NCBI RefSeq assembly: GCF_056746865.1
Contig: NZ_CM163382.1
DNA: 64,000 nt
Reading direction: 5' to 3' (one strand)
Shown here: positions 1-64,000 of the stretch, piece by piece
Numbering within the stretch: position 1 is the first letter of the stretch
How the letters are laid out: every line of letters starts with the position of its first letter
Notes under the pieces: generated by a model
What the model saw: only the letters and a program-made list of their open reading frames with translations
The model's database searches: none
What the model was told of the DNA's origin: nothing
Position numbers and translations under genes: made by a program

Positions 1-28
1 GCGGTAATACCACCGCCCGCTTGCTGAA

Positions 29-1075
29 TTAACGTCCTGCTTTCAGCTTCTGATAATACTCTTCATAAATGCTGCTGGCTGCGCCAACGTCATTCTGCCA
101 TTCACCATTTTTAATGGTTTCAGCATCCGGGTAGAGCGTTTTATCGTTCGCCACTTCCGGACTTAACAGCTTACGCGCCGCAAGGTTTGGCGTTGGATAA
201 CCGATAGTTTCAGCAACCTGTTTTGCCACATCCGGGCGCAGCAGGAAGTTGATCAATTTCAGCGCGCCTTCTTTGTTTTTGGCATTTGCTGGGATCGCCA
301 GGCTGTCCATCCAGAAAATGCCGCCTTCTTTCGGCCACACCACATCAATTGGCGTACCCGCCTGGCGTGCAACGAAAGCAGAACCGTTCCAGATCATGCC
401 GAGGTTAACTTCGCCTTCCATATACGGGTTCGCCGGGTTATCGGAGTTAAACGCCGCGACGTTTGGCATCAGTTTTTTCAGCTCGTTGTATGCAGCTTCA
501 ATCTCTTTCGGATCGGTGGTGTTACCGGAGTAGCCCAGCTTACGCAGCGCCATCTGGAACACTTCACGGGCATCGTCGGTCAGCAGCAGGCTGCCTTTGT
601 ACTCAGGCTTCCACAGATCGGCCCAGCTGGTAACGGATTTGGGATCCACCGCATCACCATTAACACCAATCGCCGTCGCACCCCAGATATACGGAATGGA
701 GTAGTCGTTATTCGGGTCAAACGGCTTATTGAGCATGTCTGGATCGAGGTTGCTGAAATTGCTTAACTTCGACTTGTCGATCTTCTGGATCATCCCTTGT
801 TTACGCATTTTATCGACGTAATAGGTTGAAGGAACCACCAGGTCATAGGCACCGTCTTTGTACGTTTTCAGCTTGGCATACATGGTTTCGTTCGACTCGT
901 AAGTCGAATAGATAACCTTAATACCGGTTTCTTTGGTGAACTGTTCAAGCAGTCCTGGTGGCACGTACTCGGTCCAGTTGTAAAAATACAGCGTGTTGTT
1001 GTCATCGGCGTGAGCGGCGCTCATGCCCAGTGCCAGAGCACCCGCCGCGAGCAGGTGGCGTGACCATTTTTTCAT
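29..1075 (-). CDS. potD: Spermidine/putrescine ABC transporter periplasmic binding protein
   Basis: 348-aa ORF with N-terminal signal peptide (MKKWSRHLLAAGALALGMSAAHA); recognised as PotD; last gene of the pot operon. Confidence 0.92.
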   Translation of the reverse strand: MKKWSRHLLAAGALALGMSAAHADDNNTLYFYNWTEYVPPGLLEQFTKETGIKVIYSTYESNETMYAKLKTYKDGAYDLVVPSTYYVDKMRKQGMIQKIDKSKLSNFSNLDPDMLNKPFDPNNDYSIPYIWGATAIGVNGDAVDPKSVTSWADLWKPEYKGSLLLTDDAREVFQMALRKLGYSGNTTDPKEIEAAYNELKKLMPNVAAFNSDNPANPYMEGEVNLGMIWNGSAFVARQAGTPIDVVWPKEGGIFWMDSLAIPANAKNKEGALKLINFLLRPDVAKQVAETIGYPTPNLAARKLLSPEVANDKTLYPDAETIKNGEWQNDVGAASSIYEEYYQKLKAGR

Positions 1076-1866
1076 TTAACGTCCCCTGTGTTACCTTTCG
1101 TTTTATCACGAGCAATAAGCTGGCTGGCAATTACCATCACCAGCGACAGCACCAGTAATATGGTTGCCAGCGCGTTAACTTCCGGCGATACGCCGACTTT
1201 GACCATCGAATAAATTTTTAACGGCAGAATTTCATAGCTTGGTCCGGTGACGAACGAAGAAACTACTACATCGTCCATCGACAGGGTAAAGCTTAACACC
1301 CAGCCCGCCGCTACCGCTGGCATTGCCAGTGGCAGAATGATTTTTCGCAGAATGGTAAATTCGCTGGCACCGAGATCTTTCGCCGCTTCCAGCATTCGCA
1401 CGTCAAAACCTTTCAGGCGCGAATACACTGTCACCACCACAAATGGCAGGCAGAAGGTGATATGCGAGAACAGCAGCGACCAGAAGCCAAGCTGAATACC
1501 CAGCAGCATAAACAGCACCAGCAGAGAAATCGCCATCACAATATCTGGCGACATCATCACCACAAACAGCATTCCGCTAACGAATGGCTTACCGCGAAAG
1601 CGATAACGGTACAGCGCAACTGCAGTCAGTGAACCGATAAGCGTAGCAAACGTCGCTGAAAACACCGCCATCGTCAATGAATGCTGAGCTGCCTGCAACA
1701 GACTGTCGTTGTTCATCAGCAGGCTATACCATTTAGTGGTAAAACCCTGCCAGTTGATGCCAAAGCGCGAGCTGTTAAAGGAGTTCACAATCAAAATAAT
1801 GATTGGGATATACAGGTACGCGTAGATAGCGGTCATAAAACCGCCGCGAAGCAGTCGACCGATCAT
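1072..1866 (-). CDS. potC: Spermidine/putrescine ABC transporter permease
   Basis: 264-aa polytopic membrane ORF; stop overlaps potD start; RBS GAAGGTGG upstream of the ATG. Confidence 0.92.
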   Translation of the reverse strand: MIGRLLRGGFMTAIYAYLYIPIIILIVNSFNSSRFGINWQGFTTKWYSLLMNNDSLLQAAQHSLTMAVFSATFATLIGSLTAVALYRYRFRGKPFVSGMLFVVMMSPDIVMAISLLVLFMLLGIQLGFWSLLFSHITFCLPFVVVTVYSRLKGFDVRMLEAAKDLGASEFTILRKIILPLAMPAVAAGWVLSFTLSMDDVVVSSFVTGPSYEILPLKIYSMVKVGVSPEVNALATILLVLSLVMVIASQLIARDKTKGNTGDVK

Positions 1867-1874
1867 TCGAGTTC

Positions 1875-1887
1875 CACCTTCTTATTC
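1875..1887. other. Prophage attachment site core, int-proximal (attL); 13-bp CACCTTCTTATTC
   Basis: Exact 13-bp direct repeat of 44579..44591; lies between the potC start and the integrase gene. Confidence 0.6.
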
Positions 1888-2032
1888 ATAAGGCGGGACA
1901 CTTTCAGGATTTTGAATTTATTCAATTTTTCCCTTTCTCCAAAATCTCTCCAAAACGTTTCCCCAAAACTAGGCCACGCATTTTACAACACTTTTTTCCT
2001 GAGATGGTGACGGATATTCCATATGGTGTTTG

Positions 2033-3151
2033 TCAAATAACCAACTTAACCCATTCCTGACCTCGAGTATCGTTATAGCGATCGGTGGTTGCCTGGACTT
2101 TATGTCCTAGTAATGTTTTTGTATCGATACCCTGTGCACGGTACAGCCGTTCTGATAGAGAGCGTTGTTCATGAAATGTTGGCGGAGTTTTTCCTGCTGG
2201 TGGAATTATCCCAGCCAGATCCCGTGCTTTGGCAAAGTAGTCGCTCAGGTTGTCTTTACTCATCGGCTTCGGTTGTTTCTGGTGCCGACTATGGATTAGA
2301 TATGGACTTAATATTCTGTCTCGGCACCCATCAATAACTTCTTTTAACGTTATCCCAATGGCATCACAGCGTAGTGTAAGCGGTAACGCCAGACGCATTC
2401 CGGTTTTTCCCTGGGTGATATGCAAGTGTTCGTTCCACACATCTGAAAAACGCATGTGGCAAATGTCATCACGGCGCTGACCAGTAACAATCGCAAGAAG
2501 CATTGCGTTACGGATAAAGTGTTTTTCAGGCGTTGCATTGTAAATTTTTTGCCAGTCTTCCATGGTGAGCCTGGCTCTGGTTACTTTAGGGATCGGTTTA
2601 CGGGTAGCCTCCGGAGGATTCCATCCAGGAGGAACTTCCCCTGCATGCTGTGCTTCTTTATAAATATCAACCCATAATCCACGATTTACTCTCGCTGTGC
2701 TGACCATGTCTTTATCCAGCCACTCATCCAGTATTAATGCAAAGTCTCTTACTTCCAGTTCTTTCAATGGGTGGTTTCCCAGACGGGAAACCAGGTATGC
2801 AGCCATTCGAGTTTTTTCTTTGTGAGTTGTAGCTGCAATATCTCCATTTTTCAGTCGCGTGTTCTGTATTTTCAGATATCGATCAACCCATGCCTTTAAT
2901 CTGATACCCCGACGTTTTGTTGCTGACGGACTTTCATCAATTTTGCGCATGAAATATTCAGCTTCTGCTGCAGCTATTCGCTGATTGGCTGTGGAAGCGA
3001 TTTTTTCTGCCTTACCTTTGTCTGTTCCGAGTCCGTGAAATTTTCCAGTCACAGGATTTTTATACTGGTAGTAAACTCTGCCAGTTCTGCGATCAAACTT
3101 TTCGTAAAGACCGGCTACGTCAGTGCTGTTTTTTCGTGGCCTCGGTGACAT
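2033..3151 (-). CDS. int: Phage tyrosine integrase (lambda Int family)
   Basis: 372 aa; C-terminal LLGHKVQATTDRYNDTRGQEWVKL resembles the lambda Int catalytic tail; adjacent to att core. Confidence 0.9.
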   Translation of the reverse strand: MSPRPRKNSTDVAGLYEKFDRRTGRVYYQYKNPVTGKFHGLGTDKGKAEKIASTANQRIAAAEAEYFMRKIDESPSATKRRGIRLKAWVDRYLKIQNTRLKNGDIAATTHKEKTRMAAYLVSRLGNHPLKELEVRDFALILDEWLDKDMVSTARVNRGLWVDIYKEAQHAGEVPPGWNPPEATRKPIPKVTRARLTMEDWQKIYNATPEKHFIRNAMLLAIVTGQRRDDICHMRFSDVWNEHLHITQGKTGMRLALPLTLRCDAIGITLKEVIDGCRDRILSPYLIHSRHQKQPKPMSKDNLSDYFAKARDLAGIIPPAGKTPPTFHEQRSLSERLYRAQGIDTKTLLGHKVQATTDRYNDTRGQEWVKLVI

Positions 3152-3389
3152 GAGTTAAAATCTCCTTCAGTGCATCATCATCGCCAGTATGAATTTCCGG
3201 CGCAATTCCCGTTTCACCAGGCCCAACAAATACTGCTCGGCGATCTATCAGCCAACGCCCACGAATTTTTTGTGGTCTTGGAACGATGTATCCTAGTTTT
3301 CCGTATTTCACCAGGGTAGTGTTTGTTATTGGGAGACTGAACCGTTTTGGTTTCCACTCGTCGAGCGTTATCAGGTACTGTTCGCTCAT
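3120..3389 (-). CDS. xis: Excisionase (Xis-like)
   Basis: Small basic ORF directly upstream of int and overlapping it; GGAG 8 nt before the ATG at 3389 (track ORF extends to a GTG at 3398). Confidence 0.65.
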   Translation of the reverse strand: MSEQYLITLDEWKPKRFSLPITNTTLVKYGKLGYIVPRPQKIRGRWLIDRRAVFVGPGETGIAPEIHTGDDDALKEILTHVTEATKKQH

Positions 3390-3450
3390 GGCTATCACTC
3401 CGGAACGCGCCAGTTGCAGAATATCAACGACAACTGGCGACGGTTGAACA

Positions 3451-5889
3451 TTAAAAATCAGCCTGACTCGGGATCAGTTTTTGCCAGATAACTGAAACGT
3501 ATTTTGCCTGGTAACGGGCGTCATCAAGTGCATTATGGCGCTCACCTTCGAATGGAATAGCCGTTCTGGCATCGAAGTCTATGGCTTTCCCCAGCTCAAC
3601 GATTGTGCGTACATCTCGATCGTTGTAGTAACGCCACGGGCAGGGGATCCCCTGCCGTTCGTATGAACGGCGCAAAATCGTGTTGTCGAAGTTGGCTCCA
3701 TTTCCCCAGACCTGAACAAAAAATTCACCGGAGTTTTCGTCGATAAATTCCCGCAATTGTAACAGTGCATCATCTAACGGGATTTCATCGGTCATAATGG
3801 CAGATTGCGCTTCGCGTGATTGCTTAAGCCACCATTTAATGGTGTCCCGATCAATGACCCCGCCAGCAGTTTCCAGATCGATAGTCTTACTAAATTCCGG
3901 TCCCATATCTCCGGTTTGCGGATCGAAAAATATTGCACCTATTGAGATGATCGGGGCATCAGGATTTTTTCCCATGGTTTCAAGGTCGATCATTAGATGG
4001 TCACACGTCCTGCTGGTGGATGTGATAACGTGATGACCGTTCACCGTAATTAAGGGATCTGCCGTCTCGCCAGTTTCACTATCGCTGGCGTGATCCTGAG
4101 CGCTGCCAGCATTCTCCTTGTGTGGATGTTCAGCGCCTTCCATTTCCTTCGGATCATTTTCCTGAACTTCAACCTGATTCTCTTCATCGAATGTTTCCTG
4201 GTATGTTGCGTCGCCCATCACCGCGCCACAATCAGGGCAGTTGCCGCCGCCGGTCTGACCGCAGGCGGTGCAGATCTTTTCCGGTTCCTGTTGCACTACT
4301 GGTTCAGGTTGTTTCGTTTCTGGCTCGTTTTGTAACGCATTTGGGCTGTTTTGTTCCGCTTTCTGGTCGTTCTGTTCCGATTCTTGCTGGTTCTGGTTTA
4401 CAGAATCGCGGGTTTCAATCCCCTTTACCCATTTCGGATCATTCGGGTCGCTAATCCCTGCAACAAATTCTCCGCGAGAGGCAGCAAGCAACTTATCGGC
4501 GTCAGGCTGGCTGATATTGGCTGCCTGCATAATTTTGTTTACTTCGTCAGCGGTAACTTTTACCTGTGACTTGTCATCCAGCGGCTGCGGGTCCTGATGA
4601 TGTTCAACTGTATCCGCTGCCATTGTTTCAGCCGTTGCCTGTTCATCTGCCATTGCGCCAGATGGTTGCGGGTTATCTTCATCATTTTTTTCTTCTTCTG
4701 TTTTGCACTCAGCAGCCAGTCCGCCGTTAATTTCTTCCAGGATATCTTTTTCCGGTGTATGCCGGGCAGCCATGAGCGTTTCAGCTGTGGGATTCTCGTG
4801 ATCAGTTTCTGTCAGGTTGGCATTGATATACCCCTGAAGGCGCCCCGGGTAGTGATAAAACTCAGGGTGGGCGCTTCGGATAAGTGCAAAAATAGCTGCG
4901 CGGGAATAGTCCAGGATACCAGGGGTTGCGCGAAGTGCTGCGGACCATTCCCTGAACGGACTTTCTTTTTTCAGGACGATTTCTTTTGCGCGACGATAAA
5001 CGCTGCCCGGAATTTCATAAATATTAAAATCCATCGGAAGTGTGGCTGCTGCAATCTCCACATCCAGCGCATCGAAGGTGTGTACTAAATTCGGATTGCG
5101 ATCGGTTTTGTTCCCGCCACCGGCATTTGCACCGGAAGCCGTACGGGTGATACGCGAAACACGATTTCCTTTCATCCACTCTTTTGTCAGCAGACCCCGA
5201 TCAGTGTAATCAGCGTCCAGGTATGCCTCGAAAAAAGCAGTTATCAGTCCCAGGTCTGAATTACCGGGATTAGGGAAAACTTTGTCAGTGTCGCGTACCA
5301 GTTTGTGAAGGTCGCGAATCTCCAGCGGGTCGAGCAGCTTTGTTTTGTGAGAAATGGCCAGGGCAGTAACAGCCGGCAGTTCTTCCGCCCGTGCTATATG
5401 TAATGCCTGAAGTTCTTCCCGTGCAACGTGCGTTACTGGTTTTTCGCTGCTGTGTTGCGCAAGCCAGCGAATGGGCAGCTCCTGACCAGAAACCGGCAGG
5501 AGCATATTCTCCTCAATCTCCGTCATGTCTTCGCCGTTGACGTTGGTATTGTCAGTACTGGCTGGTTTCTCCTGCACGGAGGGAGAGGGCGCGATAAATA
5601 CCATTGTAATGCCATCTTCCCCGCCTTTTTCGTATCGGTTGCAGAATTCGGTATCAAACACGCCTTCAGGTGGAAGGTCATTCACAACGGGTAAATGGAC
5701 GCGAACGGGTTTTTTAAAGTCGTCTTCATCATAATCGTTGTCATCCATTGCGGTAATGCAGCGGGAGATGGCAACAGATAATTTTTTTGCTGTAGTCCAG
5801 TAAAAACCACCTTTAATTCCCAGACGTTTTCTGACTTTGTCATTTTTTGCTTCGCAATATAGCGCAAATTCTTCTTTATCAGTGCTCAT
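3451..5889 (-). CDS. Large prophage exonuclease-like protein (DEDDh-type 3'-5' exonuclease C-terminal domain, acidic linker, Cys4 zinc ribbon)
   Basis: 812 aa; C-terminal motifs [23 protein letters not shown] resemble DnaQ-like Exo I/II/III; CTACG...CPDCG zinc ribbon; position equivalent to recE/exo in lambdoid early-left operons. Confidence 0.6.
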
Positions 5890-5981
5890 TGATAAACCTC
5901 ATTACAGATTTAAGGGTGAACAAATCCCTGCCATTGCTGGCATTTTTAATCCGTTGGTATGGTGTTAATATGGCTGGAGGG

Positions 5982-6170
5982 TTATCCAGCCGGTGTTTCG
6001 TTATTCAGGTACAGCGATACTTTTTTTACCGGGAGGCATTCACCAGAAATTTTTTGCTCGTCTCTTGCCTGGAGGCAGGATTCTTTACTGGCATAAATTC
6101 CGGTAATCACATTCTGTGATTCACCCGTTATAAGAAAAACCGTCATCATCAGTGCAAATGCTGAAGTCAT
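5982..6170 (-). CDS. ydfD: YdfD-like small protein
   Basis: 62-aa ORF immediately downstream of dicB-like gene, as in the Qin dicB operon; N-terminal hydrophobic stretch. Confidence 0.45.
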   Translation of the reverse strand: MTSAFALMMTVFLITGESQNVITGIYASKESCLQARDEQKISGECLPVKKVSLYLNNETPAG

Positions 6171-6355
6171 TGACGCTCTCCGAAAATACCAAGTTCAAGA
6201 AGAGCAATTCGGGAAAGTATGGAATTATCATTGAGCAGATAAGGCTCATATTTCCTCATATTAATGGCATCTTCAGTAAACTCCCGGTTACTGAGCAGAA
6301 CACCAATATCAAAACAACCTTCAGACGTATTAACGTTTGGTAATAACGTTTCCAT
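6167..6355 (-). CDS. dicB: DicB-like cell-division inhibitor
   Basis: 62 aa, METLLPNVNTSEGCFDIGV...FTEDAIN closely matches the DicB N-terminus as recalled; sits downstream of a DicF-like sRNA. Confidence 0.75.
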   Translation of the reverse strand: METLLPNVNTSEGCFDIGVLLSNREFTEDAINMRKYEPYLLNDNSILSRIALLELGIFGERQ

Positions 6356-6532
6356 TATCGCGTCCTCAACAATGAATTTTGTGATGCAGTGCCTGGTGCC
6401 TCCAGGTGACGTTAACCAGTTAACAATTAACGCCGGGTTAGTTGATGCTCGTTACGCCAGTAAAAGACCGCCTTACTGCTTTAACTGTTCCGCGTGCGCA
6501 TAGCCGCATTCACCGCATCACAAAATTCACTT

Positions 6533-6590
6533 TAAAAAGGGCGGCAGAGCAGTCACGGAGTAAAACTGATACCGCCAAACGTCACCAGAA
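6533..6590 (-). ncRNA. dicF: DicF small RNA (ftsZ-targeting sRNA) with intrinsic terminator
   Basis: Minus-strand sequence TTTCTGGTGACGTTTGGCGGTATCAGTTTTACTCCGTGACTGCTCTGCCGCCCTTTTT matches DicF as recalled; GC hairpin plus T-run; conserved position upstream of dicB. Confidence 0.75.
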
Positions 6591-6895
6591 AATTGATAAC
6601 AGAGGGCGTTGCAGCGGGGTTGTCACTTAAGCGTATGGTCAACCTGACAACCCGGTGTCCTCAACGGGGAAGGAATAACCCCGTCATACTTACCGCCGCG
6701 CCATTTCGCGGAGTGTCACAACCGGAAGCGCACGGTCGACGAAAATTTAACGACAGGCTATCTATGAACCAGCTACCTCGCCGTGCGCTTTCGCGTTATG
6801 GTCTGACTTTTCATGGAAATATCCTTTCAGTAAACTGTCAGTGCCGGATTCTTATCCGTGTCCGGCGCACGCACTCTACCTCACCTGTGAATAAA

Positions 6896-7270
6896 TTAAT
6901 GATTAATTGATATTTTGTTGTTTGATTCAACTTTCCCATCGGATGTGTGATGCTTTAAATCACAGGAATTAATACTGCTTGCTGTAAAATGATTTTCAAG
7001 GGGAGCTATTCGAATCCCTTTCTTTTTCATTAACAAGCCAAATCCTTTATTAATGATGTCCATTAATTCCAGAAAGTATTTTTCATGTAAATCCTGGTTA
7101 TCAGAGAGCTGCTTCTCTTCGTACAGCCCGATAAAGGCTCGGCGTACGTTACCGGATATATTGTCGATGGTTTCTTTTTCTACGGTACTCAGGTCAAGAG
7201 TCGCCAGTTGAGAGCGAACCACATTCGCTGCCATTTCCTGGAATGGCATTGGTAAATCTTTAAATTCCAT
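6896..7270 (-). CDS. Hypothetical protein, 124 aa
   Basis: ORF in the early-left operon between ydfC-like gene and dicF; no recognisable motif. Confidence 0.4.
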   Translation of the reverse strand: MEFKDLPMPFQEMAANVVRSQLATLDLSTVEKETIDNISGNVRRAFIGLYEEKQLSDNQDLHEKYFLELMDIINKGFGLLMKKKGIRIAPLENHFTASSINSCDLKHHTSDGKVESNNKISINH

Positions 7271-7292
7271 TATTAGCCTCGTTGGTTAGCTA

Positions 7293-7511
7293 TTAACGCG
7301 GGTATGTAATCATTCTGGCAATGCTTAATGCCGCTGCTTTTTCCAGCCTGGTGATATCCTGCTCCAGAGCGGACAGATTTTCAGCCTGCTTAGCCCTGGC
7401 TTCATTGGCCCATTTCAGGTCCTGCGCAGCCTTAATTTTCTGGTGTATCCACTCATAAAGTTCATCATCGGTATAGTCTGGCGCGATGATGACGGGTTCT
7501 CGTTTCTGCAT
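7293..7511 (-). CDS. ydfC: YdfC-like protein
   Basis: 72 aa; operon position after ydfA/ydfB homologues as in Qin. Confidence 0.5.
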   Translation of the reverse strand: MQKREPVIIAPDYTDDELYEWIHQKIKAAQDLKWANEARAKQAENLSALEQDITRLEKAAALSIARMITYPR

Positions 7512-7540
7512 ACTGATTCCTCGCGGTGCTGTTTCGCTTA

Positions 7541-7669
7541 TCAGCCGTTAGATTTTGCCGAACTGGAAAGCGCCTGTTTAAACTCACTGAAGCTGAGGGC
7601 TTCTTCGCCTTCGGCAAGGCCTTCGAAGTATTCTTCGTAAGCCTTTTCCATGATTGTGTTGAAATCCAT
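7541..7669 (-). CDS. ydfB: YdfB-like small protein (42 aa)
   Basis: Minus-strand ORF MDFNTIMEKAYEEYFEGLAEGEEALSFSEFKQALSSSAKSNG found by manual translation; below the 60-aa track cutoff. Confidence 0.5.
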   Translation of the reverse strand: MDFNTIMEKAYEEYFEGLAEGEEALSFSEFKQALSSSAKSNG

Positions 7670-7670
7670 A

Positions 7671-7826
7671 TCACTCACCTGAGTTTCTTTCCAGCCAGCG
7701 ACGGGCACCATTTTCGGTTTTAAACGTTTTGCTTTTGGTATACGTCATCGCGGTGAACGTACCGTCCTGGTTGGGGAACACGCCACATACCAGAGATTCG
7801 CTGTTGCCAAGATCGATAGTATCCAT
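7671..7826 (-). CDS. ydfA: YdfA-like small protein (51 aa)
   Basis: Internal Met of track ORF 7671..7907 (MDTIDLGNSESLV...); GAGG RBS upstream; first gene of the leftward early operon. Confidence 0.5.
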   Translation of the reverse strand: MDTIDLGNSESLVCGVFPNQDGTFTAMTYTKSKTFKTENGARRWLERNSGE

Positions 7827-8070
7827 GCTGACCTCATTTCCCCTTAACGCCGGGGTAGCGGAACAAAAACCTGCTGCATAGTTATTAAAGTTGAACCCTG
7901 CCGTCATGTTCTTACGCCTCGGGCTGGCTACTTAACCCCTGACCACTGCCGGGTAACTCGAAGTATTTCCCTGCGTTCTGTGGGGCGGGGTGGGTTGGTA
8001 TGTTGTTAATGTAACAAGAGTTACCTTTCGAGTCAATACAATGTTGCAAAAGGTACATTTGAGGGCATAA

Positions 8071-8095
8071 AAAACCCGCAATGAATGCGGGTTCT
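8071..8095 (-). terminator. Intrinsic terminator downstream of repressor gene
   Basis: Hairpin ACCCGCA-ttca-TGCGGGT followed by T-run on the minus strand, immediately 3' of cI stop. Confidence 0.5.
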
Positions 8096-8098
8096 GAC

Positions 8099-8872
8099 TC
8101 AGTCTAAGTATTGATGTATTTGTGAAACTTTACCTTTAATGGTGTAACCACCATTCAGTTCGATGGGTTTGTAAAGCGGATTCAGTGACAACAAATAGAT
8201 GTTTGGTCCGTCAATCGCAACTTTTTTTAGTGTTACGTTTGGCGTTCCTTCCAATTGGATTAAGATTATTTTTCCCACCAGTTCTCTAATGTTACTTGAG
8301 CATGGTGTGATCAGCACGGTAGATCCGTCGGGGATGGTTGGGAGGCCGTTAGAGTTTGTCATCGCATCTCCCTCAACATGCAATAAAAAAGAGTTTTCAG
8401 CGGTTTTTGTCATGACATCAACCCAGTTATTAATACCAGGAATCTTGGTTACTGGACAACTCATATCCCAATAACCAGCCTGTTCCCACGTTAAAACGGG
8501 CAACCGGGCGATGTTGTCACTAATGTAAGGGTACTGATTCAGACGCAGATCATCGGTTTTATCGTGACAGTCCTTTCCATAAAGAATCCATTCAGGAGAT
8601 TTGGAAAGCAATTTTGACAGTAGATACAAATTCTCACCGTCAGGTTTTGAAGAGCCATTTTCCCATTTTGTTACGGATACACGAGATATGCCGATTGCTT
8701 TCGCAACCTGCTGTTGGGTTAATCCAACGTCTTTTCGACGATTCCGAATACGTTCGCTGATAGTGTTTTTCATGTAACCAATGTTACTACCAAGTGATGT
8801 TGCTATGGTTGACATTGTTATGTAACTATTGTTACCCTTCTGCTCGAAATAACAGGAGAGTTTTATGTTCAA
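8099..8872 (-). CDS. cI: CI-like phage repressor (XRE HTH plus S24 LexA-like peptidase domain)
   Basis: HTH region GLTQQQVAKAIGISRVSVTKWENG; C-terminal S24-like region; divergent from cro-like gene; likely true start at ATG 8815 (MSTIATSLG). Confidence 0.85.
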   Translation of the reverse strand: MNIKLSCYFEQKGNNSYITMSTIATSLGSNIGYMKNTISERIRNRRKDVGLTQQQVAKAIGISRVSVTKWENGSSKPDGENLYLLSKLLSKSPEWILYGKDCHDKTDDLRLNQYPYISDNIARLPVLTWEQAGYWDMSCPVTKIPGINNWVDVMTKTAENSFLLHVEGDAMTNSNGLPTIPDGSTVLITPCSSNIRELVGKIILIQLEGTPNVTLKKVAIDGPNIYLLSLNPLYKPIELNGGYTIKGKVSQIHQYLD

Positions 8873-9080
8873 AGATGATGTTCTGCGCTATTTCAAAAAA
8901 AAGCGACTAGTAGCTGAGGCTCTTGGAATTTCACATGTGGCTGTTGTGCGGTGGAAAGCAGTTATTCCCAAACTTCGCGCAATGGAACTGGATGAAATTA
9001 CTAACGGTGAATTGAAATACAACCCAGAACTTTACAAGAAGCAGGATAGCACCTCGAACGAAGGAAAGAATGATTCATGA
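8865..9080 (+). CDS. cro: Cro-like HTH regulator
   Basis: 71 aa, LVAEALGISHVAVVRWK HTH; strong RBS AGGAGAG; divergent from cI. Confidence 0.7.
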   Translation: MFKDDVLRYFKKKRLVAEALGISHVAVVRWKAVIPKLRAMELDEITNGELKYNPELYKKQDSTSNEGKNDS

Positions 9081-9502
9081 AAATCAAGCATGAACACATC
9101 CGCATGGCGATGAATGTCTGGGCGCATCCGGACGGCGAAAAAGTACCGGCTGCGAAAATTACCAAAGCGTATTTCGAGCTGGGAATGACGTTCCCGGAAC
9201 TGTATGACGACAGCCATCCGGAAGCCCTGGCCCGTAATACCCAGAAAATTTTCCGTTGGCTGGATAAAGACACCCCTGATGCTGTTGAAAAAATGCAGGC
9301 TCTGTTACCGGCGATCGAAAAGGCGATGCCGCCTTTGCTGGTGGCCCGTATGCGCAGCCACAGTTCTGAATATTACCGTGAGATCGTCGAACGGAGGGAT
9401 CGGCTGGTGAAGGATGTCGATGATTTTGTTGCGTCAGCGGTTGTTTTGTATGACCAGATGAATCGCGGCGGCCCGGCAGGGAATGCTGTGGTGATGCACT
9501 AA
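9077..9502 (+). CDS. YdaT-like protein (CII-position regulator/toxin family)
   Basis: 141 aa starting MKIKHEHI, as Rac YdaT; ATGA overlap with cro stop. Confidence 0.55.
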   Translation: MKIKHEHIRMAMNVWAHPDGEKVPAAKITKAYFELGMTFPELYDDSHPEALARNTQKIFRWLDKDTPDAVEKMQALLPAIEKAMPPLLVARMRSHSSEYYREIVERRDRLVKDVDDFVASAVVLYDQMNRGGPAGNAVVMH

Positions 9503-9509
9503 AAGCACG

Positions 9510-10487
9510 GTGTTCGGGGGTTTTATGAGCAGCAAGCTTCATGGTCTTGTCTGGGAAGGGTGCGCCTTCACCGGCATGATCTTATCCAGGGTGGCGGTTA
9601 TGGCCCGTCTTGCAGACTACAGCAATGACGAGGGCGTGTCATGGCCTGCCATTGAAACTATCCGGCGTCAGATCGGTGCAAGAAGTGAATCCACAGTGAA
9701 ATCGGCTATTGCAGAACTGGCGAAAGAGGGCTGGCTGACGAAGGAAGAGCGTAAGGTCGGTGGGCGTAATGTAAGCAATATCTATCGGCTTAATGTGGAA
9801 AAACTCGAAGCAGCTGCGGCGGCGGCGCGTGAGTCATATAAACCGAAAAGAAAAATTAGCCCGGCAAAAAATGACCCGTTAACAGTTGACCCGTCAAATA
9901 TTGACCCCTCAACGGTTGACCCGTCAAATTTTGATGGATCAACTGTTGATAAAAAACTGCCGATTAGGGGGGCGATGATTGACCCCGATCCGTCAGTATT
10001 AAAACCTGATCCGTCAGATAAAAGATCTTCTTGTCCGGACGCTTCGCAACCGGACCCGCAGACGGCTGAACAGGATTTTTTAACCCGACACCCTGACGCG
10101 GTTGTGTTCAGTGCGAAAAAACGCCAGTGGGGAAGTCAGGAAGATTTGGTGTGCGCACAGTGGATCTGGGGACGAATCGTGAGTCTTTACGAGCAGGCGG
10201 CCAGCGATGATGGCGAGATCACTAGACCGAAAGAACCCAACTGGACAGCATGGGCCAATGACGTTCGCACAATGCGGATGCTGGATGGCAGAACTCACAG
10301 ACAAATTTGTGAAATGTTTGGGCGTCTCCAGCGGGATTCGTTCTGGGTAAAAAACATCATGAGTCCGGCAAAACTCCGGGAAAAATGGGATGAACTGGTT
10401 ATCCGCCTGGGGCGTTCGCCTGCGCAGCGTTGCGTGAATCACATTTCTGAACCGGACACTGAAATACCGCCGGGATTCAGGGGGTGA
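9510..10487 (+). CDS. Replication initiation protein (lambda O functional analogue, YdaU-like)
   Basis: N-terminal winged-helix-like region; internal DNA iterons; immediately upstream of DnaC-like loader; start may be ATG 9525. Confidence 0.6.
   Translation: MFGGFMSSKLHGLVWEGCAFTGMILSRVAVMARLADYSNDEGVSWPAIETIRRQIGARSESTVKSAIAELAKEGWLTKEERKVGGRNVSNIYRLNVEKLEAAAAAARESYKPKRKISPAKNDPLTVDPSNIDPSTVDPSNFDGSTVDKKLPIRGAMIDPDPSVLKPDPSDKRSSCPDASQPDPQTAEQDFLTRHPDAVVFSAKKRQWGSQEDLVCAQWIWGRIVSLYEQAASDDGEITRPKEPNWTAWANDVRTMRMLDGRTHRQICEMFGRLQRDSFWVKNIMSPAKLREKWDELVIRLGRSPAQRCVNHISEPDTEIPPGFRG
9880..10020. repeat. Iteron cluster (candidate phage origin) inside the replication initiator gene
   Basis: Repeated TTGACCCGTCAAAT / TTGACCCCTCAACGG / TGACCCCGATCCGTCAG units, encoding DPSN/DPST peptide repeats. 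Confidence 0.5.
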
Positions 10488-10493
10488 CGTGTC

Positions 10494-11240
10494 ATGAAAA
10501 ACATTGCGGCAGTTGGGGTTCTTGAACGTATTCGCAGACTTGCACCACAGGGGTCGGTTCCACCGTACCGGACGGTGGAGGAGTGGCGGGAATGGCAACT
10601 TGCTGAAGGACGAAAACGCAGCGAGGAGATTAACCGCCAGAATCGCCAGTTGCGGGTGGAAAAAATCCTGAATCGTTCGGGCATCCAGCCTCTGCACAGC
10701 AAATGCTCGTTTGCAAATTATCAGGTGCAGAACGACGGGCAAAAATACGCGCTGAGCCAGGCCAAATCCATAGCTGACGAACTGATGACCGGGTGCACGA
10801 ATTTTGTGTTCAGCGGTAAAACCGGCACCGGGAAAAATCACCTTGCAGCGGCGATGGGCAACCGGCTGATGGTGAAGGGGCGCAGCGTGATTATCGTCAC
10901 CGTGTCTGACGTCATGAGCGTGTTGCATGACAGCTACGACAACGGCAAATCCGGGGAAAAATTTTTACAGGAGCTTTGCGGGGTTGATTTGCTGGTCCTG
11001 GATGAAATAGGCGTTCAGCGGGAGACGAAAAACGAGCAGGTGGTATTGCACCAGATAATTGATCGCCGGACAGCATCACTGTGCAGTGTCGGGATGTTAA
11101 CAAACCTGAATCATGCCGCAATGAGTACGCTTCTTGGTGAGAGGATTATGGACCGCATGACCATGAACGGTGGTCGATGGGTGACGTTTAACTGGGATAG
11201 CTGGCGTCCAAATGTCAGCAATATGAGGGTTGTGAAGTAA
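10494..11240 (+). CDS. DnaC-like helicase loader (IstB-like AAA+ ATPase)
   Basis: Walker A GKTGTGKNHLAAA and Walker B LLVLDEIG. Confidence 0.85.
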   Translation: MKNIAAVGVLERIRRLAPQGSVPPYRTVEEWREWQLAEGRKRSEEINRQNRQLRVEKILNRSGIQPLHSKCSFANYQVQNDGQKYALSQAKSIADELMTGCTNFVFSGKTGTGKNHLAAAMGNRLMVKGRSVIIVTVSDVMSVLHDSYDNGKSGEKFLQELCGVDLLVLDEIGVQRETKNEQVVLHQIIDRRTASLCSVGMLTNLNHAAMSTLLGERIMDRMTMNGGRWVTFNWDSWRPNVSNMRVVK

Positions 11241-11261
11241 TTTTGTCCGGAGGAAATTTTA

Positions 11262-12032
11262 ATGGAAACCGTATCTGACGCACTGAAAGCACTGAAAAAA
11301 GCCTCTTCACATGTGGTGGCAGCTCGCCTTGGAATCAGTCGTGAAGAGGCTGTCAACGAGCTGTGGGAACTCAAAAGAAATGGCGTCGTTGATAAAACTG
11401 GTCACACCTGGTTTCTGGCTGGCGAAGGTGAATCCCGGGTAACCGAAGAGCGGCCAGTAAAATCTGAAGCACAGGATATGCTGACCGGGGAGGTCGAACA
11501 AAAAGTTACCGCAGACATGATGATTGAGTTTATCGGTCAGGATGGGGCTAAAACGTGTGAGGAACTGGCGGGTAAGTTCGGTGTCAGTACTCGCAAGGTT
11601 GCTTCCACGCTGGCGGTGGTAACCGCAACGGGGCGGCTGGCACGCGTTAATCAGAACGGTAAATTTCGTTACTGCATGCCGGGCGATAATTTACCAGCAG
11701 AGCCGAAAGCCGCGCTGGTAACGGAAAGTGATGGTAAGGCCTTTCCTCAGCCAGCAGGTGCTGCGTTACCAGGCCGGGAAGCCGCAACACAGGAAGAAAT
11801 TAAAACAGAAACTGTGGCGGACATTGTGCAGTCGTTGCCATCGTTTACCGAAACGCAAGCAGATGAGCTGATTTTTCCGTCCCTGCGCAGGGCAAACCTG
11901 GCGCTGCGCAGGGCGAAAAGTGATGTTCAGAAGTGGGAGCGAGTCTGCGCCGCGCTGCGGGAGCTGAACAAGCACCGGGATATTGTTCGACAGATTACTG
12001 ATTCTTCCCGCCGTGTTGTATCGGAAAAGTGA
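11262..12032 (+). CDS. Hypothetical protein with two winged-helix-like repeats
   Basis: 256 aa; internal repeats AARLGISREEAVNELWELKRNGVV and LAGKFGVSTRKVASTLAVVTATGRLARV. Confidence 0.5.
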   Translation: METVSDALKALKKASSHVVAARLGISREEAVNELWELKRNGVVDKTGHTWFLAGEGESRVTEERPVKSEAQDMLTGEVEQKVTADMMIEFIGQDGAKTCEELAGKFGVSTRKVASTLAVVTATGRLARVNQNGKFRYCMPGDNLPAEPKAALVTESDGKAFPQPAGAALPGREAATQEEIKTETVADIVQSLPSFTETQADELIFPSLRRANLALRRAKSDVQKWERVCAALRELNKHRDIVRQITDSSRRVVSEK

Positions 12033-12047
12033 TTGCCGGAGGCGCTT

Positions 12048-12470
12048 ATGGCAAAAGTATTTACACAAGAAGAGCGGGAAAAAATTAAAGGGCAGGTTGT
12101 TGAACTTGTACGTCTGAGCGGTCGCGAGACGTTGCGGCAACTGGAAGCCAAGACAGGTGCGACAAGATATCTGATGAGTGTTCTCGCCAGAGAGCTGGTT
12201 GCCAGTGGCGATGTATACAACTCTGGTTACGGGTTATTCCCGTCTGAACAGGCGCGTAAGGACTGGCAAAACGCCCGCAAAAAACTCTCAAGGGCAAATC
12301 TGAAGAAACCATCTGTGGTTGATCCTGACCTTATCTGGCCATTACCAGACGGCGAAATACGCCGCTACGACAGGCGTCAAAACATAATCTGTAGCGAGTG
12401 CCGGAAGAGCGAAGCTATGCAGCGTGTACTGGCTTTCTATCAGGGTAATTTTCAGAAGGTGCTGTTGTGA
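12048..12470 (+). CDS. Hypothetical protein, putative wHTH
   Basis: ATG at 12048 with GGAGG RBS (track ORF starts at an upstream TTG, 12033). Confidence 0.5.
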   Translation: MAKVFTQEEREKIKGQVVELVRLSGRETLRQLEAKTGATRYLMSVLARELVASGDVYNSGYGLFPSEQARKDWQNARKKLSRANLKKPSVVDPDLIWPLPDGEIRRYDRRQNIICSECRKSEAMQRVLAFYQGNFQKVLL

Positions 12471-12575
12471 GCCAAATTAACAATCGGAACTTCGTGAAGA
12501 GAAAGCATAATCCAAATCTGAATAATTAAGTTCAGCACTGTAAATAAAATTTAATCCTTAACTGGAGGTATATCT

Positions 12576-12686
12576 ATGTCAAATACACAGAAAATTATTA
12601 ACACTGAAAAATATAACGAGTGGGTGAAAAATTCTCTGAGCAGATTTTTAAAATTACTGGCGACGAGAATGTGGCAAAAAATGAAT
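12576..12686 (+). CDS. Small basic protein (36 aa), hypothetical
   Basis: Manual translation MSNTQKIINTEKYNEWVKNSLSRFLKLLATRMWQKMN; GGAGG RBS 8 nt upstream; below track cutoff. Confidence 0.3.
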
Positions 12687-12819
12687 TAGAACCGTGGACA
12701 CCTGAAGGAAACGCACCAAATTATTGCTGGTGGGAGGTTGATCCGGTTGATGCTGCAAATGAAGCCATGAGTTACCACAACGATTAATGTCGGGAGGCCG
12801 CCCGAAAGGGCGGTAAGAA

Positions 12820-13038
12820 ATGACTACATTATTCAGAAAAGAATATCCGCAAAAAAGTAGGGCGACAGAATTTTTGTTTCTCATTCTGTTTATCGTATTG
12901 ATGATACCGATATCCCCTCTAATTTTTGTCTGGGCAATCGGGAAAATAATTGAGCCAGTTTCTGAATTGTATAACGACGTGGTGTGGGCGTCATTCAACA
13001 CACTGCACAATAAAATTAATCCGTATAAGGAAAACTGA
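12820..13038 (+). CDS. Small membrane protein, hypothetical
   Basis: 72 aa with one long hydrophobic segment; start preceded by GGAGG and a GNRA hairpin. Confidence 0.4.
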   Translation: MTTLFRKEYPQKSRATEFLFLILFIVLMIPISPLIFVWAIGKIIEPVSELYNDVVWASFNTLHNKINPYKEN

Positions 13039-13039
13039 T

Positions 13040-13243
13040 ATGGCAACTTTGACAAAAAAAGAACGGGCATGGTTGAACGAATTACAGGAAGTTCTTGATC
13101 GCTGTCCATCACCGAAAAAATTGGCTTTTACACCATTGGCGATAAAAGCATTTACCTGTATGACCTACGCCGCATGGATGAAATCATGGAGGCTCTTGAT
13201 AATCGTTCGTCGATGGATTGGTGTGTTGCTGTTCATGATATGA
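13040..13243 (+). CDS. Hypothetical small protein (67 aa)
   Basis: ATG overlapping the previous stop (TGATATG); internal Met of track ORF 12950..13243. Confidence 0.35.
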   Translation: MATLTKKERAWLNELQEVLDRCPSPKKLAFTPLAIKAFTCMTYAAWMKSWRLLIIVRRWIGVLLFMI

Positions 13244-13433
13244 ATGCAGGGTTTGATGAAAAGATTTTGTTCCCCTCATCAGTTGAAAGCACTGCGGGTT
13301 AAGGAGTAACACATGACCACTATTACCAAAGAACGTATTGAATTGTTCATTAAATTTTCAGGAGGCGGTACTGTGAGTGAAATTAGCTATCAGGCTTCAA
13401 TTACCGCTGGCATTCGCATCAAAGGAGAGGAGC

Positions 13434-13790
13434 ATGGAAATAAAACCAGAGGATGAGTTAAGCAATATCGTTTTATTTCCGGTAAAAGAGGATGACCCTC
13501 GTAATCAGGTTAATTTTCTTTATGAGCCATCGGAAAGACCATATTGTCATCACGCCTCTGTCCGGGTTGACGAAAAAGAGCGTCAGGTCCGCTGTAAAAT
13601 CTGCGGTGCAGTTGTGGAACCATTTGACTGGATGCTCTCTGTGGCGAAAAGAGAAACCAGACTGGCAGATGATGTAAGGCTCTTGCGTCAGGAGGAGCGG
13701 GAAAGGCGAAAAAATATAGAAAAGCTAATTCAGATTGAGCGTAACGCGAAAGCGCGGATACGCAGGGCGACAAAATCCAGAACTGAATAA
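13434..13790 (+). CDS. Hypothetical zinc-ribbon protein
   Basis: Start MEIKPEDE after AAAGGAGAGGAG RBS; CHH...CKICG motif; basic C-terminus. Confidence 0.45.
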   Translation: MEIKPEDELSNIVLFPVKEDDPRNQVNFLYEPSERPYCHHASVRVDEKERQVRCKICGAVVEPFDWMLSVAKRETRLADDVRLLRQEERERRKNIEKLIQIERNAKARIRRATKSRTE

Positions 13791-13883
13791 TTAAATTTAG
13801 CTCTGTTAAAAATTTAATCCTTAACCGGAGGGATTTCTGCACCCTCAGAACATCAGGAGGCCGCCCGAAAGGGCGGTAGTTAA

Positions 13884-14066
13884 ATGCGAAAGTTTAAAAT
13901 AATTATTGAAACGGGAATAGCCGGTGGAGATTTCGAGGATGAATTCGAAGTGGATGATGATGCGACGCCTGATGAAATACATGACGAAGCAAAAGATATT
14001 TTCTTTAACTACTGCAATTACTCATATCACGAAATAAAAGACGAAGAGGAAGAACAAAATGGCTGA
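13884..14066 (+). CDS. Small acidic protein, hypothetical
   Basis: 60 aa, highly acidic; start preceded by the second GGAGG/GNRA-hairpin module. Confidence 0.4.
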   Translation: MRKFKIIIETGIAGGDFEDEFEVDDDATPDEIHDEAKDIFFNYCNYSYHEIKDEEEEQNG

Positions 14067-14235
14067 TTTTGGTTCAACTAAATACAACGTCGGTTTTGAA
14101 GAATGGCATGAACTGTTAATGGACTATGCAGAGTTACGTGGTGGCAGTGCTGCTGATGCTGAAGCATGGCGTGATGATTATGAAGCAGGAAAAACTCCGG
14201 TCGAAGCATATTGTGATGAGTGGGGCGATGAATGA
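14059..14235 (+). CDS. Small acidic protein (58 aa), hypothetical
   Basis: Manual translation MADFGSTKYNVGFEEWHELLMDYAELRGG...; overlaps previous stop. Confidence 0.3.
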   Translation: MADFGSTKYNVGFEEWHELLMDYAELRGGSAADAEAWRDDYEAGKTPVEAYCDEWGDE

Positions 14236-14717
14236 GCGAGGTTAATTATCAGGAAGGGCATGAAACGGCGGGGCAAGCAAAAACAGTGGCATGGCGATAT
14301 CGCTACGTGAAAAAAAGGCGTTACGGACTTTCAGGGGAAGTAGTGGTCTGGTGACTGGAAATATGTACCGAAAAAAGAGGATTGTAACGACAGGCCGAAC
14401 TATGAAATTCAGGCCTTATTCACTGCCCCGCCAGTCCCGGTTACATCAGAAGAACTGGTTAAAGCTGTGCACTTTTATGAACAACTAAAATGCGAAAATC
14501 CACCAGCATCCGGAAACCTGATTACAGATTCCCAGATAAGGCAATGAGCTACCTGGCGCAGAACGGGCTGATAAGTATGGGGAATGTTTTACGATGAATA
14601 TTTAGACTAAAGAGTTTGTAACGCTATGTAAGTGATTTTTTCTGGTTTAGATATTTATATGTCCGGCTAAATTGAGGTGTGTTTAAATGTTATTGCACAT
14701 TGATTGTAGGGGGAATA

Positions 14718-14897
14718 ATGAAAAACGCATTGCAGTTTTTGTTTGTTGCGTTCTGGTTGTTCGCATCATGTATGCCCATCATCTTCACAGCAAGGTATAT
14801 GGAAAAAGTTGATGTTTTGATATTAATGTTTGGACATATAAATGCCCTTTTTTTAGGGGTGTTCATGGCGGTCATGTGCATTGAATACTGGCGGTAA
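14718..14897 (+). CDS. Small hydrophobic membrane protein, hypothetical
   Basis: Internal Met MKNALQFLFVAFWLF...; AT-rich surroundings. Confidence 0.3.
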   Translation: MKNALQFLFVAFWLFASCMPIIFTARYMEKVDVLILMFGHINALFLGVFMAVMCIEYWR

Positions 14898-15155
14898 ATA
14901 CAGCGAACGCCATTGGTTTAGTTGGATATTTACTGTGCCGGACAAAAACGGTTTGCGGGGAAATCTTAGTTAAGTAGAATGACTGCGGGTGCTTGAGGCT
15001 ATCTGTCTCAGGCATGAACACCAAAAGGCAGATAGAGAAAAGCCCCAGTTAACATTACGCGTCCTGCAAGACGCTTAACATTAATCTGAGGCCATATCTA
15101 TGCGACACATAGAGATTAGCCTCTTACGGACCGAAAGGTCAAGGAGAAGCAGGCT

Positions 15156-15311
15156 ATGAAGCAGCAAAAGGCGATGTTAATCGCCCTGATCGTCATCTGT
15201 TTAACCGTCATAGTGACGGCACTGGTAACGAGGAAAGACCTCTGCGAGGTACGAATCCGAACCGGCCAGACGGAGGTCGCTGTCTTCACAGCTTACGAAC
15301 CTGAGGAGTAA
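15156..15311 (+). CDS. hok: Hok/Gef-family type I toxin
   Basis: 51 aa MKQQKAMLIALIVICLTVIVTALVTRKDLCEVRIRTGQTEVAVFTAYEPEE, Hok-like TM helix plus CE(I/V)R motif; AAGGAG RBS; short overlapping upstream leader ORF (mok-like). Confidence 0.85.
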   Translation: MKQQKAMLIALIVICLTVIVTALVTRKDLCEVRIRTGQTEVAVFTAYEPEE

Positions 15312-15380
15312 GAGACCAGGCGAGGGGGAAATCCCTCGCCACCTCTGATGAGTCAGGCATCCTCAACGCACCCGCACTTA

Positions 15381-15407
15381 ACCCGCTTCGGCGGGTTTTG
15401 TTTTTTC
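15381..15407 (+). terminator. Intrinsic terminator after hok
   Basis: ACCCGC-ttcg-GCGGGT hairpin followed by TTTGTTTTTT. Confidence 0.6.
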
Positions 15408-15478
15408 CTGGCATTCTGGTTTACAATTCGCACGTCAGCCTGAACACCTGACACCTGCTGCGCCAGTAGAGAAAACAG

Positions 15479-15751
15479 ATGGCGCACAAAACCAAATTTC
15501 ACAATTCTGATACCGACCTTGCCATCCGGCATGGGCGGCGTTCACACGCATTTAAAACCGACTGGTACCAACACCCACCATGTACTGAAGAACAGGCCGA
15601 ATGGCTAATTCATAACTACCGCAGACGCGGATACGAGATTAAGAAAGCCCTCAGCCTCGATTATCGTCACTGGATAATCTATGTCAGGCTCCCTTATTCC
15701 GAACGCTCACCGCGCCCATCCCGCACATTCCAGCAACGCATCTGGAGGTAA
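15479..15751 (+). CDS. Hypothetical protein (90 aa), overlaps the DUF968 gene out of frame
   Basis: ORF overlapping 15681..16802 by 71 nt in another frame. Confidence 0.3.
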   Translation: MAHKTKFHNSDTDLAIRHGRRSHAFKTDWYQHPPCTEEQAEWLIHNYRRRGYEIKKALSLDYRHWIIYVRLPYSERSPRPSRTFQQRIWR

Positions 15752-16802
15752 CGTGCGGATATTACTTCGACCTGTTCTGGTACCGGAACTCGGGCTGGTG
15801 GTCCTTAGGCCGGGCCGTGAATCCATGCCGGTATTCCACAATACCCGGGTACTGGTGGAGCCTGAACCGAAAAGCATGCACGGTCTGCCGTCCGGAGTCG
15901 TCCCTGCCGTTCGCCAGCCGCTGGCGGAGGATAAATCATTTCTGCCATTTTTCAGCGATGAGCGGGTGATTCGTGCTGCTGGCGGCGCTGGGGCACTGTC
16001 TGACTGGCTGTTGCGTCATGTCAAATCCTGCCAGTGGCCTCATGGTGACTATCATCACAGTGAAATCGTCATACATCGTTACGGTACCGGCGCGATGGTG
16101 TTGTGCTGGCACTGCGACAACCAGTTGCGCGACCAGACCTCCGAATCACTCGGGCAACTTGCTCATCAAAACCTGTCAGCATGGATGATTGACGTCATAC
16201 GCCATGCAATGAATGGCACGCAGGAGCGGGAATTGTCGCTGGCTGAATTATCCTGGTGGGCGGTCCGCAATCAGGTGGCGGACGCGCTACCGGAAGTGGT
16301 ATTACGTCGTTCGCTGGGGTTGCGTGCGGAAAAAATCCGCTCAATGTACCGTGAAAGCGACATCGTACCGGGAGAGCAGACCGCCACCAGCATACTGAAA
16401 CAGCGCACAAAAAATATTGCGCCGCTGCCTCACGCCCACCAGCAACAGAACCCACCACAGGAAAAGACGGTGGTCAGCATTGCCGTTGATCCTGAGTCTC
16501 CGGAATCTTTCATGAAACGACCTAAACGTCGCCGCTGGGTTAACGAGAAATACAAACGCTGGGTGAAGACACAGCCGTGTGCGTGTTGTGGTAAGCCAGC
16601 CGACGATCCCCATCACCTGATTGGTCATGGTCAGGGCGGAATGGGGACAAAATCTCACGATATTTTCACGCTACCGCTGTGTCGGGAGCATCACAACGAG
16701 CTTCATGCGGATCCTCTGGCGTTCGAACAAAAGCATGGTTCTCAGGTTGATTTAATTTTTCGTTTTCTTGATCACGCCTTTGCAACTGGCGTGCTTGGGT
16801 AA
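15681..16802 (+). CDS. DUF968-like protein (Cys/His-rich C-terminal domain)
   Basis: C-terminal CACCGK...HHLIGHGQGGMGTKSHD...CREHHNELH region typical of prophage DUF968/YdfU-like proteins; start uncertain (alternative ATG 15825). Confidence 0.55.
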   Translation: MSGSLIPNAHRAHPAHSSNASGGNVRILLRPVLVPELGLVVLRPGRESMPVFHNTRVLVEPEPKSMHGLPSGVVPAVRQPLAEDKSFLPFFSDERVIRAAGGAGALSDWLLRHVKSCQWPHGDYHHSEIVIHRYGTGAMVLCWHCDNQLRDQTSESLGQLAHQNLSAWMIDVIRHAMNGTQERELSLAELSWWAVRNQVADALPEVVLRRSLGLRAEKIRSMYRESDIVPGEQTATSILKQRTKNIAPLPHAHQQQNPPQEKTVVSIAVDPESPESFMKRPKRRRWVNEKYKRWVKTQPCACCGKPADDPHHLIGHGQGGMGTKSHDIFTLPLCREHHNELHADPLAFEQKHGSQVDLIFRFLDHAFATGVLG

Positions 16803-16814
16803 AAGAGGTGACTG

Positions 16815-17174
16815 ATGCTCATAGATTTGGTTTTACCTTACCCGCCGACGGTGAACACTTACTGGCGACGCCGTGGCAGCACATATTTTATTTCGGAGGA
16901 GGGAAAGCGTTATCGCCGGGCTGTGGCGCTTATTGTTCGCCAGCAGCGGCTGAAATTAAGCCTGTCCGGAAGGCTGGCGATAAAGGTGATTGCAGAGCCA
17001 CCGGATAAGCGTCGTCGCGACCTGGACAATATCCTGAAAGCACCGCTGGATGCGCTGACGCATGCGGGAGTGTTAATGGACGATGAGCAGTTTGATGAAA
17101 TCAATATTGTACGTGGTCAGCCAGTATCTGGTGGACGGCTGGGTGTGAAGATTTACAAAATTGAGAGTGAGTGA
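16815..17174 (+). CDS. rusA: Holliday junction resolvase RusA
   Basis: 119 aa; LPYPPTVNTYWRRRG and RRRDLDN motifs match RusA. Confidence 0.9.
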   Translation: MLIDLVLPYPPTVNTYWRRRGSTYFISEEGKRYRRAVALIVRQQRLKLSLSGRLAIKVIAEPPDKRRRDLDNILKAPLDALTHAGVLMDDEQFDEINIVRGQPVSGGRLGVKIYKIESE

Positions 17175-17737
17175 GCGTAAATATGATATATCCGGAAATT
17201 ACAGGCAAAAGCGGCGAGCATTTACGTCTAAAAACGCTGGAAGCAGTCTGGATCCAGGGGAAATTACGGATGTGGGGGCGGTGGCCGTATATTGGCGGCG
17301 GTAAGACGGGAAATATGTTCAACCAATTACTGACCTCTAAAAAGCTGACAAAAACGGCAATTAACGAGGCGCTCCGGAGGATGAAAAAAGCTGGTCTGGA
17401 CAAACCTGAACTTGAGGCTTTTTTGCGGGATATGATCAACGGCAATCAAAAAAGCTGGCTGGCACATTGTACCGATTCAGAGGCGTTAATAATCGACAGG
17501 GTTATTGGTGAAGTCCTGGCAGGCTATCCCGGGCTGCTCAATGTCCTGAGTCAGCGTTATGTGGGGCGGGGGATGACTAAGCGCAAAATGGCTGAACTGC
17601 TGAATGATGCACACCCGGAATGGAGTTTAAGAACCTGTGAAAGACGCATTGAGCATTGGCTAAAGGTGGCAGAATTTATTTTGTACAAACCAATGGTTAT
17701 GGCTTTTGGTATAGAGAAAAAAGTTATTGCTTTTTGA
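17171..17737 (+). CDS. Q: Late antitermination protein Q (lambdoid Q-like)
   Basis: 188 aa directly after rusA and followed by a strong intrinsic terminator (tR'-like). Confidence 0.65.
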   Translation: MSVNMIYPEITGKSGEHLRLKTLEAVWIQGKLRMWGRWPYIGGGKTGNMFNQLLTSKKLTKTAINEALRRMKKAGLDKPELEAFLRDMINGNQKSWLAHCTDSEALIIDRVIGEVLAGYPGLLNVLSQRYVGRGMTKRKMAELLNDAHPEWSLRTCERRIEHWLKVAEFILYKPMVMAFGIEKKVIAF

Positions 17738-17814
17738 CGTAAAAACTGCTTCAATTCCGGTACGCTTCGCAAAGCTGTACCACGAGGCGAATAGCAGACA
17801 TGGACATTTGAAAG

Positions 17815-17839
17815 AGCCCGCTTTTTGCGGGTTTTTTTA
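17815..17839 (+). terminator. tR'-like intrinsic terminator downstream of Q
   Basis: GCCCGC-ttttt-GCGGG hairpin followed by TTTTTTT. Confidence 0.65.
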
Positions 17840-17961
17840 TGCCTGAAAAACGGCACAGAACATTAAACGCGCTGGTGGTTGCGAATACCGGTCTTTCAGC
17901 TTGCTGGCTTTTCCGACAAGAGTTATTGGTATGTTACGTTAACCAGAAAAGGGAAAAAGAC

Positions 17962-18159
17962 ATGCTAAAACAGCAGGATATGACCGAAACCGCCAGAGTG
18001 GTGTTTAATGAGTTAAGCGTCACCGAACCGGCGACAGTCGGGGAGATTGCACAGAATACTTACCTTTCACGCGAACGCTGCCAGTTAATACTGACCCAGC
18101 TTGTTATGGCGGGTCTGGCAGACTATCAGTTTGGTTGTTACAGACACCTTCAGTCCTGA
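17962..18159 (+). CDS. Hypothetical small wHTH-like protein
   Basis: Internal Met MLKQQDMTETARV...; motif TVGEIAQNTYLSRERCQLILTQL; followed by hairpin plus T-run at 18147..18173. Confidence 0.35.
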   Translation: MLKQQDMTETARVVFNELSVTEPATVGEIAQNTYLSRERCQLILTQLVMAGLADYQFGCYRHLQS

Positions 18160-18295
18160 AGGCTTTTTTATTTGTGGTAAATGGGCGGCTGGTGGGTGTG
18201 GTGGTAGACTGGCCCCCTGAATCTCCAGACAACCAATATCACTTATTTAAGTGATAGTCTTAATACTAGTTTTTAGACTAGTCATTGGAGAACAG

Positions 18296-18661
18296 ATGAT
18301 TGATGTCTTAGGGCCGGAGAAACGCAGACGGCGTACCACACAGGAAAAGATCGCAATTGTTCAGCAGAGCTTTGAACCGGGGATGACGGTCTCCCTCGTT
18401 GCCCGGCAACATGGTGTAGCAGCCAGCCAGTTATTTCTCTGGCGTAAGCAATACCAGGAAGGAAGTCTTACTGCTGTCGCCGCCGGAGAACAGGTTGTTC
18501 CTGCCTCTGAACTTGCTGCCGCCATGAAGCAGATTAAAGAACTCCAGCGCCTGCTCGGCAAGAAAACGATGGAAAATGAACTCCTCAAAGAAGCCGTTGA
18601 ATATGGACGGGCAAAAAAGTGGATAGCGCACGCGCCCTTATTGCCCGGGGATGGGGAGTAA
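18296..18661 (+). CDS. insC: IS2 transposase OrfA (InsC)
   Basis: [40 protein letters not shown]... matches InsC. Confidence 0.9.
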
Positions 18662-19524
18662 GCTTAGTCAGCCGTTGTCTCCGGGTGTCGCGTGCGCAGT
18701 TGCACGTCATTCTCAGACGAACCGATGACTGGATGGATGGCCGCCGCAGTCGTCACACTGATGATACGGATGTGCTTCTCCGTATACACCATGTTATCGG
18801 AGAGCTGCCCACGTATGGTTATCGTCGGGTATGGGCGCTGCTTCGCAGACAGGCAGAACTTGATGGTATGCCTGCGATCAATGCCAAACGTGTTTACCGG
18901 ATCATGCGCCAGAATGCGCTGTTGCTTGAGCGAAAACCTGCTGTACCGCCATCGAAACGGGCACATACAGGCAGAGTGGCAGTGAAAGAAAGTAATCAGC
19001 GATGGTGCTCTGACGGGTTCGAGTTCCGCTGTGATAACGGAGAAAAACTGCGAGTCACGTTCGCGCAGGACTGCTGTGACCGTGAGGCACTGCACTGGGC
19101 GGTCACTACGGGCGGCTTCAACAGTGAAACAGTACAGGACGTCATGCTGGGAGCGGTGGAACGCCGCTTCGGCAACGAGCTTCCGGCGTCTCCAGTAGAG
19201 TGGCTGACGGATAATGGTTCATGCTACCGGGCTAATGAAACACGGCAGTTTGCCCGGATGTTGGGGCTTGAACCGAAGAGCACGGCGGTGCGGAGTCCGG
19301 AGAGTAACGGCATAGCAGAGAGCTTCGTGAAAACGATAAAGCGTGACTACATCAGTGTCATGCCCAAACCAGACGGGTTAACGGCAGCAAAGAACCTTGC
19401 AGAGGCGTTCGAGCATTATAACGAATGGCATCCGCATAGTGCACTGGGTTATCGCTCGCCACGGGAATATCTACGGCAGCAAGCCAGTAATGGGTTAAGT
19501 GATAACAGGTGTCTGGAAATATAG
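18619..19524 (+). CDS. insD: IS2 transposase OrfB (InsD), DDE domain
   Basis: 301-aa ORF overlapping orfA in -1 frame, typical IS3-family frameshift arrangement. Confidence 0.9.
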
Positions 19525-19879
19525 GGGCAAATCCAGGTGGTTGTTGCTTTCCCGTTGCTGAAAAAGAAAACGCCAGACTGTTAGCCGGGTATCAGTTATC
19601 TGGAGAAATTTTTAAATACCTCACAATTCAGGCGGTTGACTGTTGTCTGGTTTGCGGGGAGTTTGTTAAAAGAAACTGGCATGGTGAATCCCCCTGTGCG
19701 GAGGGGCAATCAGCAACTGGTGTTTTGTCACCGACCCTTATCCTTTCTGTGCGGGTTCAGGTGCTGATACTGAACTCACCGGGAGGCACCCGGCATCATG
19801 CAATGGCACATAGCGCCACTCTCCAGCCCCTCTCCGGAGGGGCTGTTTATATTGATTTTGTCAGATGTGAGTAAACTCC

Positions 19880-20215
19880 TTATGGACTTTGTTGTTTTAG
19901 TCCATAAGGACATATTTGCAGAGTGCAACGGTTATTAAAGCATTCATTCAATACGTTATCTGTATTTGTAGGACATTCCTGGCTGTTTTTGATTAAATTC
20001 CAGAATGTTTTATTGAATGGTACTACGTTGTAAATGGTTAAAGGTAGCACTTTGTTATTGAGCATGATACCTGTGTGAGTCAGTGTAAATATACTTTCAG
20101 GAGGTAAGAAAGCATCCGATTGATACCAGATTATTAATTTTATTTTACTCCATATGACTGAAAAAGATATTCCGCATGATGGCTGGATAACTGTATCAAT
20201 CACAATCCACTTCAT
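19880..20215 (-). CDS. IraM-like anti-adaptor protein paralogue (prophage-borne)
   Basis: 111 aa, [22 protein letters not shown]...ICPYGLK; alignable over full length with the chromosomal iraM at 57426..57749; AT-rich. Confidence 0.7.
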
Positions 20216-20460
20216 TTAGTTTCCTTGTTTATGTCTTGCTGGTGATGTTCTGAAAAGTATAAATGATATTTTTGAATGTAAACCATAGAGCAGAATTATT
20301 TTTCTGATGTTGTTTATTGTTTATTTAAATGCAGGGTGGTTTATATCTCGTCTTGTAGTTTATCCATGCATATCTGCTTGATGATGAGGTTTTTATTTAA
20401 GGTATGGTTTTGTGTTTTTTCTGTATTACATGTCAGGTATTTTAAAGAATTATTTTTCAG

Positions 20461-22437
20461 ATGGTGGAAAGAACCATGGCATTTAAACACTATGATGTTG
20501 TCAGGGCGGCATCGCCGTCAGACCTTGCGAAACGACTGACACAAAAACTGAAGGAGGGGTGGCAGCCATTTGGCAGTCCGGTGGCCATCACGCCTTATAC
20601 CCTGATGCAGGCCATTGCGGCGGAAGGTGATGTCACCACACCTGTGGTGGTGAAGCCGTCGGATGGAGAAGGCGCAGTTATCAGCACCACCAGCAACCCG
20701 GAGTATTACTTTGTTGTTGCCCTGGCCGGGCAGTCAAACGGTATGGCGTATGGTGAAGGGCTTCCGCTGCCGGAGACATATGACCGTCCGGACCCGCGTA
20801 TTAAACAGCTGGCGCGTCGCAGCACTGTCACGCCGGGTGGTGCGTCCTGTAACTACAATGACATTATTCCTGCGGACCACTGCCTGCATGATGTTCAGGA
20901 TTTGAGTAAGTTTTCACACCCGAAAGCCAGCGCAGCTCAGTATGGATGCGTGGGGCAGGGATTACATATCGCGAAGAAATTGTTGCCGTTTATTCCGGCG
21001 AATGCCGGTATTCTTCTGGTTCCGTGCTGCCGTGGTGGTTCTGCATTTTTGGCGGGCGATGAAGGTACCTTCAGCGAATCCACCGGCGCAAGCGAGACCT
21101 CGGCACGCTGGGGTGTAGATAAGCCACTGTACAAGGACCTGCTTACCCGTACTCAGGCCGCACTGAAGGCCAACCCTAAAAATATTCTGCTTGCAGTGGT
21201 CTGGATGCAGGGCGAGTTTGATTTGAAACAGGGTGCATACGCCACTCAGCCGGGGCTGTTTGATTCCATGGTGGAAAAATATCGTTCTGACCTGTCGGAA
21301 TTCGGAGGTCAGTGTCTCGGGGGCTCTCCGTCATCAGTTCCCTGGATTTGTGGCGACACGACCTACTACTGGAAGCAGACTTATTCTTCGCAATACGATG
21401 CGGTGTATGGTGCATACAAGACGAAATCCGCAAAAAAAATCTTCTTTGTGCCGTTTATGACGGATGAAAACGGGCGAAATGTGGGTACCAACGAGCCGTC
21501 AGAAGATCCGGATGTTGCGGATATTGGGTATTACGGAGCCGGTGGTCGAACGGACGCCAAAACCTGGACGACGGCTGACCGTAAAACGCATTTTGGATCA
21601 TGGGCACGTCGTGGGATTATTTCCGACCGTCTGGCAACGGCGATTCTTGTGCATGCCGGGAGAAACGCTGAATTCATTACCGGAAAACAGCCTGATACGG
21701 TGAAGCCCACCGGACCTTCCGGTGAAGGTACGGAGAGAGAGCCGGGAGCCCCGGTCAGTAACCGAACCCTGATGAGTCTGCTGGCGTCCGGCGAAGACCT
21801 GGCATCACAGGGCTGGCGCTATTATCACAAACCGGCGAGCGGAGACAATGTTAACAAAAACATTGCTGAAGCGGTGGTCAGTGATGCGGGGGCTACGGGA
21901 GGTAAGGCCCTGCAACTGAATAAACCGGAAAACCACATCTGGTTTCTGGAGCATGATGCAGCCGGACAGGGAGTGGAGTTACTGAAGAAGGGGGGACGTG
22001 TGAGCGTACGGTTTAAGTTGCCGGGTTCACTGGTGCCGAATCAGTTTGCCCTGGGCATTTACTGGCAGTTGTCGTCCCTGCCGGAGGGAGTGACGCTGGC
22101 AGAGGAAGGCAACGACATGCTGATGTCCTTCTTTCTGCAGACGGATGCGACGAACCTGAACGCGATGCACCACAAGAAGCCGAATGCGAAGCTGGAAACG
22201 TTCGGGGTCTTTGATAACGGATGGCACACACTGGCTTTTGAGTTTGCCGGAAACAACAGCATTCAGGTGACGCCGGTACTGGATGAGAAACGGGGGACGC
22301 CGTTCACACTGGTGAAATCTCCGGCATCAGGGGCGGCGGACAAACTGCAACTGACAGGCATATCAAAGGCGGCGACATATACGCTGCTGATTGACAGTGT
22401 GAAGGTGGAAGTGAACAACGCGGACATCGCGGCATGA
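20461..22437 (+). CDS. nanS-p: NanS-p-type prophage sialate O-acetylesterase (SGNH hydrolase)
   Basis: 658 aa; N-terminal MAFKHYDVV (DUF1737-like), GQSN catalytic block; typical position downstream of Q in EHEC-type lambdoid prophages; likely start ATG 20476. Confidence 0.75.
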   Translation: MVERTMAFKHYDVVRAASPSDLAKRLTQKLKEGWQPFGSPVAITPYTLMQAIAAEGDVTTPVVVKPSDGEGAVISTTSNPEYYFVVALAGQSNGMAYGEGLPLPETYDRPDPRIKQLARRSTVTPGGASCNYNDIIPADHCLHDVQDLSKFSHPKASAAQYGCVGQGLHIAKKLLPFIPANAGILLVPCCRGGSAFLAGDEGTFSESTGASETSARWGVDKPLYKDLLTRTQAALKANPKNILLAVVWMQGEFDLKQGAYATQPGLFDSMVEKYRSDLSEFGGQCLGGSPSSVPWICGDTTYYWKQTYSSQYDAVYGAYKTKSAKKIFFVPFMTDENGRNVGTNEPSEDPDVADIGYYGAGGRTDAKTWTTADRKTHFGSWARRGIISDRLATAILVHAGRNAEFITGKQPDTVKPTGPSGEGTEREPGAPVSNRTLMSLLASGEDLASQGWRYYHKPASGDNVNKNIAEAVVSDAGATGGKALQLNKPENHIWFLEHDAAGQGVELLKKGGRVSVRFKLPGSLVPNQFALGIYWQLSSLPEGVTLAEEGNDMLMSFFLQTDATNLNAMHHKKPNAKLETFGVFDNGWHTLAFEFAGNNSIQVTPVLDEKRGTPFTLVKSPASGAADKLQLTGISKAATYTLLIDSVKVEVNNADIAA

Positions 22438-22793
22438 TAAAAAAAGCCGCCAGCGGCAGGAATGGAAGCTGGCGGAGGTAATCCCAATGGAGAATGTAAA
22501 GAAAAGATGCTTTCGACATCAATCATTTCTAAATGAAAACAGTTCTCATTGTCAACCATAACGGTAAGAAATTATGACATTTATTCATCAGGTAATGCTG
22601 TACTTCTGTATGGCAGTTTGTGTTATGTATCTTCTTTCGGGTGGGTACAGGGCAGTGCGCGATTTCTGGCGCAGGCAGATTGATAAAAGGGCCGCTGAGA
22701 GAATCAGCGCCAGTCAGTCAGCCGGAAGCAAACCCGAAGATCCGCTCATTCCGTAGTCACTTTCTTGACAACACCTTTCAACGAGAAAATCCC

Positions 22794-23039
22794 ATGTCAG
22801 AAATCACATCCCTGGTCACTGCTGAGGCAGTGAAGGAAGTCCTGCGCTCTGAAGAAGTCCTGAGCGCACTGAAACAGAAACTCCGCCAGAACCTTGAGTC
22901 GCGTCTTGATGCAGAAGTGGATGCCATTCTGGATGAGCTGCTGGGCGTACCAGCGGTTCCGGAGCCGGAAGGTATCGCGGGTGACGGGAGTGCTTCAGAT
23001 GGCGGTGAACCCACACCTGACAGCGACATGATGATGTAA
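22794..23039 (+). CDS. Hypothetical acidic protein (81 aa)
   Basis: Internal Met [13 protein letters not shown]... of track ORF 22620..23039; between nanS-p and holin. Confidence 0.4.
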
Positions 23040-23115
23040 GCCTGCGCAAGGGACCATCGGTGTGTGCCGGTGGTCTTTATATTGTTGTGAGCTTCCGGAT
23101 AACGGGAGACGGGGT

Positions 23116-23331
23116 ATGTACCAGATGGAAAAAATCACAACAGGTGTGTCATACACCACGTCAGCGGTGGGAACGGGCTACTGGTTCCTGCAGTTGCTGG
23201 ACAGGGTTTCCCCGTCTCAGTGGGCGGCAATAGGCGTGCTGGGGAGTCTGCTGTTTGGGCTGCTGACGTACCTGACTAACCTGTATTTCAAAATCAAAGA
23301 GGACCGGCGTAAGGCGGCGCGGGGAGAGTAA
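23116..23331 (+). CDS. S: Holin S (lambdoid, 933W/phage-21 type)
   Basis: 71 aa [28 protein letters not shown]...; TM segments; charged C-terminus. Confidence 0.85.
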
Positions 23332-23332
23332 A

Positions 23333-24226
23333 GTGATGAATAAAAAATATGAACTGGTTGTTAAGGGGATAAATAATTACGGGGATAAGGTTACTGTTAC
23401 TGTGAAGCCGGAAGGTGACGGGCAAGCGTCGCTGTTGTTGCCAGATGTGGCGATTAGTCTTGACCGTACTGAAGGTGCCACGCTGGAGTTTTACGAAGCT
23501 GAGGCGAAAAAGCAGGCGAAGCAGTTTTTCATGGATGTTGCTGCCGGGTTATGTGAATGGAACGAACCGTTGCCGGAAAAGCGCCCCGTAATTTTAGAGG
23601 CGCAGGATGTGTTGATAACCTACAAAGGAAAGCTACCGGGAAGAATTACTTGTTCTCTGAAGATGCCGCCGTCAACACTGCGGTCAGAAAAAGATGATGT
23701 TGAATCACGTATTGAAAAACTGGAGAGCTACGTCGTTGAGCTGAATAAGAAATGGTCGATATTGGTGCCTTCTGGCGATGAAAAGCAGTTTGCTGCGTTT
23801 GACGATTATTGTCGGAAAGTGATGAGCAGAAATCTCGCAGAGTGTTTCAGTATTCATAATGATAATTTCAGTGACCCGGAATGGGAGTGTAACCGGCCAT
23901 CCTTTGTTGTATCCGGTGATGCTGGGAAAATAACCATCTCAGAAAATGGGAAAGTAACACCTCCATCGCACCAGCACAGTGAGGAGCTCATTGAATTTGC
24001 CATTGATTACCTGAAGAACAATAAAAAGCAGGGGCTGATGAAGCGCGTTGGCCGTTGCATGGGATATCTTCAGGTAGCCGCTGAGATTGAAGCGCTGGCC
24101 AGTGGTGCTGATAAGGATGCAATTGTGCGGGAGGCTCTTCTTCGTGATTTTAATACTCCACCCTTTAAAAAAGTGCCGGCTTACTGGCTTCATCCGGGGC
24201 TGACTTATCTTAAAGTGCGTATTTAG
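23333..24226 (+). CDS. Unknown 297-aa protein inserted between holin and endolysin
   Basis: ORF begins 2 nt after holin stop (GTG 23333 / ATG 23336); no TM, no signal peptide, no motif recognised. Confidence 0.6.
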   Translation: MMNKKYELVVKGINNYGDKVTVTVKPEGDGQASLLLPDVAISLDRTEGATLEFYEAEAKKQAKQFFMDVAAGLCEWNEPLPEKRPVILEAQDVLITYKGKLPGRITCSLKMPPSTLRSEKDDVESRIEKLESYVVELNKKWSILVPSGDEKQFAAFDDYCRKVMSRNLAECFSIHNDNFSDPEWECNRPSFVVSGDAGKITISENGKVTPPSHQHSEELIEFAIDYLKNNKKQGLMKRVGRCMGYLQVAAEIEALASGADKDAIVREALLRDFNTPPFKKVPAYWLHPGLTYLKVRI

Positions 24227-24262
24227 TGGGCCAGGGACAGCGGCTGAATATTTAATATATCC

Positions 24263-24796
24263 ATGAACACCAAAATCAAATACGGCCTGTCGGCTGCCGT
24301 TCTGGCGCTGATTGCCGCTGGTGCGCCTGCGCCTGACATTCTCGACCAGTTTCTGGATGAAAAGGAAGGCAACCACACCACGGCATACCGTGATGGTGCA
24401 GGTATCTGGACCATCTGCCGTGGTGCCATCATGGTGGATGGCAAACCTGTCGTTCCGGGCATGAAGTTGTCGAAGGAAAAATGCGACCAGGTTAACGCCA
24501 TTGAGCGTGATAAAGCGCTGGCGTGGGTGGAGAAAAACATCAGAGTGCCGCTGACCGAACCCCAGAAAGCGGGGATCGCGTCATTCTGTCCGTACAACAT
24601 TGGTCCCGGTAAGTGTTTCCCGTCGACGTTTTACAGACGAATTAATGCAGGTGATCGAAAAGGTGCCTGCGAAGCGATTCGCTGGTGGATTAAGGACGGT
24701 GGCAGAGACTGCCGTATTCGTTCAAACAACTGTTACGGTCAGGTATCCCGTCGTGACCAGGAGAGCGCGCTGGCGTGCTGGGGTATCGACAGATAA
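24263..24796 (+). CDS. R: Endolysin R, lysozyme with N-terminal SAR (signal-anchor-release) segment
   Basis: 177 aa; YGLSAAVLALIAAGAPAPDIL SAR segment; EGNHTTAYRDGAGIWTICRG lysozyme catalytic region. Confidence 0.9.
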   Translation: MNTKIKYGLSAAVLALIAAGAPAPDILDQFLDEKEGNHTTAYRDGAGIWTICRGAIMVDGKPVVPGMKLSKEKCDQVNAIERDKALAWVEKNIRVPLTEPQKAGIASFCPYNIGPGKCFPSTFYRRINAGDRKGACEAIRWWIKDGGRDCRIRSNNCYGQVSRRDQESALACWGIDR

Positions 24797-24919
24797 GCAG
24801 AATATTTTGCTGAAAAATGAGGAATGGCCACGCGGGCGGATAACACGAAATCCTGCGAACTGGCGAAACGTAAGTGAATAAAAGTAAAAACCCCGTTTGT
24901 TGGCACCAAGCGAGGTTTT

Positions 24920-25135
24920 GTGTTTCTGACCTTGAGTAAGGCAAGGGAGAACATGGCGAAGTGTAAACGAATTCTGTTGAGGTTGACTATGAAAAATGGC
25001 CTTGAACTGAAAGCGCCTGTAACTGATGACATCAGCAGAGCACTGGCTTTTGCCATTAAGTGGGTGGCGGTCGGTGTTGCTGTGTCCCCGATGCTGTATG
25101 GGCTGGCAAAACTGGTCATTGCGTTGAAATCGTGA
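24920..25135 (+). CDS. Hypothetical protein between R and Rz
   Basis: 71-aa ORF; C-terminal hydrophobic segment. Confidence 0.35.
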
Positions 25136-25149
25136 AGGGAGGATTAAGC

Positions 25150-25281
25150 ATGTCAGACAAACTCATAACGCTGGCGAAGATCCTCTGTGTAATTGTCGGC
25201 ATTTCATTTTCACTAATGCTGGTTGCTCTTTTTCTTTCCATGGCCTGGATGATGTTGTCTTCGTCGGGGTTGCTGGGGTGA
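25150..25281 (+). CDS. Small membrane protein (43 aa), hypothetical
   Basis: [51 protein letters not shown]. Confidence 0.3.
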
Positions 25282-25751
25282 ACATAAACCGAATGCTTTC
25301 CGCGTTTATCGTTATTCTGCTGGTGGCCTGTGGTGCGCTGTGGATGGCAACAGACCATTACCGTGATAACGCGATTACCTACAAAGCGCAGCGCGATAAC
25401 AAAGCCAGTGAACTGAAGCTGGCGAACGCAACCATTACTGATATGCAGGTGCGCCAGCGCGATGTTGCTGCGCTCGATGCAAAATACTCGAGGGAATTAG
25501 CCGATGCGAGAGCTGAAAATGAAACTCTTCGCGCTGACGTTGCCGCTGGTCGTAAGCGCCTGCGGATCAACGCCACCTGTCCAGGCTCCGTGCGTGAAGC
25601 CCCCACCACCTCCGGCGTGGATAATGCAACCGGCCCCCAACTGGCAGACACCGTTACACGGGATTATTTCACCCTCAGAGAGCGGCTGATGACGATGCAC
25701 AAGCAACTGGAAGGGGCACAGGACTATATCCGCACTCAGTGCCTGAAATAA
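25278..25751 (+). CDS. Rz: Spanin inner-membrane subunit Rz
   Basis: 157 aa; N-terminal TM; coiled-coil periplasmic region; embedded Rz1. Confidence 0.85.
25519..25689 (+). CDS. Rz1: Spanin outer-membrane lipoprotein Rz1 (embedded in Rz, +1 frame)
   Basis: [15 protein letters not shown] lipobox, proline-rich mature peptide. Confidence 0.75.
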
Positions 25752-26061
25752 GTTTTGTTGATGCGCCGTATCGTCGCTATATTCCCTCATTAACAGAGAC
25801 CGCAGCCCGACAGGGAGACTCCTCTGCGCGAGTGTGCGGGGATAATTAAAAACGATGCACACCGGGTTTTTACCGCGTTAATGATTCGCGGGTTTATCCC
25901 GGTGCGATGGTGGAAGAAACAGGAAGCTGTATTACAGAAAGTGCTACTACTGTATCCCGATGCGATGTATGTAATGTGAGTCAGATAATGGCACAGGATG
26001 TGGTGATGTGGCAGTCTGGAACACAGGATATATTGTCAGAATAAGACCCGTAGGAATAAAA

Positions 26062-26388
26062 ATGAAAAGACGCCTTTTACTACTTTTTCTGTTATCTGTC
26101 CTGGCAGTGGGATGCTCGCAGCAAAAAGCTGATGAGCCCCGGCAATTAGTGACGGTGTATCCACGATATCCGGAATATGCTGCAGCAAATTATATCAAGG
26201 GGCTGGTTGAGGTTAAGTTCGATATTGGTGCTGATGGGACTGTGACACGGATCGTTTTTCTCCGCTCAGAGCCTCATAATTTGTTTCGTGATGAAGTGGT
26301 GAAGGCCATGGCGAAATGGCGATTTGAAAAGAATCGCCCCTGTCAGGGAGTGAAGAGACAATTTATCTTTACGCCGTCACGTCCTTGA
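26062..26388 (+). CDS. Lipoprotein with TonB C-terminal-like domain
   Basis: MKRRLLLLFLLSVLAVGCSQQ lipobox; YPRYPEYAAANYIKGLVEVKFDIGADGTV resembles TonB_C. Confidence 0.55.
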   Translation: MKRRLLLLFLLSVLAVGCSQQKADEPRQLVTVYPRYPEYAAANYIKGLVEVKFDIGADGTVTRIVFLRSEPHNLFRDEVVKAMAKWRFEKNRPCQGVKRQFIFTPSRP

Positions 26389-26510
26389 TGCTTCCAGGTA
26401 GAGAGGGGCTGGACGCAGGAGAAAAATGAAAGAGCCAGCGGTTATATTTTTGTCATGGCTGACGAGGAATGATGGAAGAAGGCGTTGTATGCCACACAAC
26501 GCCTCACTGT

Positions 26511-27003
26511 TCATTTCTTCTTTTTCTCTGGTGGAACCCGATGAATAAGAGTTGCACTGGTTTCCGATGAGATGGCGATATACTCGGGCAAAGTATGCTG
26601 GCAGTTTTCCAACTGGTCAAAAATACCTGCTCTCGTCTGTTGCAATGCCTGCAGCATGCGGCGGCAATGCGCCTTGCTTTTACTAACCATCTTTCCTTCC
26701 TCTATCAGTCGCTGCGTGAACTCATCATGTAATACCAGGTAAATGCGGATGTTATCGGTTTTGGCTACGCAGCATAGTACAAAACGGACAGGGGCATCCC
26801 GGGACGGGGGAGGCGTCACATGTCCCTGTGATGGTTGTTCCGGGTAATGCACTGTGTGGGGCATAAAAATGTCCGATAATTTTACTTTCTACCGCAGTTA
26901 GTTGATTCGTTGGTCCTGGTAGCACATTGGGCGAGGATTTAAATGCCAGGCAACTGAAGGATGATGTTGCAAGGGAGATAGCGAGAATATTTCTGATTTT
27001 CAT
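26511..27003 (-). pseudogene. Possible frameshifted secreted-protein gene (two overlapping minus-strand ORFs)
   Basis: Track ORFs 26752..27072 (signal peptide MKIRNILAISLATSSFSCLA) and 26511..26864 overlap in different frames. Confidence 0.3.
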
Positions 27004-27151
27004 TTGATGATGCCTCTGTGTGAAATGACGGTAAACGACGCACTTGTGCCGGCACATAATAGCAAGCACCATAATAGATCAGATTCGATTCTTGCTGTAA
27101 GTGATAATTATTCTCGTTTTCGGGTCCTTTCCGTCGATCCAACAGGTTACG

Positions 27152-27163
27152 GGGCGGCGACCT
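27152..27163. other. cos: cosN cohesive-end site (GGGCGGCGACCT)
   Basis: ACGGGGCGGCGACCTCGCGCGTTTTCGCTATTTATGA matches lambda cos as recalled; about 220 bp upstream of Nu1. Confidence 0.7.
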
Positions 27164-27379
27164 CGCGCGTTTTCGCTATTTATGAGATTTTTTGAGGGGG
27201 TGGTTGTTGTTTAATTGTTTGGTATATCTACTTGATAAGTAAGGTGAAAATAAAATAAATACAACAACCTTACGATGTATTTTGATGTCATTAATGTGAA
27301 AAAATTCAATGATATCAAATGGTTTTGTAAAAACACATGGTTGTTGTATCGCTTTTTATCGATGACTTATGGAGAGGAG

Positions 27380-27886
27380 ATGGCCTTTTTATTGAATAAA
27401 AGTGATATGGCCTCCTCCATTGGTATCTCTGTTCAGGCATTTGATAAATGGGGCGTTCCTCCTGTTGAGCGTCGGGGTAGGGAGGTTTTTTATGACGTTA
27501 AAACTGTACTGGAGATAGATCGCGAGCGGCGACAATACAATCAGAGAACACCTGATGACGGGGGCGATCTGGAGGAAAGACTGCTTCGGGCCAGAGCTGA
27601 ACTGACAGAAGAACAGGCTGTAGCTCAAAAACTTAAAAATCAGGTAACCGAAGGTAAGCTCATCGATTCAGACTTCTGCGTTTTCGCCCTCAGCAAACTG
27701 GCGATGGCATTGTCCAGTACGCTTGATTCCATTCCGTTATCCATGCAGCGACAGTTCCCGGATTTAACGCCACGTCATATTGACCATCTGAAAACCCTTA
27801 TTGCAAAGGGCGCAAATCAGTGTGCGCGGGCGGGGGATAAATTACCGGATTTACTCGATGAATATATCAGAGCAACAACTGAATAA
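27380..27886 (+). CDS. nu1: Terminase small subunit (Nu1-like)
   Basis: Alignable with lambda Nu1 (FALSKLA...LDSIPLSMQRQFPDL); start ATG 27380 with GGAGAGGAG RBS. Confidence 0.8.
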   Translation: MAFLLNKSDMASSIGISVQAFDKWGVPPVERRGREVFYDVKTVLEIDRERRQYNQRTPDDGGDLEERLLRARAELTEEQAVAQKLKNQVTEGKLIDSDFCVFALSKLAMALSSTLDSIPLSMQRQFPDLTPRHIDHLKTLIAKGANQCARAGDKLPDLLDEYIRATTE

Positions 27887-29786
27887 TATGATGAGTGCTG
27901 TCACAACAGCATTACAGCCCCTGATAAGGGCATTGCCGGTGACGCCAGTTGAATGGGCTGATCAAAATTATTATCTGCCTAAAGAATCTTCATATGGTGA
28001 GGGAGAATGGAAAACGCTGCCGTTCCAGATCGCCATCATGAACAGTATGGGGAATGATCAGATCCGCACTGTTAATCTGATTAAATCTGCCCGTGTTGGC
28101 TATACAAAGATGTTGCTGGGAGTCGCCGGGTATTTTATTGAGCATAAATCCCGAAACAGTCTGCTTTTTCAGCCCACGGATTCTGCCGCTGAAGATTTTA
28201 TGAAGTCTCACGTGGAGGCGACGATTCGGGACGTGCCATGCCTGAAAGATCTTTCCCCGTGGCTGGGTCGTAAACATCGTGACAATACTCTCACGCTGAA
28301 ACGCTTTTCATCGGGCGTGGGCTTCTGGTGCCTGGGCGGGGCTGCCGCTAAAAACTACCGTGAAAAATCCGTGGATGTGGTCTGTTATGACGAGCTTTCC
28401 TCGTTCGAACCGGATGTTGAAAAAGAGGGTTCGCCAACCCTGCTGGGGGATAAACGTATTGAGGGCTCTGTATGGCCCAAATCCATTCGCGGCTCGACGC
28501 CTAAAATCAAAGGCTCCTGCCAGATCGAAAAAGCCGCTAACGAGTCGGCACACTTCATGCGTTTTTATGTGCCCTGTCCGCACTGTGGGGAGGAGCAGTA
28601 TCTGAAATTTGGCGATGATGCCTCGCCTTTCGGTCTTAAGTGGGAGAAGAATAAGCCAGAAAGTGTTTTCTACCTTTGTGAGCATCATGGCTGTGTGATC
28701 CATCAGTCTGAGCTTGACCAGAGTAACGGGCGGTGGATCTGTGAAAACACGGGCATGTGGACCCGTGACGGCCTGACGTTTTTCAGCGCTGCGGGTAATG
28801 AAATTCCGCCGCCGCGCTCCATCACGTTCCATATCTGGACGGCGTACAGTCCGTTCACCACCTGGGTACAGATAGTCTATGACTGGCTGGATGCACTGAA
28901 AGATCCCAACGGCCTGAAAACCTTTGTGAACACCACGCTGGGCGAGACCTGGGAAGAGGCTGTGGGCGAAAAACTCGATCACCAGGTACTGATGGATAAG
29001 GTTGTGCGTTACACGGCGGCGGTGCCTGCCCGGGTGGTTTATCTGACGGCGGGCATTGACTCGCAGCGAAACCGTTTTGAGATGTATGTCTGGGGATGGG
29101 CACCGGGAGAGGAAGCTTTTCTGGTGGATAAAATCATCATTATGGGCCGTCCCGATGAGGAAGAGACGCTGTTACGTGTGGATGCGGCGATCAACAAAAA
29201 ATACTGCCATGCAGACGGAACCGAAATGACCATTTCCCGTGTCTGCTGGGACACCGGGGGGATCGATGGTGAAATTGTCTATCAGAGGTCAAAAAAACAC
29301 GGTGTTTTCCGGGTGCTGCCGGTAAAAGGCGCATCTGTCTATGGCAAGCCGGTGATCACCATGCCGAAAACCCGCAATCAGCGGGGCGTGTATCTGTGTG
29401 AAGTGGGGACGGACACCGCAAAAGAAATTCTCTATGCCCGTATGAAAGCCGAGCCCACGCCTGCGGATGAAGCCACGTCGTATGCCATCCGTTTTCCTGA
29501 TGATCCGGAGATTTTTTCGCAGACAGAGGCGCAGCAACTGGTCGCGGAAGAGCTTGTGGAGAAGTGGGAAAAAGGAAAGATGCGTCTGCTGTGGGATAAC
29601 AAAAAGCGGCGTAACGAAGCGCTGGACTGCCTGGTGTATGCCTACGCGGCATTACGTGTGTCCGTGCAACGCTGGCAGCTTGATCTGGCTGTACTGGCAA
29701 AATCCCGGGAAGAAGAGACGACCCGGCCAACCCTTAAAGAACTGGCAGCGAAGCTGTCCGGAGGAGTGAATGGTTACAGTCGCTGA
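27858..29786 (+). CDS. A: Terminase large subunit (gpA-like)
   Basis: Extensive similarity to lambda gpA (VEWADQNYYLPKESSYGEGEWKTLPFQ, Walker A-like region, CPHCGEEQYLKFGD). Confidence 0.92.
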   Translation: MNISEQQLNNMMSAVTTALQPLIRALPVTPVEWADQNYYLPKESSYGEGEWKTLPFQIAIMNSMGNDQIRTVNLIKSARVGYTKMLLGVAGYFIEHKSRNSLLFQPTDSAAEDFMKSHVEATIRDVPCLKDLSPWLGRKHRDNTLTLKRFSSGVGFWCLGGAAAKNYREKSVDVVCYDELSSFEPDVEKEGSPTLLGDKRIEGSVWPKSIRGSTPKIKGSCQIEKAANESAHFMRFYVPCPHCGEEQYLKFGDDASPFGLKWEKNKPESVFYLCEHHGCVIHQSELDQSNGRWICENTGMWTRDGLTFFSAAGNEIPPPRSITFHIWTAYSPFTTWVQIVYDWLDALKDPNGLKTFVNTTLGETWEEAVGEKLDHQVLMDKVVRYTAAVPARVVYLTAGIDSQRNRFEMYVWGWAPGEEAFLVDKIIIMGRPDEEETLLRVDAAINKKYCHADGTEMTISRVCWDTGGIDGEIVYQRSKKHGVFRVLPVKGASVYGKPVITMPKTRNQRGVYLCEVGTDTAKEILYARMKAEPTPADEATSYAIRFPDDPEIFSQTEAQQLVAEELVEKWEKGKMRLLWDNKKRRNEALDCLVYAYAALRVSVQRWQLDLAVLAKSREEETTRPTLKELAAKLSGGVNGYSR

Positions 29787-29970
29787 ACTACAGGCGCTGC
29801 GTCAGGCGCGCCTTGATTTATTAACCGGTAAACGGGTGGTGTCTGTCCAGAAAGATGGTCGCAGAATTGAATATACGGCGGCTTCTCTGGATGAGCTTAA
29901 CCGGGCGATCAATGATGCGGAGTCGGTACTGGGGACAACCCGCCGTCGTCCGCTGGGAGTGAGGTTATGA
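29770..29970 (+). CDS. W: Head-tail joining protein gpW
   Basis: 66 aa; LTGKRVVSVQKDGRRIEYTAASLDEL matches lambda W. Confidence 0.8.
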   Translation: MVTVAELQALRQARLDLLTGKRVVSVQKDGRRIEYTAASLDELNRAINDAESVLGTTRRRPLGVRL

Positions 29971-31559
29971 AACGAACGCCTGTCCTGATTGATGTGAACG
30001 GCGTTCCGCTTCGTGAGAGTCTCAGCTACAACGGGGGCGGCGCAGGATTTGGCGGGCAAATGGCTGAGTGGTTGCCACCGGCGCAGAGTGCCGATGCGGC
30101 CCTGCTGCCCGCGTTGCGTCTGGGGAATGCCCGGGCAGATGATCTGGTGCGCAATAACGGAATAGCGGCTAATGCGGTGGCTCTGCATAAGGATCACATT
30201 GTCGGGCATATGTTTCTGATCAGCTACCGTCCGAACTGGCGCTGGCTGGGGATGCGGGAGACCGCAGCAAAAAGCTTTGTCGATGAGGTGGAGGCGGCCT
30301 GGTCGGAATACGCCGAAGGGATGTTTGGCGAGATCGACGTGGAAGGAAAACGCACGTTCACGGAATTTATCCGTGAAGGTGTGGGCGTTCATGCGTTTAA
30401 CGGCGAAATCTTTGTGCAGCCGGTCTGGGATACGGAAACCACGCAGTTATTCCGTACGCGTTTTAAAGCCGTGAGTCCGAAACGGGTGGACACGCCTGGA
30501 CACGGTATGGGGAACCGTTTTCTGCGGGCCGGTGTGGAGGTCGATCGATATGGCCGTGCCGTCGCGTACCATATTTGTGAGGATGATTTTCCGTTCTCTG
30601 GTAGTGGACGATGGGAACGGATCCCGCGTGAACTTCCCACCGGGCGTCCGGCCATGCTGCATATTTTCGAGCCGGTGGAGGACGGGCAGACCCGTGGGGC
30701 TAATCAGTTTTACAGCGTCATGGAACGGCTGAAGATGCTCGATTCCCTGCAGGCAACACAGCTTCAGTCGGCCATAGTGAAGGCGATGTATGCAGCGACG
30801 ATTGAAAGTGAACTTGATACCGAAAAGGCCTTTGAATATATCGCCGGCGCGCCACAGGAGCAGAAGGATAATCCGCTTATTAATATTCTGGAGAAGTTCT
30901 CCAGCTGGTATGACACGAATAACGTGACACTGGGCGGTGTCAAAATTCCGCACCTTTTCCCTGGTGATGATCTGAAACTACAGACTGCGCAGGATTCAGA
31001 CAATGGATTTTCGGCGCTTGAACAGGCGCTGCTGCGGTATATCGCCGCCGGTCTTGGCGTTTCCTACGAACAGTTGTCCCGTGATTACTCGAAGGTCAGT
31101 TACTCAAGTGCCCGCGCCTCCGCCAATGAGTCGTGGCGCTATTTTATGGGGCGGCGAAAATTTATTGCGGCCCGGCTGGCCACGCAGATGTTTTCCTGCT
31201 GGCTGGAAGAGGCACTTCTTCGGGGGATTATTCGTCCGCCACGGGCACGTTTTGATTTTTATCAGGCGCGATCAGCCTGGTCACGGGCAGAGTGGATTGG
31301 TGCCGGAAGAATGGCCATTGACGGGCTCAAGGAAGTCCAGGAATCAGTGATGCGCATTGAGGCCGGACTGAGCACGTATGAGAAAGAGCTGGCGCTGATG
31401 GGCGAGGATTATCAGGACATTTTCCGCCAGCAGGTCAGGGAATCTGCAGAGCGGGAAAAAGCCGGACTCTCACGTCCGGTGTGGATAGCGCAGGCGTATC
31501 AGCAGCAGATAGCGGAGAGTCGCAGGCCGGAAGAGGAGACAACACCACGTGAGACGTAA
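29967..31559 (+). CDS. B: Portal protein (gpB-like)
   Basis: 530 aa at the lambda B position; ATGA overlap with W. Confidence 0.9.
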   Translation: MKRTPVLIDVNGVPLRESLSYNGGGAGFGGQMAEWLPPAQSADAALLPALRLGNARADDLVRNNGIAANAVALHKDHIVGHMFLISYRPNWRWLGMRETAAKSFVDEVEAAWSEYAEGMFGEIDVEGKRTFTEFIREGVGVHAFNGEIFVQPVWDTETTQLFRTRFKAVSPKRVDTPGHGMGNRFLRAGVEVDRYGRAVAYHICEDDFPFSGSGRWERIPRELPTGRPAMLHIFEPVEDGQTRGANQFYSVMERLKMLDSLQATQLQSAIVKAMYAATIESELDTEKAFEYIAGAPQEQKDNPLINILEKFSSWYDTNNVTLGGVKIPHLFPGDDLKLQTAQDSDNGFSALEQALLRYIAAGLGVSYEQLSRDYSKVSYSSARASANESWRYFMGRRKFIAARLATQMFSCWLEEALLRGIIRPPRARFDFYQARSAWSRAEWIGAGRMAIDGLKEVQESVMRIEAGLSTYEKELALMGEDYQDIFRQQVRESAEREKAGLSRPVWIAQAYQQQIAESRRPEEETTPRET

Positions 31560-33054
31560 TCTTTCACACATTATTGCCGCAGCATTCAATGAACCGCTGC
31601 TTCTGGAGCCCGCCTATGCGCGGGTTTTCTTTTGCGCGCTCGGGCGCGAGATGGGGGCAGCAAGTCTTTCGGTACCACAACAGCAGGTACAGCTTGATGC
31701 TCCCGGAATGCTGGCTGAAACGGACGAGTACATGGCCGGAGGTAAACGACCGGCCCGTGTTTACCGGGTGGTGAACGGTATTGCGGTACTGCCGGTGACC
31801 GGCACGCTGGTGCACCGGCTGGGGGGGATGCGGCCATTTTCCGGAATGACTGGCTATGACGGTATTGTCGCCTGTCTTCAGCAGGCAATGGCAGATAGCC
31901 AGGTGCGGGGCATACTGCTGGACATTGACAGTCCGGGCGGGCAGGCCGCCGGCGCGTTTGACTGCGCTGACATGATTTACCGCCTCCGTCAGCAGAAGCC
32001 GGTCTGGGCACTGTGCAATGACACGGCCTGTTCTGCAGCCATGCTGCTGGCGTCGGCCTGCTCCCGACGGCTGGTTACCCAGACATCCCGTATCGGCTCC
32101 ATTGGCGTGATGATGAGCCATGTCAGCTATGCCGGTCATCTGGCGCAGGCCGGTGTGGATATTACGCTGATTTATGCCGGGGCGCACAAGGTGGATGGCA
32201 ATCAGTTTGAAGCGTTGCCGGCAGAGGTTCGCCAGGATATGCAGCAGCGGATTGATGCGGCGCACCGGATGTTTGCCGAAAAAGTGGCGATGTATACCGG
32301 GTTGTCTGTGGATGCGGTCACGGGAACAGAGGCCGCCGTTTTTGAAGGTCAGTCCGGCATTGAGGCCGGGCTGGCGGATGAATTAATCAATGCGTCGGAT
32401 GCCATCAGTGTGATGGCCACGGCGCTGAACAGTAATGTCAGAGGAGGCACTATGCCGCAATTAACTGCAACGGAAGCCGCCGTGCAGGAGAACCAGCGAG
32501 TGATGGGGATCCTGACATGCCAGGAAGCGAAAGGACGTGAACAGCTTGCCACGATGCTGGCAGGGCAACAGGGCATGAGCGTTGAACAGGCCCGGGCGAT
32601 TCTGGCCGCGGCGGCACCGCAGCAGCCGGTGGCATCCGCACAGAGTGAAGCCGATCGCATTATGGCGTGTGAAGAAGCGAACGGTCGTGAACAACTGGCA
32701 GCAACGCTGGCGGCGATGCCGGAGATGACGGTGGAAAAAGCCCGCCCGATCCTGGCTGCTTCACCGCAGGCGAATGCCGGACCATCACTCCGTGATCAGA
32801 TCATGGCACTGGATGAGGCAAAAGGGGCTGAGGCGCAGGCTGAACAGCTGGCTGCCTGCCCGGGAATGACTGTGGAGAGCGCCCGGGCTGTGCTGGCTGC
32901 GGGATCAGGTAAGGCAGAACCGGTCTCTGCATCCACAACCGCCCTGTTTGAACATTTCATGGCGAACCATTCACCGGCTGCGGTCCAGGGGGGCGTGTCA
33001 CAGGCGTCAGAAGACGGTGATGCGGACGTGAAAATGCTCATGGCCATGCCATGA
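31549..33054 (+). CDS. C: Prohead protease / scaffold (gpC with nested Nu3-like C-terminal region)
   Basis: 501 aa, ClpP/S49-like N-terminal half, Ala/Gln-rich repetitive C-terminal half. Confidence 0.88.
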   Translation: MRRNLSHIIAAAFNEPLLLEPAYARVFFCALGREMGAASLSVPQQQVQLDAPGMLAETDEYMAGGKRPARVYRVVNGIAVLPVTGTLVHRLGGMRPFSGMTGYDGIVACLQQAMADSQVRGILLDIDSPGGQAAGAFDCADMIYRLRQQKPVWALCNDTACSAAMLLASACSRRLVTQTSRIGSIGVMMSHVSYAGHLAQAGVDITLIYAGAHKVDGNQFEALPAEVRQDMQQRIDAAHRMFAEKVAMYTGLSVDAVTGTEAAVFEGQSGIEAGLADELINASDAISVMATALNSNVRGGTMPQLTATEAAVQENQRVMGILTCQEAKGREQLATMLAGQQGMSVEQARAILAAAAPQQPVASAQSEADRIMACEEANGREQLAATLAAMPEMTVEKARPILAASPQANAGPSLRDQIMALDEAKGAEAQAEQLAACPGMTVESARAVLAAGSGKAEPVSASTTALFEHFMANHSPAAVQGGVSQASEDGDADVKMLMAMP

Positions 33055-33090
33055 AGTCAGTGCTGACCATCAATATGAGGTTTTAACAAA

Positions 33091-33438
33091 ATGGTGACGA
33101 AAACCATCACTGAACAGCGTGCGGAAGTACGTATTTTTGCCGGTAATGATCCGGCTCATACCGCCACAGGCAGCAGCGGGATTTCTTCTGCAACACCGGC
33201 TCTGACGCCCCTGATGCTGGATGAAGCCACCGGGAAACTGGTGGTCTGGGATGGACAGAAAGCCGGTAGTGCGGTTGGCATACTGGTACTGCCGCTTGAA
33301 GGCACAGAGACGGTGCTGACCTATTACAAGTCGGGGACCTTTGCGACGGAGGCAATCCGCTGGCCTGACAGTGTGGATGAACACAAAAAGGCAAATGCCT
33401 TTGCCGGCACAGCCCTGAGTCACGCGGCGCTGCCGTAA
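33091..33438 (+). CDS. D: Head decoration protein gpD
   Basis: 115 aa; DPAHTATG...PLMLD...VGILV...YKSGTF similar to lambda gpD. Confidence 0.85.
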   Translation: MVTKTITEQRAEVRIFAGNDPAHTATGSSGISSATPALTPLMLDEATGKLVVWDGQKAGSAVGILVLPLEGTETVLTYYKSGTFATEAIRWPDSVDEHKKANAFAGTALSHAALP

Positions 33439-33495
33439 CACGTTATCAGGCCACCATGGCGGCCTGACTGATTTCTGAATGAAAGGAACTGATTT

Positions 33496-34416
33496 ATGGG
33501 ATTGTTTACGACCCGCCAGTTACTCGGTTATACCGAACAAAAAGTGAAATTCCGTGCGCTGTTTCTGGAGCTGTTTTTCCGCCGTACGGTGAATTTCCAC
33601 ACCGAAGAGGTGATGCTGGACAAAATTACCGGAAAAACGCCGGTGGCGGCCTATGTCTCCCCAATCGTTGAAGGAAAAGTGCTTCGCCATCGCGGTGGTG
33701 AAACCCGCGTGTTACGTCCGGGCTACGTCAAGCCCAAACACGAATTTAGCACGCCGGAGGGGGAGCGGTATATCCCTTGTGTGAATATTTCCGCGGAGCC
33801 GGAGGCGTATTTTCGTATCGCACCGGAAGACTGGCTGCGGGCAGAGATGCAGGGGGAGATTGTGGCACTGGTCCACAGTCATCCCGGTGGGCTGCCCTGG
33901 CTGAGCGAGGCTGACCGGCGGCTGCAGATAAAAAGCGCACTGCCCTGGTGGCTGGTCTGCCGGGGTGACATTCACAAATTCCGCTGTGTGCCACATCTGA
34001 CGGGACGGCGCTTTGAGCACGGGGTGACGGACTGTTACACGCTGTTCCGGGATGCTTATCATCTGGCGGGGACTGAAATGCCGGATTTTCATCGCGAGGA
34101 TGACTGGTGGCGCAACGGCCAGAACCTGTACCTGGACAACCTGGCGGAAAACGGCTTTTGCCGGGTGTCTCCGTCCTCTGCACAGGCAGGCGATGTGCTG
34201 CTGTGCTGCTTTGGATCATCGGTGCCGAATCATGCCGCCGTTTACTGTGGTGACGGCGAGCTGCTGCACCATATTCCTGAACAACTGAGTAAACGGGAGA
34301 GGTATTCCGAAAAATGGCAACGACGAACGCATTCAGTCTGGCGTCACCGCCACTGGCACGCATCCGCCTTTACGGGGATTTACAACGATTTGGCCGCCGC
34401 CTCAGCCTGTATGTGA
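33496..34416 (+). pseudogene. In-frame chimera: N-terminal ~84 aa of major capsid protein E fused to C-terminal ~220 aa of tail protein K
   Basis: Residues 1-84 align with lambda gpE N-terminus (QLL...FRRTVNF...YVSPIV...PGYVKPKHE); remainder aligns with lambda gpK (STPEGERY.PCVNIS.EPEAYFR, HSHPGG JAMM motif); junction near 33745. Confidence 0.8.
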
Positions 34417-34994
34417 ACACGGCAGCGGAAGCCATTCGCGCCCTGTCGATGCAGATGCCGGGCTTTCGCCGTCAGATGAACGAAGGCTGGTACCAGATAC
34501 GTATTGCCGGTGATGACACGGCACCGGAGGCGGTGTACGCCCGTCTTCACGAACAGCTGGGTGAGGGAACGGTCATCCATATTGTGCCGCGACTGGCCGG
34601 GGCCGGAAAGGGTGGACTGCAGATTGTGCTGGGGGCGGCAGCCATCGTGGGCTCTTTCTTCACTGCCGGTGCCTCGATGGCGTTATGGGGTACAGCCCTG
34701 AGTGCCGGCGGTTTTTCTGCCACCACGATGCTGTTTTCACTGGGGGCCAGCATGATACTGGGCGGTGTGGCCCAGATGCTGGCCCCGAAGGCAAAAACAC
34801 CGGATTACCGCGCAACGGATAACGGCAGACAGAACACGTACTTTTCCTCGCTGGATAACATGATTGCCCAGGGGAACCCGATGCCGGTGCCTTACGGGGA
34901 AATGCTGGTTGGCTCCCGCCGTATATCCCAGGACATCAGCACCCGTGATGAAGGCGGGGGCGGAAAGGTCGTGGTTATCGGGCGGCAGGGGTAA
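34314..34994 (+). CDS. I: Tail assembly protein I
   Basis: 226 aa; RLYGDLQRFGRR...QNTYFSSLDNM...GEMLVGSRRISQ similar to lambda gpI; overlaps K end as in lambda. Confidence 0.85.
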   Translation: MATTNAFSLASPPLARIRLYGDLQRFGRRLSLYVNTAAEAIRALSMQMPGFRRQMNEGWYQIRIAGDDTAPEAVYARLHEQLGEGTVIHIVPRLAGAGKGGLQIVLGAAAIVGSFFTAGASMALWGTALSAGGFSATTMLFSLGASMILGGVAQMLAPKAKTPDYRATDNGRQNTYFSSLDNMIAQGNPMPVPYGEMLVGSRRISQDISTRDEGGGGKVVVIGRQG

Positions 34995-35170
34995 AAAGAA
35001 TAAAAAAATCCCGCAGTGATCGCGGACAGGAACTGCGGGAGAGTTACGAAGATTAAGTGTAAGGAATTATTCTTATGTCACGACAAAAAAATTAACGCAG
35101 AGAAATTATACGCGCCACAGTCAGTTTGTGAAAATGTGAAGATATTCAGAATTTTTATTCAGTCATGATA

Positions 35171-35200
35171 CAGGCATCCTCCGGGGTGCCTGTTGTTTTT
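35171..35200 (+). terminator. Candidate intrinsic terminator in the I-J intergenic insert
   Basis: CAGGCA.CC-tccg-GG.TGCCTG hairpin followed by TTGTTTTTTGGG. Confidence 0.45.
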
Positions 35201-35244
35201 TGGGCATAAACAGATTCAGACATCAGACAGGAGAGGGGGAGCGA

Positions 35245-38200
35245 GTGGGTAAAGGTGGCGGTAAGGCGCACACACCGCGCGAGGCGAAGGATAATCTCAA
35301 ATCCACGCAGATGATGAGTGTGATTGATGCGATTGGTGAGGGACCGATAGAAGGTCCGGTGAAGGGACTGCAGAGTATCCTGGTGAACAAAACCCCGCTG
35401 ACGGACACGGACGGTAATCCCGTGATACACGGTGTGACCGCGGTCTGGCGTGCCGGGGAGCAGGAGCAGACACCACCGGAAGGCTTTGAGTCCTCCGGAG
35501 CTGAAACCGGACTGGGCGTGGAAGTGACGAAGGCAAAACCGGTGACGCGCACCATTACGTCCGCGAACATTGACCGCCTGCGGGTTACCTTCGGGGTGCA
35601 GTCACTGGTGCAGACCACGTCAAAGGGTGACCGTAACCCGACATCCGTCCGCCTGCTGATTCAGTTACAGCGTAACGGTAACTGGGTGACAGAAAAGGAC
35701 GTCACCATTAACGGCAAGACCACCTCACAGTTCCTGGCCTCGGTGATTCTGGATAATCTGCCTCCCCGGCCCTTTAACATCCGGATGGTCAGGGAGACGG
35801 CGGACAGCACCACGGACCAGCTGCAGAATAAGACGCTGTGGTCGTCATACACCGAAATCATCGATGTGAAACAGTGCTACCCGAACACGGCCATTGTGGG
35901 GCTGCAGGTGGATGCGGAGCAGTTCGGCGGCCAGCAGATGACGGTGAACTACCATATCCGCGGTCGCATCATCCAGGTGCCGTCAAACTATGACCCGGAA
36001 AAACGCACGTACAGTGGTATCTGGGACGGCAGCCTGAAACCGGCATACAGCAACAACCCGGCCTGGTGTCTGTGGGACATGCTGACTCACCCGCGCTACG
36101 GCATGGGAAAACGTCTGGGGGCGGCGGATGTGGACAAGTGGGCGCTGTATGCCATCGGGCAGTACTGCGACCAGACGGTCCCGGATGGTTTCGGGGGGAC
36201 CGAGCCGCGGATGACCTTTAATGCGTACCTGGCACAACAGCGTAAGGCGTGGGACGTTCTCAGTGATTTCTGCTCTGCGATGCGCTGTATGCCGGTATGG
36301 AACGGCCAGACGCTGACGTTCGTTCAGGACCGTCCGTCGGATGTGGTGTGGCCGTACACCAACAGCGATGTGGTGGTGGATGATAACGGCGTGGGTTTCC
36401 GCTACAGCTTCAGTGCCCTGAAGGACCGGCACACGGCAGTGGAGGTGAATTACACCGACCCGCAGAACGGCTGGCAGACCTCCACGGAACTGGTGGAAGA
36501 CCCGGAAGCCATACTGCGCTACGGACGCAACCTGCTGAAGATGGACGCGTTCGGCTGTACCAGCCGCGGTCAGGCCCACCGTGCCGGGCTGTGGGTGATA
36601 AAGACCGAACTGCTGGAAACGCAGACGGTGGATTTCACGCTCGGGTCACAGGGGCTGCGTCACACACCCGGTGACATCATTGAAATCTGTGATAACGACT
36701 ATGCCGGGACCATGACCGGCGGACGTGTCCTGTCCATCGATGCCGCCAGCCGTACCCTGACGCTGGACCGGGAGGTGACACTGCCGGAGACCGGCACGGC
36801 CACTGTTAATCTGATTAACGGCAGCGGTAAGCCGGCGAGCGTGGCCATCACCGCACACCCCGCGCCTGACCGGATACAGGTCAGCACCCTGCCGGATGGT
36901 GTGGAGACATACGGTGTGTGGGGACTCTCCCTGCCGTCACTGCGTCGTCGCCTGTTCTGCTGTGTCTCCATCCGGGAAAACACGGACGGCACGTTCGCCA
37001 TCACGGCGGTGCAGCACGTACCGGAAAAAGAAGCCATTGTGGATAACGGGGCCAGCTTTGAGCCGCAGTCAGGCAGCCTGAACAGCGTTATCCCACCGGC
37101 AGTGCAGCACCTGACGGTGGAGGTGAGTGCAGCTGACGGTCAGTATCTGGCACAGGCGAAATGGGACACGCCGCGGGTGGTGAAGGGTGTGCGCTTCAGT
37201 CTGCGTCTGACCAGCGGAAGCGGAGAAGACAGCCGTCTGGTGAGCACCGCCATCACCGCAGACACGGAGCACCGTTTCAGTGGTCTGCCGCTGGGGGAAT
37301 ACACCCTGACGGTGCGGGCCATTAACAGCTACGGCCAGCAGGGCGAACCTGCGACCACCACCTTCCGGATTAACGCGCCTGCAAAACCCGCCACCATTGA
37401 GCTGACGCCGGGGTATTTTCAGATAACGGCGGTCCCGCGTCTTGCGGTGTATGACCCGACGGTACAGTTTGAATTCTGGTTCTCAGAAAAACGCATCACG
37501 AACACGGCACAGGTGGAAAAATCTGCCCGTTATCTGGGGACCGGCAGTCAGTGGACTGTCCAGGGGAGCCGGATTAAGCCGGGGACGGATTTCTGGTTTT
37601 ACGTGCGAAGCGTCAACCTGGTGGGAAAATCTGCTTTTGTGGAAGCCAGCGGGCAGCCCAGCAATGATGGTGAAGGGTATCTGGAAATTTTCCGGGGGCT
37701 GATAGATGAGACGCTTCTGGGCCAGGCACTGAAAGAGCGCATTGATGCTTCAGCGCTGCGTACGGAGGTCACGCAACTGGAAGAAGACATCCGTCAGCGG
37801 ATGGACACGGATATCGCAGAAGTGACCCGGAAAATCGGGGAGGCGGAAAACAGCCTCACGCAGCTGGTTGCGAAAAAGAATGAGGACCAGACACTGGCCA
37901 TCGCGCAGGTGAGCCAGAAAGTGGACCGGGTGAGCAGTGAAATCTCACAGACTGTCAGCCAGGGGCAGTCAGAAAATGCCCGACAGATAGCACAGGTCCG
38001 CCAGTACGTGGATAAAAAAGGGAGTGAAATTACCTCGACCACGGATAAAAAACTGGGTGACCAGGCCGTGACCATACAGCAAATCCAGCGGGTTCAGTCA
38101 GACACGCGCAATGAGCTGAATGCCATGTATATGCTGAAGGTGCAGAAAACAAAAAACGGTATTCCCTATGTGGCCGGGATTGGTGCGGGGATTGAGGATG

Positions 38201-38937
38201 TTGATGGTCAGACGCTGAGCAGTATTCTGCTGCAGGCTGACCGTATCGCGATGATTACCCCGGAGAACGGCAACACCACGCCGCTGTTTGTGGCGCAGGG
38301 GAATCAGCTGTTCATGAACGACGTGTTCCTGAAGCGACTGTTTGCGGTGAGCATCACGTCATCCGGCAATCCTCCGACGTTTTCCCTGACGCCGGATGGC
38401 AGGCTGACAGCCCGCAATGCGGATATCAGTGGAGCCATCACGGCGAATACCGGCACGCTCAATAATGTCACCATTAACGAGAACTGTGTCATCAGAGGGA
38501 AACTGTCTGCAAACCAGATTGAAGGCGATCTCGTTAAAACAGTGGGTAAGGCTTTCCCTCGTGACTCCCGTGCACCGAAGCGGTGGCCATCAGGAACCAT
38601 TACCGTCAGGGTTTATGACGATCAGCCGTTTAACCGGCAGATTGTTATTCCGGCGGTGGCTTTCAGCGGTGCCAGACATGAGCGGGAGAACAGCGATACT
38701 TATTCGTCATGCCGCCTGATAGTGAAGAAAAACGGTGCTGAAATTTATAACCGTACCGCGCTGGATAATACGCTGATTTACAGTGGTGTTATTGATATGC
38801 CAGCTGGTCGCGGCCACATGACGCTGGAGTTTTCTGTATCAGCATGGTGGGTAAATGGCTGGTATCCCACAGCAAGTATCAGCGATTTGCTGGTTGTTGT
38901 GATGAAGAAAGCCACTGCAGGCATCACGATTAGCTGA
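35245..38937 (+). CDS. J: Host-specificity / central tail fibre protein J
   Basis: About 1230 aa, GTG start ([21 protein letters not shown] as lambda J); collinear with lambda J with an extra coiled-coil-like segment. Confidence 0.92.
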
Positions 38938-38957
38938 ATTTTATAACCCCAATACGG

Positions 38958-38985
38958 GCGCCAGAAATGGTGCCTTTTTTATTGC
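38958..38985 (+). terminator. Candidate intrinsic terminator between J and lom
   Basis: GGCGCC-agaaat-GGTGCC hairpin followed by TTTTTT. Confidence 0.5.
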
Positions 38986-39004
38986 AGAAAAGCGAGAGGT
39001 AATT

Positions 39005-39604
39005 ATGCGTAAAGTTTGTGCAGCCATTTTGTCCGCAGCCATCTGTCTGTCCGTATCCGGTGCGCCTGCATGGGCGTCTGAACATCAGTCCACACTGAGC
39101 GCAGGGTATCTTCATGCCCGTACGAACGCTCCCGGCAGCGATAATCTGAACGGGATTAACGTGAAATACCGTTATGAGTTTACGGACGCGCTGGGGCTGA
39201 TTACGTCCTTCAGTTATGCCAATGCTGAGGATGAGCAAAAAACGCACTACAGCGATACCCGCTGGCATGAAGATTCCGTGCGTAACCGCTGGTTCAGCGT
39301 GATGGCGGGGCCGTCTGTACGCGTGAATGAATGGTTCAGCGCGTATGCGATGGCGGGTGTGGCTTACAGCCGTGTGTCGACTTTCTCCGGGGATTATCTC
39401 CGCGTAACTGACAACAAGGGGAAAAAGCACGATGTGCTGACCGGAAGTGATGACGGTCGCCACAGCAACACGTCTCTGGCGTGGGGAGCTGGCGTGCAGT
39501 TTAACCCGACCGAATCCGTGGCCATTGATGTCGCTTATGAAGGCTCCGGCAGCGGTGACTGGCGTACCAACAGTTTCATCGTTGGTGTCGGTTATAAGTT
39601 CTGA
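39005..39604 (+). CDS. lom: Outer-membrane protein Lom (Ail/Lom family)
   Basis: 199 aa, signal peptide, beta-barrel pattern ending GVGYKF. Confidence 0.9.
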   Translation: MRKVCAAILSAAICLSVSGAPAWASEHQSTLSAGYLHARTNAPGSDNLNGINVKYRYEFTDALGLITSFSYANAEDEQKTHYSDTRWHEDSVRNRWFSVMAGPSVRVNEWFSAYAMAGVAYSRVSTFSGDYLRVTDNKGKKHDVLTGSDDGRHSNTSLAWGAGVQFNPTESVAIDVAYEGSGSGDWRTNSFIVGVGYKF

Positions 39605-39630
39605 TTAGCCAGGTAACACAGTGTTATGAC

Positions 39631-39657
39631 AGCCCGCCGGTTCAGGCGGGCTTTTTT
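39631..39657 (+). terminator. Intrinsic terminator after lom
   Basis: GCCCGCC-ggttca-GGCGGGC plus TTTTTT. Confidence 0.7.
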
Positions 39658-39662
39658 GTGGA

Positions 39663-42600
39663 GTGGATATGGCAGCAGTAAAAATCTCAGGTGTGCTGAA
39701 AGATGGCACAGGAAAACCAGTACAGAACTGCACCATTGTGCTGAAGGCCAGACGAACCAGCAGCACGGTGGTGGTGAACACGGTGGCCTCTGAAAATCCG
39801 GATGAAGCCGGACGTTACAGCATGGATGTTGAGCATGGCCAGTACAGCGTCACCCTGCTGGTTGAAGGTTTTCCGCCTTCACATGCCGGGACCATTACCG
39901 TCTATGAAGGTTCCAGACCAGGTACGCTGAATGATTTTCTCGGTGCCATGACGGAGGATGATGTCCGACCGGAGGCACTGCGCCGCTTTGAGCAGATGGT
40001 GGAAGAGGTGTCACGTAACGCCTCCGCGGTTGCACAGAATACGGCAGCCGCGAAAAAATCAGCCAGCGATACCAGTGCATCAGCCAGCGAGGCGGCAACT
40101 CATGCAACCGATGCTGCAGCCTCAGCACGTGCCGCCAGCACGTCAGCCGGACAGGCCGCGTCGTCGGCTCAGTCAGCGTCTTCCAGCGCAGGAACGGCAT
40201 CGACAAAGGCCCGTGAAGCAGCAAAAAGTGCTGCTGCTGCAGAGTCATCAAAAAGCGCGGCAGCTACCAGCGCCAGTGCCGCGAAAACGTCAGAAACGAA
40301 TGCCGCAGCATCACAAAAATCGGCAGCCACTTCTGCATCCACAGCGACCACGAAGGCGTCAGAAGCTGCCACCTCGGCACGGGGTGCGGCGGCCTCAAAA
40401 GAGGCAGCGAAATCTTCAGAAACGAATGCATCATCAAGTGCCAGTAGTGCAGCTTCCTCGGCAACGGCGGCAGGAAATTCCGCGAAGGCGGCAAAAACGT
40501 CCGAGACGAACGCTAAGTCTTCTGAAACAGCAGCGGGACAGAGCGCCTCAGCTGCGGCAGGTTCAAAAACAGCGGCTGTATTATCTGCCAGTGCCGCGTC
40601 AACAAGTGCCGGGCAGGCCTCAGCCAGTGCCACCGCCGCCGGAAAATCGGCAGAAAGCGCCGCATCATCCGCTTCAACAGCCACAACGAAGGCTGGCAAA
40701 GCCACTGAGCAAGCCACTGCAGCAGCGAGGTCTGCTTCTGCAGCAAAAACCTCTGAAACAAATGCAAAGACTTCAGCAGACAATGCTGCTTCCTCTAAGG
40801 CGGCAGCCGCATCGTCAGCCAGTTCAGCGGCGTCATCGGCATCATCTGCGTCTGCTTCAAAAGATGAGGCGACCAGACAAGCGTCAGCAGCGAAAGGTAG
40901 TGCCACGACAGCAACAACGAAAGCATCAGAGGCGGCAGGCAGTGCGACGGCTGCATCTCAGAGCAAAGTTGCTGCTGAATCCGCGGCAACGCGCGCCGAG
41001 ACAGCAGCAAAACGGGCAGAGGATATTGCATCCGCCGTGGCGCTGGAGGATGCGAGCACGACGAAAAAGGGGATAGTACAGCTCAGCAGTGCAACAAACA
41101 GCACCAGTGAAAAGCTGGCGGCAACGCCAAAGGCAGTTAAAACTGTTAAAGATAGTTCAGTTCAAAAAACTGGCGACACAATGGGAGGGCAGTTAAAAAT
41201 CAGCACGATAAATGCTCTTCGAATATTCAACCAAGCCTTTGGCCTTATTTTTAGGCGTTCCGAAGATCATCTTCATCTTATTCCGACTAATGAAGGGGAG
41301 GGGGAAAATGGAGACATCGGTTCATTAAGACCATTCTCTATAAACTTAAGATCAGGGTTGGTGTCCATCGGTAATGGACTAAAAGTTGGTGGTAGTGTTA
41401 CTGGTAATTTGACCGGAAACGCAGATACTGCGACCAAGATCAAGACAGCACGTAAGATTGGGGGCGTGGCATTTGATGGATCGGCAGATATCAACTTGCC
41501 TGGAGTCAACGCTACCGGTAATCAAAACACTACAGGTAATGCTGCGACCGCCACGAAACTTCAGGCAGCCAGAACGATTAACGGTGTGTCATTTGATGGT
41601 AGTGCAAATATCACATTGACCCCTTCAAATATTGGGGCATTGGCATTAACTGGAGGGACTCTTTCAGGTGGTTTAACTGCTGCTGGTGAGGTTATTTCAA
41701 GGTCAGCAAATGGTCTGCGTATTGCCTATGGCAACTATGGATTCTTTATCCGAAATGATGGATCAAACACATATTTTATGTTGACAGATTCGGGTAACAG
41801 TCTTGGTACGCACAATAGCTTAAGGCCGTTTATAATTAGTAACCATACTGGCAATGTTACAATTGCAACTAAATTAAACGCGAGTGGTGGTATCACTGGA
41901 TCTTTATCGGGTAATGCAAGCACAGCAACCAAATTGCAAACTGCAAGGACAATTAACGGCGTAAAATTTGACGGCTCGGCAAATATTGAAGCGTTTCCGC
42001 CAGGTGTTCCGCTGCCGTGGCCATCAGATACACCACCTGCAGGTTATGCAATCATGCAGGGGCAGACGTTTGATAAGGCAGCATATCCGAAACTGGCTAT
42101 TGCCTATCCTTCAGGTGTTATTCCAGATATGCGCGGCTGGACAATCAAGGGCAAACCCGCCAGTGGCCGGGCCGTATTGTCTCAGGAACAGGACGGCATT
42201 AAATCGCACACCCACAGCGCCAGCGCATCCAGTACGGATTTGGGGACGAAAACCACATCGTCGTTTGATTACGGCACTAAATCCACGAATAACACCGGGG
42301 CGCATACGCACAGTCTGAGTGGCTCTACGGGGTCTGCCGGTGTTCATACTCATGGTAATGGTATTCGTTGGCCAGGAGGCGGCGGTTCTGCGTTAGCATT
42401 TTATGATGGCGGTGGGTTCACTTATGTCCAGAATTCACAGTATCAAGTAAGCCCGGAGACTTCTTCCTATAGATCGTATTATCAACGTATTCAGACACAG
42501 TCAGCAGGTGCTCATACCCACTCGCTGTCTGGTACTGCAGCAAGTTCTGGCGCACATGCACATACTGTAGGTATTGGTGCGCATACGCACTCCGTTGCGA

Positions 42601-42698
42601 TTGGTTCACATGGACACACCATCACCGTTAACGCTGCGGGTAACGCGGAAAACACCGTCAAAAACATCGCATTTAACTATATTGTGAGGCTTGCATAA
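39663..42698 (+). CDS. stf: Side tail fibre protein Stf
   Basis: 1011 aa; N-terminus [23 protein letters not shown] and C-terminus ...[18 protein letters not shown] as lambda Stf; long Ala/Ser-rich repeats. Confidence 0.9.
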
Positions 42699-43282
42699 TG
42701 GCATTCAGAATGAGTGAACAACCACGGACCATAAAAATTTATAATCTGTTGTCCGGAACTAATGAATTTATTGGTGAAGGTGATGCATATATTCCGCCTC
42801 ATACAGGTCTGCCAGCAAACAGTACCGATATTGCACCGCCAGATATTCCGGCTGGCTTCGTGGCTGTTTTCAATAGTGATGAGTCATCGTGGCATCTCGT
42901 TGAAGACCATCGGGGTAAAACGGTTTATGACGTAGCGTCAGGGGACGAGTTATTTATTTCTGAACTCGGTCCGTTACCGGAAAATGTTACCTGGTTATCG
43001 CCGGAAGGGGAGTTTCAGAAGTGGAACGGCACAGCCTGGGTGAAGGATACGGAAGCAGAAAAACTGTTCCGGATCCGGGAGGCGGAAGAAACAAAAAACA
43101 ACCTGATGCAGGTAGCCAGTGAGCATATTGCGCCGCTTCAGGATGCTGCAGATCTGGAAATTGCAACGGAGGAAGAAACCTCATTGCTGGAAGCCTGGAA
43201 AAAGTATCGGGTGTTGCTGAACCGTGTTGATACATCAACTGCACCTGATATTGAGTGGCCTACGAACCCTGTCAGGGAGTAA
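42698..43282 (+). CDS. tfa: Tail fibre assembly protein Tfa
   Basis: 194 aa, [18 protein letters not shown]... as lambda Tfa. Confidence 0.9.
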
Positions 43283-43336
43283 TCATTGGGATTATGCCGC
43301 AGCACGTCTTAAGCAAGAACGTGCTGCGGTTGGATG

Positions 43337-44005
43337 CTATTTTTTCCCTGAAGCGGAAAACATTACTACAGTACCTTGAACCTTGGTTTTAACATTCTCG
43401 AAATGCTCTGAGAGTATATGTGTTAAGCCTTCTTCGGAATCTTTTGTGTTTGAAAAGATGCCTTTCTGATTGTAAATGCGCATCAGTTTTTGACCGAAGC
43501 TATTGTGCACAACTCCATCGCCAAGAATTGTGGCTCCGTATAGAGTTCCATCGTCAGTTAAGGCCTGCGCCGCATTGCGTATTACACAGCTTTTTGTAGA
43601 TATATTTCCAGGCAGGCAGTGAAGAAGGTAAAACATGGAAATGGAATCAAATTGACCATGTAACGCCGCGGGATAAGGTTCAAAAACATCATGGCTAATT
43701 TTATGTTTAATTTTTGATTCCCCAGCCCTTGTAGATGCCGCGTTCAGGCTAGCTTCGTTCAAATCCATTAAAGATATCAGACTACTCTCAGGTACGTGAG
43801 TAAGGTAAAACCCAGTTCCAACACCAATATCCAGATGGTTGTTACCTAAATGTTCCAGAAAGTGTGGAAGAAGGTGTTCCTTTGTAGGACATCCCCATGC
43901 AAGCCGATTTGATACTCCCAAAACCCACCAGTCATAAAGCTTTAGGGTAAGTGGTGTGTAAATTTTAGCCCCATCATCTGTGTTTTTTTTCATTGATTTC
44001 ACCAT
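43337..44005 (-). CDS. Class I SAM-dependent methyltransferase-like cargo protein
   Basis: 222 aa; motif-I-like LDIGVGTGFY; AT-rich relative to flanks; opposite strand to the tail genes. Confidence 0.6.
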   Translation of the reverse strand: MVKSMKKNTDDGAKIYTPLTLKLYDWWVLGVSNRLAWGCPTKEHLLPHFLEHLGNNHLDIGVGTGFYLTHVPESSLISLMDLNEASLNAASTRAGESKIKHKISHDVFEPYPAALHGQFDSISMFYLLHCLPGNISTKSCVIRNAAQALTDDGTLYGATILGDGVVHNSFGQKLMRIYNQKGIFSNTKDSEEGLTHILSEHFENVKTKVQGTVVMFSASGKK

Positions 44006-44061
44006 GTTATAGTTTTATTTGTAAATTAAATCAATTATGGCGATGAATTACAAGGGGTTAA

Positions 44062-44328
44062 ATGCTGCCGCAGCATAGCGATATTGAAATAGCCTGGTAT
44101 GCTTCGATACAGCAGGAGCCGAATGGCTGGAAGACCGTCACCACACAGTTCTACATCCAGGAATTCAGTGAGTATATTGCGCCACTGCAGGATGCTGTAG
44201 ATCTGGAAATCGCAACGGAGGAAGAAAGATCGTTGCTGGAGGCATGGAATAAATATCGGGTGTTGTTGAATCGTGTTGATACATCAACTGCACCTGATAT
44301 TGAGTGGCCGACTTCACCTGCAGAGTAA
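44062..44328 (+). pseudogene. Duplicate 3' fragment of tail fibre assembly gene (tfa remnant)
   Basis: C-terminal 53 aa nearly identical to Tfa C-terminus; DNA 44174..44310 repeats 43124..43260. Confidence 0.6.
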
Positions 44329-44560
44329 TCAACGGCGCAGGGATGATATTTTGTGCTTGAAGTGCCTCCCCGACCATTCAGATAGTCGGGGAGGGGGGAT
44401 TGGGATTATACGCAATCAGTTTTAGTTAAAGACCGAAGTTCTCGAAAAATCTTTCTCCAAAACCAGAATGCAATTGATTGATTTTGATAGGATCTATAAT
44501 GCCGTTACCTTAAACGGCAAAACCACTCAAAAACAAACCTAATGCATTGAATATAAAGGA

Positions 44561-45424
44561 TTAATCATCTAATTCGCTCACCTTCTTATTCAGCAAACGA
44601 GAAGCGCGCCAGTAAACCAGCAACATCAGGCCCATTACGATAGTCAGCGTAATGCTGGTGGCTGCACCAAACGGCCAGTCACGAATATTGAGGAACTGTA
44701 CTTTGATGACGTTACCGATCAGCAGGTTTTTCGCACCGCCCATCAGGTCGGACACATAGAACAGGCCCATCGCTGGCAGCATCACCAACAGGCATCCGGC
44801 AATAATCCCCGGCATCGTCAGTGGGATAATGATACGGATAAAGGTCTGCAACTTGCTGGCACCGAGATCGCGCGCCGCCTCCAGCAACGGCTTATCCAGT
44901 TTTTCGATACTCGAGTACAGCGGCATCACCATAAACGGCAGCAGAATGTAAACCAGACCGATAATCACCGCACTGGGTGTGAACATGATGCGAATTGGTG
45001 TATCGATAACGCCCAGCCAGAGCAAAAACTCGTTGAGATAGCCTTTGGTGCTGAGGAAAATTTTCAGCCCGTAGATACGAATCAATGAGTTGGTCCAGAA
45101 CGGAACAATCAGCAGAAACAGCAGCAGCGGACGCACCTTGTGTGGCAGCTTCGCCAGAAACCAGGCAAAAGGATAGCCCAGCACCAGGCAGGCGAGGGTG
45201 GCGATCAGCGCCATATTCAGCGAGTGCAATAGCACTTCAAAATAGAGCGGATCGAGCAGACGCGTGTAGTTATCCAGCGTAAAGACCATTTTGACGAAAC
45301 TGGCGTCGTCGCGGGTCAAAAAGCTGGTGCCAATGATCATCAGGTTGGGCAGAAAGACAAACAACACAAGCCAACCGACAATAGTGACAATCACTACATT
45401 CTGGAACTTACTTGTGTTCTTCAT
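44561..45424 (-). CDS. potB: Spermidine/putrescine ABC transporter permease PotB (3' end supplied by prophage sequence)
   Basis: Polytopic membrane ORF overlapping potA stop; C-terminal codons lie on the phage side of the att core; start may be the downstream GTG (about 45394). Confidence 0.9.
44579..44591. other. Prophage attachment site core, distal (attR); 13-bp CACCTTCTTATTC
   Basis: Exact direct repeat of 1875..1887; lies within the 3' end of potB. Confidence 0.6.
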
Positions 45425-46544
45425 CAGCCAGTACGACCTCCCAGCTTTCTACCCAATTAATGGCCATTTTTTGGTCGAGAGAGTGGTCAAAGTCAGGATC
45501 GTCTTCATTGAAGAATTCGCTGACCATCACCATCTTGCCATTTTCCAGTTCAACAACCGACTCCAGCGTCATGCCTTTGTAGTTACGCTCGCGAACGTAA
45601 CCAATCAGCCCTTCAGCGTGGTTGTCGTCGTTAATCTCTTCAACACGTAAGTCTTCCGGGCGCAGCAGAACATGCAGTTTTTGCCCCGGTTCAACGGCGA
45701 AGTTAACGTAGATATTACATTCGCGGCCTTCAACGTTGGCGCGTACGCGCTGCTCGTCGAGACGTTCGATGACAGTGGCGTTAAACATATTGATTTCGCC
45801 AATAAACCCAGCAACAAACAGGTTTTTCGGCTCTTCATAGATTTCACGCGGCGTGCCGTCTTGCTCAATGCGACCATCGCGCATCACCACAATCCTGTCC
45901 GACATGGTGAGTGCTTCTTCCTGGTCGTGAGTCACGAAGACGAATGTAATGCCAAGCTTACGCTGTAACGCTTTCAGCTCGTTCTGCATTTGCTTGCGCA
46001 GTTTGTAATCCAGCGCTGAGAGCGACTCATCCAGCAACAACAGACGAGGCTTGTTAACCACCGCGCGGGCAATGGCGACGCGTTGCTGTTGACCACCAGA
46101 GAGCTGATGCGGTTTGCGTTGAGCGAAGGTTTCCAGCTGCACCATCCGCAGGGCTTCCATCACGCGGGGCGTAATTTCAGCAGCGGGGGTTTTTTGCATG
46201 CGTAACCCAAAGGCCACATTTTCGAACACGGTCATGTGGGGGAAAAGTGCGTAGCTTTGGAAAACAGTGTTCACATAGCGGTTTTCCGCCGGAACGTGGG
46301 TGATGTCCTCGTTATCCAGCATGATGCGTCCGGAATCAACAGTTTCCAGACCTGCAATCAGGCGAAGAACGGTTGTTTTACCGCAGCCAGAAGGGCCAAG
46401 CAGCGTGAGGAACTCGCCATTGTTGATAGTCAGATCCAGCTGGGGAATGACCTCTTTACCATCAAAGCATTTGCGAATTCCCGCCAATTGCACCAGCGGT
46501 GAAAGCGAACTCGGTTGTTTATTCAATTTTTTACTCTGTCCCAT
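45408..46544 (-). CDS. potA: Spermidine/putrescine ABC transporter ATPase PotA
   Basis: 378 aa; Walker [13 protein letters not shown] signature LSGGQQQR, Walker B LLLLDE. Confidence 0.93.
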
Positions 46545-46793
46545 GTAAACGCAACGGATGGCTTACCGATGCGGGGTTTGTGGTTAACCACCTTGGTGAC
46601 TCTTAATGAGGGCGGTAATTCTACGGCAAACCGCTTGAATCGCCAATCTTTGTTGTGAATTACTGGCTTAGCTTTATATTCATTAAGGTAATGCTGATAA
46701 ATATTCCCGCTTGCAGGGGTAAAAGTGACCTGACGCAATATTTGTCTTTTCTTGCTTCTTAATAATGTTGTCACAAAAAGTGAGGGTGACTAC

Positions 46794-48020
46794 ATGGATA
46801 AACTACTTGAGCGATTTTTGAACTACGTGTCTCTGGATACCCAATCAAAGGCAGGGGTGAGACAGGTTCCCAGCACGGAAGGCCAATGGAAGTTATTGCA
46901 TCTGCTGAAAGAGCAGCTCGAAGAGATGGGGCTTATCAATGTGACCTTAAGTGAGAAGGGCACTTTGATGGCGACGTTACCGGCTAACGTCCCTGGCGAT
47001 ATCCCGGCGATTGGCTTTATTTCTCATGTGGATACCTCACCGGATTGCAGCGGCAAAAATGTGAATCCGCAAATTGTTGAAAACTATCGCGGTGGCGATA
47101 TTGCGCTGGGTATCGGCGATGAAGTTTTATCACCGGTTATGTTCCCGGTGCTGCATCAGCTACTGGGTCAGACGCTGATTACCACCGATGGTAAAACCTT
47201 GTTAGGTGCCGATGACAAAGCAGGTATTGCAGAAATCATGACCGCGCTGGCGGTATTACAACAAAAAAACATTCCGCATGGTGATATTCGCGTCGCCTTT
47301 ACCCCGGATGAAGAAGTGGGTAAAGGGGCGAAACATTTTGATGTTGACGCCTTCGATGCCCGCTGGGCTTACACCGTTGATGGTGGTGGCGTAGGCGAAC
47401 TGGAGTTTGAAAACTTCAACGCTGCGTCGGTCAATATCAAAATTGTAGGCAATAACGTTCACCCAGGCACAGCGAAAGGTGTAATGGTGAATGCGCTGTC
47501 GCTGGCGGCACGTATTCATGCGGAAGTTCCGGCGGATGAAAGCCCGGAAATGACAGAAGGCTATGAAGGTTTCTATCACCTGGCGAGCATGAAAGGCACC
47601 GTTGAACGGGCCGATATGCACTACATCATCCGTGATTTCGACCGTAAACAGTTTGAAGCGCGTAAACGTAAAATGATGGAGATCGCCAAAAAAGTGGGCA
47701 AAGGGTTACATCCTGATTGCTACATTGAATTGGTGATTGAAGACAGTTACTACAATATGCGCGAGAAAGTGGTTGAGCATCCGCATATTCTCGATATCGC
47801 CCAGCAGGCGATGCGTGACTGCGATATTGAACCGGAACTGAAACCGATCCGCGGCGGTACCGACGGCGCGCAGTTGTCGTTTATGGGATTACCGTGCCCG
47901 AACCTGTTCACTGGCGGTTACAACTATCATGGTAAGCATGAGTTTGTGACTCTGGAAGGTATGGAAAAAGCGGTGCAGGTGATCGTCCGTATTGCCGAGT
48001 TAACGGCGCAACGGAAGTAA
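46794..48020 (+). CDS. pepT: Peptidase T (tripeptide aminopeptidase)
   Basis: Start [18 protein letters not shown] (internal Met of track ORF); M20 peptidase. Confidence 0.9.
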
Positions 48021-48068
48021 GCGAAAAGGGATGCGGCATGTGATGCCGCATCCGGCTTAAATCCAAAC

Positions 48069-49190
48069 TTACCCTTCGAAGAACCAATACCCGCTATTGA
48101 CCAGCGCCGCGAGCATCGCGAGGAATGACGGATCTTCCAGCGCATCGCCAAAATTCTCCGCAGTCAGCGCAATGTTGCTGGCGAGTGCATCCAGTGCCGG
48201 ACGGTGCGGGGAATCGATCTTCTCACCATTGGTATACACGTCGTCGCCAATGCGCAATACGCGCAGACCACCCAGACGCACCAGCACTTCACCTTGTTTC
48301 AGCGCATCGTAGATTTCATCCGGCTGATAAGGCGGCTCTGGCGGCGCGATATCCAGTTCATGGCGTGACTGGGATATAAACTCGCCAAACCATTGCTTAA
48401 AGTGTTCCGGCTGGTTGATCAATTCGAGCATCATCTCACGCAGTTTATCCATCTCTTGCGGCAGAACATCCGCAGGATGAGCGCGAGGTGAAACATCAGG
48501 ATCGCTGTAGTAGTTGCCGCCCAGTTCACGTTGCAGCACATAATCGGCAAATCCGCTAATCAGTTCCCGCGTATTTGGTGCGCGAAAACCGACGGAATAG
48601 TTCATCGCATTTTCCAGCGCGTAGCCTTCATGGGGGAATCCTGGCGGAATATAAAGAATATCGCCTGGCTCCAGTTCTTCATCAATGATGGCTTCGAACG
48701 GATCGACCTGTAACAGATCCGGATGTGGGCAGTGCTGTTTCATTTGCAGCTTTTCGCCCACTCGCCAGCGACGACGTCCGGTACCCTGAATGATAAACAC
48801 GTCGTACTGATCGAGATGCGGGCCGACGCCGCCGCCAGGTACAGAAAAAGAGATCATCAGATCATCAATACGCCAGTCCGGTAGTTCACGGAACGGTCGC
48901 ATCAGCGCGGCGGTCGGCTCATGCCAGTGATTCACTGCTTGCACTAACAATGACCAGTTAGTTTCACCGAGATGATCGTAGCTTTCGAACGGACCGTGGC
49001 TGACCTGCCATTTGCCATCCTGGTGACTGACCAGTCGACTGTCGACTTCGCTTTCCATCGCCAGACCCGCCAACTCGTCTGGAGAGATCGGGTCAATAAA
49101 ATTATTAAAGCCGCGTTTTAACACCACCGGGCGTTTCTGCCAGTGACGTTCAAGAAAATCGGGCCAGTTAAGAGTGAGTTGGTATTCCAT
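48069..49190 (-). CDS. roxA: JmjC-domain ribosomal protein hydroxylase RoxA (YcfD)
   Basis: Start MEYQLTLNWPDFLERHWQKRP; cupin/JmjC-like. Confidence 0.85.
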   Translation of the reverse strand: MEYQLTLNWPDFLERHWQKRPVVLKRGFNNFIDPISPDELAGLAMESEVDSRLVSHQDGKWQVSHGPFESYDHLGETNWSLLVQAVNHWHEPTAALMRPFRELPDWRIDDLMISFSVPGGGVGPHLDQYDVFIIQGTGRRRWRVGEKLQMKQHCPHPDLLQVDPFEAIIDEELEPGDILYIPPGFPHEGYALENAMNYSVGFRAPNTRELISGFADYVLQRELGGNYYSDPDVSPRAHPADVLPQEMDKLREMMLELINQPEHFKQWFGEFISQSRHELDIAPPEPPYQPDEIYDALKQGEVLVRLGGLRVLRIGDDVYTNGEKIDSPHRPALDALASNIALTAENFGDALEDPSFLAMLAALVNSGYWFFEG

Positions 49191-49265
49191 GTTAAGCATC
49201 CACAGGCTGGTATCTGCAACCGATTATAACGGATGCTTAACGTAATGCGTGAAGTATGGACATAT

Positions 49266-50726
49266 TTATTCATCTTTCGGCGTAGAATGCTGGCGACCAA
49301 AAATCACCTCCATCCGCGCACCGCCAAGCATGCTCTCTCCGGCGACGATTTTACCCTCATATTGCTCGGTGATTTCGCGGGCTACCGCCAGCCCTACACC
49401 TTGCCCAGGGCGTAAAGTATCAACCCGTTGACCACGGTCGAAAATGACCTCTCGCTTGCTTAATGGAATACCGGGGCCATCATCCTCGACCACAATATAG
49501 AGATGCTCGTCTGTTTGCCTTGCAGATATTTCGACAAACTCGAGGCAATATTTACAGGCATTATCCAGCACGTTGCCCATCACCTCGACAAAATCGTTCT
49601 GCTCACCGACAAAGCTGATCTCTGGCGAAATATCGAGAGAGATATTGACCCCTTTGCGTTGATACACTTTGTTCAGCGCCGAGGTGAGATTGTCCAGCAG
49701 TGGGGCGACCGGATGCAGCTCGCGGCTGAGCAATGTCCCGCCGCGCATACTGGCACGATGCAGGTAGTAGCCAATTTGCTGTGAAATGCGGCTGATTTGC
49801 TCCAGCATTACCGGTTCAGCATCACTGACGCTCATCTTCTCACTACGCAGAGAACGCAGCGTACTTTGCAGCACCGCCAGTGGCGTTTTCAGACTATGGG
49901 TCAGGTCGGTGAGCGTTGTACGATATTTGTCGTAACGTTCGCGTTCACTTTTTAACAATCGGTTCAGGTTTCGTACCAGACTGGTCAGTTCTCGCGTTGT
50001 GGCTGGATTGAGCAATTCGCGGTTATGTTCTTCCAGTTCGCGGACTTCTTTTGCCAGGGCTTCGATGGGGCGTAAACTCCACCAGGCGGCGACCCACAGC
50101 AGCGGGATCACTAACAGCAGATTGGCTGAGAGCACATAGATAAACCAGCTCCAGACCATATAGGAACTTTTTAGCTCCACCGGAATGGTATCCACCACCA
50201 CAATGGTTAACTTTGGCATCCGCGATGTTGCCGGGTAGACGTTTACCGCCACCGAGTGGGTCATCTCCGCGTCGTCATCATCTTCCCGCACTTCCTGCAA
50301 CTGTTGCTGTATCGTATGATCTCCACTCAGCAAGAGGCTGGTATCGTTAACATCCGCTTCAATTTCATGAAAACCATTCGATTTCAGCCAGTCAGGCTGG
50401 ATCATCTTCATCAGCCAGGGCACGTCACGTTGCGCCCATAAAAGCTGCCCGTTCTCATCATAAATTAGCGTCATGGTGGGGCTTTGCTTGTCGATATTTT
50501 CGGGTAACTCGACATGCAACTTATTGTTTTCCCACTTCGCAAGGGTATAGAACAGATTGCTCTCGCCACGTAACAGCCGAAACGTAGTTTTATCGAAACT
50601 GACGCTATAACCGATCAGCGCGACCATTCCGTAGGCAAGCGAAAGCACCAGTACTACCGCTGCCGTTGCCAACAGAAAACGTACCCGCAGCGAGAGCGGG
50701 AAAAAAAGACGTAGTAATTTTTTCAT
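49266..50726 (-). CDS. phoQ: Sensor histidine kinase PhoQ
   Basis: 486 aa, two TM segments, H-box, HATPase domain; downstream of phoP. Confidence 0.93.
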
Positions 50727-51397
50727 CAGCGCAATTCGAACAGATAGCCCTGGCCGCGAACGGTGGTAATCACTTCTTGCGGATATTGTGCCTGAATTTT
50801 TTTGCGCAGACGTCCCATCAGTACATCAATGGTATGGCTTTCCCGCAGCTCCGCATCCGGATAGAGTTGGAGCATTAACGAATCTTTGCTCACCACTTTG
50901 CCATTATTGCGTATCAACGTTTCCATAATGGTGTATTCGAACGCGGTCAGTTTGATCACTTCGTCATTAATAGATAATTCACGGCGAGAGAGATCAACCT
51001 GAAACGGGGGTAGCGAAATGACCTGTGAAGCCAGACCGCTATTACGCCGCATTAATGCCTGCATTCGCGCCATCACCTCTTCAATATGAAATGGTTTAGT
51101 CACGTAATCATCAGCGCCAGCACTTAATACTTCGACTTTGTCCTGCCAGCTTTCACGGGCGGTTAATACCAGAATCGGCAGTGAAACATCATTGCTACGC
51201 CAGCGGCGAATCAGTGACAGACCGTCCTCGTCTGGCAATCCCAGATCGACAATCGCAATATCCGGTAAATGTTCATTGAGATAATAATCGGCTTCTTTGG
51301 CATCTTCTGCGTCATCGACCTGATGACCAGCATCCTGAATCTGAACTTTAAGGTGGTGACGTAACAACGCATTGTCTTCAACAACCAGTACGCGCAT
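50726..51397 (-). CDS. phoP: Response regulator PhoP (OmpR family)
   Basis: 223 aa [28 protein letters not shown]... Confidence 0.93.
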
Positions 51398-51457
51398 TTT
51401 TATTTCTCCCTGTCTTAATTATTAAAATAGTGTAACGCGATTATGTGGTTATGGGGG

Positions 51458-64000: not shown

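Follow-up and report, generated by a model that had tools for sequence, protein, structure and literature searches.

The spermidine/putrescine uptake operon potABCD is interrupted in the DNA analysed here (i.e. a stretch of 64,000 nucleotides, the window), raising the question of what separates potAB from potCD and whether both halves can still be expressed. With high confidence, the intervening segment (1875-44592) is identified as a lambdoid prophage, defective and belonging to the ΦpotB / Sp6 / PP_potB family, integrated and expressed as described below. The computed length of the element is 42,704 bp, bearing out the separation of about 42.7 kb given in a preliminary description of the locus. 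The operon genes and the two attachment cores are arranged as follows.

29-1075, minus strand: potD, periplasmic spermidine/putrescine-binding protein, intact (100% identical to the annotated potD of CFSAN061770)
1072-1866, minus strand: potC, permease, intact, its ATG overlapping the retained native potB TGA (translation and RefSeq annotation)
1875-1888: attL core copy, CACCTTCTTATTCA (repeat search and empty-site comparison)
44579-44592: attR core copy, CACCTTCTTATTCA (repeat search and match start in unoccupied strains)
44561-45424, minus strand: potB with a phage-supplied 3' end, 287 aa (translation)
45408-46544, minus strand: potA, ATPase, first gene of the operon (ORF)

The consequences of integration for the two permease genes were examined at both cores. 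On the potB sense strand the attL core reads TGAATAAGAAGGTG and includes AAGGTGG, a Shine-Dalgarno-like sequence of potC as read from the sequence. As described previously, the int-proximal copy retains the native potB 3' end and the potC start (reconstructed PotB ..NKKVELE*, with the TGA overlapping the potC ATG) and the distal copy acquires its potB 3' end from phage DNA (encoded PotB ..NKKVSELDD*). Phage DNA after the core completes potB with SELDD* at attR, while attL retains the potC ATG and ribosome-binding site (the latter within the core) together with the native potB 3' end, leaving both permease ORFs intact. PotB exchanges three native codons (ELE*) for five phage codons and a stop (SELDD*), and these altered last residues of its short cytoplasmic tail are probably functionally neutral. 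The same 864-bp potB is already annotated in RefSeq for lysogens. Five attP variants were examined, each giving a PotB of 287 aa with the tail [VA][STN][ED][LI]D[DN]*. Selection on the phage-encoded tail, considered for the similar length and sequence of the five variants, was rejected: most differences are nonsynonymous, nucleotide conservation passes beyond the potB stop, and conservation of Int-binding DNA explains the tail equally well. A mini-ORF at attL (ATG-AAT-AAG-AAG-GTG-GAA-CTC-GAA-TGA, i.e. MNKKVELE*), which ends on the potC ATG and whose start codon is made by the phage base preceding the core, was set aside as a translational-coupling device: a start codon would arise with any of three of the four bases at that position, and the mini-ORF is not preceded by a Shine-Dalgarno sequence.

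The element entered by lambda-Int-type site-specific recombination between the phage attP and a 12-14-bp core in the last potB codons. The integration module comprises the following features.

2033-3151, minus strand: integrase, lambda-Int-type tyrosine recombinase, 372 aa (1Z1B alignment, PHROG integrase)
3120-3389, minus strand: excisionase (PHROG 629 excisionase, E=4.6e-26; RefSeq annotation)
1936-1969, plus strand: P arm, three tandem TC[TC]CCAAAA[TC] at 11- and 13-bp spacing, candidates for Int binding of the arm type
44365-44394: P' arm, hairpin with a 13-bp stem
44454-44463: P' arm, one TCTCCAAAAC arm-type candidate, the fourth copy of the motif

Residues 26-371 of the integrase were aligned with the lambda Int structure 1Z1B (E=4e-54). 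The motifs VTGQR, KTG, FHEQRS, LLGHK and RY align with lambda R212, K235, H308, R311, H333 and Y342, and all six catalytic residues (R-K-H-R-H-Y) are kept. The xis gene overlaps int and both are intact. The exact 9-mer of the arm motif was found nowhere else in the 64 kb, and the putative Int sites of the arm type, in P and P' alike, are motif-based candidates.

Transcription of potCD was then considered. To our knowledge, the only promoter documented for the pot operon is the one ahead of potA, which integration has placed 42.7 kb from potCD. The int gene is co-directional with potC and a sequence scan found no terminator between them, making read-through plausible; no stable RNA structure was detected in this interval (z = +0.67). 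A scan of 1000-3600 at the tool threshold detected no sigma-70 consensus promoter in the xis-potC interval, and a relaxed scan produced weak matches only (e.g. TTGCCA-19-TGgGATAAT at 2235-2205, minus strand), which are too weak to be claimed as promoters of potCD. The earlier point that potCD would have to rely on an internal promoter or on read-through from the prophage is soundly reasoned. We propose that potCD, out of reach of the potA promoter, would most likely be read by RNA polymerase leaving int, which would come from the early-left operon, transcribed at its basal level or after induction, or from a weak promoter located in the P arm or at the 3' end of int, and that potAB transcripts would enter the right end of the phage. 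The early-left operon should be largely silent in a repressed lysogen, counting against read-through. Within the searchable literature, no paper was found on polar effects at the potB/potC insertion site, nor did the search find one measuring a change in potCD expression or polyamine uptake from the operon split.

Loss of the promoter could instead silence potCD in lysogens, the element then acting as a reversible switch (i.e. active lysogeny) in which Int/Xis excision restores potABCD and spermidine uptake. The remoteness of the potA promoter and the lack of a consensus promoter upstream of potC would fit such a switch, as would the presence of intact int, xis and att sites alongside virion genes that are not intact, a pattern typical of domesticated switch elements. 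We nevertheless judge this unlikely. Known switch phages disrupt their target gene and active lysogeny entails an inactivated host gene, whereas both ORFs are preserved in the window copy; the potC ribosome-binding site and ATG are also preserved, with no terminator after int. Relatives at the same site are ordinary full-length or Stx/effector-carrying phages, and potD was measurable and regulated in the transcriptome of CFT073, a ΦpotB lysogen, pointing weakly and indirectly to expression of the separated genes (PMC8716947). It is similarly doubtful that the prophage rewires polyamine uptake, with potCD low or silent under repression and switched on by SOS-induced early-left/int read-through or by excision; were this so, the split transporter would be kept usable by two adaptations, the conserved PotB tail encoded by the phage and the preservation of the potC ribosome-binding site.

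The nature of the prophage was examined using a gene map obtained by coordinate mapping from a near-identical full-length RefSeq relative, CFSAN061770, together with PHROG profiles. The genes beyond the integration module are listed below.

3451-8815, minus strand: early-left operon and repressor, whole block (coordinate mapping, PHROG)
3451-5889, minus strand: RecE-like exonuclease, early-left block (coordinate mapping)
within 3451-8815, minus strand: ydfD-like gene and ydfC/B/A-like genes (coordinate mapping)
6167-6355, minus strand: dicB, early-left block
6539-6590, minus strand: DicF sRNA, early-left block
8099-8815, minus strand: LexA/CI-type (CI-like) repressor, early-left block
8865-17737, plus strand: early-right operon, whole block, including Cro-like, YdaT-family, DUF968 and RusA genes (coordinate mapping, PHROG)
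9525-11240, plus strand: replication genes, early-right block
14987-15311, plus strand: hokD/sok, early-right block
17183-17737, plus strand: Q-like antiterminator, early-right block
18251-19524 (ORF coordinates), plus strand: IS3-family insertion sequence separating the Q-like gene from the late genes, with an orfA/orfB frameshift
19880-20215, minus strand: iraL-type RssB anti-adaptor gene, cargo (iraL 5'-RACE sequence match, IraM similarity)
20476-33438, plus strand: retained late genes (coordinate mapping, PHROG)
33496-34416, plus strand: chimeric ORF, capsid codons 1-84 fused in frame to a gpK-like C40 peptidase (blastn against CFSAN061770)
34413-43282, plus strand: tail-tip and fibre genes, including gpI-like (coordinate mapping)
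35245-38937, plus strand: gpJ, tail block
39005-39604, plus strand: Lom, tail block
39669-42698, plus strand: tail fibre, tail block
42698-43282, plus strand: tfa, tail block
43337-44005, minus strand: Class I SAM-dependent methyltransferase, moron-like (PHROG and RefSeq)
44155-44328, plus strand: duplicated tfa 3' fragment

The lambda-type gene set is present (int with adjacent excisionase, repressor/Cro switch, Q-type antiterminator and lysis genes) with an incomplete morphogenesis module. The late block holds an SASA/NanS-like esterase (from 20476), holin, lysozyme and Rz, followed by small and large terminase subunits and gpW-like, portal, S49 protease and head decoration proteins. No stx genes, the mark of an Stx-converting phage, were found in the interval running from the Q-like gene (17183-17737) to the esterase (20476), which contains the IS3-family element, STnc100 and iraL. 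The corresponding place in CFSAN061770 is annotated as 'IS3 family transposase, programmed frameshift'. A match to the iraL sequence published from 5'-RACE lies at 20217-20248 on the minus strand, with 2 mismatches, and the product of the iraL-type gene is 60% identical to the chromosomal IraM (57426-57749); iraL has been reported on the CFT073 potB island. At the right end, the methyltransferase gene is flanked by tfa and the tfa 3' fragment, with repeats of 16 and 38 bp at 43163/44212 and 43223/44272, respectively.

As shown by blastn against CFSAN061770, the joint of the chimeric ORF at 33748 marks a 7,835-bp in-frame deletion with a 1-bp microhomology at the junction that removed gpFI through gpL, and PHROG matches switch at residue ~85 from head to minor tail. 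Head-completion, tail-tube and tape-measure genes were lost. The prophage is defective, and with gpFI-gpL gone the window copy is therefore predicted to make no virions; it may still excise, but without producing virions on its own. An assembly artefact in an otherwise intact, inducible temperate phage has a small probability: the capsid-gpK joint was present in none of 5,426 complete genomes and the remainder of the prophage is 99.996-100% identical to the full-length copy in CFSAN061770, but the two genes are fused cleanly and in frame, no repeat able to collapse an assembly being present at the joint, and an IS3-family element sits between the Q-like and late genes even in the full-length relative. 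A genuine deletion in a defective prophage is the preferred reading.

The boundaries of the element were established by position and empty-site comparison, because a repeat of this length is not significant by itself. There are 24 exact direct repeats (maximal, >=14 bp) in the window, and 73 14-mer pairs as compared to ~8 in shuffles; length by itself was dropped as evidence. A 13-bp repeat had been described as bracketing the element. This sequence, CACCTTCTTATTC, occurs exactly twice in the window (1875 and 44579), even with one mismatch tolerated, confirming the start positions, whilst identity runs one base further for a length of 14 bp. The comparison with an unoccupied locus suggested in the preliminary description was made using a query joining the left flank, a single core and the right flank. 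This reconstructed empty site was contiguous and 100% identical in E. coli 042 and many other strains, and was covered in one piece in 3800 of 5426 complete E. coli genomes, which carry a single core copy in contiguous potB-potC sequence. In K-12 derivatives and other unoccupied strains, the match to an attR query starts at window position 44579 (i.e. the first core base). Repeat positions, empty-site reconstruction and match start all agree with a prophage delimited by the repeat. Insertion at the potB/potC junction, as first proposed, was correct for the site but not for the exact point: the crossover overlies the potC Shine-Dalgarno sequence within the last potB codons, 8 nt upstream of the start codon of potC. 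That the repeat is a chance match and the real element ends elsewhere is next to impossible, for although exact direct repeats of >=14 bp are frequent in the window, this reading is already refuted by the contiguous, 100% identical reconstruction in thousands of genomes and by unoccupied-genome matches beginning at the first core base, and the attL is identical in CFT073 (and also cited for an O145 prophage, with one P-arm base different).

The identical potC-int junction was present in 1600 of 5426 complete E. coli genomes, placing a prophage at the potB site in about 30% of them. The reconstructed attP was absent as a contiguous sequence from all 50,697 phage records searched. Its int-side half was found in two records (vB_EcoS-640R1 and 813R8), both of which hold host potCD DNA instead of the other half, and an Stx1a phage record holds the other half (same P' arm) plus potB. 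The general interest of the locus is that the spermidine/putrescine uptake operon is split by this phage in about three of every ten E. coli strains sequenced; with the insertion site catalogued and the phage family published, its importance is mostly limited to annotation.

The site, the phage family and the 287-aa lysogen PotB are already known. ΦpotB phage has been described (PMC3573123; PMC4632033), as have PP_potB of O157 clade 8 (PMC9997748) and Sp6 of O157 Sakai, located between potC and potB (PMC8190617), and potC is listed as an Stx-phage insertion site (PMC8065619). The window prophage shares with this group integration at the potB 3' end, the integrase and the attL arm. One of the phages compared is Φ-CFT073-potB, also called the 'potB genomic island' (strain UPEC CFT073), with the same insertion point, an identical attL, an Int identical at 370/372 aa (371/373 if the stop is counted), the same Xis protein accession, the PotB tail ..NKKVSELDD, the right-end methyltransferase and tfa fragment, the dicB/ydf early region, and an iraL gene. 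The CFT073 phage differs in its size of 45.2 kb, complete lambda-like head and tail set, tRNA genes and IS200, whereas the prophage of the window measures 42.7 kb, has lost gpFI-gpL and contains the IS3-family element; immunity and replication genes also differ.

Sp6 of O157:H7 Sakai and PP_potB (PMC8190617, PMC9997748) and effector prophages of O145 and O26 use the same potC|potB attB. The Int of O145 RM12367-C1 is identical to that of the window at 368/372 residues (369/373 if the stop is counted), its attL differs by one P-arm base and its PotB is also 287 aa. Unlike the window prophage, this group has a different P' arm, the PotB tail ..KKATEIDN or ..KKATEIDD, HK97-like capsid/portal morphogenesis genes and right-end type III effectors (NleL, EspN, EspK); the core shared in these EHEC relatives, which use the same integrase, is only 12 bp (CCTTCTTATTCA) as compared to 14 bp in the window phage.

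The integration system resembles that of lambda in its arm-binding N-terminal domain, full catalytic set, xis-int overlap and a core between repeat-motif arms. The lambda target is the intergenic gal-bio site; the window phage differs in core, target and arm-type motif candidates (TCTCCAAAA). Phage 21 and e14 integrate at icd, within a protein-coding gene, replacing its terminal codons. For Rac at ttcA, terminal residues change on integration and excision (PMC4632033). The window phage is like these in having a core inside an ORF and phage-supplied terminal codons that keep the host gene open, but differs in the target gene and in replacing three residues by five. Moreover, icd is transcribed as a single gene and the Rac insertion changes the N-terminus of a protein, whereas potB lies inside an operon of four genes, which integration splits.

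Sequence comparisons support a defective lambdoid prophage with a 14-bp core and a crossover that falls within potB and overlaps the potC ribosome-binding site. The 13-mer CACCTTCTTATTC, proposed in the preliminary description to bracket the element, occurs exactly twice in the 64-kb window with one mismatch allowed, at 1875 and 44579. Alignment of the two copies extended the identity to 14 bp (CACCTTCTTATTCA, 1875-1888 and 44579-44592) with unrelated flanking sequence on both sides; the positions held and the length was corrected by one base. Repeat length by itself was rejected as proof of an att site, as the window contains 24 maximal exact direct repeats of at least 14 bp, with 73 14-mer pairs observed as compared to ~8 in shuffled sequence. 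Proof of the element ends is instead positional. A 405-nt empty-site query (left flank, one core copy and right flank) was contiguous and 100% identical in E. coli 042, ST2747 and others, and was spanned in one piece by 3800 of 5426 complete E. coli genomes, with the locus annotated as potB and potC. Using a query spanning attR, the distal core copy on the potB side, unoccupied genomes including K-12 derivatives matched from query base 140, which is the first core base (window 44579). These comparisons with unoccupied loci confirmed both the core and the boundaries. One-piece coverage of a query spanning attL, the int-proximal copy (potC and int), was obtained in 1600 of the 5426 genomes. From these counts, a prophage with this integrase occupies the site in about 30% of complete genomes, the site being empty in about 70%.

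All of the pot genes are encoded on the minus strand. The proposed insertion site was refined: the crossover falls within the 3' end of potB, at a point 8 nt before potC begins, and not at the boundary of the two genes. The reconstructed native PotB C-terminus is ..RLLNKKVELE*, with a TGA that overlaps the potC ATG (ATGA). Translation bore out earlier readings of both junctions: the native junction (..NKKVELE*) is kept at attL, where the final native codons of potB are unchanged, as is the potC ATG, and at attR five codons and the stop of potB come from phage DNA.

44561-45424, minus strand: potB as present, 287 aa, with the phage-supplied end SELDD and stop

By sequence reading, the core includes the Shine-Dalgarno-like AAGGTGG of potC, 7 nt ahead of the ATG, so that both junctions have a copy and potC keeps an intact one. 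In PotB, the alteration is confined to the terminal residues of the short tail that follows the final hydrophobic segment, and is expected to be neutral. A phage base beside the core at attL makes an in-frame ATG, generating a mini-ORF (MNKKVELE*, 1863-1889, minus strand) whose stop overlaps the potC ATG; this is probably a coincidence, as a start codon would result from three of the four bases possible at that position, and no Shine-Dalgarno sequence was found upstream of the mini-ORF.

The potABCD promoter is located upstream of potA. The described separation of potAB from potCD by ~42.7 kb was confirmed and places this promoter 42.7 kb from potC. The int gene is co-directional with potC, its stop codon preceding the potC ATG by 166 nt. 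On the transcribed strand, no terminator-like site was found between int and potC, and a 211-nt RNA over this interval had no greater structure than shuffles (z = +0.67), so that any transcription crossing int would continue into potCD. No sigma-70 promoter was detected in 1000-3600 by a consensus scan; a relaxed scan gave weak candidates only, the best of which (TTGCCA-19-TGgGATAAT, 2235-2205) lies inside the 3' end of int. In a CFT073 transcriptome, potD was measurable and about 2.5-fold regulated (PMC8716947), weakly and indirectly suggesting that potD is transcribed in this ΦpotB lysogen. Silencing of potCD in the lysogen, with restoration on excision, is improbable. On balance, the most likely source of potCD mRNA would be read-through across int or a weak resident promoter. 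Transcripts of potAB would run into the phage right end, where a small hairpin (44504-44521) and a hairpin with a 13-bp stem (44365-44394; CCTCCCCGACCAT/ATAGTCGGGGAGG) precede a co-directional methyltransferase gene. The latter hairpin is in the distal arm, ~190 bp from the core, and in the circular phage would occupy a position downstream of int like that of lambda sib/tI. The main point of interest is any physiological effect that the split of potABCD may have in the roughly 30% of E. coli strains concerned.

Apart from two differences, an IS4 and 7,835 bp, the window was 99.996-100% identical to the prophage of a full-length relative, CFSAN061770 (NZ_CP023142.1), and the RefSeq annotation was therefore transferable. 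PHROG searches agreed with the transferred map, and Rfam matches within the element were DicF, sok, STnc100 and IS009 (43041-43239).

2033-3151, minus strand: int, first in gene order, then xis
after xis: early-left operon with RecE-like exonuclease, dicB and ydfA/B/C-like genes
8099-8815, minus strand: LexA/CI-type repressor, then a Cro-like gene
after the Cro-like gene: replication genes, hokD, DUF968, RusA, then the Q-like antiterminator (17183-17737)
after the Q-like antiterminator: IS3-family element, iraM-like gene, SASA/NanS-like esterase
after the esterase: lysis genes (holin, lysozyme, Rz)
after the lysis genes, before the deletion: terminase, portal, protease, head decoration protein
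33496-34416: capsid/gpK chimera, 306 aa, major capsid codons 1-84 plus gpK-like C40 peptidase
after the deletion: gpI, gpJ, Lom, tail fibre, tfa
43337-44005, minus strand: class I SAM-dependent methyltransferase, at the right end with a tfa fragment

Residues 26-371 of the integrase aligned to structures of lambda integrase (E=4e-54), with the catalytic Arg, Lys, His, Arg, His and Tyr all retained. Three tandem copies of TC[TC]CCAAAA[TC] are present in the int-proximal arm (1936, 1947, 1960) and one in the distal arm (44454), the exact 9-mer having no occurrence outside the two arms in the 64 kb; these copies are plausible candidates for arm-type Int sites. The methyltransferase gene (43041-44328 region) has tfa on one side and a duplicated 3' fragment of tfa on the other, with exact repeats (16 and 38 bp; 43163/44212 and 43223/44272) around it, an arrangement that would fit a moron inserted by duplication. 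An IS3-family element (orfA/orfB with a frameshift, ~18251-19524), common to this copy and CFSAN061770, separates the Q-like antiterminator from the late genes, at a location where a late promoter and terminator would be expected.

The IS4 of CFSAN061770 is absent from the window prophage (target site 5928-5939). The missing 7,835 bp run from capsid codon 85 to codon ~26 of the gpK-like C40 peptidase, with an in-frame joint at 33748 and 1-bp microhomology. Residues 1-84 of the chimera matched major head protein families and the rest minor tail protein families (PHROG). As gpFI, gpFII, Z, U, V, G, T, H, M and L are removed, the element is predicted to be unable to build virions alone. None of the 5,426 complete E. 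coli genomes searched contained the joint, which is either specific to the source strain or due to misassembly. Its absence from these genomes speaks for an error; however, the joint is clean, in frame and without repeats, which favours a real deletion.

Two paralogous RssB anti-adaptor genes are present in the window, an iraL-type gene in the prophage (19880-20215, minus strand) and a chromosomal iraM adjoining icd, which are 60% identical. No e14/phage 21-type insertion was found at the icd 3' end (56073-57323). A low-GC stretch (35-37%, 57400-63500) outside the prophage follows icd, and resembles the K-12 iraM-ycgX-bluR-bluF region.

57426-57749, minus strand: iraM
59077-59808: MerR/MlrA-like regulator
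60013-61302: EAL-domain protein

The feature is already known in kind, with a sequence nearly identical to annotated RefSeq prophages. In CFT073, a 45.2-kb element published as Φ-CFT073-potB or the 'potB genomic island' (PMC3573123; PMC4632033; PMC4045071) has the same order of potD, potC and int, an integrase identical at 370 of 372 residues, an identical attL and the same potB end (..NKKVSELDD). It shares the Xis protein, dicB region, iraL-type gene, lambda-like late genes and right-end methyltransferase with tfa fragment; the RACE-mapped CFT073 iraL 5' end was found, with two mismatches, directly upstream of ORF 19880-20215. A GenBank 'phage' record, ON470612.1 (vB_EcoS-640R1), (locus 1-2500) carries, left of attL, ~12.8 kb of host DNA with ycfZ, ymfA, potD and potC, which could be prophage-prediction overhang or packaged flanking host DNA.

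The same site is occupied by Sp6 in O157:H7, flanked left and right by potC and potB (PMC8190617), and by 'PP_potB' in O157:H7 (PMC9997748); 'potC' is among listed Stx-phage insertion sites (PMC8065619). In its distal arm, core and potB flank, a Stx1a phage record matches the window element. In O145, O157 and O26 strains, a prophage at this site carries the type III effectors NleL, EspN and EspK, with an integrase identical at 368 of 372 residues and an attL differing by one base in the int-proximal arm. Its distal arm differs from that of the window element, which shortens the repeat to 12 bp (CCTTCTTATTCA) and gives PotB the ending ..KKATEIDN or ..KKATEIDD. In O145 RM12367-C1 (NZ_CP031345.1), the annotation shows a truncated solute-binding protein pseudogene downstream of potC (locus 1-131), potD without its C-terminus, one case of potD decay beside the same prophage. 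Each of the five attP variants seen gives a 287-aa PotB whose tail fits [VA][STN][ED][LI]D[DN]*. That an integrating prophage can replace the end residues of a host protein is documented elsewhere, e.g. for Rac in ttcA (PMC4632033).

What the first reader, a model, noticed from the sequence alone, without database searches (positions are those of the whole stretch)
3451..5889. 812-aa early-operon protein combining a zinc ribbon, long acidic linker and DEDDh-like exonuclease
This large protein occupies the recE/exo position, but no recT/bet-like partner is evident nearby. Its N-terminal ~500 aa are unassigned, followed by an acidic low-complexity linker, a CxxC...CxxC ribbon and a C-terminal DnaQ-like exonuclease. 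Such a nuclease at the start of the early-left operon could act in recombination or in attacking incoming DNA.
Basis: inference. Interest (0 to 1): 0.4.

Follow-up and report, generated by a model that had tools for sequence, protein, structure and literature searches.

The report
RecE-like scaffold with swapped exonuclease head
This prophage gene is real and encodes a relative of the recombination enzyme RecE whose usual 5'-to-3' nuclease has been replaced by a T4 DexA-type 3'-to-5' exonuclease; it has no DNA-annealing partner, is very common in E. coli, and its function has not been tested.

Summary
The 812-aa ORF at 3451..5889 (-) is real. It sits at the promoter-distal end of the early-left operon of a ~42.7-kb lambdoid prophage between potC and potB.

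Residues 58-615 are 58% identical to Rac RecE residues 50-592, including the CxxC...CxxC ribbon. At "ETGE.ADP.I", where RecE's PD-(D/E)XK nuclease begins, the protein continues into a DEDDh 3'-5' exonuclease. This head matches Pfam PF16473 (E 1e-67), and its closest solved relative is T4 DexA.

No RecT, Bet, Erf or Rad52-like gene occurs in the window or in 80 related loci. All three regions are under purifying selection.

The protein is identical to RefSeq WP_000102132.1. The head DNA occurs in 75% of complete E. coli genomes; the RecE head occurs in 32%. K-12 keeps only a truncated relative, the pseudogene ydfE.

The same N-terminal scaffold also carries PD-(D/E)XK heads and, probably, a Rad52-like annealase.

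My best reading is a scaffold-tethered 3'-5' DNA-end processing enzyme used in lytic recombination (confidence 0.4). The main rival is a DexA/EcD-like exclusion nuclease (0.2).

The gene is catalogued but not characterised. I rate it a variant of a known kind, of moderate interest.

The parts
3451..5889 (-). Complete 812-aa gene (stop codon included): RecE-type N-terminal scaffold, linker with zinc ribbon, and DEDDh exonuclease head. Identical in protein sequence to RefSeq WP_000102132.1.
4720..5889 (-). Residues 1-390: folded N-terminal region homologous to the RecE N-terminus. The Pfam PF06630 match covers residues 57-189 (window 5323..5721). The AF2 model has pLDDT 84.9. No significant structural relative was found in the PDB or BFVD.
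4045..4719 (-). Residues 391-615: acidic, low-complexity linker. It holds the motif [25 protein letters not shown] and the zinc ribbon. This stretch is shared with RecE and with the YdfE/Tritos-type exonuclease. It ends at the swap junction [11 protein letters not shown].
4228..4272 (-). Zinc ribbon, residues 540-554: [15 protein letters not shown].
3451..4044 (-). Residues 616-812 plus stop: DEDDh 3'-5' exonuclease head. The PF16473 match covers residues 631-802 (window 3484..3999). Catalytic residues are D635, E637, D735, H785 and D790.
3120..3398 (-). Excisionase gene, starting 52 nt downstream of the exonuclease stop codon. In Rac, recT, ralR and rcbA lie between recE and xis; there is no room for them here.
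2033..3151 (-). Integrase gene.
5982..6170 (-). ydfD-like gene (DUF1482), immediately upstream. Present in 77 of 80 related loci.
6167..6355 (-). dicB (cell-division inhibitor) homologue.
6539..6590 (-). DicF small RNA, in the same operon.
   Evidence: 76.7 bits, gathering score 48
8008..8036 (-). pL-like sigma-70 promoter match just downstream of the repressor gene. It is a consensus match only. No promoter-like site lies directly upstream of the exonuclease gene.

Best explanation
The protein is a modular member of the RecE scaffold family found in enterobacterial lambdoid phages. Its N-terminal ~615 residues are the same module as in Rac RecE: two folded domains, an acidic linker and a zinc ribbon. 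RecE's 5'-3' PD-(D/E)XK nuclease has been replaced, exactly at the domain boundary, by a DexA/Rv2179c-type DEDDh 3'-5' exonuclease. recT has been lost along with the RecE head.

Proposed mechanism:
- The gene is transcribed from pL on induction or infection, together with dicF-dicB-ydfD and xis-int.
- The scaffold brings the nuclease to the same, still unknown, site or partner that RecE's N-terminus uses.
- The head removes nucleotides from 3' ends of DNA at breaks or genome ends. This would trim 3' flaps or expose complementary 5' tails.
- Joining and recombination of linear phage DNA could then proceed without a dedicated annealase, completed by host functions and the prophage's RusA resolvase.

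Shown here: the domain architecture, the intact active site, the swap junction, the absence of an annealase, the conserved gene order and purifying selection.

Inferred: the substrate, the polarity, the time of expression, and any role in recombination.
For: - Homology and junction: residues 58-615 match RecE 50-592 at 58% identity, and similarity stops at ETGE.ADP.I. The NCBIfam RecE model is matched only over positions 1-603 of 877.
- Head: PF16473 at 1e-67. The closest solved structure is T4 DexA, 8KEL. Catalytic D/E/D/H/D align with DexA D7/E9/D119/H186/D191 and are kept in 62-63 of 63 variants.
- Position: the gene sits in the slot where Rac has recE-recT and lambda has exo-bet. No promoter-like site lies between ydfD and the gene.
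- Viable phages: the same gene order occurs in Tritos, mEp460 and vB_EcoS-640R1.
- Interchangeable heads: among 84 cluster representatives of at least 450 aa, 25 carry the PD-(D/E)XK head, 14 the DEDDh head, and 9 a tail that resembles a Rad52-type annealase. P0121 has this same N-terminus (88% identity) joined to a PD-(D/E)XK head.
- Recombination neighbours elsewhere: a stand-alone homologue 58% identical to the head lies between erf-ssb and abc2 in the recombination module of phage mEp235.
- Literature: full-length RecE boosts linear-linear recombination, and its N-terminus is of unknown function (PMC11611040). T4 DexA takes part in intron homing (PMC12153337). A single 3'-5' exonuclease, XthA, is enough for RecA-independent joining of linear DNA with terminal homology in E. 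coli (PMC6379578, PMC8901738).
- Selection: purifying in all three regions.
Against: - 3'-5' polarity is the opposite of what SSAP- or RecA-based pathways need.
- No annealase is present in the window or in 80 related loci, although those loci are close relatives and not independent.
- Stand-alone homologues in other phages are mostly not next to an annotated annealase.
- The one experimentally swapped Erf/Exo pair, from phage D3, uses a YqaJ-type exonuclease, not a DEDDh one.
- The gene stays intact in a prophage whose int and xis are frameshifted (ATCC 25922). The head is present in 75% of E. coli genomes. Both facts could point instead to a benefit for the host.
- No biochemical or genetic data exist for this architecture.
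Confidence: 0.4

Rival explanations
1. Superinfection exclusion or defence nuclease of the DexA/EcD ('HREX') kind. In this reading the head degrades incoming phage DNA, for example 5hmC-modified T-even DNA, from its 3' ends, and the prophage keeps the gene because it protects the host.
For: - The closest solved relative is T4 DexA.
- A 2025 paper shows that a stand-alone E. coli DexA homologue, EcD, cuts 5hmC DNA and protects against T4 when expressed from a plasmid (PMC12153337).
- This exact protein, WP_000102132.1, is listed in that paper's Table S3 among bacterial DexA homologues.
- The head occurs in 4051 of 5426 E. coli genomes.
- It remains intact in a prophage with a broken int and xis.
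Against: - The head is only 37% identical to the EcD-like protein, which I recovered through the published primer, and 28% identical to DexA.
- The DexA residues said to read 5hmC are not kept. W152 aligns with Y755, which varies as Y/C/H/T among 63 variants. D169 aligns with K or A.
- The Asp whose loss defines EcD's dimer state is retained in 63 of 63 variants.
- The gene lies about 2.1 kb into a repressor-controlled operon, with no promoter-like site of its own.
- The EcD-like gene sits in a different kind of element, next to a Dam-like methylase.
Confidence: 0.2
2. RNA-directed 3'-5' exoribonuclease. It would trim RNA 3' ends, either as a defence against RNA phages (like the ISG20-like 'TONDO' prophage exonucleases) or to process operon or host RNAs.
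For: - Pfam family PF16473 is named after the M. tuberculosis exoribonuclease Rv2179c.
- A 2026 preprint reports prophage-borne DEDDh exonucleases with auxiliary domains that block MS2 and Q-beta by trimming 3' UTRs (PMC13344964).
- The gene lies in one operon with the processed small RNA DicF.
Against: - The nearest characterised relatives, DexA and EcD, are DNA exonucleases (PMC12153337).
- The TONDO set was chosen from ISG20-like proteins under 500 aa. No link to PF16473 or to RecE is stated.
- The scaffold is shared with DNA recombination enzymes.
Confidence: 0.1
3. Counter-defence or nucleotide-scavenging enzyme of the lytic cycle. It would degrade host DNA, or a host immune nucleic acid or signal, rather than act in recombination.
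For: - T4 DexA also serves in host DNA scavenging (PMC12153337).
- The gene is an early lytic gene co-expressed with host-directed functions (dicB, ydfD, DicF).
Against: - Lambdoid phages are not known to degrade host DNA (my knowledge).
- There is no PADLOC or anti-defence family match beyond a marginal hit at E 0.025.
- This reading does not explain the RecE scaffold.
Confidence: 0.1

Closest known systems
RecE (exonuclease VIII) of the Rac prophage, E. coli K-12
   Same: - The N-terminal ~600 residues are homologous: 58% identity over residues 58-615 against RecE 50-592, including the zinc ribbon and acidic linkers.
- It occupies the same operon slot upstream of xis-int.
- RecE's N-terminus is itself of unknown function (PMC11611040).
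   Different: - RecE ends in a PD-(D/E)XK 5'-3' dsDNA exonuclease (PF12684) and is followed by recT.
- This protein ends in a DEDDh 3'-5' exonuclease and is followed directly by xis.
- It falls below the NCBIfam RecE cut-off, 907 against 1269 bits.
YdfE (Qin prophage pseudogene of K-12) and the 823-aa exonuclease of phages Tritos and mEp460
   Same: - Residues ~443-812 (linker, zinc ribbon and DEDDh head) are nearly identical.
- The gene order is the same: dicF-dicB-ydfD-exonuclease-xis-int.
   Different: - The first ~245 residues are unrelated, so this is a second type of N-terminus on the same head.
- K-12 ydfE is only the first 256 codons of that gene, cut by IS2E.
T4 DexA (exonuclease A; PDB 8KEL, 8KEN)
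   Same: - It belongs to the same DEDDh family, and all five catalytic residues align.
- It is a phage-encoded 3'-5' exonuclease.
   Different: - Identity is only 28%.
- DexA is a stand-alone 227-aa protein with extra loops.
- W152 and D169 are not conserved here.
EcD ('HREX' defence exonuclease, PMC12153337)
   Same: - It is a DexA-family DEDDh exonuclease found in E. coli mobile elements.
- The protein studied here appears in the same paper's list of homologues.
   Different: - An EcD-like protein recovered through the published primer is a 189-aa stand-alone protein, 37% identical to this head.
- It has Ala at the tetramer position where this protein keeps Asp.
- It lies in a different element, next to a Dam-like methylase.
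Stand-alone lambdoid exonuclease of phage mEp235
   Same: - It is 58% identical to the head and matches PF16473 over its full length.
- It is an early-left operon gene close to xis-int.
   Different: - It is 182 aa long with no scaffold.
- It is flanked by erf, ssb and abc2, so an annealase is present.

Membership tests
RecE / exodeoxyribonuclease VIII (NCBIfam NF007259 equivalog) | N-terminal Exonuc_VIII region (Pfam PF06630) | tested here: met
   PF06630 at E 2.7e-33, residues 57-189. BLASTP gives 58% identity over residues 58-615.
RecE / exodeoxyribonuclease VIII (NCBIfam NF007259 equivalog) | C-terminal PD-(D/E)XK 5'-3' nuclease domain (PF12684; RecE residues ~600-866) | tested here: not met
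   - The model is matched only over positions 1-603 of 877, scoring 907 bits against a cut-off of 1269.
- There is no BLASTP or tblastn similarity to the RecE head anywhere in the window.
- K-12 RecE itself hits PF12684.
RecE / exodeoxyribonuclease VIII (NCBIfam NF007259 equivalog) | Adjacent recT annealase gene | tested here: not met
   - The stop codon lies 52 nt before xis.
- RecT is absent from the window and from 80 related loci.
- All listed RecE-head hits in E. coli are annotated recE plus recT.
DEDDh (DnaQ-like) exonucleases, Rv2179c-like/DexA family (Pfam PF16473) | Profile match above the curated cut-off | tested here: met
   227.4 bits against a cut-off of 27, covering profile positions 2-177 of 177.
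DEDDh (DnaQ-like) exonucleases, Rv2179c-like/DexA family (Pfam PF16473) | Catalytic Asp-Glu-Asp-His-Asp residues in the three Exo motifs | tested here: met
   D635, E637, D735, H785 and D790 align with DexA D7, E9, D119, H186 and D191. They are kept in 62-63 of 63 variants.
DEDDh (DnaQ-like) exonucleases, Rv2179c-like/DexA family (Pfam PF16473) | 3'-5' exonuclease activity, and choice of substrate (DNA or RNA) | not testable with these tools
   This needs an enzyme assay.
HREX / EcD-type 5hmC-specific defence exonuclease (PMC12153337) | Homology to DexA | tested here: met
   phmmer E 1.7e-6 to 8KEL. WP_000102132.1 appears in Table S3 of the paper.
HREX / EcD-type 5hmC-specific defence exonuclease (PMC12153337) | Conserved 5hmC-reading residues (DexA W152 and an acidic residue at D169) | tested here: not met
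   W152 aligns with Y755, which varies (39 Y, 16 C, 5 H, 3 T of 63). D169 aligns with K or A, depending on the alignment. The loop alignment at 28% identity is uncertain.
HREX / EcD-type 5hmC-specific defence exonuclease (PMC12153337) | Loss of the tetramer-forming Asp (DexA D90; Ala78 in EcD) | tested here: not met
   The aligned residue D707 is Asp in 63 of 63 variants.
HREX / EcD-type 5hmC-specific defence exonuclease (PMC12153337) | Expression in the uninfected lysogen and protection against phage | not testable with these tools
   The only available observation is indirect: no promoter-like site lies upstream of the gene.
Two-component phage recombinases (exonuclease plus single-strand annealing protein: Red, RecET, Erf/Exo) | A 5'-3' exonuclease paired with an adjacent annealase | tested here: not met
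   The head is of the DEDDh type. No Bet, RecT, Erf or Rad52-like gene is present in the window or in 80 loci searched to 6 kb on each side.

The most novel reading that the evidence does not exclude
The RecE N-terminal region would be a general docking scaffold for phage DNA-end transactions that accepts interchangeable catalytic heads: a 5'-3' exonuclease, a 3'-5' exonuclease, or a Rad52-like annealase. The DEDDh version would define a third type of lambdoid recombination function. That function would be annealase-independent, join DNA through 5' tails in the manner of XthA-driven in vivo assembly, and be more widespread in E. coli than RecET.
Probability: 0.2. Interest if true: 0.65.

Novelty: new variant of a known kind. 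Interest (0 to 1): 0.4.

Why it matters
- Open question: the function of the ~600-residue N-terminus of RecE has been unknown for decades, although it improves linear-linear recombineering. Nature has attached the same scaffold to a nuclease of opposite polarity, and apparently to an annealase. This gives a ready-made domain-swap series for testing what the scaffold does.
- Prevalence: the DEDDh head is in about three quarters of complete E. coli genomes, often in several copies. It is absent from lambda and truncated in K-12, which may be why it has not been studied.
- Annotation: many phage records call this protein 'exodeoxyribonuclease VIII'. That label implies the wrong polarity and the wrong fold.
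- Consequences: if it acts in recombination, it bears on how prophages in pathogenic E. coli exchange modules. If it acts in exclusion, it would be one of the commonest phage-defence genes in the species.

Tried and rejected
- A first word-indexed homologue search with the N-terminus returned only near-identical partial E. coli fragments and gave no view of diversity. Many are cut near the linker and head, probably because assemblies break at this repeated cassette (my inference).
- I checked whether the Erf/Exo pair of phage D3, shown to replace lambda Red (PMC3945230), uses a DEDDh exonuclease. It does not; it is YqaJ-type.
- PADLOC gave only a marginal hit, E 0.025.
- The exact reverse primer of EcD matched nothing in IMG/VR. 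The forward primer did recover an EcD-like gene whose 3' end differs from the printed primer by one base.
- Literature searches for RecE combined with DEDDh or Rv2179c, and for ydfE, found no functional study of this architecture.
- A weak lambda Gam tblastn hit at 16482-16592 (E 0.003) lies antisense inside the DUF968 gene. I dismissed it.
Full report
**Setting**

The window holds an E. coli lambdoid prophage inserted between potC (1072..1866) and potB (44561..45424). A 14-bp direct repeat, CACCTTCTTATTCA, lies at 1875-1888 and 44579-44592 and probably marks the attachment core.

Reading leftward on the minus strand, the order is:
- a cI-like repressor (8099..8872);
- a pL-like promoter match (8036..8008);
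- several small ORFs of unknown function;
- the DicF small RNA (6539..6590);
- dicB (6167..6355);
- a ydfD-like gene (5982..6170);
- the 812-aa gene (5889..3451);
- xis (3398..3120);
- int (3151..2033).

The gene therefore lies at the promoter-distal end of the early-left operon. This is the slot where Rac carries recE-recT and lambda carries exo-bet.

**Check of the observation**

The ORF, its length, the zinc ribbon, the acidic stretches and the C-terminal DEDDh domain are all present as described.
- The ribbon is C540/C543/C551/C554.
- The acidic stretches have pI about 4.1-4.4.

The ORF is a real gene.
- The identical protein is RefSeq WP_000102132.1.
- 63 distinct full-length variants were recovered from 80 viral contigs.
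- Pooled dN/dS is 0.14 for residues 1-390, 0.34 for residues 391-615 and 0.21 for residues 616-812.
- The catalytic residues and the four cysteines are almost invariant.

**What the protein is**

NCBIfam's RecE equivalog aligns to residues 1-615 but only over model positions 1-603 of 877. The score is 907 bits, below the cut-off of 1269.

BLASTP against K-12 RecE gives 58% identity from residue 58 to residue 615 (RecE 50-592). This span includes [31 protein letters not shown]. Similarity stops at ETGE(T/V)ADP(L/V)I(T/V). [quoted passage not shown]

From residue 616 onward, the protein is instead a DEDDh exonuclease.
- Pfam PF16473 (Rv2179c-like) matches at 1.3e-67.
- The closest solved structure by sequence is T4 DexA, 8KEL and 8KEN.
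- D635, E637, D735, H785 and D790 align with the DexA catalytic residues.

The protein is thus a RecE scaffold with a swapped nuclease head of opposite polarity.

**The N-terminal region**

An AlphaFold2 model of residues 1-400, built on 31 sequences, is confident (mean pLDDT 84.9). It shows a small alpha/beta domain followed by a helical domain.

The family is small. An exhaustive HMMER search found 212 cluster representatives among 1.84 billion proteins.

**No annealase partner**

I ran tblastn with K-12 RecT, lambda Bet, Exo and Gam, mEp235 Erf, SSB and Abc2, and the Rad52-like tail. None gave a real hit in the window. None gave a hit in 80 IMG/VR loci with up to 6 kb of flank. In contrast, 77 of those 80 loci carry ydfD and dicB. 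The loci are 81-100% identical to the query, so they are not independent samples.

Family scans of the early-left and nin-region ORFs show no annealase. The prophage does encode RusA.

The viable phages Tritos, mEp460 and vB_EcoS-640R1 share the order int-xis-exonuclease-ydfD-dicB-DicF, with no annealase annotated within 5 kb on either side.

**Modularity**

The Tritos and mEp460 protein (823 aa) shares residues ~443-812 with this one almost exactly, but its first ~245 residues are unrelated. Those residues are the K-12 Qin pseudogene ydfE, which is cut by IS2E. K-12 therefore has only a decapitated copy.

I classified the 84 representatives of the RecE-type N-terminus that are at least 450 aa long:
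- 25 carry the PD-(D/E)XK head;
- 14 carry the DEDDh head;
- 9 carry a third tail;
- the rest are truncated or carry other tails.

P0121 has this same N-terminus (88% identity over residues 1-263) joined to a PD-(D/E)XK head.

The third tail has the motif FGPxGxGWG...KKSLTDAxKKALSxLGFxAD...GLYD.
- Its best Pfam hit is Rad52_Rad22, at E 0.0034 and below the cut-off.
- Stand-alone relatives in Pseudomonas phages are annotated by some depositors as RAD52-like annealing proteins.
- In one locus it is followed by Sipho_Gp157 and then xis-int.
- Structure-based confirmation failed, so this assignment is only suggestive.

A stand-alone exonuclease 58% identical to the head lies between erf-ssb and abc2 in phage mEp235. 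Other stand-alone homologues sit among unannotated early genes or next to an integrase.

**Prevalence**

The 594-nt head is covered at 80% or more in 4051 of 5426 complete E. coli genomes. There are 8100 sites in all, up to seven per genome, mostly at 95-99% identity.

The RecE head, always annotated together with recT, is in 1730 of 5426 genomes.

RefSeq names the protein 'exonuclease' or '3'-5' exonuclease'. Several phage records call it 'exodeoxyribonuclease VIII'.

**Function**

I found no experimental study of this architecture.

*Best explanation: DNA-end processing in lytic recombination (confidence 0.4).* The points in favour are:
- the operon slot;
- co-transcription with xis-int, with no promoter-like site of its own;
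- a scaffold shared with RecE and apparently with an annealase;
- the mEp235 neighbourhood;
- DexA's known role in intron homing (PMC12153337).

Together these point to a lytic-cycle enzyme that acts on the 3' ends of DNA. Work on XthA shows that a 3'-5' exonuclease alone can drive homology-dependent joining of linear DNA in E. coli (PMC6379578, PMC8901738). The lack of an annealase therefore does not rule out a recombination role.

*Main rival: exclusion in the manner of EcD (confidence 0.2).* A stand-alone E. coli DexA homologue is reported to cut 5hmC DNA and to protect against T4 (PMC12153337). This exact protein is in that paper's table of homologues. Several points count against the rival:
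- An EcD-like gene recovered through the published primer is only 37% identical to the head.
- The residues proposed to read 5hmC are not conserved here: Y755 is variable, and K or A replaces D169.
- The Asp whose loss defines EcD is retained.
- The gene lies deep inside a repressed operon.

*Weaker alternatives.* These are an RNA-directed role, suggested by the Pfam family name and by the 2026 TONDO preprint (PMC13344964), and a counter-defence or scavenging role.

**Verdict**

The protein is abundant and already catalogued. It is often mis-labelled as RecE and has not been characterised.

Its interest lies in the natural head swap on the RecE scaffold. That swap makes the long-unknown function of the RecE N-terminus testable.

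I rate it a new variant of a known kind, with interest 0.4.

Noticed in passing
proteins P0127, P0179, P0181, P0183, P0188, P0203, P0212, P0242, P0255; locus L116 5001-7445: The RecE-type N-terminal scaffold also occurs fused to a third C-terminal domain with the motif FGPxGxGWG...KKSLTDAxKKALSxLGFxAD...GLYD. It resembles a Rad52-type annealase: the Pfam Rad52_Rad22 hit is at E 0.0034, below the cut-off, and some phage homologues are annotated 'RAD52-like annealing protein'. PHROGs labels the family 'exonuclease'. In L116 it is followed by Sipho_Gp157, xis and int.
   Followed up: partly
locus L099 5187-6167 (-) and 6401-6991 (-): The RecE-type zinc-ribbon motif ([24 protein letters not shown]) also ends a Dam-like DNA methylase. 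That gene lies two genes from an EcD-like stand-alone DEDDh exonuclease, in a small integrative element. The ribbon looks like a mobile module.
   Followed up: no
locus L118 6079-6999 (K-12 MG1655 Qin prophage): The K-12 pseudogene ydfE is 99% identical to the first 256 aa of the 823-aa Tritos/mEp460 exonuclease and is cut by IS2E. K-12 has therefore lost the DEDDh head.
   Followed up: yes
window 3451-4044, compared with all complete E. coli genomes: The DEDDh head DNA is present in 4051 of 5426 genomes, with up to 7 copies and mostly 95-99% identity. The RecE head with recT is present in 1730 of 5426. Such uniformity across different N-termini suggests frequent exchange of this cassette among prophages.
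   Followed up: partly
window 1875-1888 and 44579-44592: A 14-bp direct repeat, CACCTTCTTATTCA, flanks the prophage. One copy lies just upstream of potC and the other inside the 3' end of potB. It is probably the att core, which gives a prophage of about 42.7 kb.
   Followed up: partly
window 6539-6590 (-), 6167-6355 (-), 5982-6170 (-): A Qin-type division-inhibition and lysis module (DicF sRNA, dicB, ydfD) lies directly upstream of the exonuclease. It accompanies the exonuclease in 77 of 80 related loci.
   Followed up: partly
window 14987-15158 (+), 19650-19854 (+), 43041-43239 (+), 18251-19524 (+): Rfam matches to the sok antitoxin RNA, STnc100 and IS009. ORFs for an IS3-family transposase (HTH_Tnp_1 plus rve) lie inside the prophage, near the Q-like antiterminator region.
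   Followed up: no
locus L001 7585-8939 (E. coli ATCC 25922): In ATCC 25922 the same prophage has frameshifted int and xis, yet the exonuclease gene is intact and encodes the identical protein.
   Followed up: no
protein P0121: This variant has the same N-terminus but an internal deletion that joins two 'GGGN' repeats (residue 259 to residue 550 of this protein). It removes the second half of the scaffold and half of the zinc ribbon, and it carries a PD-(D/E)XK head.
   Followed up: no
locus L007 3809-4771 (Vibrio phage VP58.5): A 320-aa homologue of the head carries its own, unrelated CxxC...CxxC ribbon directly N-terminal of the DEDDh domain, and a second Cys/His cluster at its C-terminus. 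The pairing of a ribbon with a DEDDh domain therefore recurs independently.
   Followed up: no

What the first reader, a model, noticed from the sequence alone, without database searches (positions are those of the whole stretch)
5982..7907. Qin-type dicB/DicF division-inhibition module embedded in a lambda-like prophage
The leftward early operon encodes ydfA-, ydfB-, ydfC-like ORFs, a DicF-like sRNA (6533..6590, minus strand, with terminator hairpin and T-run) and a DicB-like protein, followed by a ydfD-like ORF. An extra 124-aa gene (6896..7270) lies between the ydfC-like gene and dicF. The structural genes are lambda-like while this module resembles the Qin prophage, so the element is mosaic.
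Basis: partly seen in the sequence, partly recalled or inferred. Interest (0 to 1): 0.45.

Follow-up and report, generated by a model that had tools for sequence, protein, structure and literature searches.

The report
Ordinary prophage dicBF cell-division-inhibition operon
This is a standard, already well-described prophage operon of E. coli (ydfA-ydfB-ydfC-DicF RNA-dicB-ydfD) that blocks host cell division when switched on; its only unusual item is one extra small gene of unknown function, which is itself common in E. coli.

Summary
Rfam finds DicF at 6590..6539 (-) with 76.7 bits against a threshold of 48. The 53-nt RNA (6591..6539) is identical to K-12 dicF. It sits in an intact ydfA-ydfB-ydfC-(124-aa gene)-DicF-dicB-ydfD-like operon that is followed by exonuclease VIII, xis and int.

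The whole 2.2-kb module is 100% identical in many E. coli chromosomes. RefSeq annotates its genes there the same way. DicF plus its leader occurs in 3994 of 5426 complete E. coli genomes, with up to 7 copies, and in isolated lambdoid phages such as Tritos.

The extra gene is real: dN/dS is 0.15-0.22. It is a 383-bp insertion at the ydfC/leader junction relative to Qin. It belongs to phrog_6937, has no known function, and is present in 895 of 5426 genomes.

The "mosaic" reading is true but trivial. Qin is itself a decayed lambdoid prophage, and this prophage also shares hokD/sok and ydfU with it. The immunity region differs from Qin: a cI-like repressor with an S24 domain replaces DicA.

Side observations:
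- The repressor's catalytic Ser is replaced by Ala.
- A capsid-tail gene fusion marks an ~8-kb deletion.
- Relatives carry a shortened DicF variant.

Verdict: already known, low interest.

The parts
8099..8815 (-). cI-like prophage repressor. It has an N-terminal HTH related to DicA and P22 C2, and a C-terminal S24 (LexA-type) domain. The catalytic Ser is replaced by Ala151 (GDAMT). It is presumed to repress the leftward operon.
   Evidence: NCBIfam DicA-subfamily HTH 79 bits and LexA C-terminal domain. phrog_4 transcriptional repressor. Alignment to lambda cI 3bdn puts Ala at the position of Ser149, with the QAG site and the LKK lysine kept. RefSeq name: 'LexA family protein'.
8008..8036 (-). 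pL-like sigma-70 promoter candidate for the operon: TTGACT, 17-nt spacer, TG-extended TACATT. It overlaps an operator palindrome.
   Evidence: Consensus scan. This is a consensus match only. Its function is inferred.
8011..8024 (.). Candidate operator GTAAC-N4-GTTAC. The two other perfect copies lie at 8774-8787 and 8822-8835, in the repressor/cro divergent region.
   Evidence: Repeats. All three perfect copies in the 64-kb window lie in the immunity region. Allowing one mismatch there are 5 matches against about 1 expected, and 0 of 100 shuffles reach 5.
7671..7826 (-). ydfA-like gene (DUF1391, 51 aa)
   Evidence: 49/51 identical to K-12 YdfA. phrog_751. RefSeq annotation.
7541..7669 (-). ydfB (42 aa)
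   Evidence: 41/42 identical to K-12 YdfB. RefSeq annotation.
7293..7511 (-). ydfC (72 aa)
   Evidence: 68/72 identical to K-12 YdfC. phrog_1744.
6896..7270 (-). Extra 124-aa gene (phrog_6937; RefSeq WP_000394528.1, 'hypothetical protein'). Soluble, helical, mildly acidic. It has a conserved N-terminal domain of about 55 aa and a variable C-terminus. Function unknown.
   Evidence: Insertion relative to K-12. phrog_6937 full length; the N-terminus is shared with phrog_1363, 2151 and 9419. No Pfam, NCBIfam, PADLOC or PDB match. dN/dS 0.15-0.22. Alignment of variants. AlphaFold model with three helices, pLDDT about 80 for residues 1-50 and below 50 from residue 85. Present in 895 of 5426 genomes.
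6592..6889 (-). Conserved untranslated leader of DicF, the substrate for RNase III and RNase E processing in K-12
   Evidence: Near-invariant against K-12 and phage Tritos; mean column identity 97%. Structured, z = -2.97. Processing is described in bioRxiv 10.1101/2023.04.14.536235.
6539..6591 (-). DicF sRNA (53 nt), followed by the T-run 6538..6534 of its intrinsic terminator
   Evidence: Rfam RF00039, 76.7 bits. 53/53 identical to K-12 dicF. Terminator stem-loop.
6167..6355 (-). dicB variant (62 aa)
   Evidence: NF049927 DicB, 114.2 bits against a cut-off of 100. 39/62 identical to K-12 DicB, with the C-terminal half diverged. RefSeq WP_000449175.1.
5982..6170 (-). ydfD-like gene (DUF1482, 62 aa, hydrophobic N-terminus). 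It overlaps the dicB stop by 4 nt.
   Evidence: phrog_1092, E 7e-34. 28/63 identical to K-12 YdfD. Hydrophobic maximum at residue 1.
3451..5889 (-). Exonuclease VIII (RecE-like) gene. It continues the same leftward transcription unit towards xis (3389..3120) and int (3151..2033).
   Evidence: NF007259 exodeoxyribonuclease VIII, E 1e-272, 907 bits; this is below the curated cut-off of 1269. RefSeq annotation.

Best explanation
The region is the immunity-proximal early-left (pL-type) operon of a lambdoid prophage. The prophage is inserted between potC and potB. The operon is an ordinary copy of the dicBF operon first described in the Qin prophage of E. coli K-12.

**Repression (inferred).** In the lysogen, a cI-like repressor (8815..8099) probably binds GTAAC-N4-GTTAC operators that overlap a promoter at about 8036..8008. 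This would keep the operon off.

**Transcription and RNA processing (inferred by identity with K-12).** When repression is lost, one leftward transcript covers ydfA, ydfB, ydfC, the extra 124-aa gene, a roughly 300-nt structured leader and dicF. RNase III and RNase E cut the leader to release the 5' end of DicF. The DicF stem-loop and U-run terminate part of the transcripts. Read-through continues into dicB, the ydfD-like gene, exonuclease VIII, xis and int.

**Effects on the host (from K-12 work, not tested here).**
- DicF is identical to the K-12 RNA. It pairs, with Hfq, with ftsZ, xylR, pykA and other mRNAs, and so lowers FtsZ synthesis.
- DicB binds MinC and sends it to midcell, which blocks Z-ring formation. 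Through the same interaction it inhibits ManYZ and excludes lambda-like phages.
- The ydfD-like protein is a small membrane-anchored relative of the K-12 YdfD lysis protein.

**The extra gene.** It is a conserved accessory gene of unknown function. It occupies the slot after ydfC (or ydfA) in a minority of these operons.

What is shown: sequence identity, gene order and family membership. What is inferred: transcription, processing, repression and the phenotypes.
For: - DicF: Rfam 76.7 bits, 53/53 identity and a near-invariant leader, terminator fold.
- Gene order and identity to the K-12 dicBF operon.
- DicB HMM score above the curated cut-off.
- An identical locus is annotated ydfB, ydfC and dicB in RefSeq genomes.
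- The same arrangement, with an annotated DicF, occurs in phage Tritos.
- All ORFs have GAGG-type ribosome-binding sites.
- Operator palindromes are confined to the immunity region, and there is a promoter-like site.
- Mechanistic knowledge comes from PMC5069750, bioRxiv 10.1101/2023.04.14.536235 and bioRxiv 10.1101/708461.
- Prophage context: int, xis and exo to the left, cro/DicC-like, ydaT and replication genes to the right, lambda-like late genes, and a 14-bp direct repeat at the potC and potB junctions.
Against: - There are no expression data, so the promoter, the operators and the processing are inferred.
- DicB is only 63% identical to the characterised K-12 protein, and the differences are concentrated in the C-terminal half. 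The ydfD-like protein is 44% identical. Their activities may differ quantitatively or qualitatively.
- The repressor is not DicA, and its S24 active-site Ser is Ala. The trigger for derepression is therefore unknown. No Rem-type antirepressor was found.
- The function of the extra gene is unknown.
Confidence: 0.9

Rival explanations
1. The module is a silent relic. The prophage is defective and permanently repressed, so the operon is never expressed at a meaningful level. It persists only because it is young or because it hitch-hikes.
For: - The prophage carries a capsid-tail gene fusion, which implies a deletion of about 8 kb of head and tail genes.
- It carries an IS2.
- Its repressor lacks the catalytic Ser.
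- No antirepressor or LexA box was found.
Against: - Every ORF of the operon is intact and has a ribosome-binding site.
- DicF and its leader are near-invariant across loci.
- The extra gene shows dN/dS of 0.15-0.22.
- The module is kept in 74% of complete E. coli genomes, often in several copies.
- In K-12, the equally cryptic Qin copy is expressed in stationary phase and in a subpopulation of cells.
Confidence: 0.07
2. The extra 124-aa gene is a functional part of the division-inhibition or exclusion module. It might modulate or counteract DicB or DicF toxicity, or it might be a further host-takeover or superinfection-exclusion factor. Its conserved N-terminal domain would dock on a common partner. 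Its variable C-terminus would set the specificity.
For: - It is co-oriented and tightly packed within the operon.
- It is under purifying selection.
- Family members occupy the same slot in operons with different immunity regions.
- N-terminal-domain relatives occur in the early-left region of Stx2a phages.
- The N-terminus is conserved and the C-terminus is variable.
Against: - There is no homology to any characterised protein, defence model or solved structure.
- Most dicF loci lack it: 895 genomes have it against 3994 with dicF. The module therefore works without it.
- Some loci have the gene but carry only a shortened dicF variant.
Confidence: 0.12
3. The 124-aa ORF is a chance open reading frame in a non-coding insertion.
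For: No family annotation exists outside PHROGs. The C-terminal 40 residues are predicted to be disordered.
Against: - dN/dS is 0.15-0.22 in three pairwise comparisons.
- There are 226 homologues, mostly full length at 65-98% identity, without frame disruption.
- A GAGG ribosome-binding site lies 7 nt upstream of the start.
- The N-terminal helices are predicted with confidence.
Confidence: 0.02

Closest known systems
dicBF operon (ydfABC-dicF-dicB-ydfDE) of the cryptic prophage Qin, E. coli K-12
   Same: - Same gene order and strand logic.
- DicF is 53/53 identical, and the roughly 300-nt leader is near-invariant.
- YdfA, YdfB and YdfC are 94-98% identical.
- DicB is a family member.
- An exonuclease gene, of which ydfE is the remnant in K-12, lies downstream and is followed by int.
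   Different: - A 383-bp insertion carries a 124-aa gene between ydfC and the leader.
- DicB is 63% identical and the YdfD-like protein 44% identical.
- The repressor is a 238-aa cI/LexA-type protein with an S24 domain, not the 135-aa DicA. There is no Rem antirepressor.
- The integration site is different (potB/potC).
- Late genes are largely retained.
dicF/dicB-bearing early-left regions of isolated lambdoid phages (e.g. Escherichia phage Tritos, OV696610.1) and the multiple dicF copies in EHEC O157:H7 prophages
   Same: - The order is repressor, ydfA, ydfB, ydfC, DicF, dicB, ydfD, exonuclease VIII, xis.
- DicF copies in several prophage contexts are already documented (PMC5069750; PMC7873438).
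   Different: - Tritos and the other phage records lack the full 124-aa gene. No phage record covers 80% or more of it.
- Their repressors are of other immunity types. The best phage match to this repressor is 43% identical.
Bacteriophage lambda pL operon host-division inhibitor Kil
   Same: It is an early-left, repressor-controlled phage function that blocks FtsZ ring assembly on induction. The similarity is one of position and logic only (general knowledge; PMC3961180 appears in the results).
   Different: The sequences are unrelated and the mechanisms differ. Kil acts on FtsZ through ZipA. This module uses an antisense sRNA against ftsZ mRNA plus a MinC activator.

Membership tests
DicF RNA (Rfam RF00039) | Covariance-model score at or above the curated gathering threshold | tested here: met
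   76.7 bits against 48. The full model, positions 1-52, is matched.
DicF RNA (Rfam RF00039) | Sequence identity with the experimentally characterised K-12 DicF, including the 5' and 3' pairing regions | tested here: met
   53/53 identical.
DicF RNA (Rfam RF00039) | 3' Rho-independent terminator (stem-loop followed by a U-run) | tested here: met
   The MFE structure pairs nt 16-52 and is followed by UUUUU. The fold's z-score alone is unremarkable (-1.09).
DicF RNA (Rfam RF00039) | [quoted passage not shown] | not testable with these tools
   Only the conserved leader and the K-12 literature support this.
DicB cell-division inhibition protein (NCBIfam NF049927) | HMM score above the curated cut-off over the full length of about 62 aa | tested here: met
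   114.2 bits against 100. Residues 1-62 match profile positions 1-62.
DicB cell-division inhibition protein (NCBIfam NF049927) | MinC-dependent block of Z-ring formation and inhibition of ManYZ | not testable with these tools
   The protein is 39/62 identical to the characterised protein, and the C-terminal half is diverged.
YdfD / DUF1482 lysis protein | Sequence family membership and position immediately after dicB | tested here: met
   phrog_1092, E 7e-34. RefSeq annotates the identical gene as DUF1482. It overlaps the dicB stop.
YdfD / DUF1482 lysis protein | Lysis activity | not testable with these tools
   28/63 identity to K-12 YdfD. The hydrophobic N-terminus is retained.
Qin prophage itself (as opposed to a Qin-type module) | DicA/DicC immunity with the Rem antirepressor, and the Qin chromosomal site | tested here: not met
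   The repressor is a 238-aa S24-domain protein. Its HTH scores 79 bits on the DicA model, below the cut-off of 101. There is no Rem homologue. The prophage lies between potC and potB.
Lambdoid (lambda-like) prophage | Lambda-type order of late genes: terminase small and large subunits, portal, protease, capsid, tail, J, lom, stf, tfa | tested here: met
   PHROG assignments. However, the capsid gene is fused to a minor-tail gene, so the set is incomplete.

The most novel reading that the evidence does not exclude
Two readings are not excluded.

(a) The 124-aa protein is an uncharacterised effector of lambdoid early-left operons. The family has a conserved N-terminal domain of about 55 aa and swappable C-termini. 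The protein might modulate DicB or DicF toxicity, or it might act on the host or on competing phages.

(b) This immunity type uses a naturally non-cleavable cI-like repressor (Ser to Ala in the S24 active site). It is common in E. coli genomes, but no close relative exists among about 50,000 sequenced phages. This would uncouple the dicBF operon from the SOS response, so that the operon serves the host as a permanently domesticated, differently triggered division and exclusion switch.
Probability: 0.12. Interest if true: 0.4.

Novelty: already known. Interest (0 to 1): 0.1.

Why it matters
It matters little as a discovery. The dicBF operon, its sRNA, its spread over many prophages and its presence in several copies per genome are all in the literature. 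The locus is already annotated in RefSeq.

The check is useful mainly as a clean positive control.

Three small leads remain:
- an uncharacterised but common accessory gene inside the operon;
- a repressor class whose autocleavage serine is missing;
- a truncated DicF variant in related loci, which keeps the 5' seed but lacks part of the 3' portion.

Tried and rejected
**The 124-aa protein**
- Pfam gave only a meaningless VLPT hit at E 0.04.
- NCBIfam and PADLOC gave nothing.
- The PDB sequence search gave nothing significant.
- An AlphaFold model (pLDDT 61, three helices) was searched with Foldseek against PDB and BFVD. No hit reached E <= 0.001. The best viral hit is just an N-terminal-domain homologue from phage phi191.
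- Two homology searches returned only Escherichia or Salmonella 'hypothetical proteins'.
- A literature search for the RefSeq accessions found nothing.

**Derepression route**
- No Rem homologue by tblastn.
- There are only two LexA-box-like matches in 64 kb. Neither is near the immunity region, and the count is at chance level.

**Possible extra RNA**
- A sub-threshold STnc100 match lies in the dicF-dicB spacer (30.5 bits against a gathering score of 47).
- Direct alignment to the true STnc100 copy shows that only two short motifs are shared. I treat it as not a member.

**Promoter for the extra gene**
- The promoter-like hit at 7296..7269 overlaps the gene's own start codon. I rejected it as a promoter for the extra gene.
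Full report

Yes. An Rfam scan of the whole 64-kb window gives four matches above the gathering threshold. One is DicF (RF00039) at 6590..6539 on the minus strand: 76.7 bits against a threshold of 48, E 3.6e-15, with the full model matched.

I aligned the region with the K-12 Qin locus (NC_000913.3, dicF = b1574) and with phage Tritos. All 53 nt of K-12 DicF are identical in the window, at 6591..6539. The roughly 300 nt upstream and the 40 nt downstream are almost invariant. The RNA folds into the expected 3' stem-loop followed by UUUUU.

They correspond exactly to RefSeq-annotated genes in strain EC31, whose sequence is 100% identical over the 2.2 kb queried.

| Gene | Window coordinates | Identity to K-12 protein |
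|---|---|---|
| DUF1391 / ydfA | 7826..7671 | 49/51 |
| ydfB | 7669..7541 | 41/42 |
| ydfC | 7511..7293 | 68/72 |
| hypothetical, 124 aa | 7270..6896 | absent from K-12 |
| dicB | 6355..6167 | 39/62 |
| DUF1482 (ydfD-like) | 6170..5982 | 28/63 |

The DicB variant passes the curated NCBIfam DicB model at 114.2 bits against a cut-off of 100.

There is one small correction. The annotated start is 7826, which has a good GAGG ribosome-binding site, and homology to K-12 begins only at 7864.

**2. What the locus is**

Against K-12 Qin, window 7864..7273 aligns at 96% (ydfABC). Window 6889..6251 aligns at 91% (leader, dicF and the first half of dicB). Between these blocks, 383 bp of the window (6890..7272) replace about 22 bp of K-12, so the 124-aa gene is an insertion at the junction of ydfC and the leader.

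Downstream lie an exonuclease VIII gene (5889..3451), xis and int, and then potC and potD. Upstream lie a cI-like repressor on the same strand, then a divergent cro/DicC-like gene, ydaT and replication genes.

The prophage lies between potC and potB. A 14-bp direct repeat (CACCTTCTTATTCA) sits at 1875-1888 and 44579-44592. Its late genes are lambda-like: terminase small and large subunits, portal, protease, J, lom, stf and tfa. The region is therefore the early-left, pL-type operon of a lambdoid prophage.

**3. How it most likely works**

*Shown.* Sequence identity, gene order and family membership.

*Inferred from the sequence.*
- A sigma-70-like promoter lies at 8036..8008: TTGACT, a 17-nt spacer and a TG-extended TACATT. 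It overlaps a perfect palindrome, GTAAC-N4-GTTAC, at 8011-8024.
- The only other perfect copies in 64 kb are at 8774-8787 and 8822-8835, between the repressor and cro genes.
- This is the classic oL/oR layout, so the repressor most likely keeps the operon off.

*Inferred from K-12 work* (PMC5069750; bioRxiv 10.1101/2023.04.14.536235; bioRxiv 10.1101/708461).
- A single transcript starts upstream of ydfA.
- RNase III and RNase E cut the leader to give the 190-nt and 53-nt DicF species.
- The DicF hairpin terminates part of the transcripts, and read-through reaches dicB.
- DicF, with Hfq, represses ftsZ, xylR and pykA.
- DicB binds MinC, blocks Z-ring formation and inhibits ManYZ. This excludes lambda-like phages.

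DicF and its leader are the same sequence as in K-12, and the leader is predicted to be strongly structured (z = -2.97). I therefore expect the same processing here.

The diverged C-terminal half of DicB and the 44% identical YdfD-like protein are the least certain parts.

**4. The extra gene**

It is a real gene.
- dN/dS is 0.15-0.22 in three pairwise comparisons.
- It has a GAGG ribosome-binding site.
- There are 226 homologues, nearly all from Escherichia, and most are full length.

It matches phrog_6937 over its whole length. Its first 55-60 residues also match phrog_1363, 2151 and 9419. Alignment shows an invariant N-terminal domain (MEFKDLP...LYEEK) joined to several unrelated C-termini in variants of 109, 124 and 133 aa.

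The protein is soluble and mildly acidic. The predicted structure has two confident helices, a third helix and a disordered tail. Nothing informative came from Pfam, NCBIfam, PADLOC, the PDB or fold searches.

It is not rare. It occurs in 895 of 5426 complete E. coli genomes, and 671 of them hold 80% or more of it.

Family members sit in the same slot next to different immunity regions:
- O157:H7 strain Z563;
- strain OkiPb01692, where it directly follows ydfA;
- strain VG12A2;
- PPompW prophages, as a 135-aa variant.

A distant N-terminal-domain relative lies in the early-left region of Stx2a phages. No record in the collection of 50,697 phages holds the full 124-aa form.

My best guess is an accessory early-left "moron" protein that acts on a host or phage partner. 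Confidence in any specific function is low.

**5. Comparison with what is known**

The dicBF operon and DicF are textbook items. [quoted passage not shown]

I found DicF plus 50 nt of leader in 3994 of 5426 complete E. coli genomes. There are 7157 places and up to 7 per genome. It also occurs in isolated phages, and Tritos carries it annotated.

The prophage also shares hokD/sok (98%) and ydfU (83%) with Qin.

This is not Qin itself. The site, the repressor type and the lack of Rem all differ.

**6. Things seen on the way**

(a) *Repressor active site.* The repressor aligns with lambda cI along its whole length. The Ala-Gly cleavage site and the catalytic Lys are kept, but the catalytic Ser is Ala (GDAMT, Ala151, codon GCG at 8365..8363).
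- The same Ala is present in relatives of 97%, 88% and 68% identity.
- Relatives of 86% and 65% identity, and all more distant ones, have Ser.
- EC31 carries a structurally complete copy of this prophage and has the identical repressor.
- The best phage-collection match to the repressor is only 43% identical.
- This suggests an immunity type that cannot be induced by the SOS response. I did not test it further.

(b) *Defective prophage.* ORF 33496..34416 fuses the first 91 residues of the major capsid protein to the C-terminal part of a minor tail protein. The EC31 relative has the full set of genes between them. This copy has therefore lost about 8 kb and is defective. It also carries an IS2.

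(c) *Shortened DicF in relatives.* In related loci (O157 Z563, OkiPb01692) the DicF position holds a shortened RNA gene, TTTCTGGTGATTCGGCGGAAACGGATATCCGCCCTTTTT. It keeps the 5' end and has a new short terminator, but it lacks 17 or more nt of the 3' portion. Rfam does not detect it.

(d) *Weak STnc100 similarity.* The dicF-dicB spacer gives a sub-threshold STnc100 match. A true STnc100 copy lies at 19650-19854. Only two short motifs are shared, including a hairpin CCNGG-AGGCA-CCNGG with compensatory changes.

**7. Verdict**

The feature is already known and annotated, so the interest is low. The residual leads (the accessory gene, the Ser-to-Ala repressor and the short DicF variant) are minor. 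Two of them lie outside the finding or in other genomes.

Noticed in passing
window 8099..8815 (-), codon 8365..8363: The cI-like repressor has Ala in place of the S24 catalytic Ser (GDAMT). The Ala-Gly cleavage site and the catalytic Lys are retained. The same substitution occurs in relatives of 97%, 88% and 68% identity, while relatives of 86% and 65% identity and all more distant ones have Ser. No close relative (above 43% identity) exists in the phage collection. It may be a naturally non-SOS-inducible immunity type.
   Followed up: partly
window 33496..34416 (+): This ORF fuses the N-terminal 91 aa of the lambda-type major capsid protein to the C-terminal part of a minor tail protein. Relative to the otherwise similar EC31 prophage, about 8 kb of head and tail genes are deleted, so this prophage copy is defective.
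   Followed up: partly
L004:3180-3220 and L005 (aligned columns 585-640 of alignment A4): In related dicB loci of O157:H7 Z563 and OkiPb01692, the DicF position holds a shortened variant, TTTCTGGTGATTCGGCGGAAACGGATATCCGCCCTTTTT. It keeps the 5' end but lacks 17 or more nt of the 3' portion. Rfam's DicF model does not detect it.
   Followed up: partly
window 6323..6541 (-) and 19650..19854 (+): A full STnc100 (RF02076) copy at 133.5 bits lies at 19650-19854, next to an IS2 and upstream of the nanS-like esterase gene. The dicF-dicB spacer gives a sub-threshold match to the same family (30.5 bits, gathering score 47). The two share GGTGAAT and a hairpin CCNGG-AGGCA-CCNGG with compensatory changes.
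   Followed up: partly
window 1875..1888 and 44579..44592: A 14-bp direct repeat, CACCTTCTTATTCA, lies at the potC-proximal and potB-proximal ends of the prophage. It is a candidate att core. The prophage spans about 42.7 kb between potC and potB.
   Followed up: partly
window 14987..15158 (+) and 43041..43239 (+): There are Rfam matches to the sok antitoxin RNA (106.7 bits, next to a hokD gene 98% identical to the Qin copy) and to IS009 (225.2 bits, at the 3' end of the tail-fibre assembly gene).
   Followed up: no
window 8011..8024, 8774..8787, 8822..8835: Three perfect copies of the palindrome GTAAC-N4-GTTAC are confined to the immunity region. One overlaps the -10 of the leftward promoter candidate. 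A weaker fourth copy lies at about 8043..8056. These are candidate operators.
   Followed up: partly

What the first reader, a model, noticed from the sequence alone, without database searches (positions are those of the whole stretch)
7980..8060. Perfect 15-bp palindrome at the early-left promoter; related half-sites at the cI-cro divergent region
TTGTTAATGTAACAA (8003..8017) lies between the repressor terminator and the ydfA-like operon start. On the minus strand it overlaps a plausible -10 (TACATT), 17 nt downstream of a TTGACT -35. Related TTGTTA / TAAC half-sites recur at 8816..8840 next to cro. These are candidate operator sites for the CI-like repressor.
Basis: seen in the sequence. Interest (0 to 1): 0.3.

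Follow-up and report, generated by a model that had tools for sequence, protein, structure and literature searches.

The report
Prophage repressor operators, dyad mis-drawn
The flagged sequence sits on the early-left promoter of an E. coli lambdoid prophage, but the real repressor-binding motif is an overlapping P22-type dyad (GTAAC-N4-GTTAC), an ordinary genetic switch of a well-known kind.

Summary
The sequence TTGTTAATGTAACAA is at 8003-8017. It is not a perfect 15-bp palindrome. It has 6-bp arms around a non-symmetric 3-nt spacer, and 31 such 6-3-6 repeats occur in the window. Its left arm is not conserved in relatives.

The conserved element is GTAAC-N4-GTTAC. It has exactly three perfect copies in 64 kb (0.02 expected by chance). 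One lies on pL (8011-8024). Two lie between cI and cro (8774-8787 and 8822-8835). A degenerate copy sits upstream of the pL -35 (8043-8056).

Half-sites are invariant in about 80 close relatives while the central 4 bp and the flanks vary. The same dyad occupies the same registers in prophages of seven other genera whose CI keeps the recognition helix SRVSVTKWE. Phages with a different helix (mEp390, P22/21) have different half-sites at the same positions.

The layout copies the annotated phage 21/P22 operators. This is a new specificity class of a known kind, and binding is untested.

Side finding: this CI has Ala at the S24 nucleophile position.

The parts
8003..8017 (.). It has 6-bp arms and a 3-nt spacer. 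Only its right part, which overlaps OL1, is conserved.
8009..8026 (.). OL1, an 18-bp P22-type operator ATGTAAC-AAGA-GTTACCT (core GTAAC-N4-GTTAC at 8011-8024). It lies between the -35 and -10 of pL and supplies the TAC of the -10.
   Evidence: It scores 22.5 bits with a weight matrix (PWM) built only from distant relatives. It is an exact motif match. Both half-sites are unchanged in 79 of 80 close relatives (the exception is L013), and the GTTAC half in 80 of 80, while the central 4 bp vary.
8008..8013 (-). pL -10 hexamer TACATT (TACCTT in 79 of 80 relatives, because T8010 is G there).
8031..8036 (-). pL -35 hexamer TTGACT.
   Evidence: It is changed in only 1 of 45 haplotypes (2 of 80 loci) among close relatives. 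A TTGAC element sits in the same place in distant relatives.
8041..8058 (.). OL2, a weaker operator ATGTTGC-AAAA-GGTACAT (core 8043-8056). It lies upstream of the pL -35, 32 bp from OL1.
   Evidence: It is the fourth-best PWM hit in the window at 11.6 bits; the next hit scores 6.4. Distant relatives and phage 21 have a second OL site 34-35 bp from OL1.
8066..8095 (-). Intrinsic terminator of the cI transcript: a hairpin followed by a U6 run.
8099..8773 (-). The cI-like repressor gene (HTH_3 plus Peptidase_S24). The likely true start is the ATG at 8773 (MKNTISER...); NCBI's annotation pipeline (PGAP) places the start at 8815. The recognition helix is SRVSVTKWE. Ala137 replaces the S24 nucleophile Ser.
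8772..8789 (.). OR3, the cI-proximal operator ATGTAAC-CAAT-GTTACTA (core 8774-8787). It abuts the cI ATG. It probably overlaps a PRM -10 (TAACAT, 8786-8781, minus strand); that part is inferred.
   Evidence: Exact motif, 21.2 bits. It occupies the same register, -16 from the ATG, in 13 of 14 loci across genera and -17 in L091. This is the position of the cI-proximal operator of phage 21.
8797..8814 (.). Possible weak OR2, ATGTTGC-TATG-GTTGACA (core 8799-8812). It overlaps the pR -35.
   Evidence: It scores below zero in the window. A site at the same register (-41) scores 2.5-11.6 bits in 7 of 14 relatives. Positions 8801 and 8802 vary among close relatives. This site is inconclusive.
8809..8814 (+). 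pR -35 hexamer TTGACA.
   Evidence: Read from the sequence. It is invariant in 80 close relatives.
8820..8837 (.). OR1, the cro-proximal operator ATGTAAC-TATT-GTTACCC (core 8822-8835). It covers the pR spacer and the inferred -10 TACCCT (8833-8838, preceded by TG).
   Evidence: It is the best PWM hit in the window at 24.0 bits. Positions 8820-8835 are invariant in nearly all of the 80 relatives, and the core 8822-8835 in all of them. It sits at register -64 in 13 of 14 loci and -65 in L091. The pR -10 is inferred by homology with pL; the promoter scan did not call it.
8865..9080 (+). The cro gene (P22_Cro family). It is the presumed second reader of the same operators.

Best explanation
The region holds the left operator and promoter of a lambdoid E. 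coli prophage whose immunity module is built like that of P22 and phage 21.

- **Recognition element.** A dimer of the CI-like repressor (HTH_3 plus S24, recognition helix SRVSVTKWE) reads an 18-bp dyad with core GTAAC-N4-GTTAC. By analogy with P22, the central 4 bp are not contacted.
- **At pL.** OL1 (8009-8026) fills the spacer and the start of the -10 of pL (TTGACT-17-TACATT, leftward). OL2 (8041-8058) lies just upstream of the -35. Bound repressor would exclude RNA polymerase and shut off the ydfA-ydfB-ydfC-dicF-dicB-exo-xis-int operon.
- **At the cI-cro region.** OR1 (8820-8837) covers pR in the same way. OR3 (8772-8789) abuts the cI start codon and probably the PRM -10, which would give negative autoregulation. 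A degenerate OR2 may lie between them.
- **Cro.** Cro (P22_Cro family) presumably reads the same sites.
TTGTTA-N3-TAACAA is a chance extension of OL1's left half-site into the pL discriminator. It is not the recognition element.

Shown here: motif statistics, phylogenetic footprint, positional homology, and covariation of helix with half-site. Inferred: actual binding, cooperativity, order of site occupancy, the position of PRM, and a leaderless cI mRNA.
For: 1. GTAAC-N4-GTTAC has three exact copies in 64 kb against 0.02 expected, and all lie at pL or between cI and cro.
2. A PWM built only from 12 relatives with at most 70% CI identity ranks 8820, 8009, 8772 and 8041 as the top four 18-mers of the window (24.0, 22.5, 21.2 and 11.6 bits; the next scores 6.4).
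3. In 80 IMG/VR relatives (87-100% CI identity) the half-sites are essentially invariant, while the central 4 bp, the flanks and both TTGTTA copies vary.
4. CI homologues down to 43% identity, from Salmonella, Hamiltonella, Kosakonia, Edwardsiella, Citrobacter and Erwinia, have an invariant helix SRVSVTKWE. The isolated phages Pectobacterium ZF40, Klebsiella phi12.2 and Pantoea AH07 keep SRV(S/T)(V/I)TKWE. All carry GTAAC-N4-GKTAC at fixed registers of -64 and -16 from the cI ATG (one base off in L091) and flanking a TTGAC -35 downstream of cI.
5. Covariation:
   - mEp390 CI (NRVTVTGWE) has GTA(G/A)G-N4-C(C/T)TAC at the same positions.
   - Phage 21/P22 (SNVAISQWE) has TTAAG-N4-CTTAA.
   - The residue before the Trp is K/R, G/G and Q/Q in the CI/Cro pairs of the three classes.
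6. The annotated phage 21 operators are 18 bp long. The cI-proximal one abuts the ATG, the outer OR sites are 48 bp apart, and OL1 to OL2 is 35 bp with OL1 just after TTGACC. This is the same layout.
7. P22 repressor binds an 18-bp site and does not contact its central 4 bp (PMC4267663).
8. CI matches lambda CI (E 2e-14) and the P22 C2 N-terminal domain (E 1e-12) among solved structures.
Against: - No binding data exist for this immunity type. Nothing was found in the searched literature.
- OR2 is degenerate in the window, scoring below zero. A tripartite OR is therefore not established.
- The pR -10 (TACCCT) is weak and was not called by the promoter scan.
- OR3 abuts the ATG. The geometry of any PRM activation from OR2 (centre about -31) therefore differs from lambda's -42 and is unexplained.
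- The outer positions of the 18-mer are asymmetric (A[G/T]GTAAC versus GTTAC[A/C][T/C]) and overlap promoter elements. The 18-bp extent rests on the P22 analogy. The 14-bp core is what the data show.
Confidence: 0.85

Rival explanations
1. The reader's dyad TTGTTA-N3-TAACAA (8003-8017) is itself the operator, with TTGTTA/TAAC half-sites repeated next to cro.
For: The inverted repeat exists and overlaps the pL -10. TTGTTA occurs at 8003, 8815 and 8829. Most close relatives keep both arms at pL.
Against: - It is not a perfect palindrome, and repeats of this size occur about once per 290 bp.
- It has no second copy, even with one mismatch.
- The left arm is changed in 15 of 45 haplotypes. The 8815 copy is changed in 20 of 26.
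- It is absent from every distant relative that shares the recognition helix.
- A 3-nt spacer with 6-bp arms does not fit the P22-type 18-bp geometry.
Confidence: 0.05
2. The dyad at 8003-8017 is a site for a different regulator, such as the CII-like YdaT protein, Cro alone or a host factor, superimposed on OL1.
For: CP-933P YdaT binds an inverted repeat, TTGATT-N6-AATCAA, that looks superficially similar (PMC9986795). The window encodes a YdaT homologue.
Against: - The YdaT-type repeat sits where it is expected, at the cro stop/ydaT start. It is 9070-9087, ATGATTCATGAAAATCAA, with one mismatch.
- The 8003 dyad has different half-sites and N3 rather than N6 spacing.
- Its left arm is not conserved.
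- No LexA-box-like site lies here.
Confidence: 0.05
3. The GTAAC-N4-GTTAC copies are chance or promoter-derived similarity rather than protein-binding sites. For example, they could be conserved only because TAC forms the start of the -10.
For: The right half-site overlaps the -10 at pL and pR. OR3 overlaps the cI start.
Against: Both half-sites are conserved, not only the one in the -10. The dyad is kept at OL2-type sites upstream of the -35, where there is no -10. The half-site changes together with the recognition helix in mEp390 and P22/21. Chance expectation is 0.02 copies.
Confidence: 0.05

Closest known systems
Phage P22 / phage 21 immC operators (C2 repressor and Cro; OR1-3, OL1-3)
   Same: - The repressor fold is the same. 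The HTH matches the P22 C2 N-terminal domain at E 1e-12, and Cro is of the P22_Cro family.
- The operators are 18-bp dyads with a 4-bp centre.
- The cI-proximal operator abuts the ATG.
- The outer OR sites are 48 bp apart.
- OL1 lies between the -35 and -10 of pL, and OL2 lies 32-35 bp away.
   Different: - The half-site is GTAAC rather than TTAAG.
- The recognition helix is SRVSVTKWE rather than SNVAISQWE.
- CI identity is only about 36%.
- There is no room for an OL3, because the terminator follows OL2 directly.
- OR2 is degenerate.
- CI has Ala at the nucleophile position.
- The pL operon is of the dicB type and has no N gene.
Phage lambda OR/OL with CI and Cro
   Same: - Divergent PRM and pR, plus a distant pL, are controlled by repeated dyads.
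- The repressor is an HTH domain joined to a LexA-like domain (E 2e-14 to PDB entry 3bdn).
- A terminator lies between cI and OL.
   Different: - Lambda operators are 17 bp with a different sequence.
- Lambda OR3 ends 10 bp from the cI ATG (from my own knowledge of the lambda sequence), whereas here it abuts the ATG.
- The lambda HTH belongs to a different subfamily.
CP-933P cryptic prophage switch (PaaR2 / YdaS / YdaT)
   Same: - It has a cro of the YdaS/P22_Cro type followed by a CII-like YdaT.
- A YdaT-type repeat lies at the cro/ydaT junction.
- paaR2 is leaderless, and cI may be leaderless here.
   Different: - The CI equivalent there is PaaR2, and the operator consensus is GTTTAGTAA (PMC8630535).
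- It is a different immunity specificity and is not homologous at the repressor level.
Qin prophage DicA/DicC control of the dicB operon
   Same: The regulated leftward operon is the same: ydfA-ydfB-ydfC-dicF-dicB.
   Different: In Qin the repressor is DicA, a short HTH protein without an S24 domain, acting at its own operator (from my own knowledge). Here a CI/C2-type repressor and P22-type operators take that place.

Membership tests
P22 C2 / lambda CI-type lambdoid immunity switch | The repressor has an N-terminal Cro/C1-type HTH and a C-terminal LexA-like S24 domain. | tested here: met
   HTH_3 at 3.8e-17 and Peptidase_S24 at 2.1e-16. Lambda CI at 2e-14 and the P22 C2 N-terminal domain at 1e-12.
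P22 C2 / lambda CI-type lambdoid immunity switch | An intact Ser/Lys catalytic dyad and an Ala-Gly cleavage site, which allow RecA-stimulated self-cleavage (inducibility). | tested here: not met
   The residue aligned with lambda Ser149 is Ala (GDAMTN) in the window, in 74 of 80 close relatives and in Salmonella L082. Distant relatives have Ser. The Lys (TLKKV) and the QAG site are present.
P22 C2 / lambda CI-type lambdoid immunity switch | The same dyad-symmetric operator is repeated at pL and in the cI-cro divergent region, and is rare elsewhere. | tested here: met
   Three exact GTAAC-N4-GTTAC copies, all in the immunity region, against 0.02 expected. The top four PWM hits are all in that region.
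P22 C2 / lambda CI-type lambdoid immunity switch | The operators overlap the -35/-10 elements of the early promoters. | tested here: met
   OL1 lies between TTGACT and TACATT of pL. OR1 lies after TTGACA of pR. The pR -10 is inferred only.
P22 C2 / lambda CI-type lambdoid immunity switch | A tripartite OR, with three sites about 24 bp apart. | tested here: inconclusive
   OR1 and OR3 are 48 bp apart in all 14 loci. A middle site at -41 scores above zero in 7 of 14 relatives but not in the window.
P22/21 operator architecture specifically | An 18-bp site with a variable, non-contacted, A/T-rich central 4 bp, in positions homologous to the annotated phage 21 operators. | tested here: met
   The central 4 bp vary while the half-sites do not. 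The positions match the phage 21 annotation. The P22 geometry comes from PMC4267663.
P22/21 immunity specificity (imm21/immC) | Half-site ATTTAAG and recognition helix SNVAISQWE. | tested here: not met
   The half-site here is GTAAC and the helix is SRVSVTKWE. This is a different specificity class.
Operator in the strict sense | Demonstrated binding by the cognate repressor, and repression of the promoter. | not testable with these tools
   This needs EMSA, footprinting or reporter assays. No published data were found.

The most novel reading that the evidence does not exclude
The module may be an SOS-blind, domesticated switch. A CI whose S24 nucleophile is Ala cannot self-cleave, so it would hold pL permanently off through OL1 and OL2. 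pL drives the cell-division inhibitors dicF and dicB as well as exo, xis and int. The lineage is widespread, with about 700 complete E. coli genomes carrying it. Under this reading the operators serve host-level control of DicF/DicB rather than prophage induction. The window-specific T8010 (-10 TACATT instead of TACCTT) would be a promoter-up variant of that control point.
Probability: 0.2. Interest if true: 0.45.

Novelty: new member of a known kind. Interest (0 to 1): 0.22.

Why it matters
- **Annotation.** It defines, by comparative evidence, the operator specificity (GTAAC-N4-GKTAC) of an immunity group found in about 700 complete E. coli genomes. The same group occurs in prophages and phages of at least seven other enterobacterial genera, including ZF40 and AH07. 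This is useful for annotating these prophages and for predicting superinfection immunity.
- **Specificity code.** Together with mEp390 and P22/21 it gives a small natural series linking helix to half-site. The residue before the conserved Trp is K/R, G or Q, and it tracks the inner half-site base. This series could be tested directly.
- **Limit.** It does not reveal a new mechanism.

Tried and rejected
- **YdaT site hypothesis.** The YdaT-type repeat lies at 9070-9087 instead, and the 8003 dyad does not resemble it.
- **LexA boxes.** CTGT-N8-ACAG gave two GC-rich hits far from the region, no more than chance.
- **Rfam scan of 5800-9200.** It found only DicF, a sub-threshold STnc100 hit and a spurious Trp-leader hit on the cI terminator. 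Nothing lay at the finding itself.
- **Literature.** Searches for ZF40 operators, for the GTAAC/GTTAC motif and for the position of P22 PRM found no description of this operator class.
- **First related-loci scan.** It returned only relatives of 87% identity or more. Distant relatives had to be fetched one protein at a time.
- **Promoter scan.** It did not call pR. Its -10 is assigned only by homology with pL and with relatives.
- **PRM.** I could not place PRM with confidence. A TAACAT -10 inside OR3 would give a leaderless cI mRNA, but this is an inference.

Full report
**Context.** The window carries a lambdoid prophage of E. coli inserted next to potC.
- The leftward genes are int, xis, exo, DUF1482, dicB, DicF RNA (6539-6590, Rfam 76.7 bits), orf124, ydfC, ydfB and ydfA (DUF1391).
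- Next comes a CI-like repressor gene on the minus strand. After it, rightward, come cro (P22_Cro family), a YdaT-family CII-like gene and O/P-like replication genes.
- The 1.45-kb immunity region occurs at 80% coverage or more in 701 of 5,426 complete E. coli genomes. It is absent from the INPHARED collection of isolated phages.

**The observation.**
- TTGTTAATGTAACAA is at 8003-8017, but it is not a perfect palindrome. Its reverse complement is TTGTTACATTAACAA, so only the 6-bp arms pair, across the spacer ATG.
- Perfect 6-3-6 inverted repeats occur 31 times in the window. Repeats with 6-bp arms and any spacer of 0-8 occur 222 times.
- The specific pattern has no second copy even with one mismatch.
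TTGACT(8036-8031)-17-TACATT(8013-8008) on the minus strand, with TG upstream of the -10, is the only such hit in 7600-9200.
- A strong terminator hairpin for cI lies at about 8066-8095.

**The real motif.**
- GTAAC-N4-GTTAC has exactly three perfect copies in 64 kb, at 8011, 8774 and 8822. The expectation is 0.02, and 0 of 100 shuffles reach three.
- The copies at 8011 (read on the minus strand) and 8822 (plus strand) are 13/14 identical (I4). They occupy the same place in their promoters:
  - pL: TTGACT-cgaaag-GTAACTCTTGTTAC-ATT
  - pR: TTGACA-ttgttat-GTAACTATTGTTAC-CCT
- The terminal TAC of the operator begins the -10 in both.

**Phylogenetic footprint among close relatives.** The data are 80 IMG/VR loci at 87-100% CI identity.

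| Segment | Coordinates | Changed in relatives |
|---|---|---|
| OL1 half-site GTAAC | 8011-8015 | 1 of 80 loci |
| OL1 half-site GTTAC | 8020-8024 | 0 of 80 loci |
| OL1 central 4 bp | 8016-8019 | 8 of 80 loci |
| Flank after OL1 | 8025-8030 | 23 of 80 loci |
| OR1 core | 8822-8835 | none |

- Both -35 hexamers are conserved. The pR -35 is invariant, and the pL -35 is changed in 2 of 80 loci.
- T8010 is G in 79 of 80 relatives. The window's -10 is therefore TACATT, where almost all relatives have TACCTT.

**Distant relatives.**
- CI homologues down to 43% identity keep the helix R45-E52 (SRVSVTKWE) invariant. They start at the Met equivalent to ATG 8773. P22 C2 aligns from that Met as well. 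The true cI start is therefore probably 8773, not the annotated 8815.
- I fetched contigs from Salmonella, an unnamed metagenome, Hamiltonella, Kosakonia, E. coli, Edwardsiella, Citrobacter and Erwinia. I also fetched the isolated phages ZF40, Klebsiella ST13-OXA48phi12.2 and Pantoea AH07.
- All carry GTAAC-N4-G(T/G)TAC immediately before the cI ATG and again 48 bp further towards cro. Most carry one or two more copies flanking a TTGAC -35 just past the cI terminator.
- A PWM made only from these relatives ranks the window's 18-mers as 8820 (24.0 bits), 8009 (22.5), 8772 (21.2) and 8041 (11.6). The next scores 6.4.
- The registers are fixed at -64 and -16 in 13 of 14 loci, and one base off in L091. 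A weaker middle site at -41 scores positively in 7 of 14 relatives but not in the window.

**Covariation.**
- mEp390 has the helix NRVTVTGWE. It has GTA(G/A)G-N4-C(C/T)TAC at the same positions, including abutting its ATG.
- Phage 21/P22 has the helix SNVAISQWE. Its annotated 18-bp operators are ATTTAAG-N4-CTTAAAT. The layout is the same: the cI-proximal site abuts the ATG, the outer OR sites are 48 bp apart, and OL1 follows TTGACC with OL2 35 bp away.
- The Cro proteins change in parallel. The residue before the conserved Trp, in CI/Cro, is K/R in the GTAAC class, G/G in mEp390 and Q/Q in P22/21.
- P22 repressor binds an 18-bp site, contacting positions 2-7 and 12-17 but not the central four (PMC4267663). 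This matches the variable centre seen here.

**Mechanism (inferred).**
- CI dimers at OL1 and OL2 occlude pL and silence the dicB-type operon.
- CI at OR1, and perhaps at a weak OR2, occludes pR.
- OR3 abuts the cI ATG. Its conserved centre ATTG creates TAACAT 7-8 nt upstream of the A of the ATG. That is compatible with a PRM -10 and a leaderless cI mRNA, as in lambda and CP-933P paaR2.
- Occupancy of OR3 would then autorepress cI.
- The geometry of any activation from OR2 is unresolved.

**Rivals.**
- A YdaT site is excluded. The YdaT-type repeat TTGATT-N6-AATCAA (PMC9986795) is at 9070-9087 with one mismatch, at the cro/ydaT junction where it is expected.
- No LexA box lies in the region.

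**Comparison and novelty.** This is a P22/21-type immunity switch with a distinct operator specificity. I found no published description of that specificity. The CP-933P operators are different, with consensus GTTTAGTAA.

**Side observations.**
- CI has Ala at the S24 nucleophile position.
- Relatives carry a covarying structured RNA in the pL leader that matches no Rfam family.
- The terminator of L088/L089 embeds an operator-like sequence.

Noticed in passing
window 8099-8773 (-), codon for residue 137 of the 224-aa form (GDAMTN): The CI-like repressor has Ala where lambda CI has the catalytic Ser149 of the S24 domain. 74 of 80 close relatives and a Salmonella homologue share Ala. 6 of 80 close relatives and all distant relatives have Ser. 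The Lys and the QAG cleavage site are kept. This predicts a repressor that cannot self-cleave and is not induced by the SOS response.
   Followed up: partly
window 9070-9087: ATGATTCATGAAAATCAA matches the experimentally defined YdaT operator TTGATT-N6-AATCAA of CP-933P with one mismatch. It lies at the cro stop/ydaT start, the homologous position. It is probably the CII-like (pRE-type) control site.
   Followed up: partly
window 6539-6590 (-): A DicF sRNA is present (Rfam RF00039, 76.7 bits). The pL operon is therefore a Qin-like dicB operon (ydfA-ydfB-ydfC-orf124-dicF-dicB), but it is governed by a CI/C2-type repressor instead of DicA.
   Followed up: partly
window 8010: T8010 is G in 79 of 80 related loci. 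The window's pL -10 is TACATT, closer to consensus and the same as in distant relatives. Nearly all close relatives have TACCTT.
   Followed up: partly
L088:3270-3355, L089, L092:3276-3361, L094 (ZF40):1940-2025, L097:1958-2043, L091:3362-3447; the partial 5' remnant in the window is near 7905-7935 (-): The pL leaders of distant relatives share an element of about 70 nt: GCGAACAGGCAGGACGCCCACGAAGTAGCCGC-[hairpin]-GATGATTCGC. It has compensatory changes in the hairpin (CCACC/GGTGG, CTACC/GGTAG, CCCGA/TCGGG) and in the outer helix; 7 of 16 pairs show double changes. It has no Rfam match and is unannotated in ZF40, ST64B, SfV, YeP2 and phiNP. It could be a put- or nut-like antitermination RNA or an sRNA.
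   Followed up: partly
window 8774-8815 (-): The annotated cI start (8815, MSTIATSLGSNIGY...) would put OR3 and OR2 inside the coding sequence. Distant homologues and P22 C2 begin at the Met encoded at 8773, which is invariant. The 14-codon extension is probably an ORF-calling artefact created by the pR -35 (TTGACAT read backwards gives ATGTCAA).
   Followed up: partly
L088/L089 3173-3186: In the 44%-identity E. coli relative, the cI terminator hairpin (AGCCAAAG-TTAC-CTTTGGCT followed by a T run) contains an operator-like GTAGCCAAAGTTAC. This may be an OL3 fused to the terminator.
   Followed up: no

Follow-up and report, generated by a model that had tools for sequence, protein, structure and literature searches.

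The window analysed here, a 64,000-nt stretch of DNA, contains a prophage gene whose middle part carries short tandem repeats. Such repeats raise the question of whether selection acts on the peptide that they encode or on the DNA itself and, if on the DNA, for which function. The first-pass annotation had proposed a phage replication origin at 9880-10020. Comparison of the sequence with its relatives indicates that a lambdoid prophage very probably has its replication origin here, at about 9825-10034, within the gene of its own initiator. This stretch of constrained DNA extends beyond the limits that had been proposed, and a second conserved cluster belongs to it.

The initiator gene and its operon

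The initiator gene lies on the forward strand at 9525-10487 and encodes a protein of 320 amino acids, as judged from Pfam, PHROG, AlphaFold2 and a homologue alignment. Its open reading frame had been started at the GTG at 9510, but the alignment of homologues places the start at the ATG at 9525. The protein matches the Pfam family HTH_36 (PF13730) with 27.8 bits against a cut-off of 25, and PHROG 391, 'replication initiation O-like', with E=2e-115, where 'O-like' is a functional label. A Pfam scan at E<=0.01 returned HTH_36, a sub-threshold match to DnaD_N and no match to Phage_rep_O, which by this measure places the protein outside the lambda O family. In the AlphaFold2 prediction, aa 1-105 form a winged-helix N-domain and aa 178-295 a C-domain, with a disordered linker between them at aa 108-174; a DnaT-like tail ends the protein. 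The pLDDT is below 50 over aa 108-174, which are the residues encoded by the DNA of the origin region; according to the model, the repeat array and the second cluster encode just a disordered linker. Structure comparison with Foldseek gave no specific initiator match, the matches being generic dimeric winged-helix DNA binders (E>=3e-3). The C-terminal 21 residues, AQRCVNHISEPDTEIPPGFRG (10422-10484, +), are similar to the last residues of E. coli DnaT. They align to positions 159-179 of 179 in the NCBIfam DnaT model and match PDB chains 2ru8_A, 6aep_A and 9zbt_D with E of about 0.01-0.03, and there was no other sequence match to a solved structure.

The initiator belongs to an early-right operon, and the gene order at the locus is CI (reverse strand), cro, ydaT, initiator and loader. 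The CI-type repressor gene (8099-8872, -; Pfam HTH_3, E=4e-17, and Peptidase_S24, E=2.5e-16) diverges from the operon that holds the candidate origin. The first gene of the rightward operon is a small HTH gene (8865-9080, +) whose position suggests a Cro function, and homologous loci annotate Cro there. A YdaT-family gene (9077-9502, +) occupies the cII position directly 5' of the initiator. It matches Pfam YdaT_toxin with E=2.8e-10 and 40.9 bits against a cut-off of 21, and RefSeq names it 'toxin YdaT family protein'. The initiator gene had been described as lying immediately upstream of a DnaC-like loader, and this holds: the next gene (10494-11240, +) encodes a DnaC-like helicase loader, an orthologue of YdaV, with matches to NCBIfam NF009043 (506 bits against 389) and IstB_IS21 (E=7e-19). 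Judged by the model scores, the loader is a paralogue of DnaC and not DnaC itself, because its 299 bits for the DnaC equivalog model fall below the 357 required. A scan of 8000-11400 for promoters and terminators found none within the operon, and no consensus promoter was present inside 8900-11400.

The repeat array, its surroundings and their conservation

Five in-phase units of 15 bp span 9870-9944 within the initiator gene. Tandem Repeats Finder describes a period-15 array of about five copies at 9851-9934, which can also be read as period 30, and a separate repeat search of the array gave the same 15-bp spacing. Read in frame, the units are AAT GAC CCG TTA ACA at 9870 (peptide NDPLT), GTT GAC CCG TCA AAT at 9885 (VDPSN), ATT GAC CCC TCA ACG at 9900 (IDPST), GTT GAC CCG TCA AAT at 9915 (VDPSN) and TTT GAT GGA TCA ACT at 9930 (FDGST), and a degenerate sixth unit, GTT GAT AAA AAA CTG, starts at 9945. 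Four units (9870-9929, +) are head-to-tail iterons with the core TGAC-CC(G/C)-T(C/T)A-A, the first of them imperfect, with TTA in place of TCA. The first-pass description is corrected by the orientation table in that the terminal fifth iteron, TTTGATGGATCAACT (9930-9944, -), repeats the forward units in inverted orientation. The inverted terminal unit is retained in relatives at any copy number. The unit core T-TGA-N4-TCA-A has dyad symmetry, as would be expected of a binding site for a protein dimer.

The first-pass count of at least four tandem units of 14-15 bp is borne out by the five phased units, which are far beyond chance. The pattern TTGANNNNTCAA matches six times in the 64-kb window against 1.44 matches expected, and none of 100 shuffles reached six. 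Four of the six matches (9886, 9901, 9916 and 9931) follow each other in exact 15-bp steps and are perfect TTGA-N4-TCAA cores; the remaining two, at 43227 and 44276, are part of an unrelated direct repeat of 158 nt. When both strands were scanned, the array was the sole place in the window with at least three phased units.

The array is flanked by other candidate elements. To its left lies an A-rich tract, AAACCGAAAAGAAAAATTAGCCCGGCAAAAAAT (9829-9869), with a GC content of 0.27 at 9829-9858, the second-lowest of any 30-mer in the initiator gene, and an AT skew of up to 0.67. A candidate DNA-unwinding tract, GTTGATAAAAAACTG (9926-9958), overlaps the inverted unit and the degenerate sixth unit. 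Its GC content of 0.23 at 9926-9955 is the lowest of any 30-mer among the genes from 9077 to 12100; the tract is only about 30 bp long and only moderately AT-rich, about 2% of the 30-mers in the window being equally so. In nine of 14 homologues (binomial P=8e-4), the 30-mer with the least GC in the gene is located in the origin region. The second conserved cluster (9978-10034, +), found by a repeat family search, consists of ATTGACCCC followed by two copies of GATCCGTCAG at 9987 and 10008, 21 bp apart. It holds GATC sites at 9987, 10008 and 10024, and a fourth GATC of the region lies at 9937. Such a triplet of GATC sites within 45 bp occurs at just two places in the 64-kb window, and two or three of the sites are kept at the second cluster in all 14 homologues. 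The motif GATCCGTCA, present twice in the window, recurs two or three times in each of 14 diverged homologues, with the GAT codon every time. This clustering of GATC would fit an origin controlled by Dam and SeqA. Matches to the DnaA box at eight of nine positions lie at 9794-9802 and 9944-9952, and the window has 21 such matches against 14 expected. The one at 9944 sits on the degenerate sixth unit, which differs in the homologues read.

The array and the second cluster are conserved as DNA, independent of the encoded protein. In 14 diverged homologues, whose N-domains are 52-100% identical, between three and eight units are present at the equivalent position of the gene in every case. The information content of the unit is highest at nucleotides 3-5 and 10-13, which span codon boundaries. 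Codon 1 of the unit encodes ten different residues, yet 60 of 63 units have T at its third position, and 62 of 63 have A at the end of codon 4. Serine is encoded by TCA in 60 of 89 cases in the arrays as opposed to 32 of 259 (12%) outside the linker (P=2e-22). The core is used in both orientations, as in TTGACCCCTCAA and TTGAGGGGTCAA, giving DPS or EGS peptides. When the same peptides were recoded synonymously, the observed total motif match was reached in none of 20,000 trials in 13 of the 14 lineages, and with P=0.0006 in the remaining one. The P values of the analysis are optimistic, because the motif had also served to choose the units and the lineages are not independent of each other.

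A sample of 37 distinct close relatives, in which third-position diversity was measured per segment of the reading frame, gave the same result. The diversity is 0.221 over nt 1-300 of the reading frame, which encode the N-domain, and falls to 0.049, 0.089, 0.068 and 0.013 over nt 301-510. The drop in variable third positions is significant (Fisher test, P=1.4e-8), and it delimits the proposed origin region at 9825-10034. The A-rich tract at 9829-9869 shares in the low diversity, and the second cluster has the lowest value overall (0.013). In these relatives the first and second positions of 9825-10034 are as variable as those of the N-domain or more so. The suggestion that the repeats are more than a peptide repeat is confirmed by the codon-boundary conservation, the fall in synonymous diversity and the recoding simulation.

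Relation to lambda, Rac and other replication modules

In lambda, the middle of gene O holds the iterons together with an AT-rich tract, and in lambda-type variants found in Stx phages there are six iterons, a change in iteron number adding or removing residues of the initiator (PMC7466680). The window follows the same plan. Internally symmetric tandem repeats and an AT-rich tract occupy the middle of an initiator gene, and cro and the cII position precede this gene in the rightward early operon; iteron number varies between relatives; and a type-specific N-domain and origin are joined to an exchangeable C-domain. A lambda type of origin plan is supported by these likenesses. The proposed parallel to lambda is upheld by the mid-gene position of the array, the operon order, the location of the linker and, less clearly, the AT-rich 30-mer, but it does not extend to the protein family, as the initiator is of HTH_36 type and not of the O family. 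The loader is likewise a DnaC-type AAA+ protein in place of P. The iterons of lambda ori are four in number and roughly 19 bp each, whereas the window has abutting 15-bp units of which the terminal one is inverted, a second cluster with GATC sites and a short AT-rich tract. The biology is an extension of the lambda paradigm and not a new principle.

Modular inheritance is evident when homologues are compared. They are alike up to a conserved recombination joint, CCGGACGCTTCGCAACCGGAC (10035-10060), at which different C-domains are joined to the N-domain and origin block, and then split into at least three C-domain types. The C-terminal half of the initiator has 86.6% nucleotide identity to phages with a different N-domain. 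The N-domain and the array are thus inherited together, and C-domains are exchanged just 3' of the second cluster. Other N-domain types come with repeats of their own: the L009 initiator has five copies of GGTCAAAATG in mid-gene, about every 23 bp, and the ydaU gene of the Rac prophage has four copies of AAGCAGATGTTCAA. Both of these initiators have the same C-domain or the same loader as that of the window. The layout of mid-gene repeats and AT-rich DNA recurs with different N-domains. Rac ydaS-ydaT-ydaU-ydaV has the gene order of the window, the window loader is 80% identical to YdaV, and YdaU ends in the same ..IPPGFRG tail as the window initiator. The ydaU repeats are followed by an AT-rich ATAAAG run. 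In contrast, the N-domain of YdaU is DUF1376, unrelated to HTH_36, and its repeat sequence differs from the iteron of the window. Rac has been reported to have an active origin, oriJ (PMC3945230).

The true homologues of the window initiator are the HTH_36 'O-like / primosomal protein I' initiators of SfII, SfIV, phiP27, phiNP, YeP1 and Klebsiella prophages. The N-domain is 52-70% identical to those of SfIV, phiP27 and other HTH_36 initiators, and every member examined has a 15-bp TGA-N4-TCA array and a GATCCGTCA cluster at the same place. Units are flanked by TT in the window type and by CT in the SfIV type, and copy number ranges from three to eight. C-domains and downstream genes differ within the family, and in many members a methylase or YfdN replaces DnaC. 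The replication ('Eru') units of Stx phages include YdaT and HTH_36 modules (PMC8951638). Neither this paper nor the SfIV genome paper mentions an origin or iterons, and our literature search on the iteron (core sequence TGACCCGTCA) and the origin of the HTH_36 family found no description. Outside phages, a winged-helix initiator and tandem iterons are shared with iteron plasmids, to which Pfam gave no sequence-family link. Plasmids of the R6K, pPS10 and pSC101 type combine a winged-helix Rep, tandem iterons and an AT-rich tract, with GATC/Dam sites in some origins. Their iterons are usually about 17-22 bp long and located outside the rep gene, and Rep binds them as a monomer.

Proposed origin function and alternative readings

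Lambda O and ori-lambda suggest, by analogy, a mechanism of initiation. The N-terminal winged-helix domain of the initiator would bind the units as a dimer. Because the 15-bp period puts adjacent sites on roughly opposite faces of the helix, the bound initiators may form a tightly packed nucleoprotein complex. Together with rightward transcription from the cro promoter, the complex would destabilise the AT-rich tract at 9926-9958; the A/T-rich, GATC-bearing tract at 9993-10030 is possibly a second melting site. The folded C-domain and the DnaT-like tail could then recruit host DnaB via the phage DnaC-like loader (10494-11240). The loader step is not universal, because several homologous phages have no DnaC-like gene beside the initiator. 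More speculatively, the GATC sites may tie firing to Dam methylation and SeqA. The spacing of the units is a weak point of the origin model, as a 12-bp site per 15-bp period leaves little space for adjacent winged-helix dimers. A weak hint of autonomous replication comes from a 15,977-bp circular sequence in a plasmid collection (NZ_CP148542.1), which has the module as its sole recognisable replication genes; it is not counted as proof, because frameshifts interrupt both its initiator gene and its ydaT.

The origin might also open in a manner unlike lambda. In such a scheme, the initiator extrudes a hairpin for primosome or helicase loading, its tail joins the host DnaT/DnaC/DnaB restart machinery, and the GATC pairs gate firing via Dam and SeqA. 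The scheme is proposed because head-to-tail sites closed by an inverted site give every lineage the potential for a long hairpin or cruciform, and because the initiator has a DnaT-like tail; we regard it as doubtful.

Among the alternatives to an origin, the one that survives best is that the units are control sites. The initiator or another protein would bind them for autoregulation, copy-number control, handcuffing or exclusion of related phages, and the strands would open elsewhere. The evidence for selection at the DNA level shows that the DNA has a function and not which function, and the candidate for the unwinding tract is a weak one. A run of direct repeats that ends in an inverted unit, as found here, also recalls the control sites of iteron plasmids. 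Nevertheless, the 64-kb window contains no other phased motif cluster that could be an alternative origin. The position of the array and its modular inheritance fit the lambda origin plan, and other N-domain types share the layout of mid-gene repeats and AT-rich DNA. Control sites separate from the origin are therefore considered unlikely.

Selection for secondary structure is quite improbable. An mRNA hairpin could affect the translation or stability of the initiator message, or a hairpin in single-stranded DNA or a cruciform could act as a loading signal for a primosome or helicase. The array does contain an imperfect inverted repeat of 33 nt (9881-9913 / 9915-9947), its single-stranded DNA folds with -16.9 kcal/mol (z=-4.8), and the array RNAs of 11 lineages fold with z from -2.4 to -6.3; retention of the inverted terminal unit at any copy number would also suit a hairpin. 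However, hairpin potential arises automatically from tandem units with dyad symmetry. Conservation in each unit is at its TGA and TCA half-sites, and the central four bases vary freely and not by compensation. The second cluster and the tract before the array are equally constrained yet lie outside the hairpin. No Rfam family matched; the best score, 21 bits where 58 were required, came from a miRNA model and is put down to chance. Because the array can fold into a long hairpin, a structural role is inseparable from site recognition, and a role of a DNA hairpin in loading would be one form of the origin model and not its rival.

A purely peptide-level explanation holds that a flexible (V/I/S)D(P/A)S(N/K) linker grew by replication slippage and that the likeness of the units reflects recent duplication. 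Copy number does vary from three to five among close relatives, and disorder is predicted for the encoded stretch, but the explanation is contradicted by the data on synonymous sites and is highly improbable. Bases are kept where residues vary, as the prevalence of TCA serine codons and of codon 1 ending in T (60 of 63) illustrates, and both orientations of the core are in use. Synonymous diversity is up to 17-fold below that of the flanking domain, and synonymous recoding essentially never regains the motif. Synonymous sites could also be constrained by a second gene that overlaps the first in a different frame or on the opposite strand. This explanation has a negligible probability and was rejected, since the list of open reading frames has no second one of at least 50 aa across 9825-10034, and TGA occurs on both strands of each unit (on the bottom strand as the complement of TCA), which puts stops in alternative frames.

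The locus is a natural case in which a DNA signal dictates the sequence of a disordered linker, one site in two orientations giving DPS or EGS. Location of the probable origin provides a defined target to study or block the replication of the prophage, on which the dosage of toxin genes after induction depends, and the module offers a compact replicon for vectors. Relatives of the initiator drive replication in serotype-converting Shigella phages and in some of the replication units of Stx phages. Among 5,426 complete E. coli genomes, about 1,340 carry the initiator allele itself at >=99% identity, O157:H7 and O104:H4 strains among them.

The repeat array and its prophage setting

The array of 15-bp repeats belongs to a lambdoid prophage and lies in its early-right operon. 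A CI-type repressor gene with an S24 peptidase domain (8099-8872, minus strand) and a small cro-like gene (8865-9080) precede a YdaT-family gene in the cII position (9077-9502), the HTH_36 initiator gene (9525-10487; 320 aa), a DnaC/IstB-type AAA+ loader gene (10494-11240), and a DUF1627 gene. The first-pass annotation correctly placed the initiator gene directly 5' of the DnaC-like loader and the repeats inside its open reading frame, drawn as 9510..10487; the start is probably the ATG at 9525, which matches all homologues. The loader shares 80% identity with Rac prophage YdaV, and PHROGs describes the HTH_36 protein as 'replication initiation O-like' (E=2e-115). The 1.2 kb surrounding the array matches part of the E. 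coli 2013C-4991 chromosome at 100% identity, and occurs at an identity of at least 99% in ~1,340 complete E. coli genomes out of 5,426. The 2013C-4991 prophage adjoins yccA, and among its genes are int, exo, dicB, Q-region tRNAs, and a NanS-type esterase gene. Although the replication regions are identical, its immunity region 5' of ydaT (9893-10694 of that locus) differs from that of the window (8099-9080), so the window comes from a different mosaic within this prophage family.

The array is real and far beyond chance. Tandem Repeats Finder reported a period of 15 with ~5 copies at 9851-9934, and a separate repeat search gave the same spacing. Units start in frame at 9870, 9885, 9900, 9915, and 9930, and a sixth, degenerate one at 9945. 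Six matches to the core TTGANNNNTCAA are present in the 64-kb window against 1.44 expected, a count that none of 100 shuffles reached, and four of the six lie at exact 15-bp intervals (9886-9942). Tandem 14-15 bp repeats, as first annotated, are therefore present. No second site with three phased units was found on either strand of the whole window. The remaining two core matches fall in a 158-nt direct repeat (43106-43263 and 44155-44312; 88% identical, 1,049 bp apart) that appears unrelated to the origin.

An A-rich tract (9829-9869; GC 0.27 for 9829-9858, with a strong A skew) leads into four head-to-tail units with C-rich centres (9870-9929) and one inverted unit with a G-rich centre (9930-9944). 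The annotated tandem order thus holds for the 15-bp period but not for the fifth unit, an inverted copy of the rest. Among relatives of the window allele the number of forward units varies from two to four, and this terminal unit is kept at each number; the forward-then-inverted order also occurs in the SfIV group and phiP27, and Klebsiella types differ. The most AT-rich 30-mer of the replication operon (9926-9955; GC 0.23, in the lowest 2% of the window's 30-mers) is separated by a G-rich spacer from a second cluster at 9978-10034. This cluster contains GATCCGTCAG twice, at 9987 and 10008, 21 bp apart, and the repeat is part of the same element as the array. GATC sites lie at 9987, 10008, and 10024; such a triplet within 45 bp occurs at one other place in the window (28028-28064). 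Two or three copies of GATCCGTCA are present in 14 of 14 lineages, always using the GAT codon, and the TAAAATCAAAACATGATCCGTCAGATAAAA-like surroundings of the second cluster have the lowest or second-lowest GC of the gene in most lineages. DnaA-box-like 8-of-9 matches, TTTTCCACA and TTATCAACA, flank the array at 9794-9802 and 9944-9952 (minus strand). Matches of this quality number 21 across the window against 14 expected, and the one at 9944 sits on the degenerate sixth unit, a sequence that is different in the homologues compared.

Selection on the DNA of the array

Homologous loci were gathered from phage records and viral contigs, with N-terminal domains 52-100% identical, and included SfIV, SKA5, phiNP, YeP1, LLS, phiP27, Klebsiella prophages, and IMG/VR contigs. 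Every homologous locus compared carries three to eight 15-bp units at the equivalent gene position. Across 63 units, taken from 14 diverged lineages, information content is highest at positions 3-5 of the unit (T, G, A) and at 10-13 (T, C, A, A), spanning codon boundaries. Codon 1 encodes ten different amino acids, yet its third base is T in 60 of 63 units; the third base of codon 4 is A in 62 of 63. Serine is written TCA in 60 of 89 cases inside arrays versus 32 of 259 where these genes encode folded parts (P=2e-22, optimistic like the other P values because the motif itself was used to collect them and the lineages are related). The core occurs in both orientations, for example as TTGACCCCTCAA encoding DPS and TTGAGGGGTCAA encoding EGS peptides, and in one lineage prolines or leucines replace the serines while TTGA-SSSS-YYAA is retained. 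There is no reason for a peptide to be encoded by two-fold symmetric DNA, and there is a reason for a dimer-bound site to have this symmetry. When the array peptide of each lineage was recoded 20,000 times with the family's own codon usage, the observed total motif match was reached by none of the recodings in 13 of 14 lineages (P=0.0006 in the last).

A similar picture emerges from diversity within a set of close relatives of the window allele (37 distinct). Third-position diversity is 0.221 in the N-terminal domain (ORF nt 1-300), 0.049 in the pre-array tract (301-345), 0.089 in the array (346-420), 0.068 in the spacer (421-450), and 0.013 in the second cluster (451-510; Fisher test on variable third positions, P=1.4e-8). 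First- and second-position diversity is ~0.02 in the N-terminal domain, normal for a protein under purifying selection, and is equal or higher across nt 301-510 (0.03-0.11). The loss of third-position diversity marks ~9825-10034 as constrained DNA. The annotated extent of 9880-10020 was too narrow. A recent sweep was rejected, as it would cut diversity at all three positions and only the third is reduced in nt 301-510. Homologue comparison, recoding, and relatives' diversity are mutually independent lines that all favour a DNA element, and the stretch is almost certainly functional as DNA.

This element is quite probably the replication origin of the prophage. The units could instead be control sites with the origin proper elsewhere, which is improbable given that the rest of the window contains no phased cluster. 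A functional hairpin is slightly less likely still: the arrays of 11 lineages fold at z -2.4 to -6.3, but folding is automatic for tandem symmetric units, the half-sites rather than compensating pairs are conserved, and an Rfam search returned no family match. A pure peptide repeat is contradicted by the codon-spanning conservation, low synonymous diversity, and recoding simulation, and an overlapping gene by the ORF list.

The initiator and a proposed lambda-like mechanism

An AlphaFold2 model built from a 34-sequence alignment predicts a folded N-domain of helices and a beta wing (aa 1-105), a low-confidence linker (pLDDT <50; aa 108-174, window 9846-10046), a folded C-domain (aa 178-295), and a disordered tail. 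Foldseek matched the model to generic dimeric winged-helix DNA binders (ArsR, MarR, PadR, and Fur families, TubR) with weak E values. The constrained DNA coincides with the linker, so the origin-like sequence appears to be placed where the protein would tolerate almost any sequence. The last 21 residues, AQRCVNHISEPDTEIPPGFRG (10422-10484), are a close match to the very C-terminal end of E. coli DnaT (primosomal protein I; PDB 2ru8, 6aep, 9zbt). A tail of this type also terminates Rac YdaU and most homologues, and is the probable source of the older annotation 'primosomal protein I'. E. coli dnaT and dnaC form one operon (PMC13377028), which together with the tail hints that dnaT-dnaC is related to phage initiator-loader pairs. 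A 2026 preprimosome paper does not state the role of the DnaT tail.

In lambda, the middle of gene O holds iterons and an AT-rich tract, and O binds the iterons to form the O-some (PMC7466680). By analogy, dimers of the winged-helix N-domain would occupy the 15-bp units, whose TGA/TCA half-sites alternate every 7-8 bp; adjacent sites would lie on roughly opposite helix faces. The nucleoprotein complex and rightward transcription could then open the adjoining AT-rich tract, the C-domain and tail would bring in DnaB through the phage DnaC-like loader, and the GATC pairs may couple firing to Dam and SeqA.

The lambda-like arrangement first annotated is borne out by DNA-level selection, symmetry, position, the predicted disordered linker, and modularity, and this strong comparative evidence supports the origin reading. 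Lambda and its relatives share the arrangement. In contrast to the lambda O family, the initiator is an HTH_36 protein with no Phage_rep_O match in Pfam; the 15-bp units each touch the next, an inverted unit closes the array, a GATC-bearing cluster follows it, and a DnaC-type loader takes the place of P. No origin is mentioned in papers on SfIV and on the Stx-phage 'Eru' units with YdaT and HTH_36, both from this family. Our literature search found no account of the 15-bp iteron, although the main review of phage replication modules fell outside its coverage and an earlier prediction is possible. The element would extend the lambda-type plan to HTH_36 initiators, which is unsurprising to a specialist but useful.

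Modular exchange among initiators

Window-type N-domains with their array are paired with at least two C-domain types, and SfIV-type N-domains with their array likewise with two. The window C-domain shares 87-91% nucleotide identity with its counterpart in mEp460-like initiators, which have an unrelated N-domain and a different repeat set at the equivalent mid-gene position. In the mEp460-type initiator of the E. coli AREA_497 prophage, GGTCAAAATG occurs five times at ~23-bp spacing (2343-2455 of that locus), followed by an AT-rich run of 2.8 copies of ACAGAGAATACA. Judged from these comparisons, the DNA-binding domain and its sites move as one block and the recruiting domain is swappable; such block-wise inheritance is a prediction of the lambdoid origin model.

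Differing C-domains attach at a conserved joint, CCGGACGCTTCGCAACCGGAC (~10035-10060). The joint CCGGA(C/A)GCTTCGCAACCGGAC, directly 3' of the origin region, is where C-domains are exchanged between initiator types. It is found at 10035-10060 in the window, at 2500-2540 in the AREA_497 locus, and in homologous loci L020, L021, and L054-L062, and is an apparent recombination hotspot.

Rac ydaU of E. coli K-12 has a third N-domain type, DUF1376, and mid-gene (2972-3120 of its locus) four copies of AAGCAGATGTTCAA spaced 33, 33, and 12 bp, followed by an AT-rich ATAAAG x3.3 run. Rac is reported to have an active origin, oriJ (PMC3945230), and these repeats and run are a candidate for its sequence.

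The 15,977-bp circular E. coli 'plasmid' NZ_CP148542.1 carries only early-right, Q, esterase, and lysis genes of a prophage. Its sole recognisable replication function is the module described here, with initiator and ydaT frameshifted in the record, and no plasmid replicon type was found in it. The record could represent a lambda-dv-like natural replicon, or else an assembly artefact.

The DnaC-like gene is absent 3' of the initiator in many members (733R5, SKA5, phiNP, SfIV, YeP1, LLS). A DNA adenine methylase gene lies directly 3' of the initiator in 733R5, phiNP, and LLS, and one gene further in SKA5 and YeP1. All of them retain the GATC pairs of the origin region, which, together with the downstream methylase gene, points to a possible connection between phage Dam and control of the origin.
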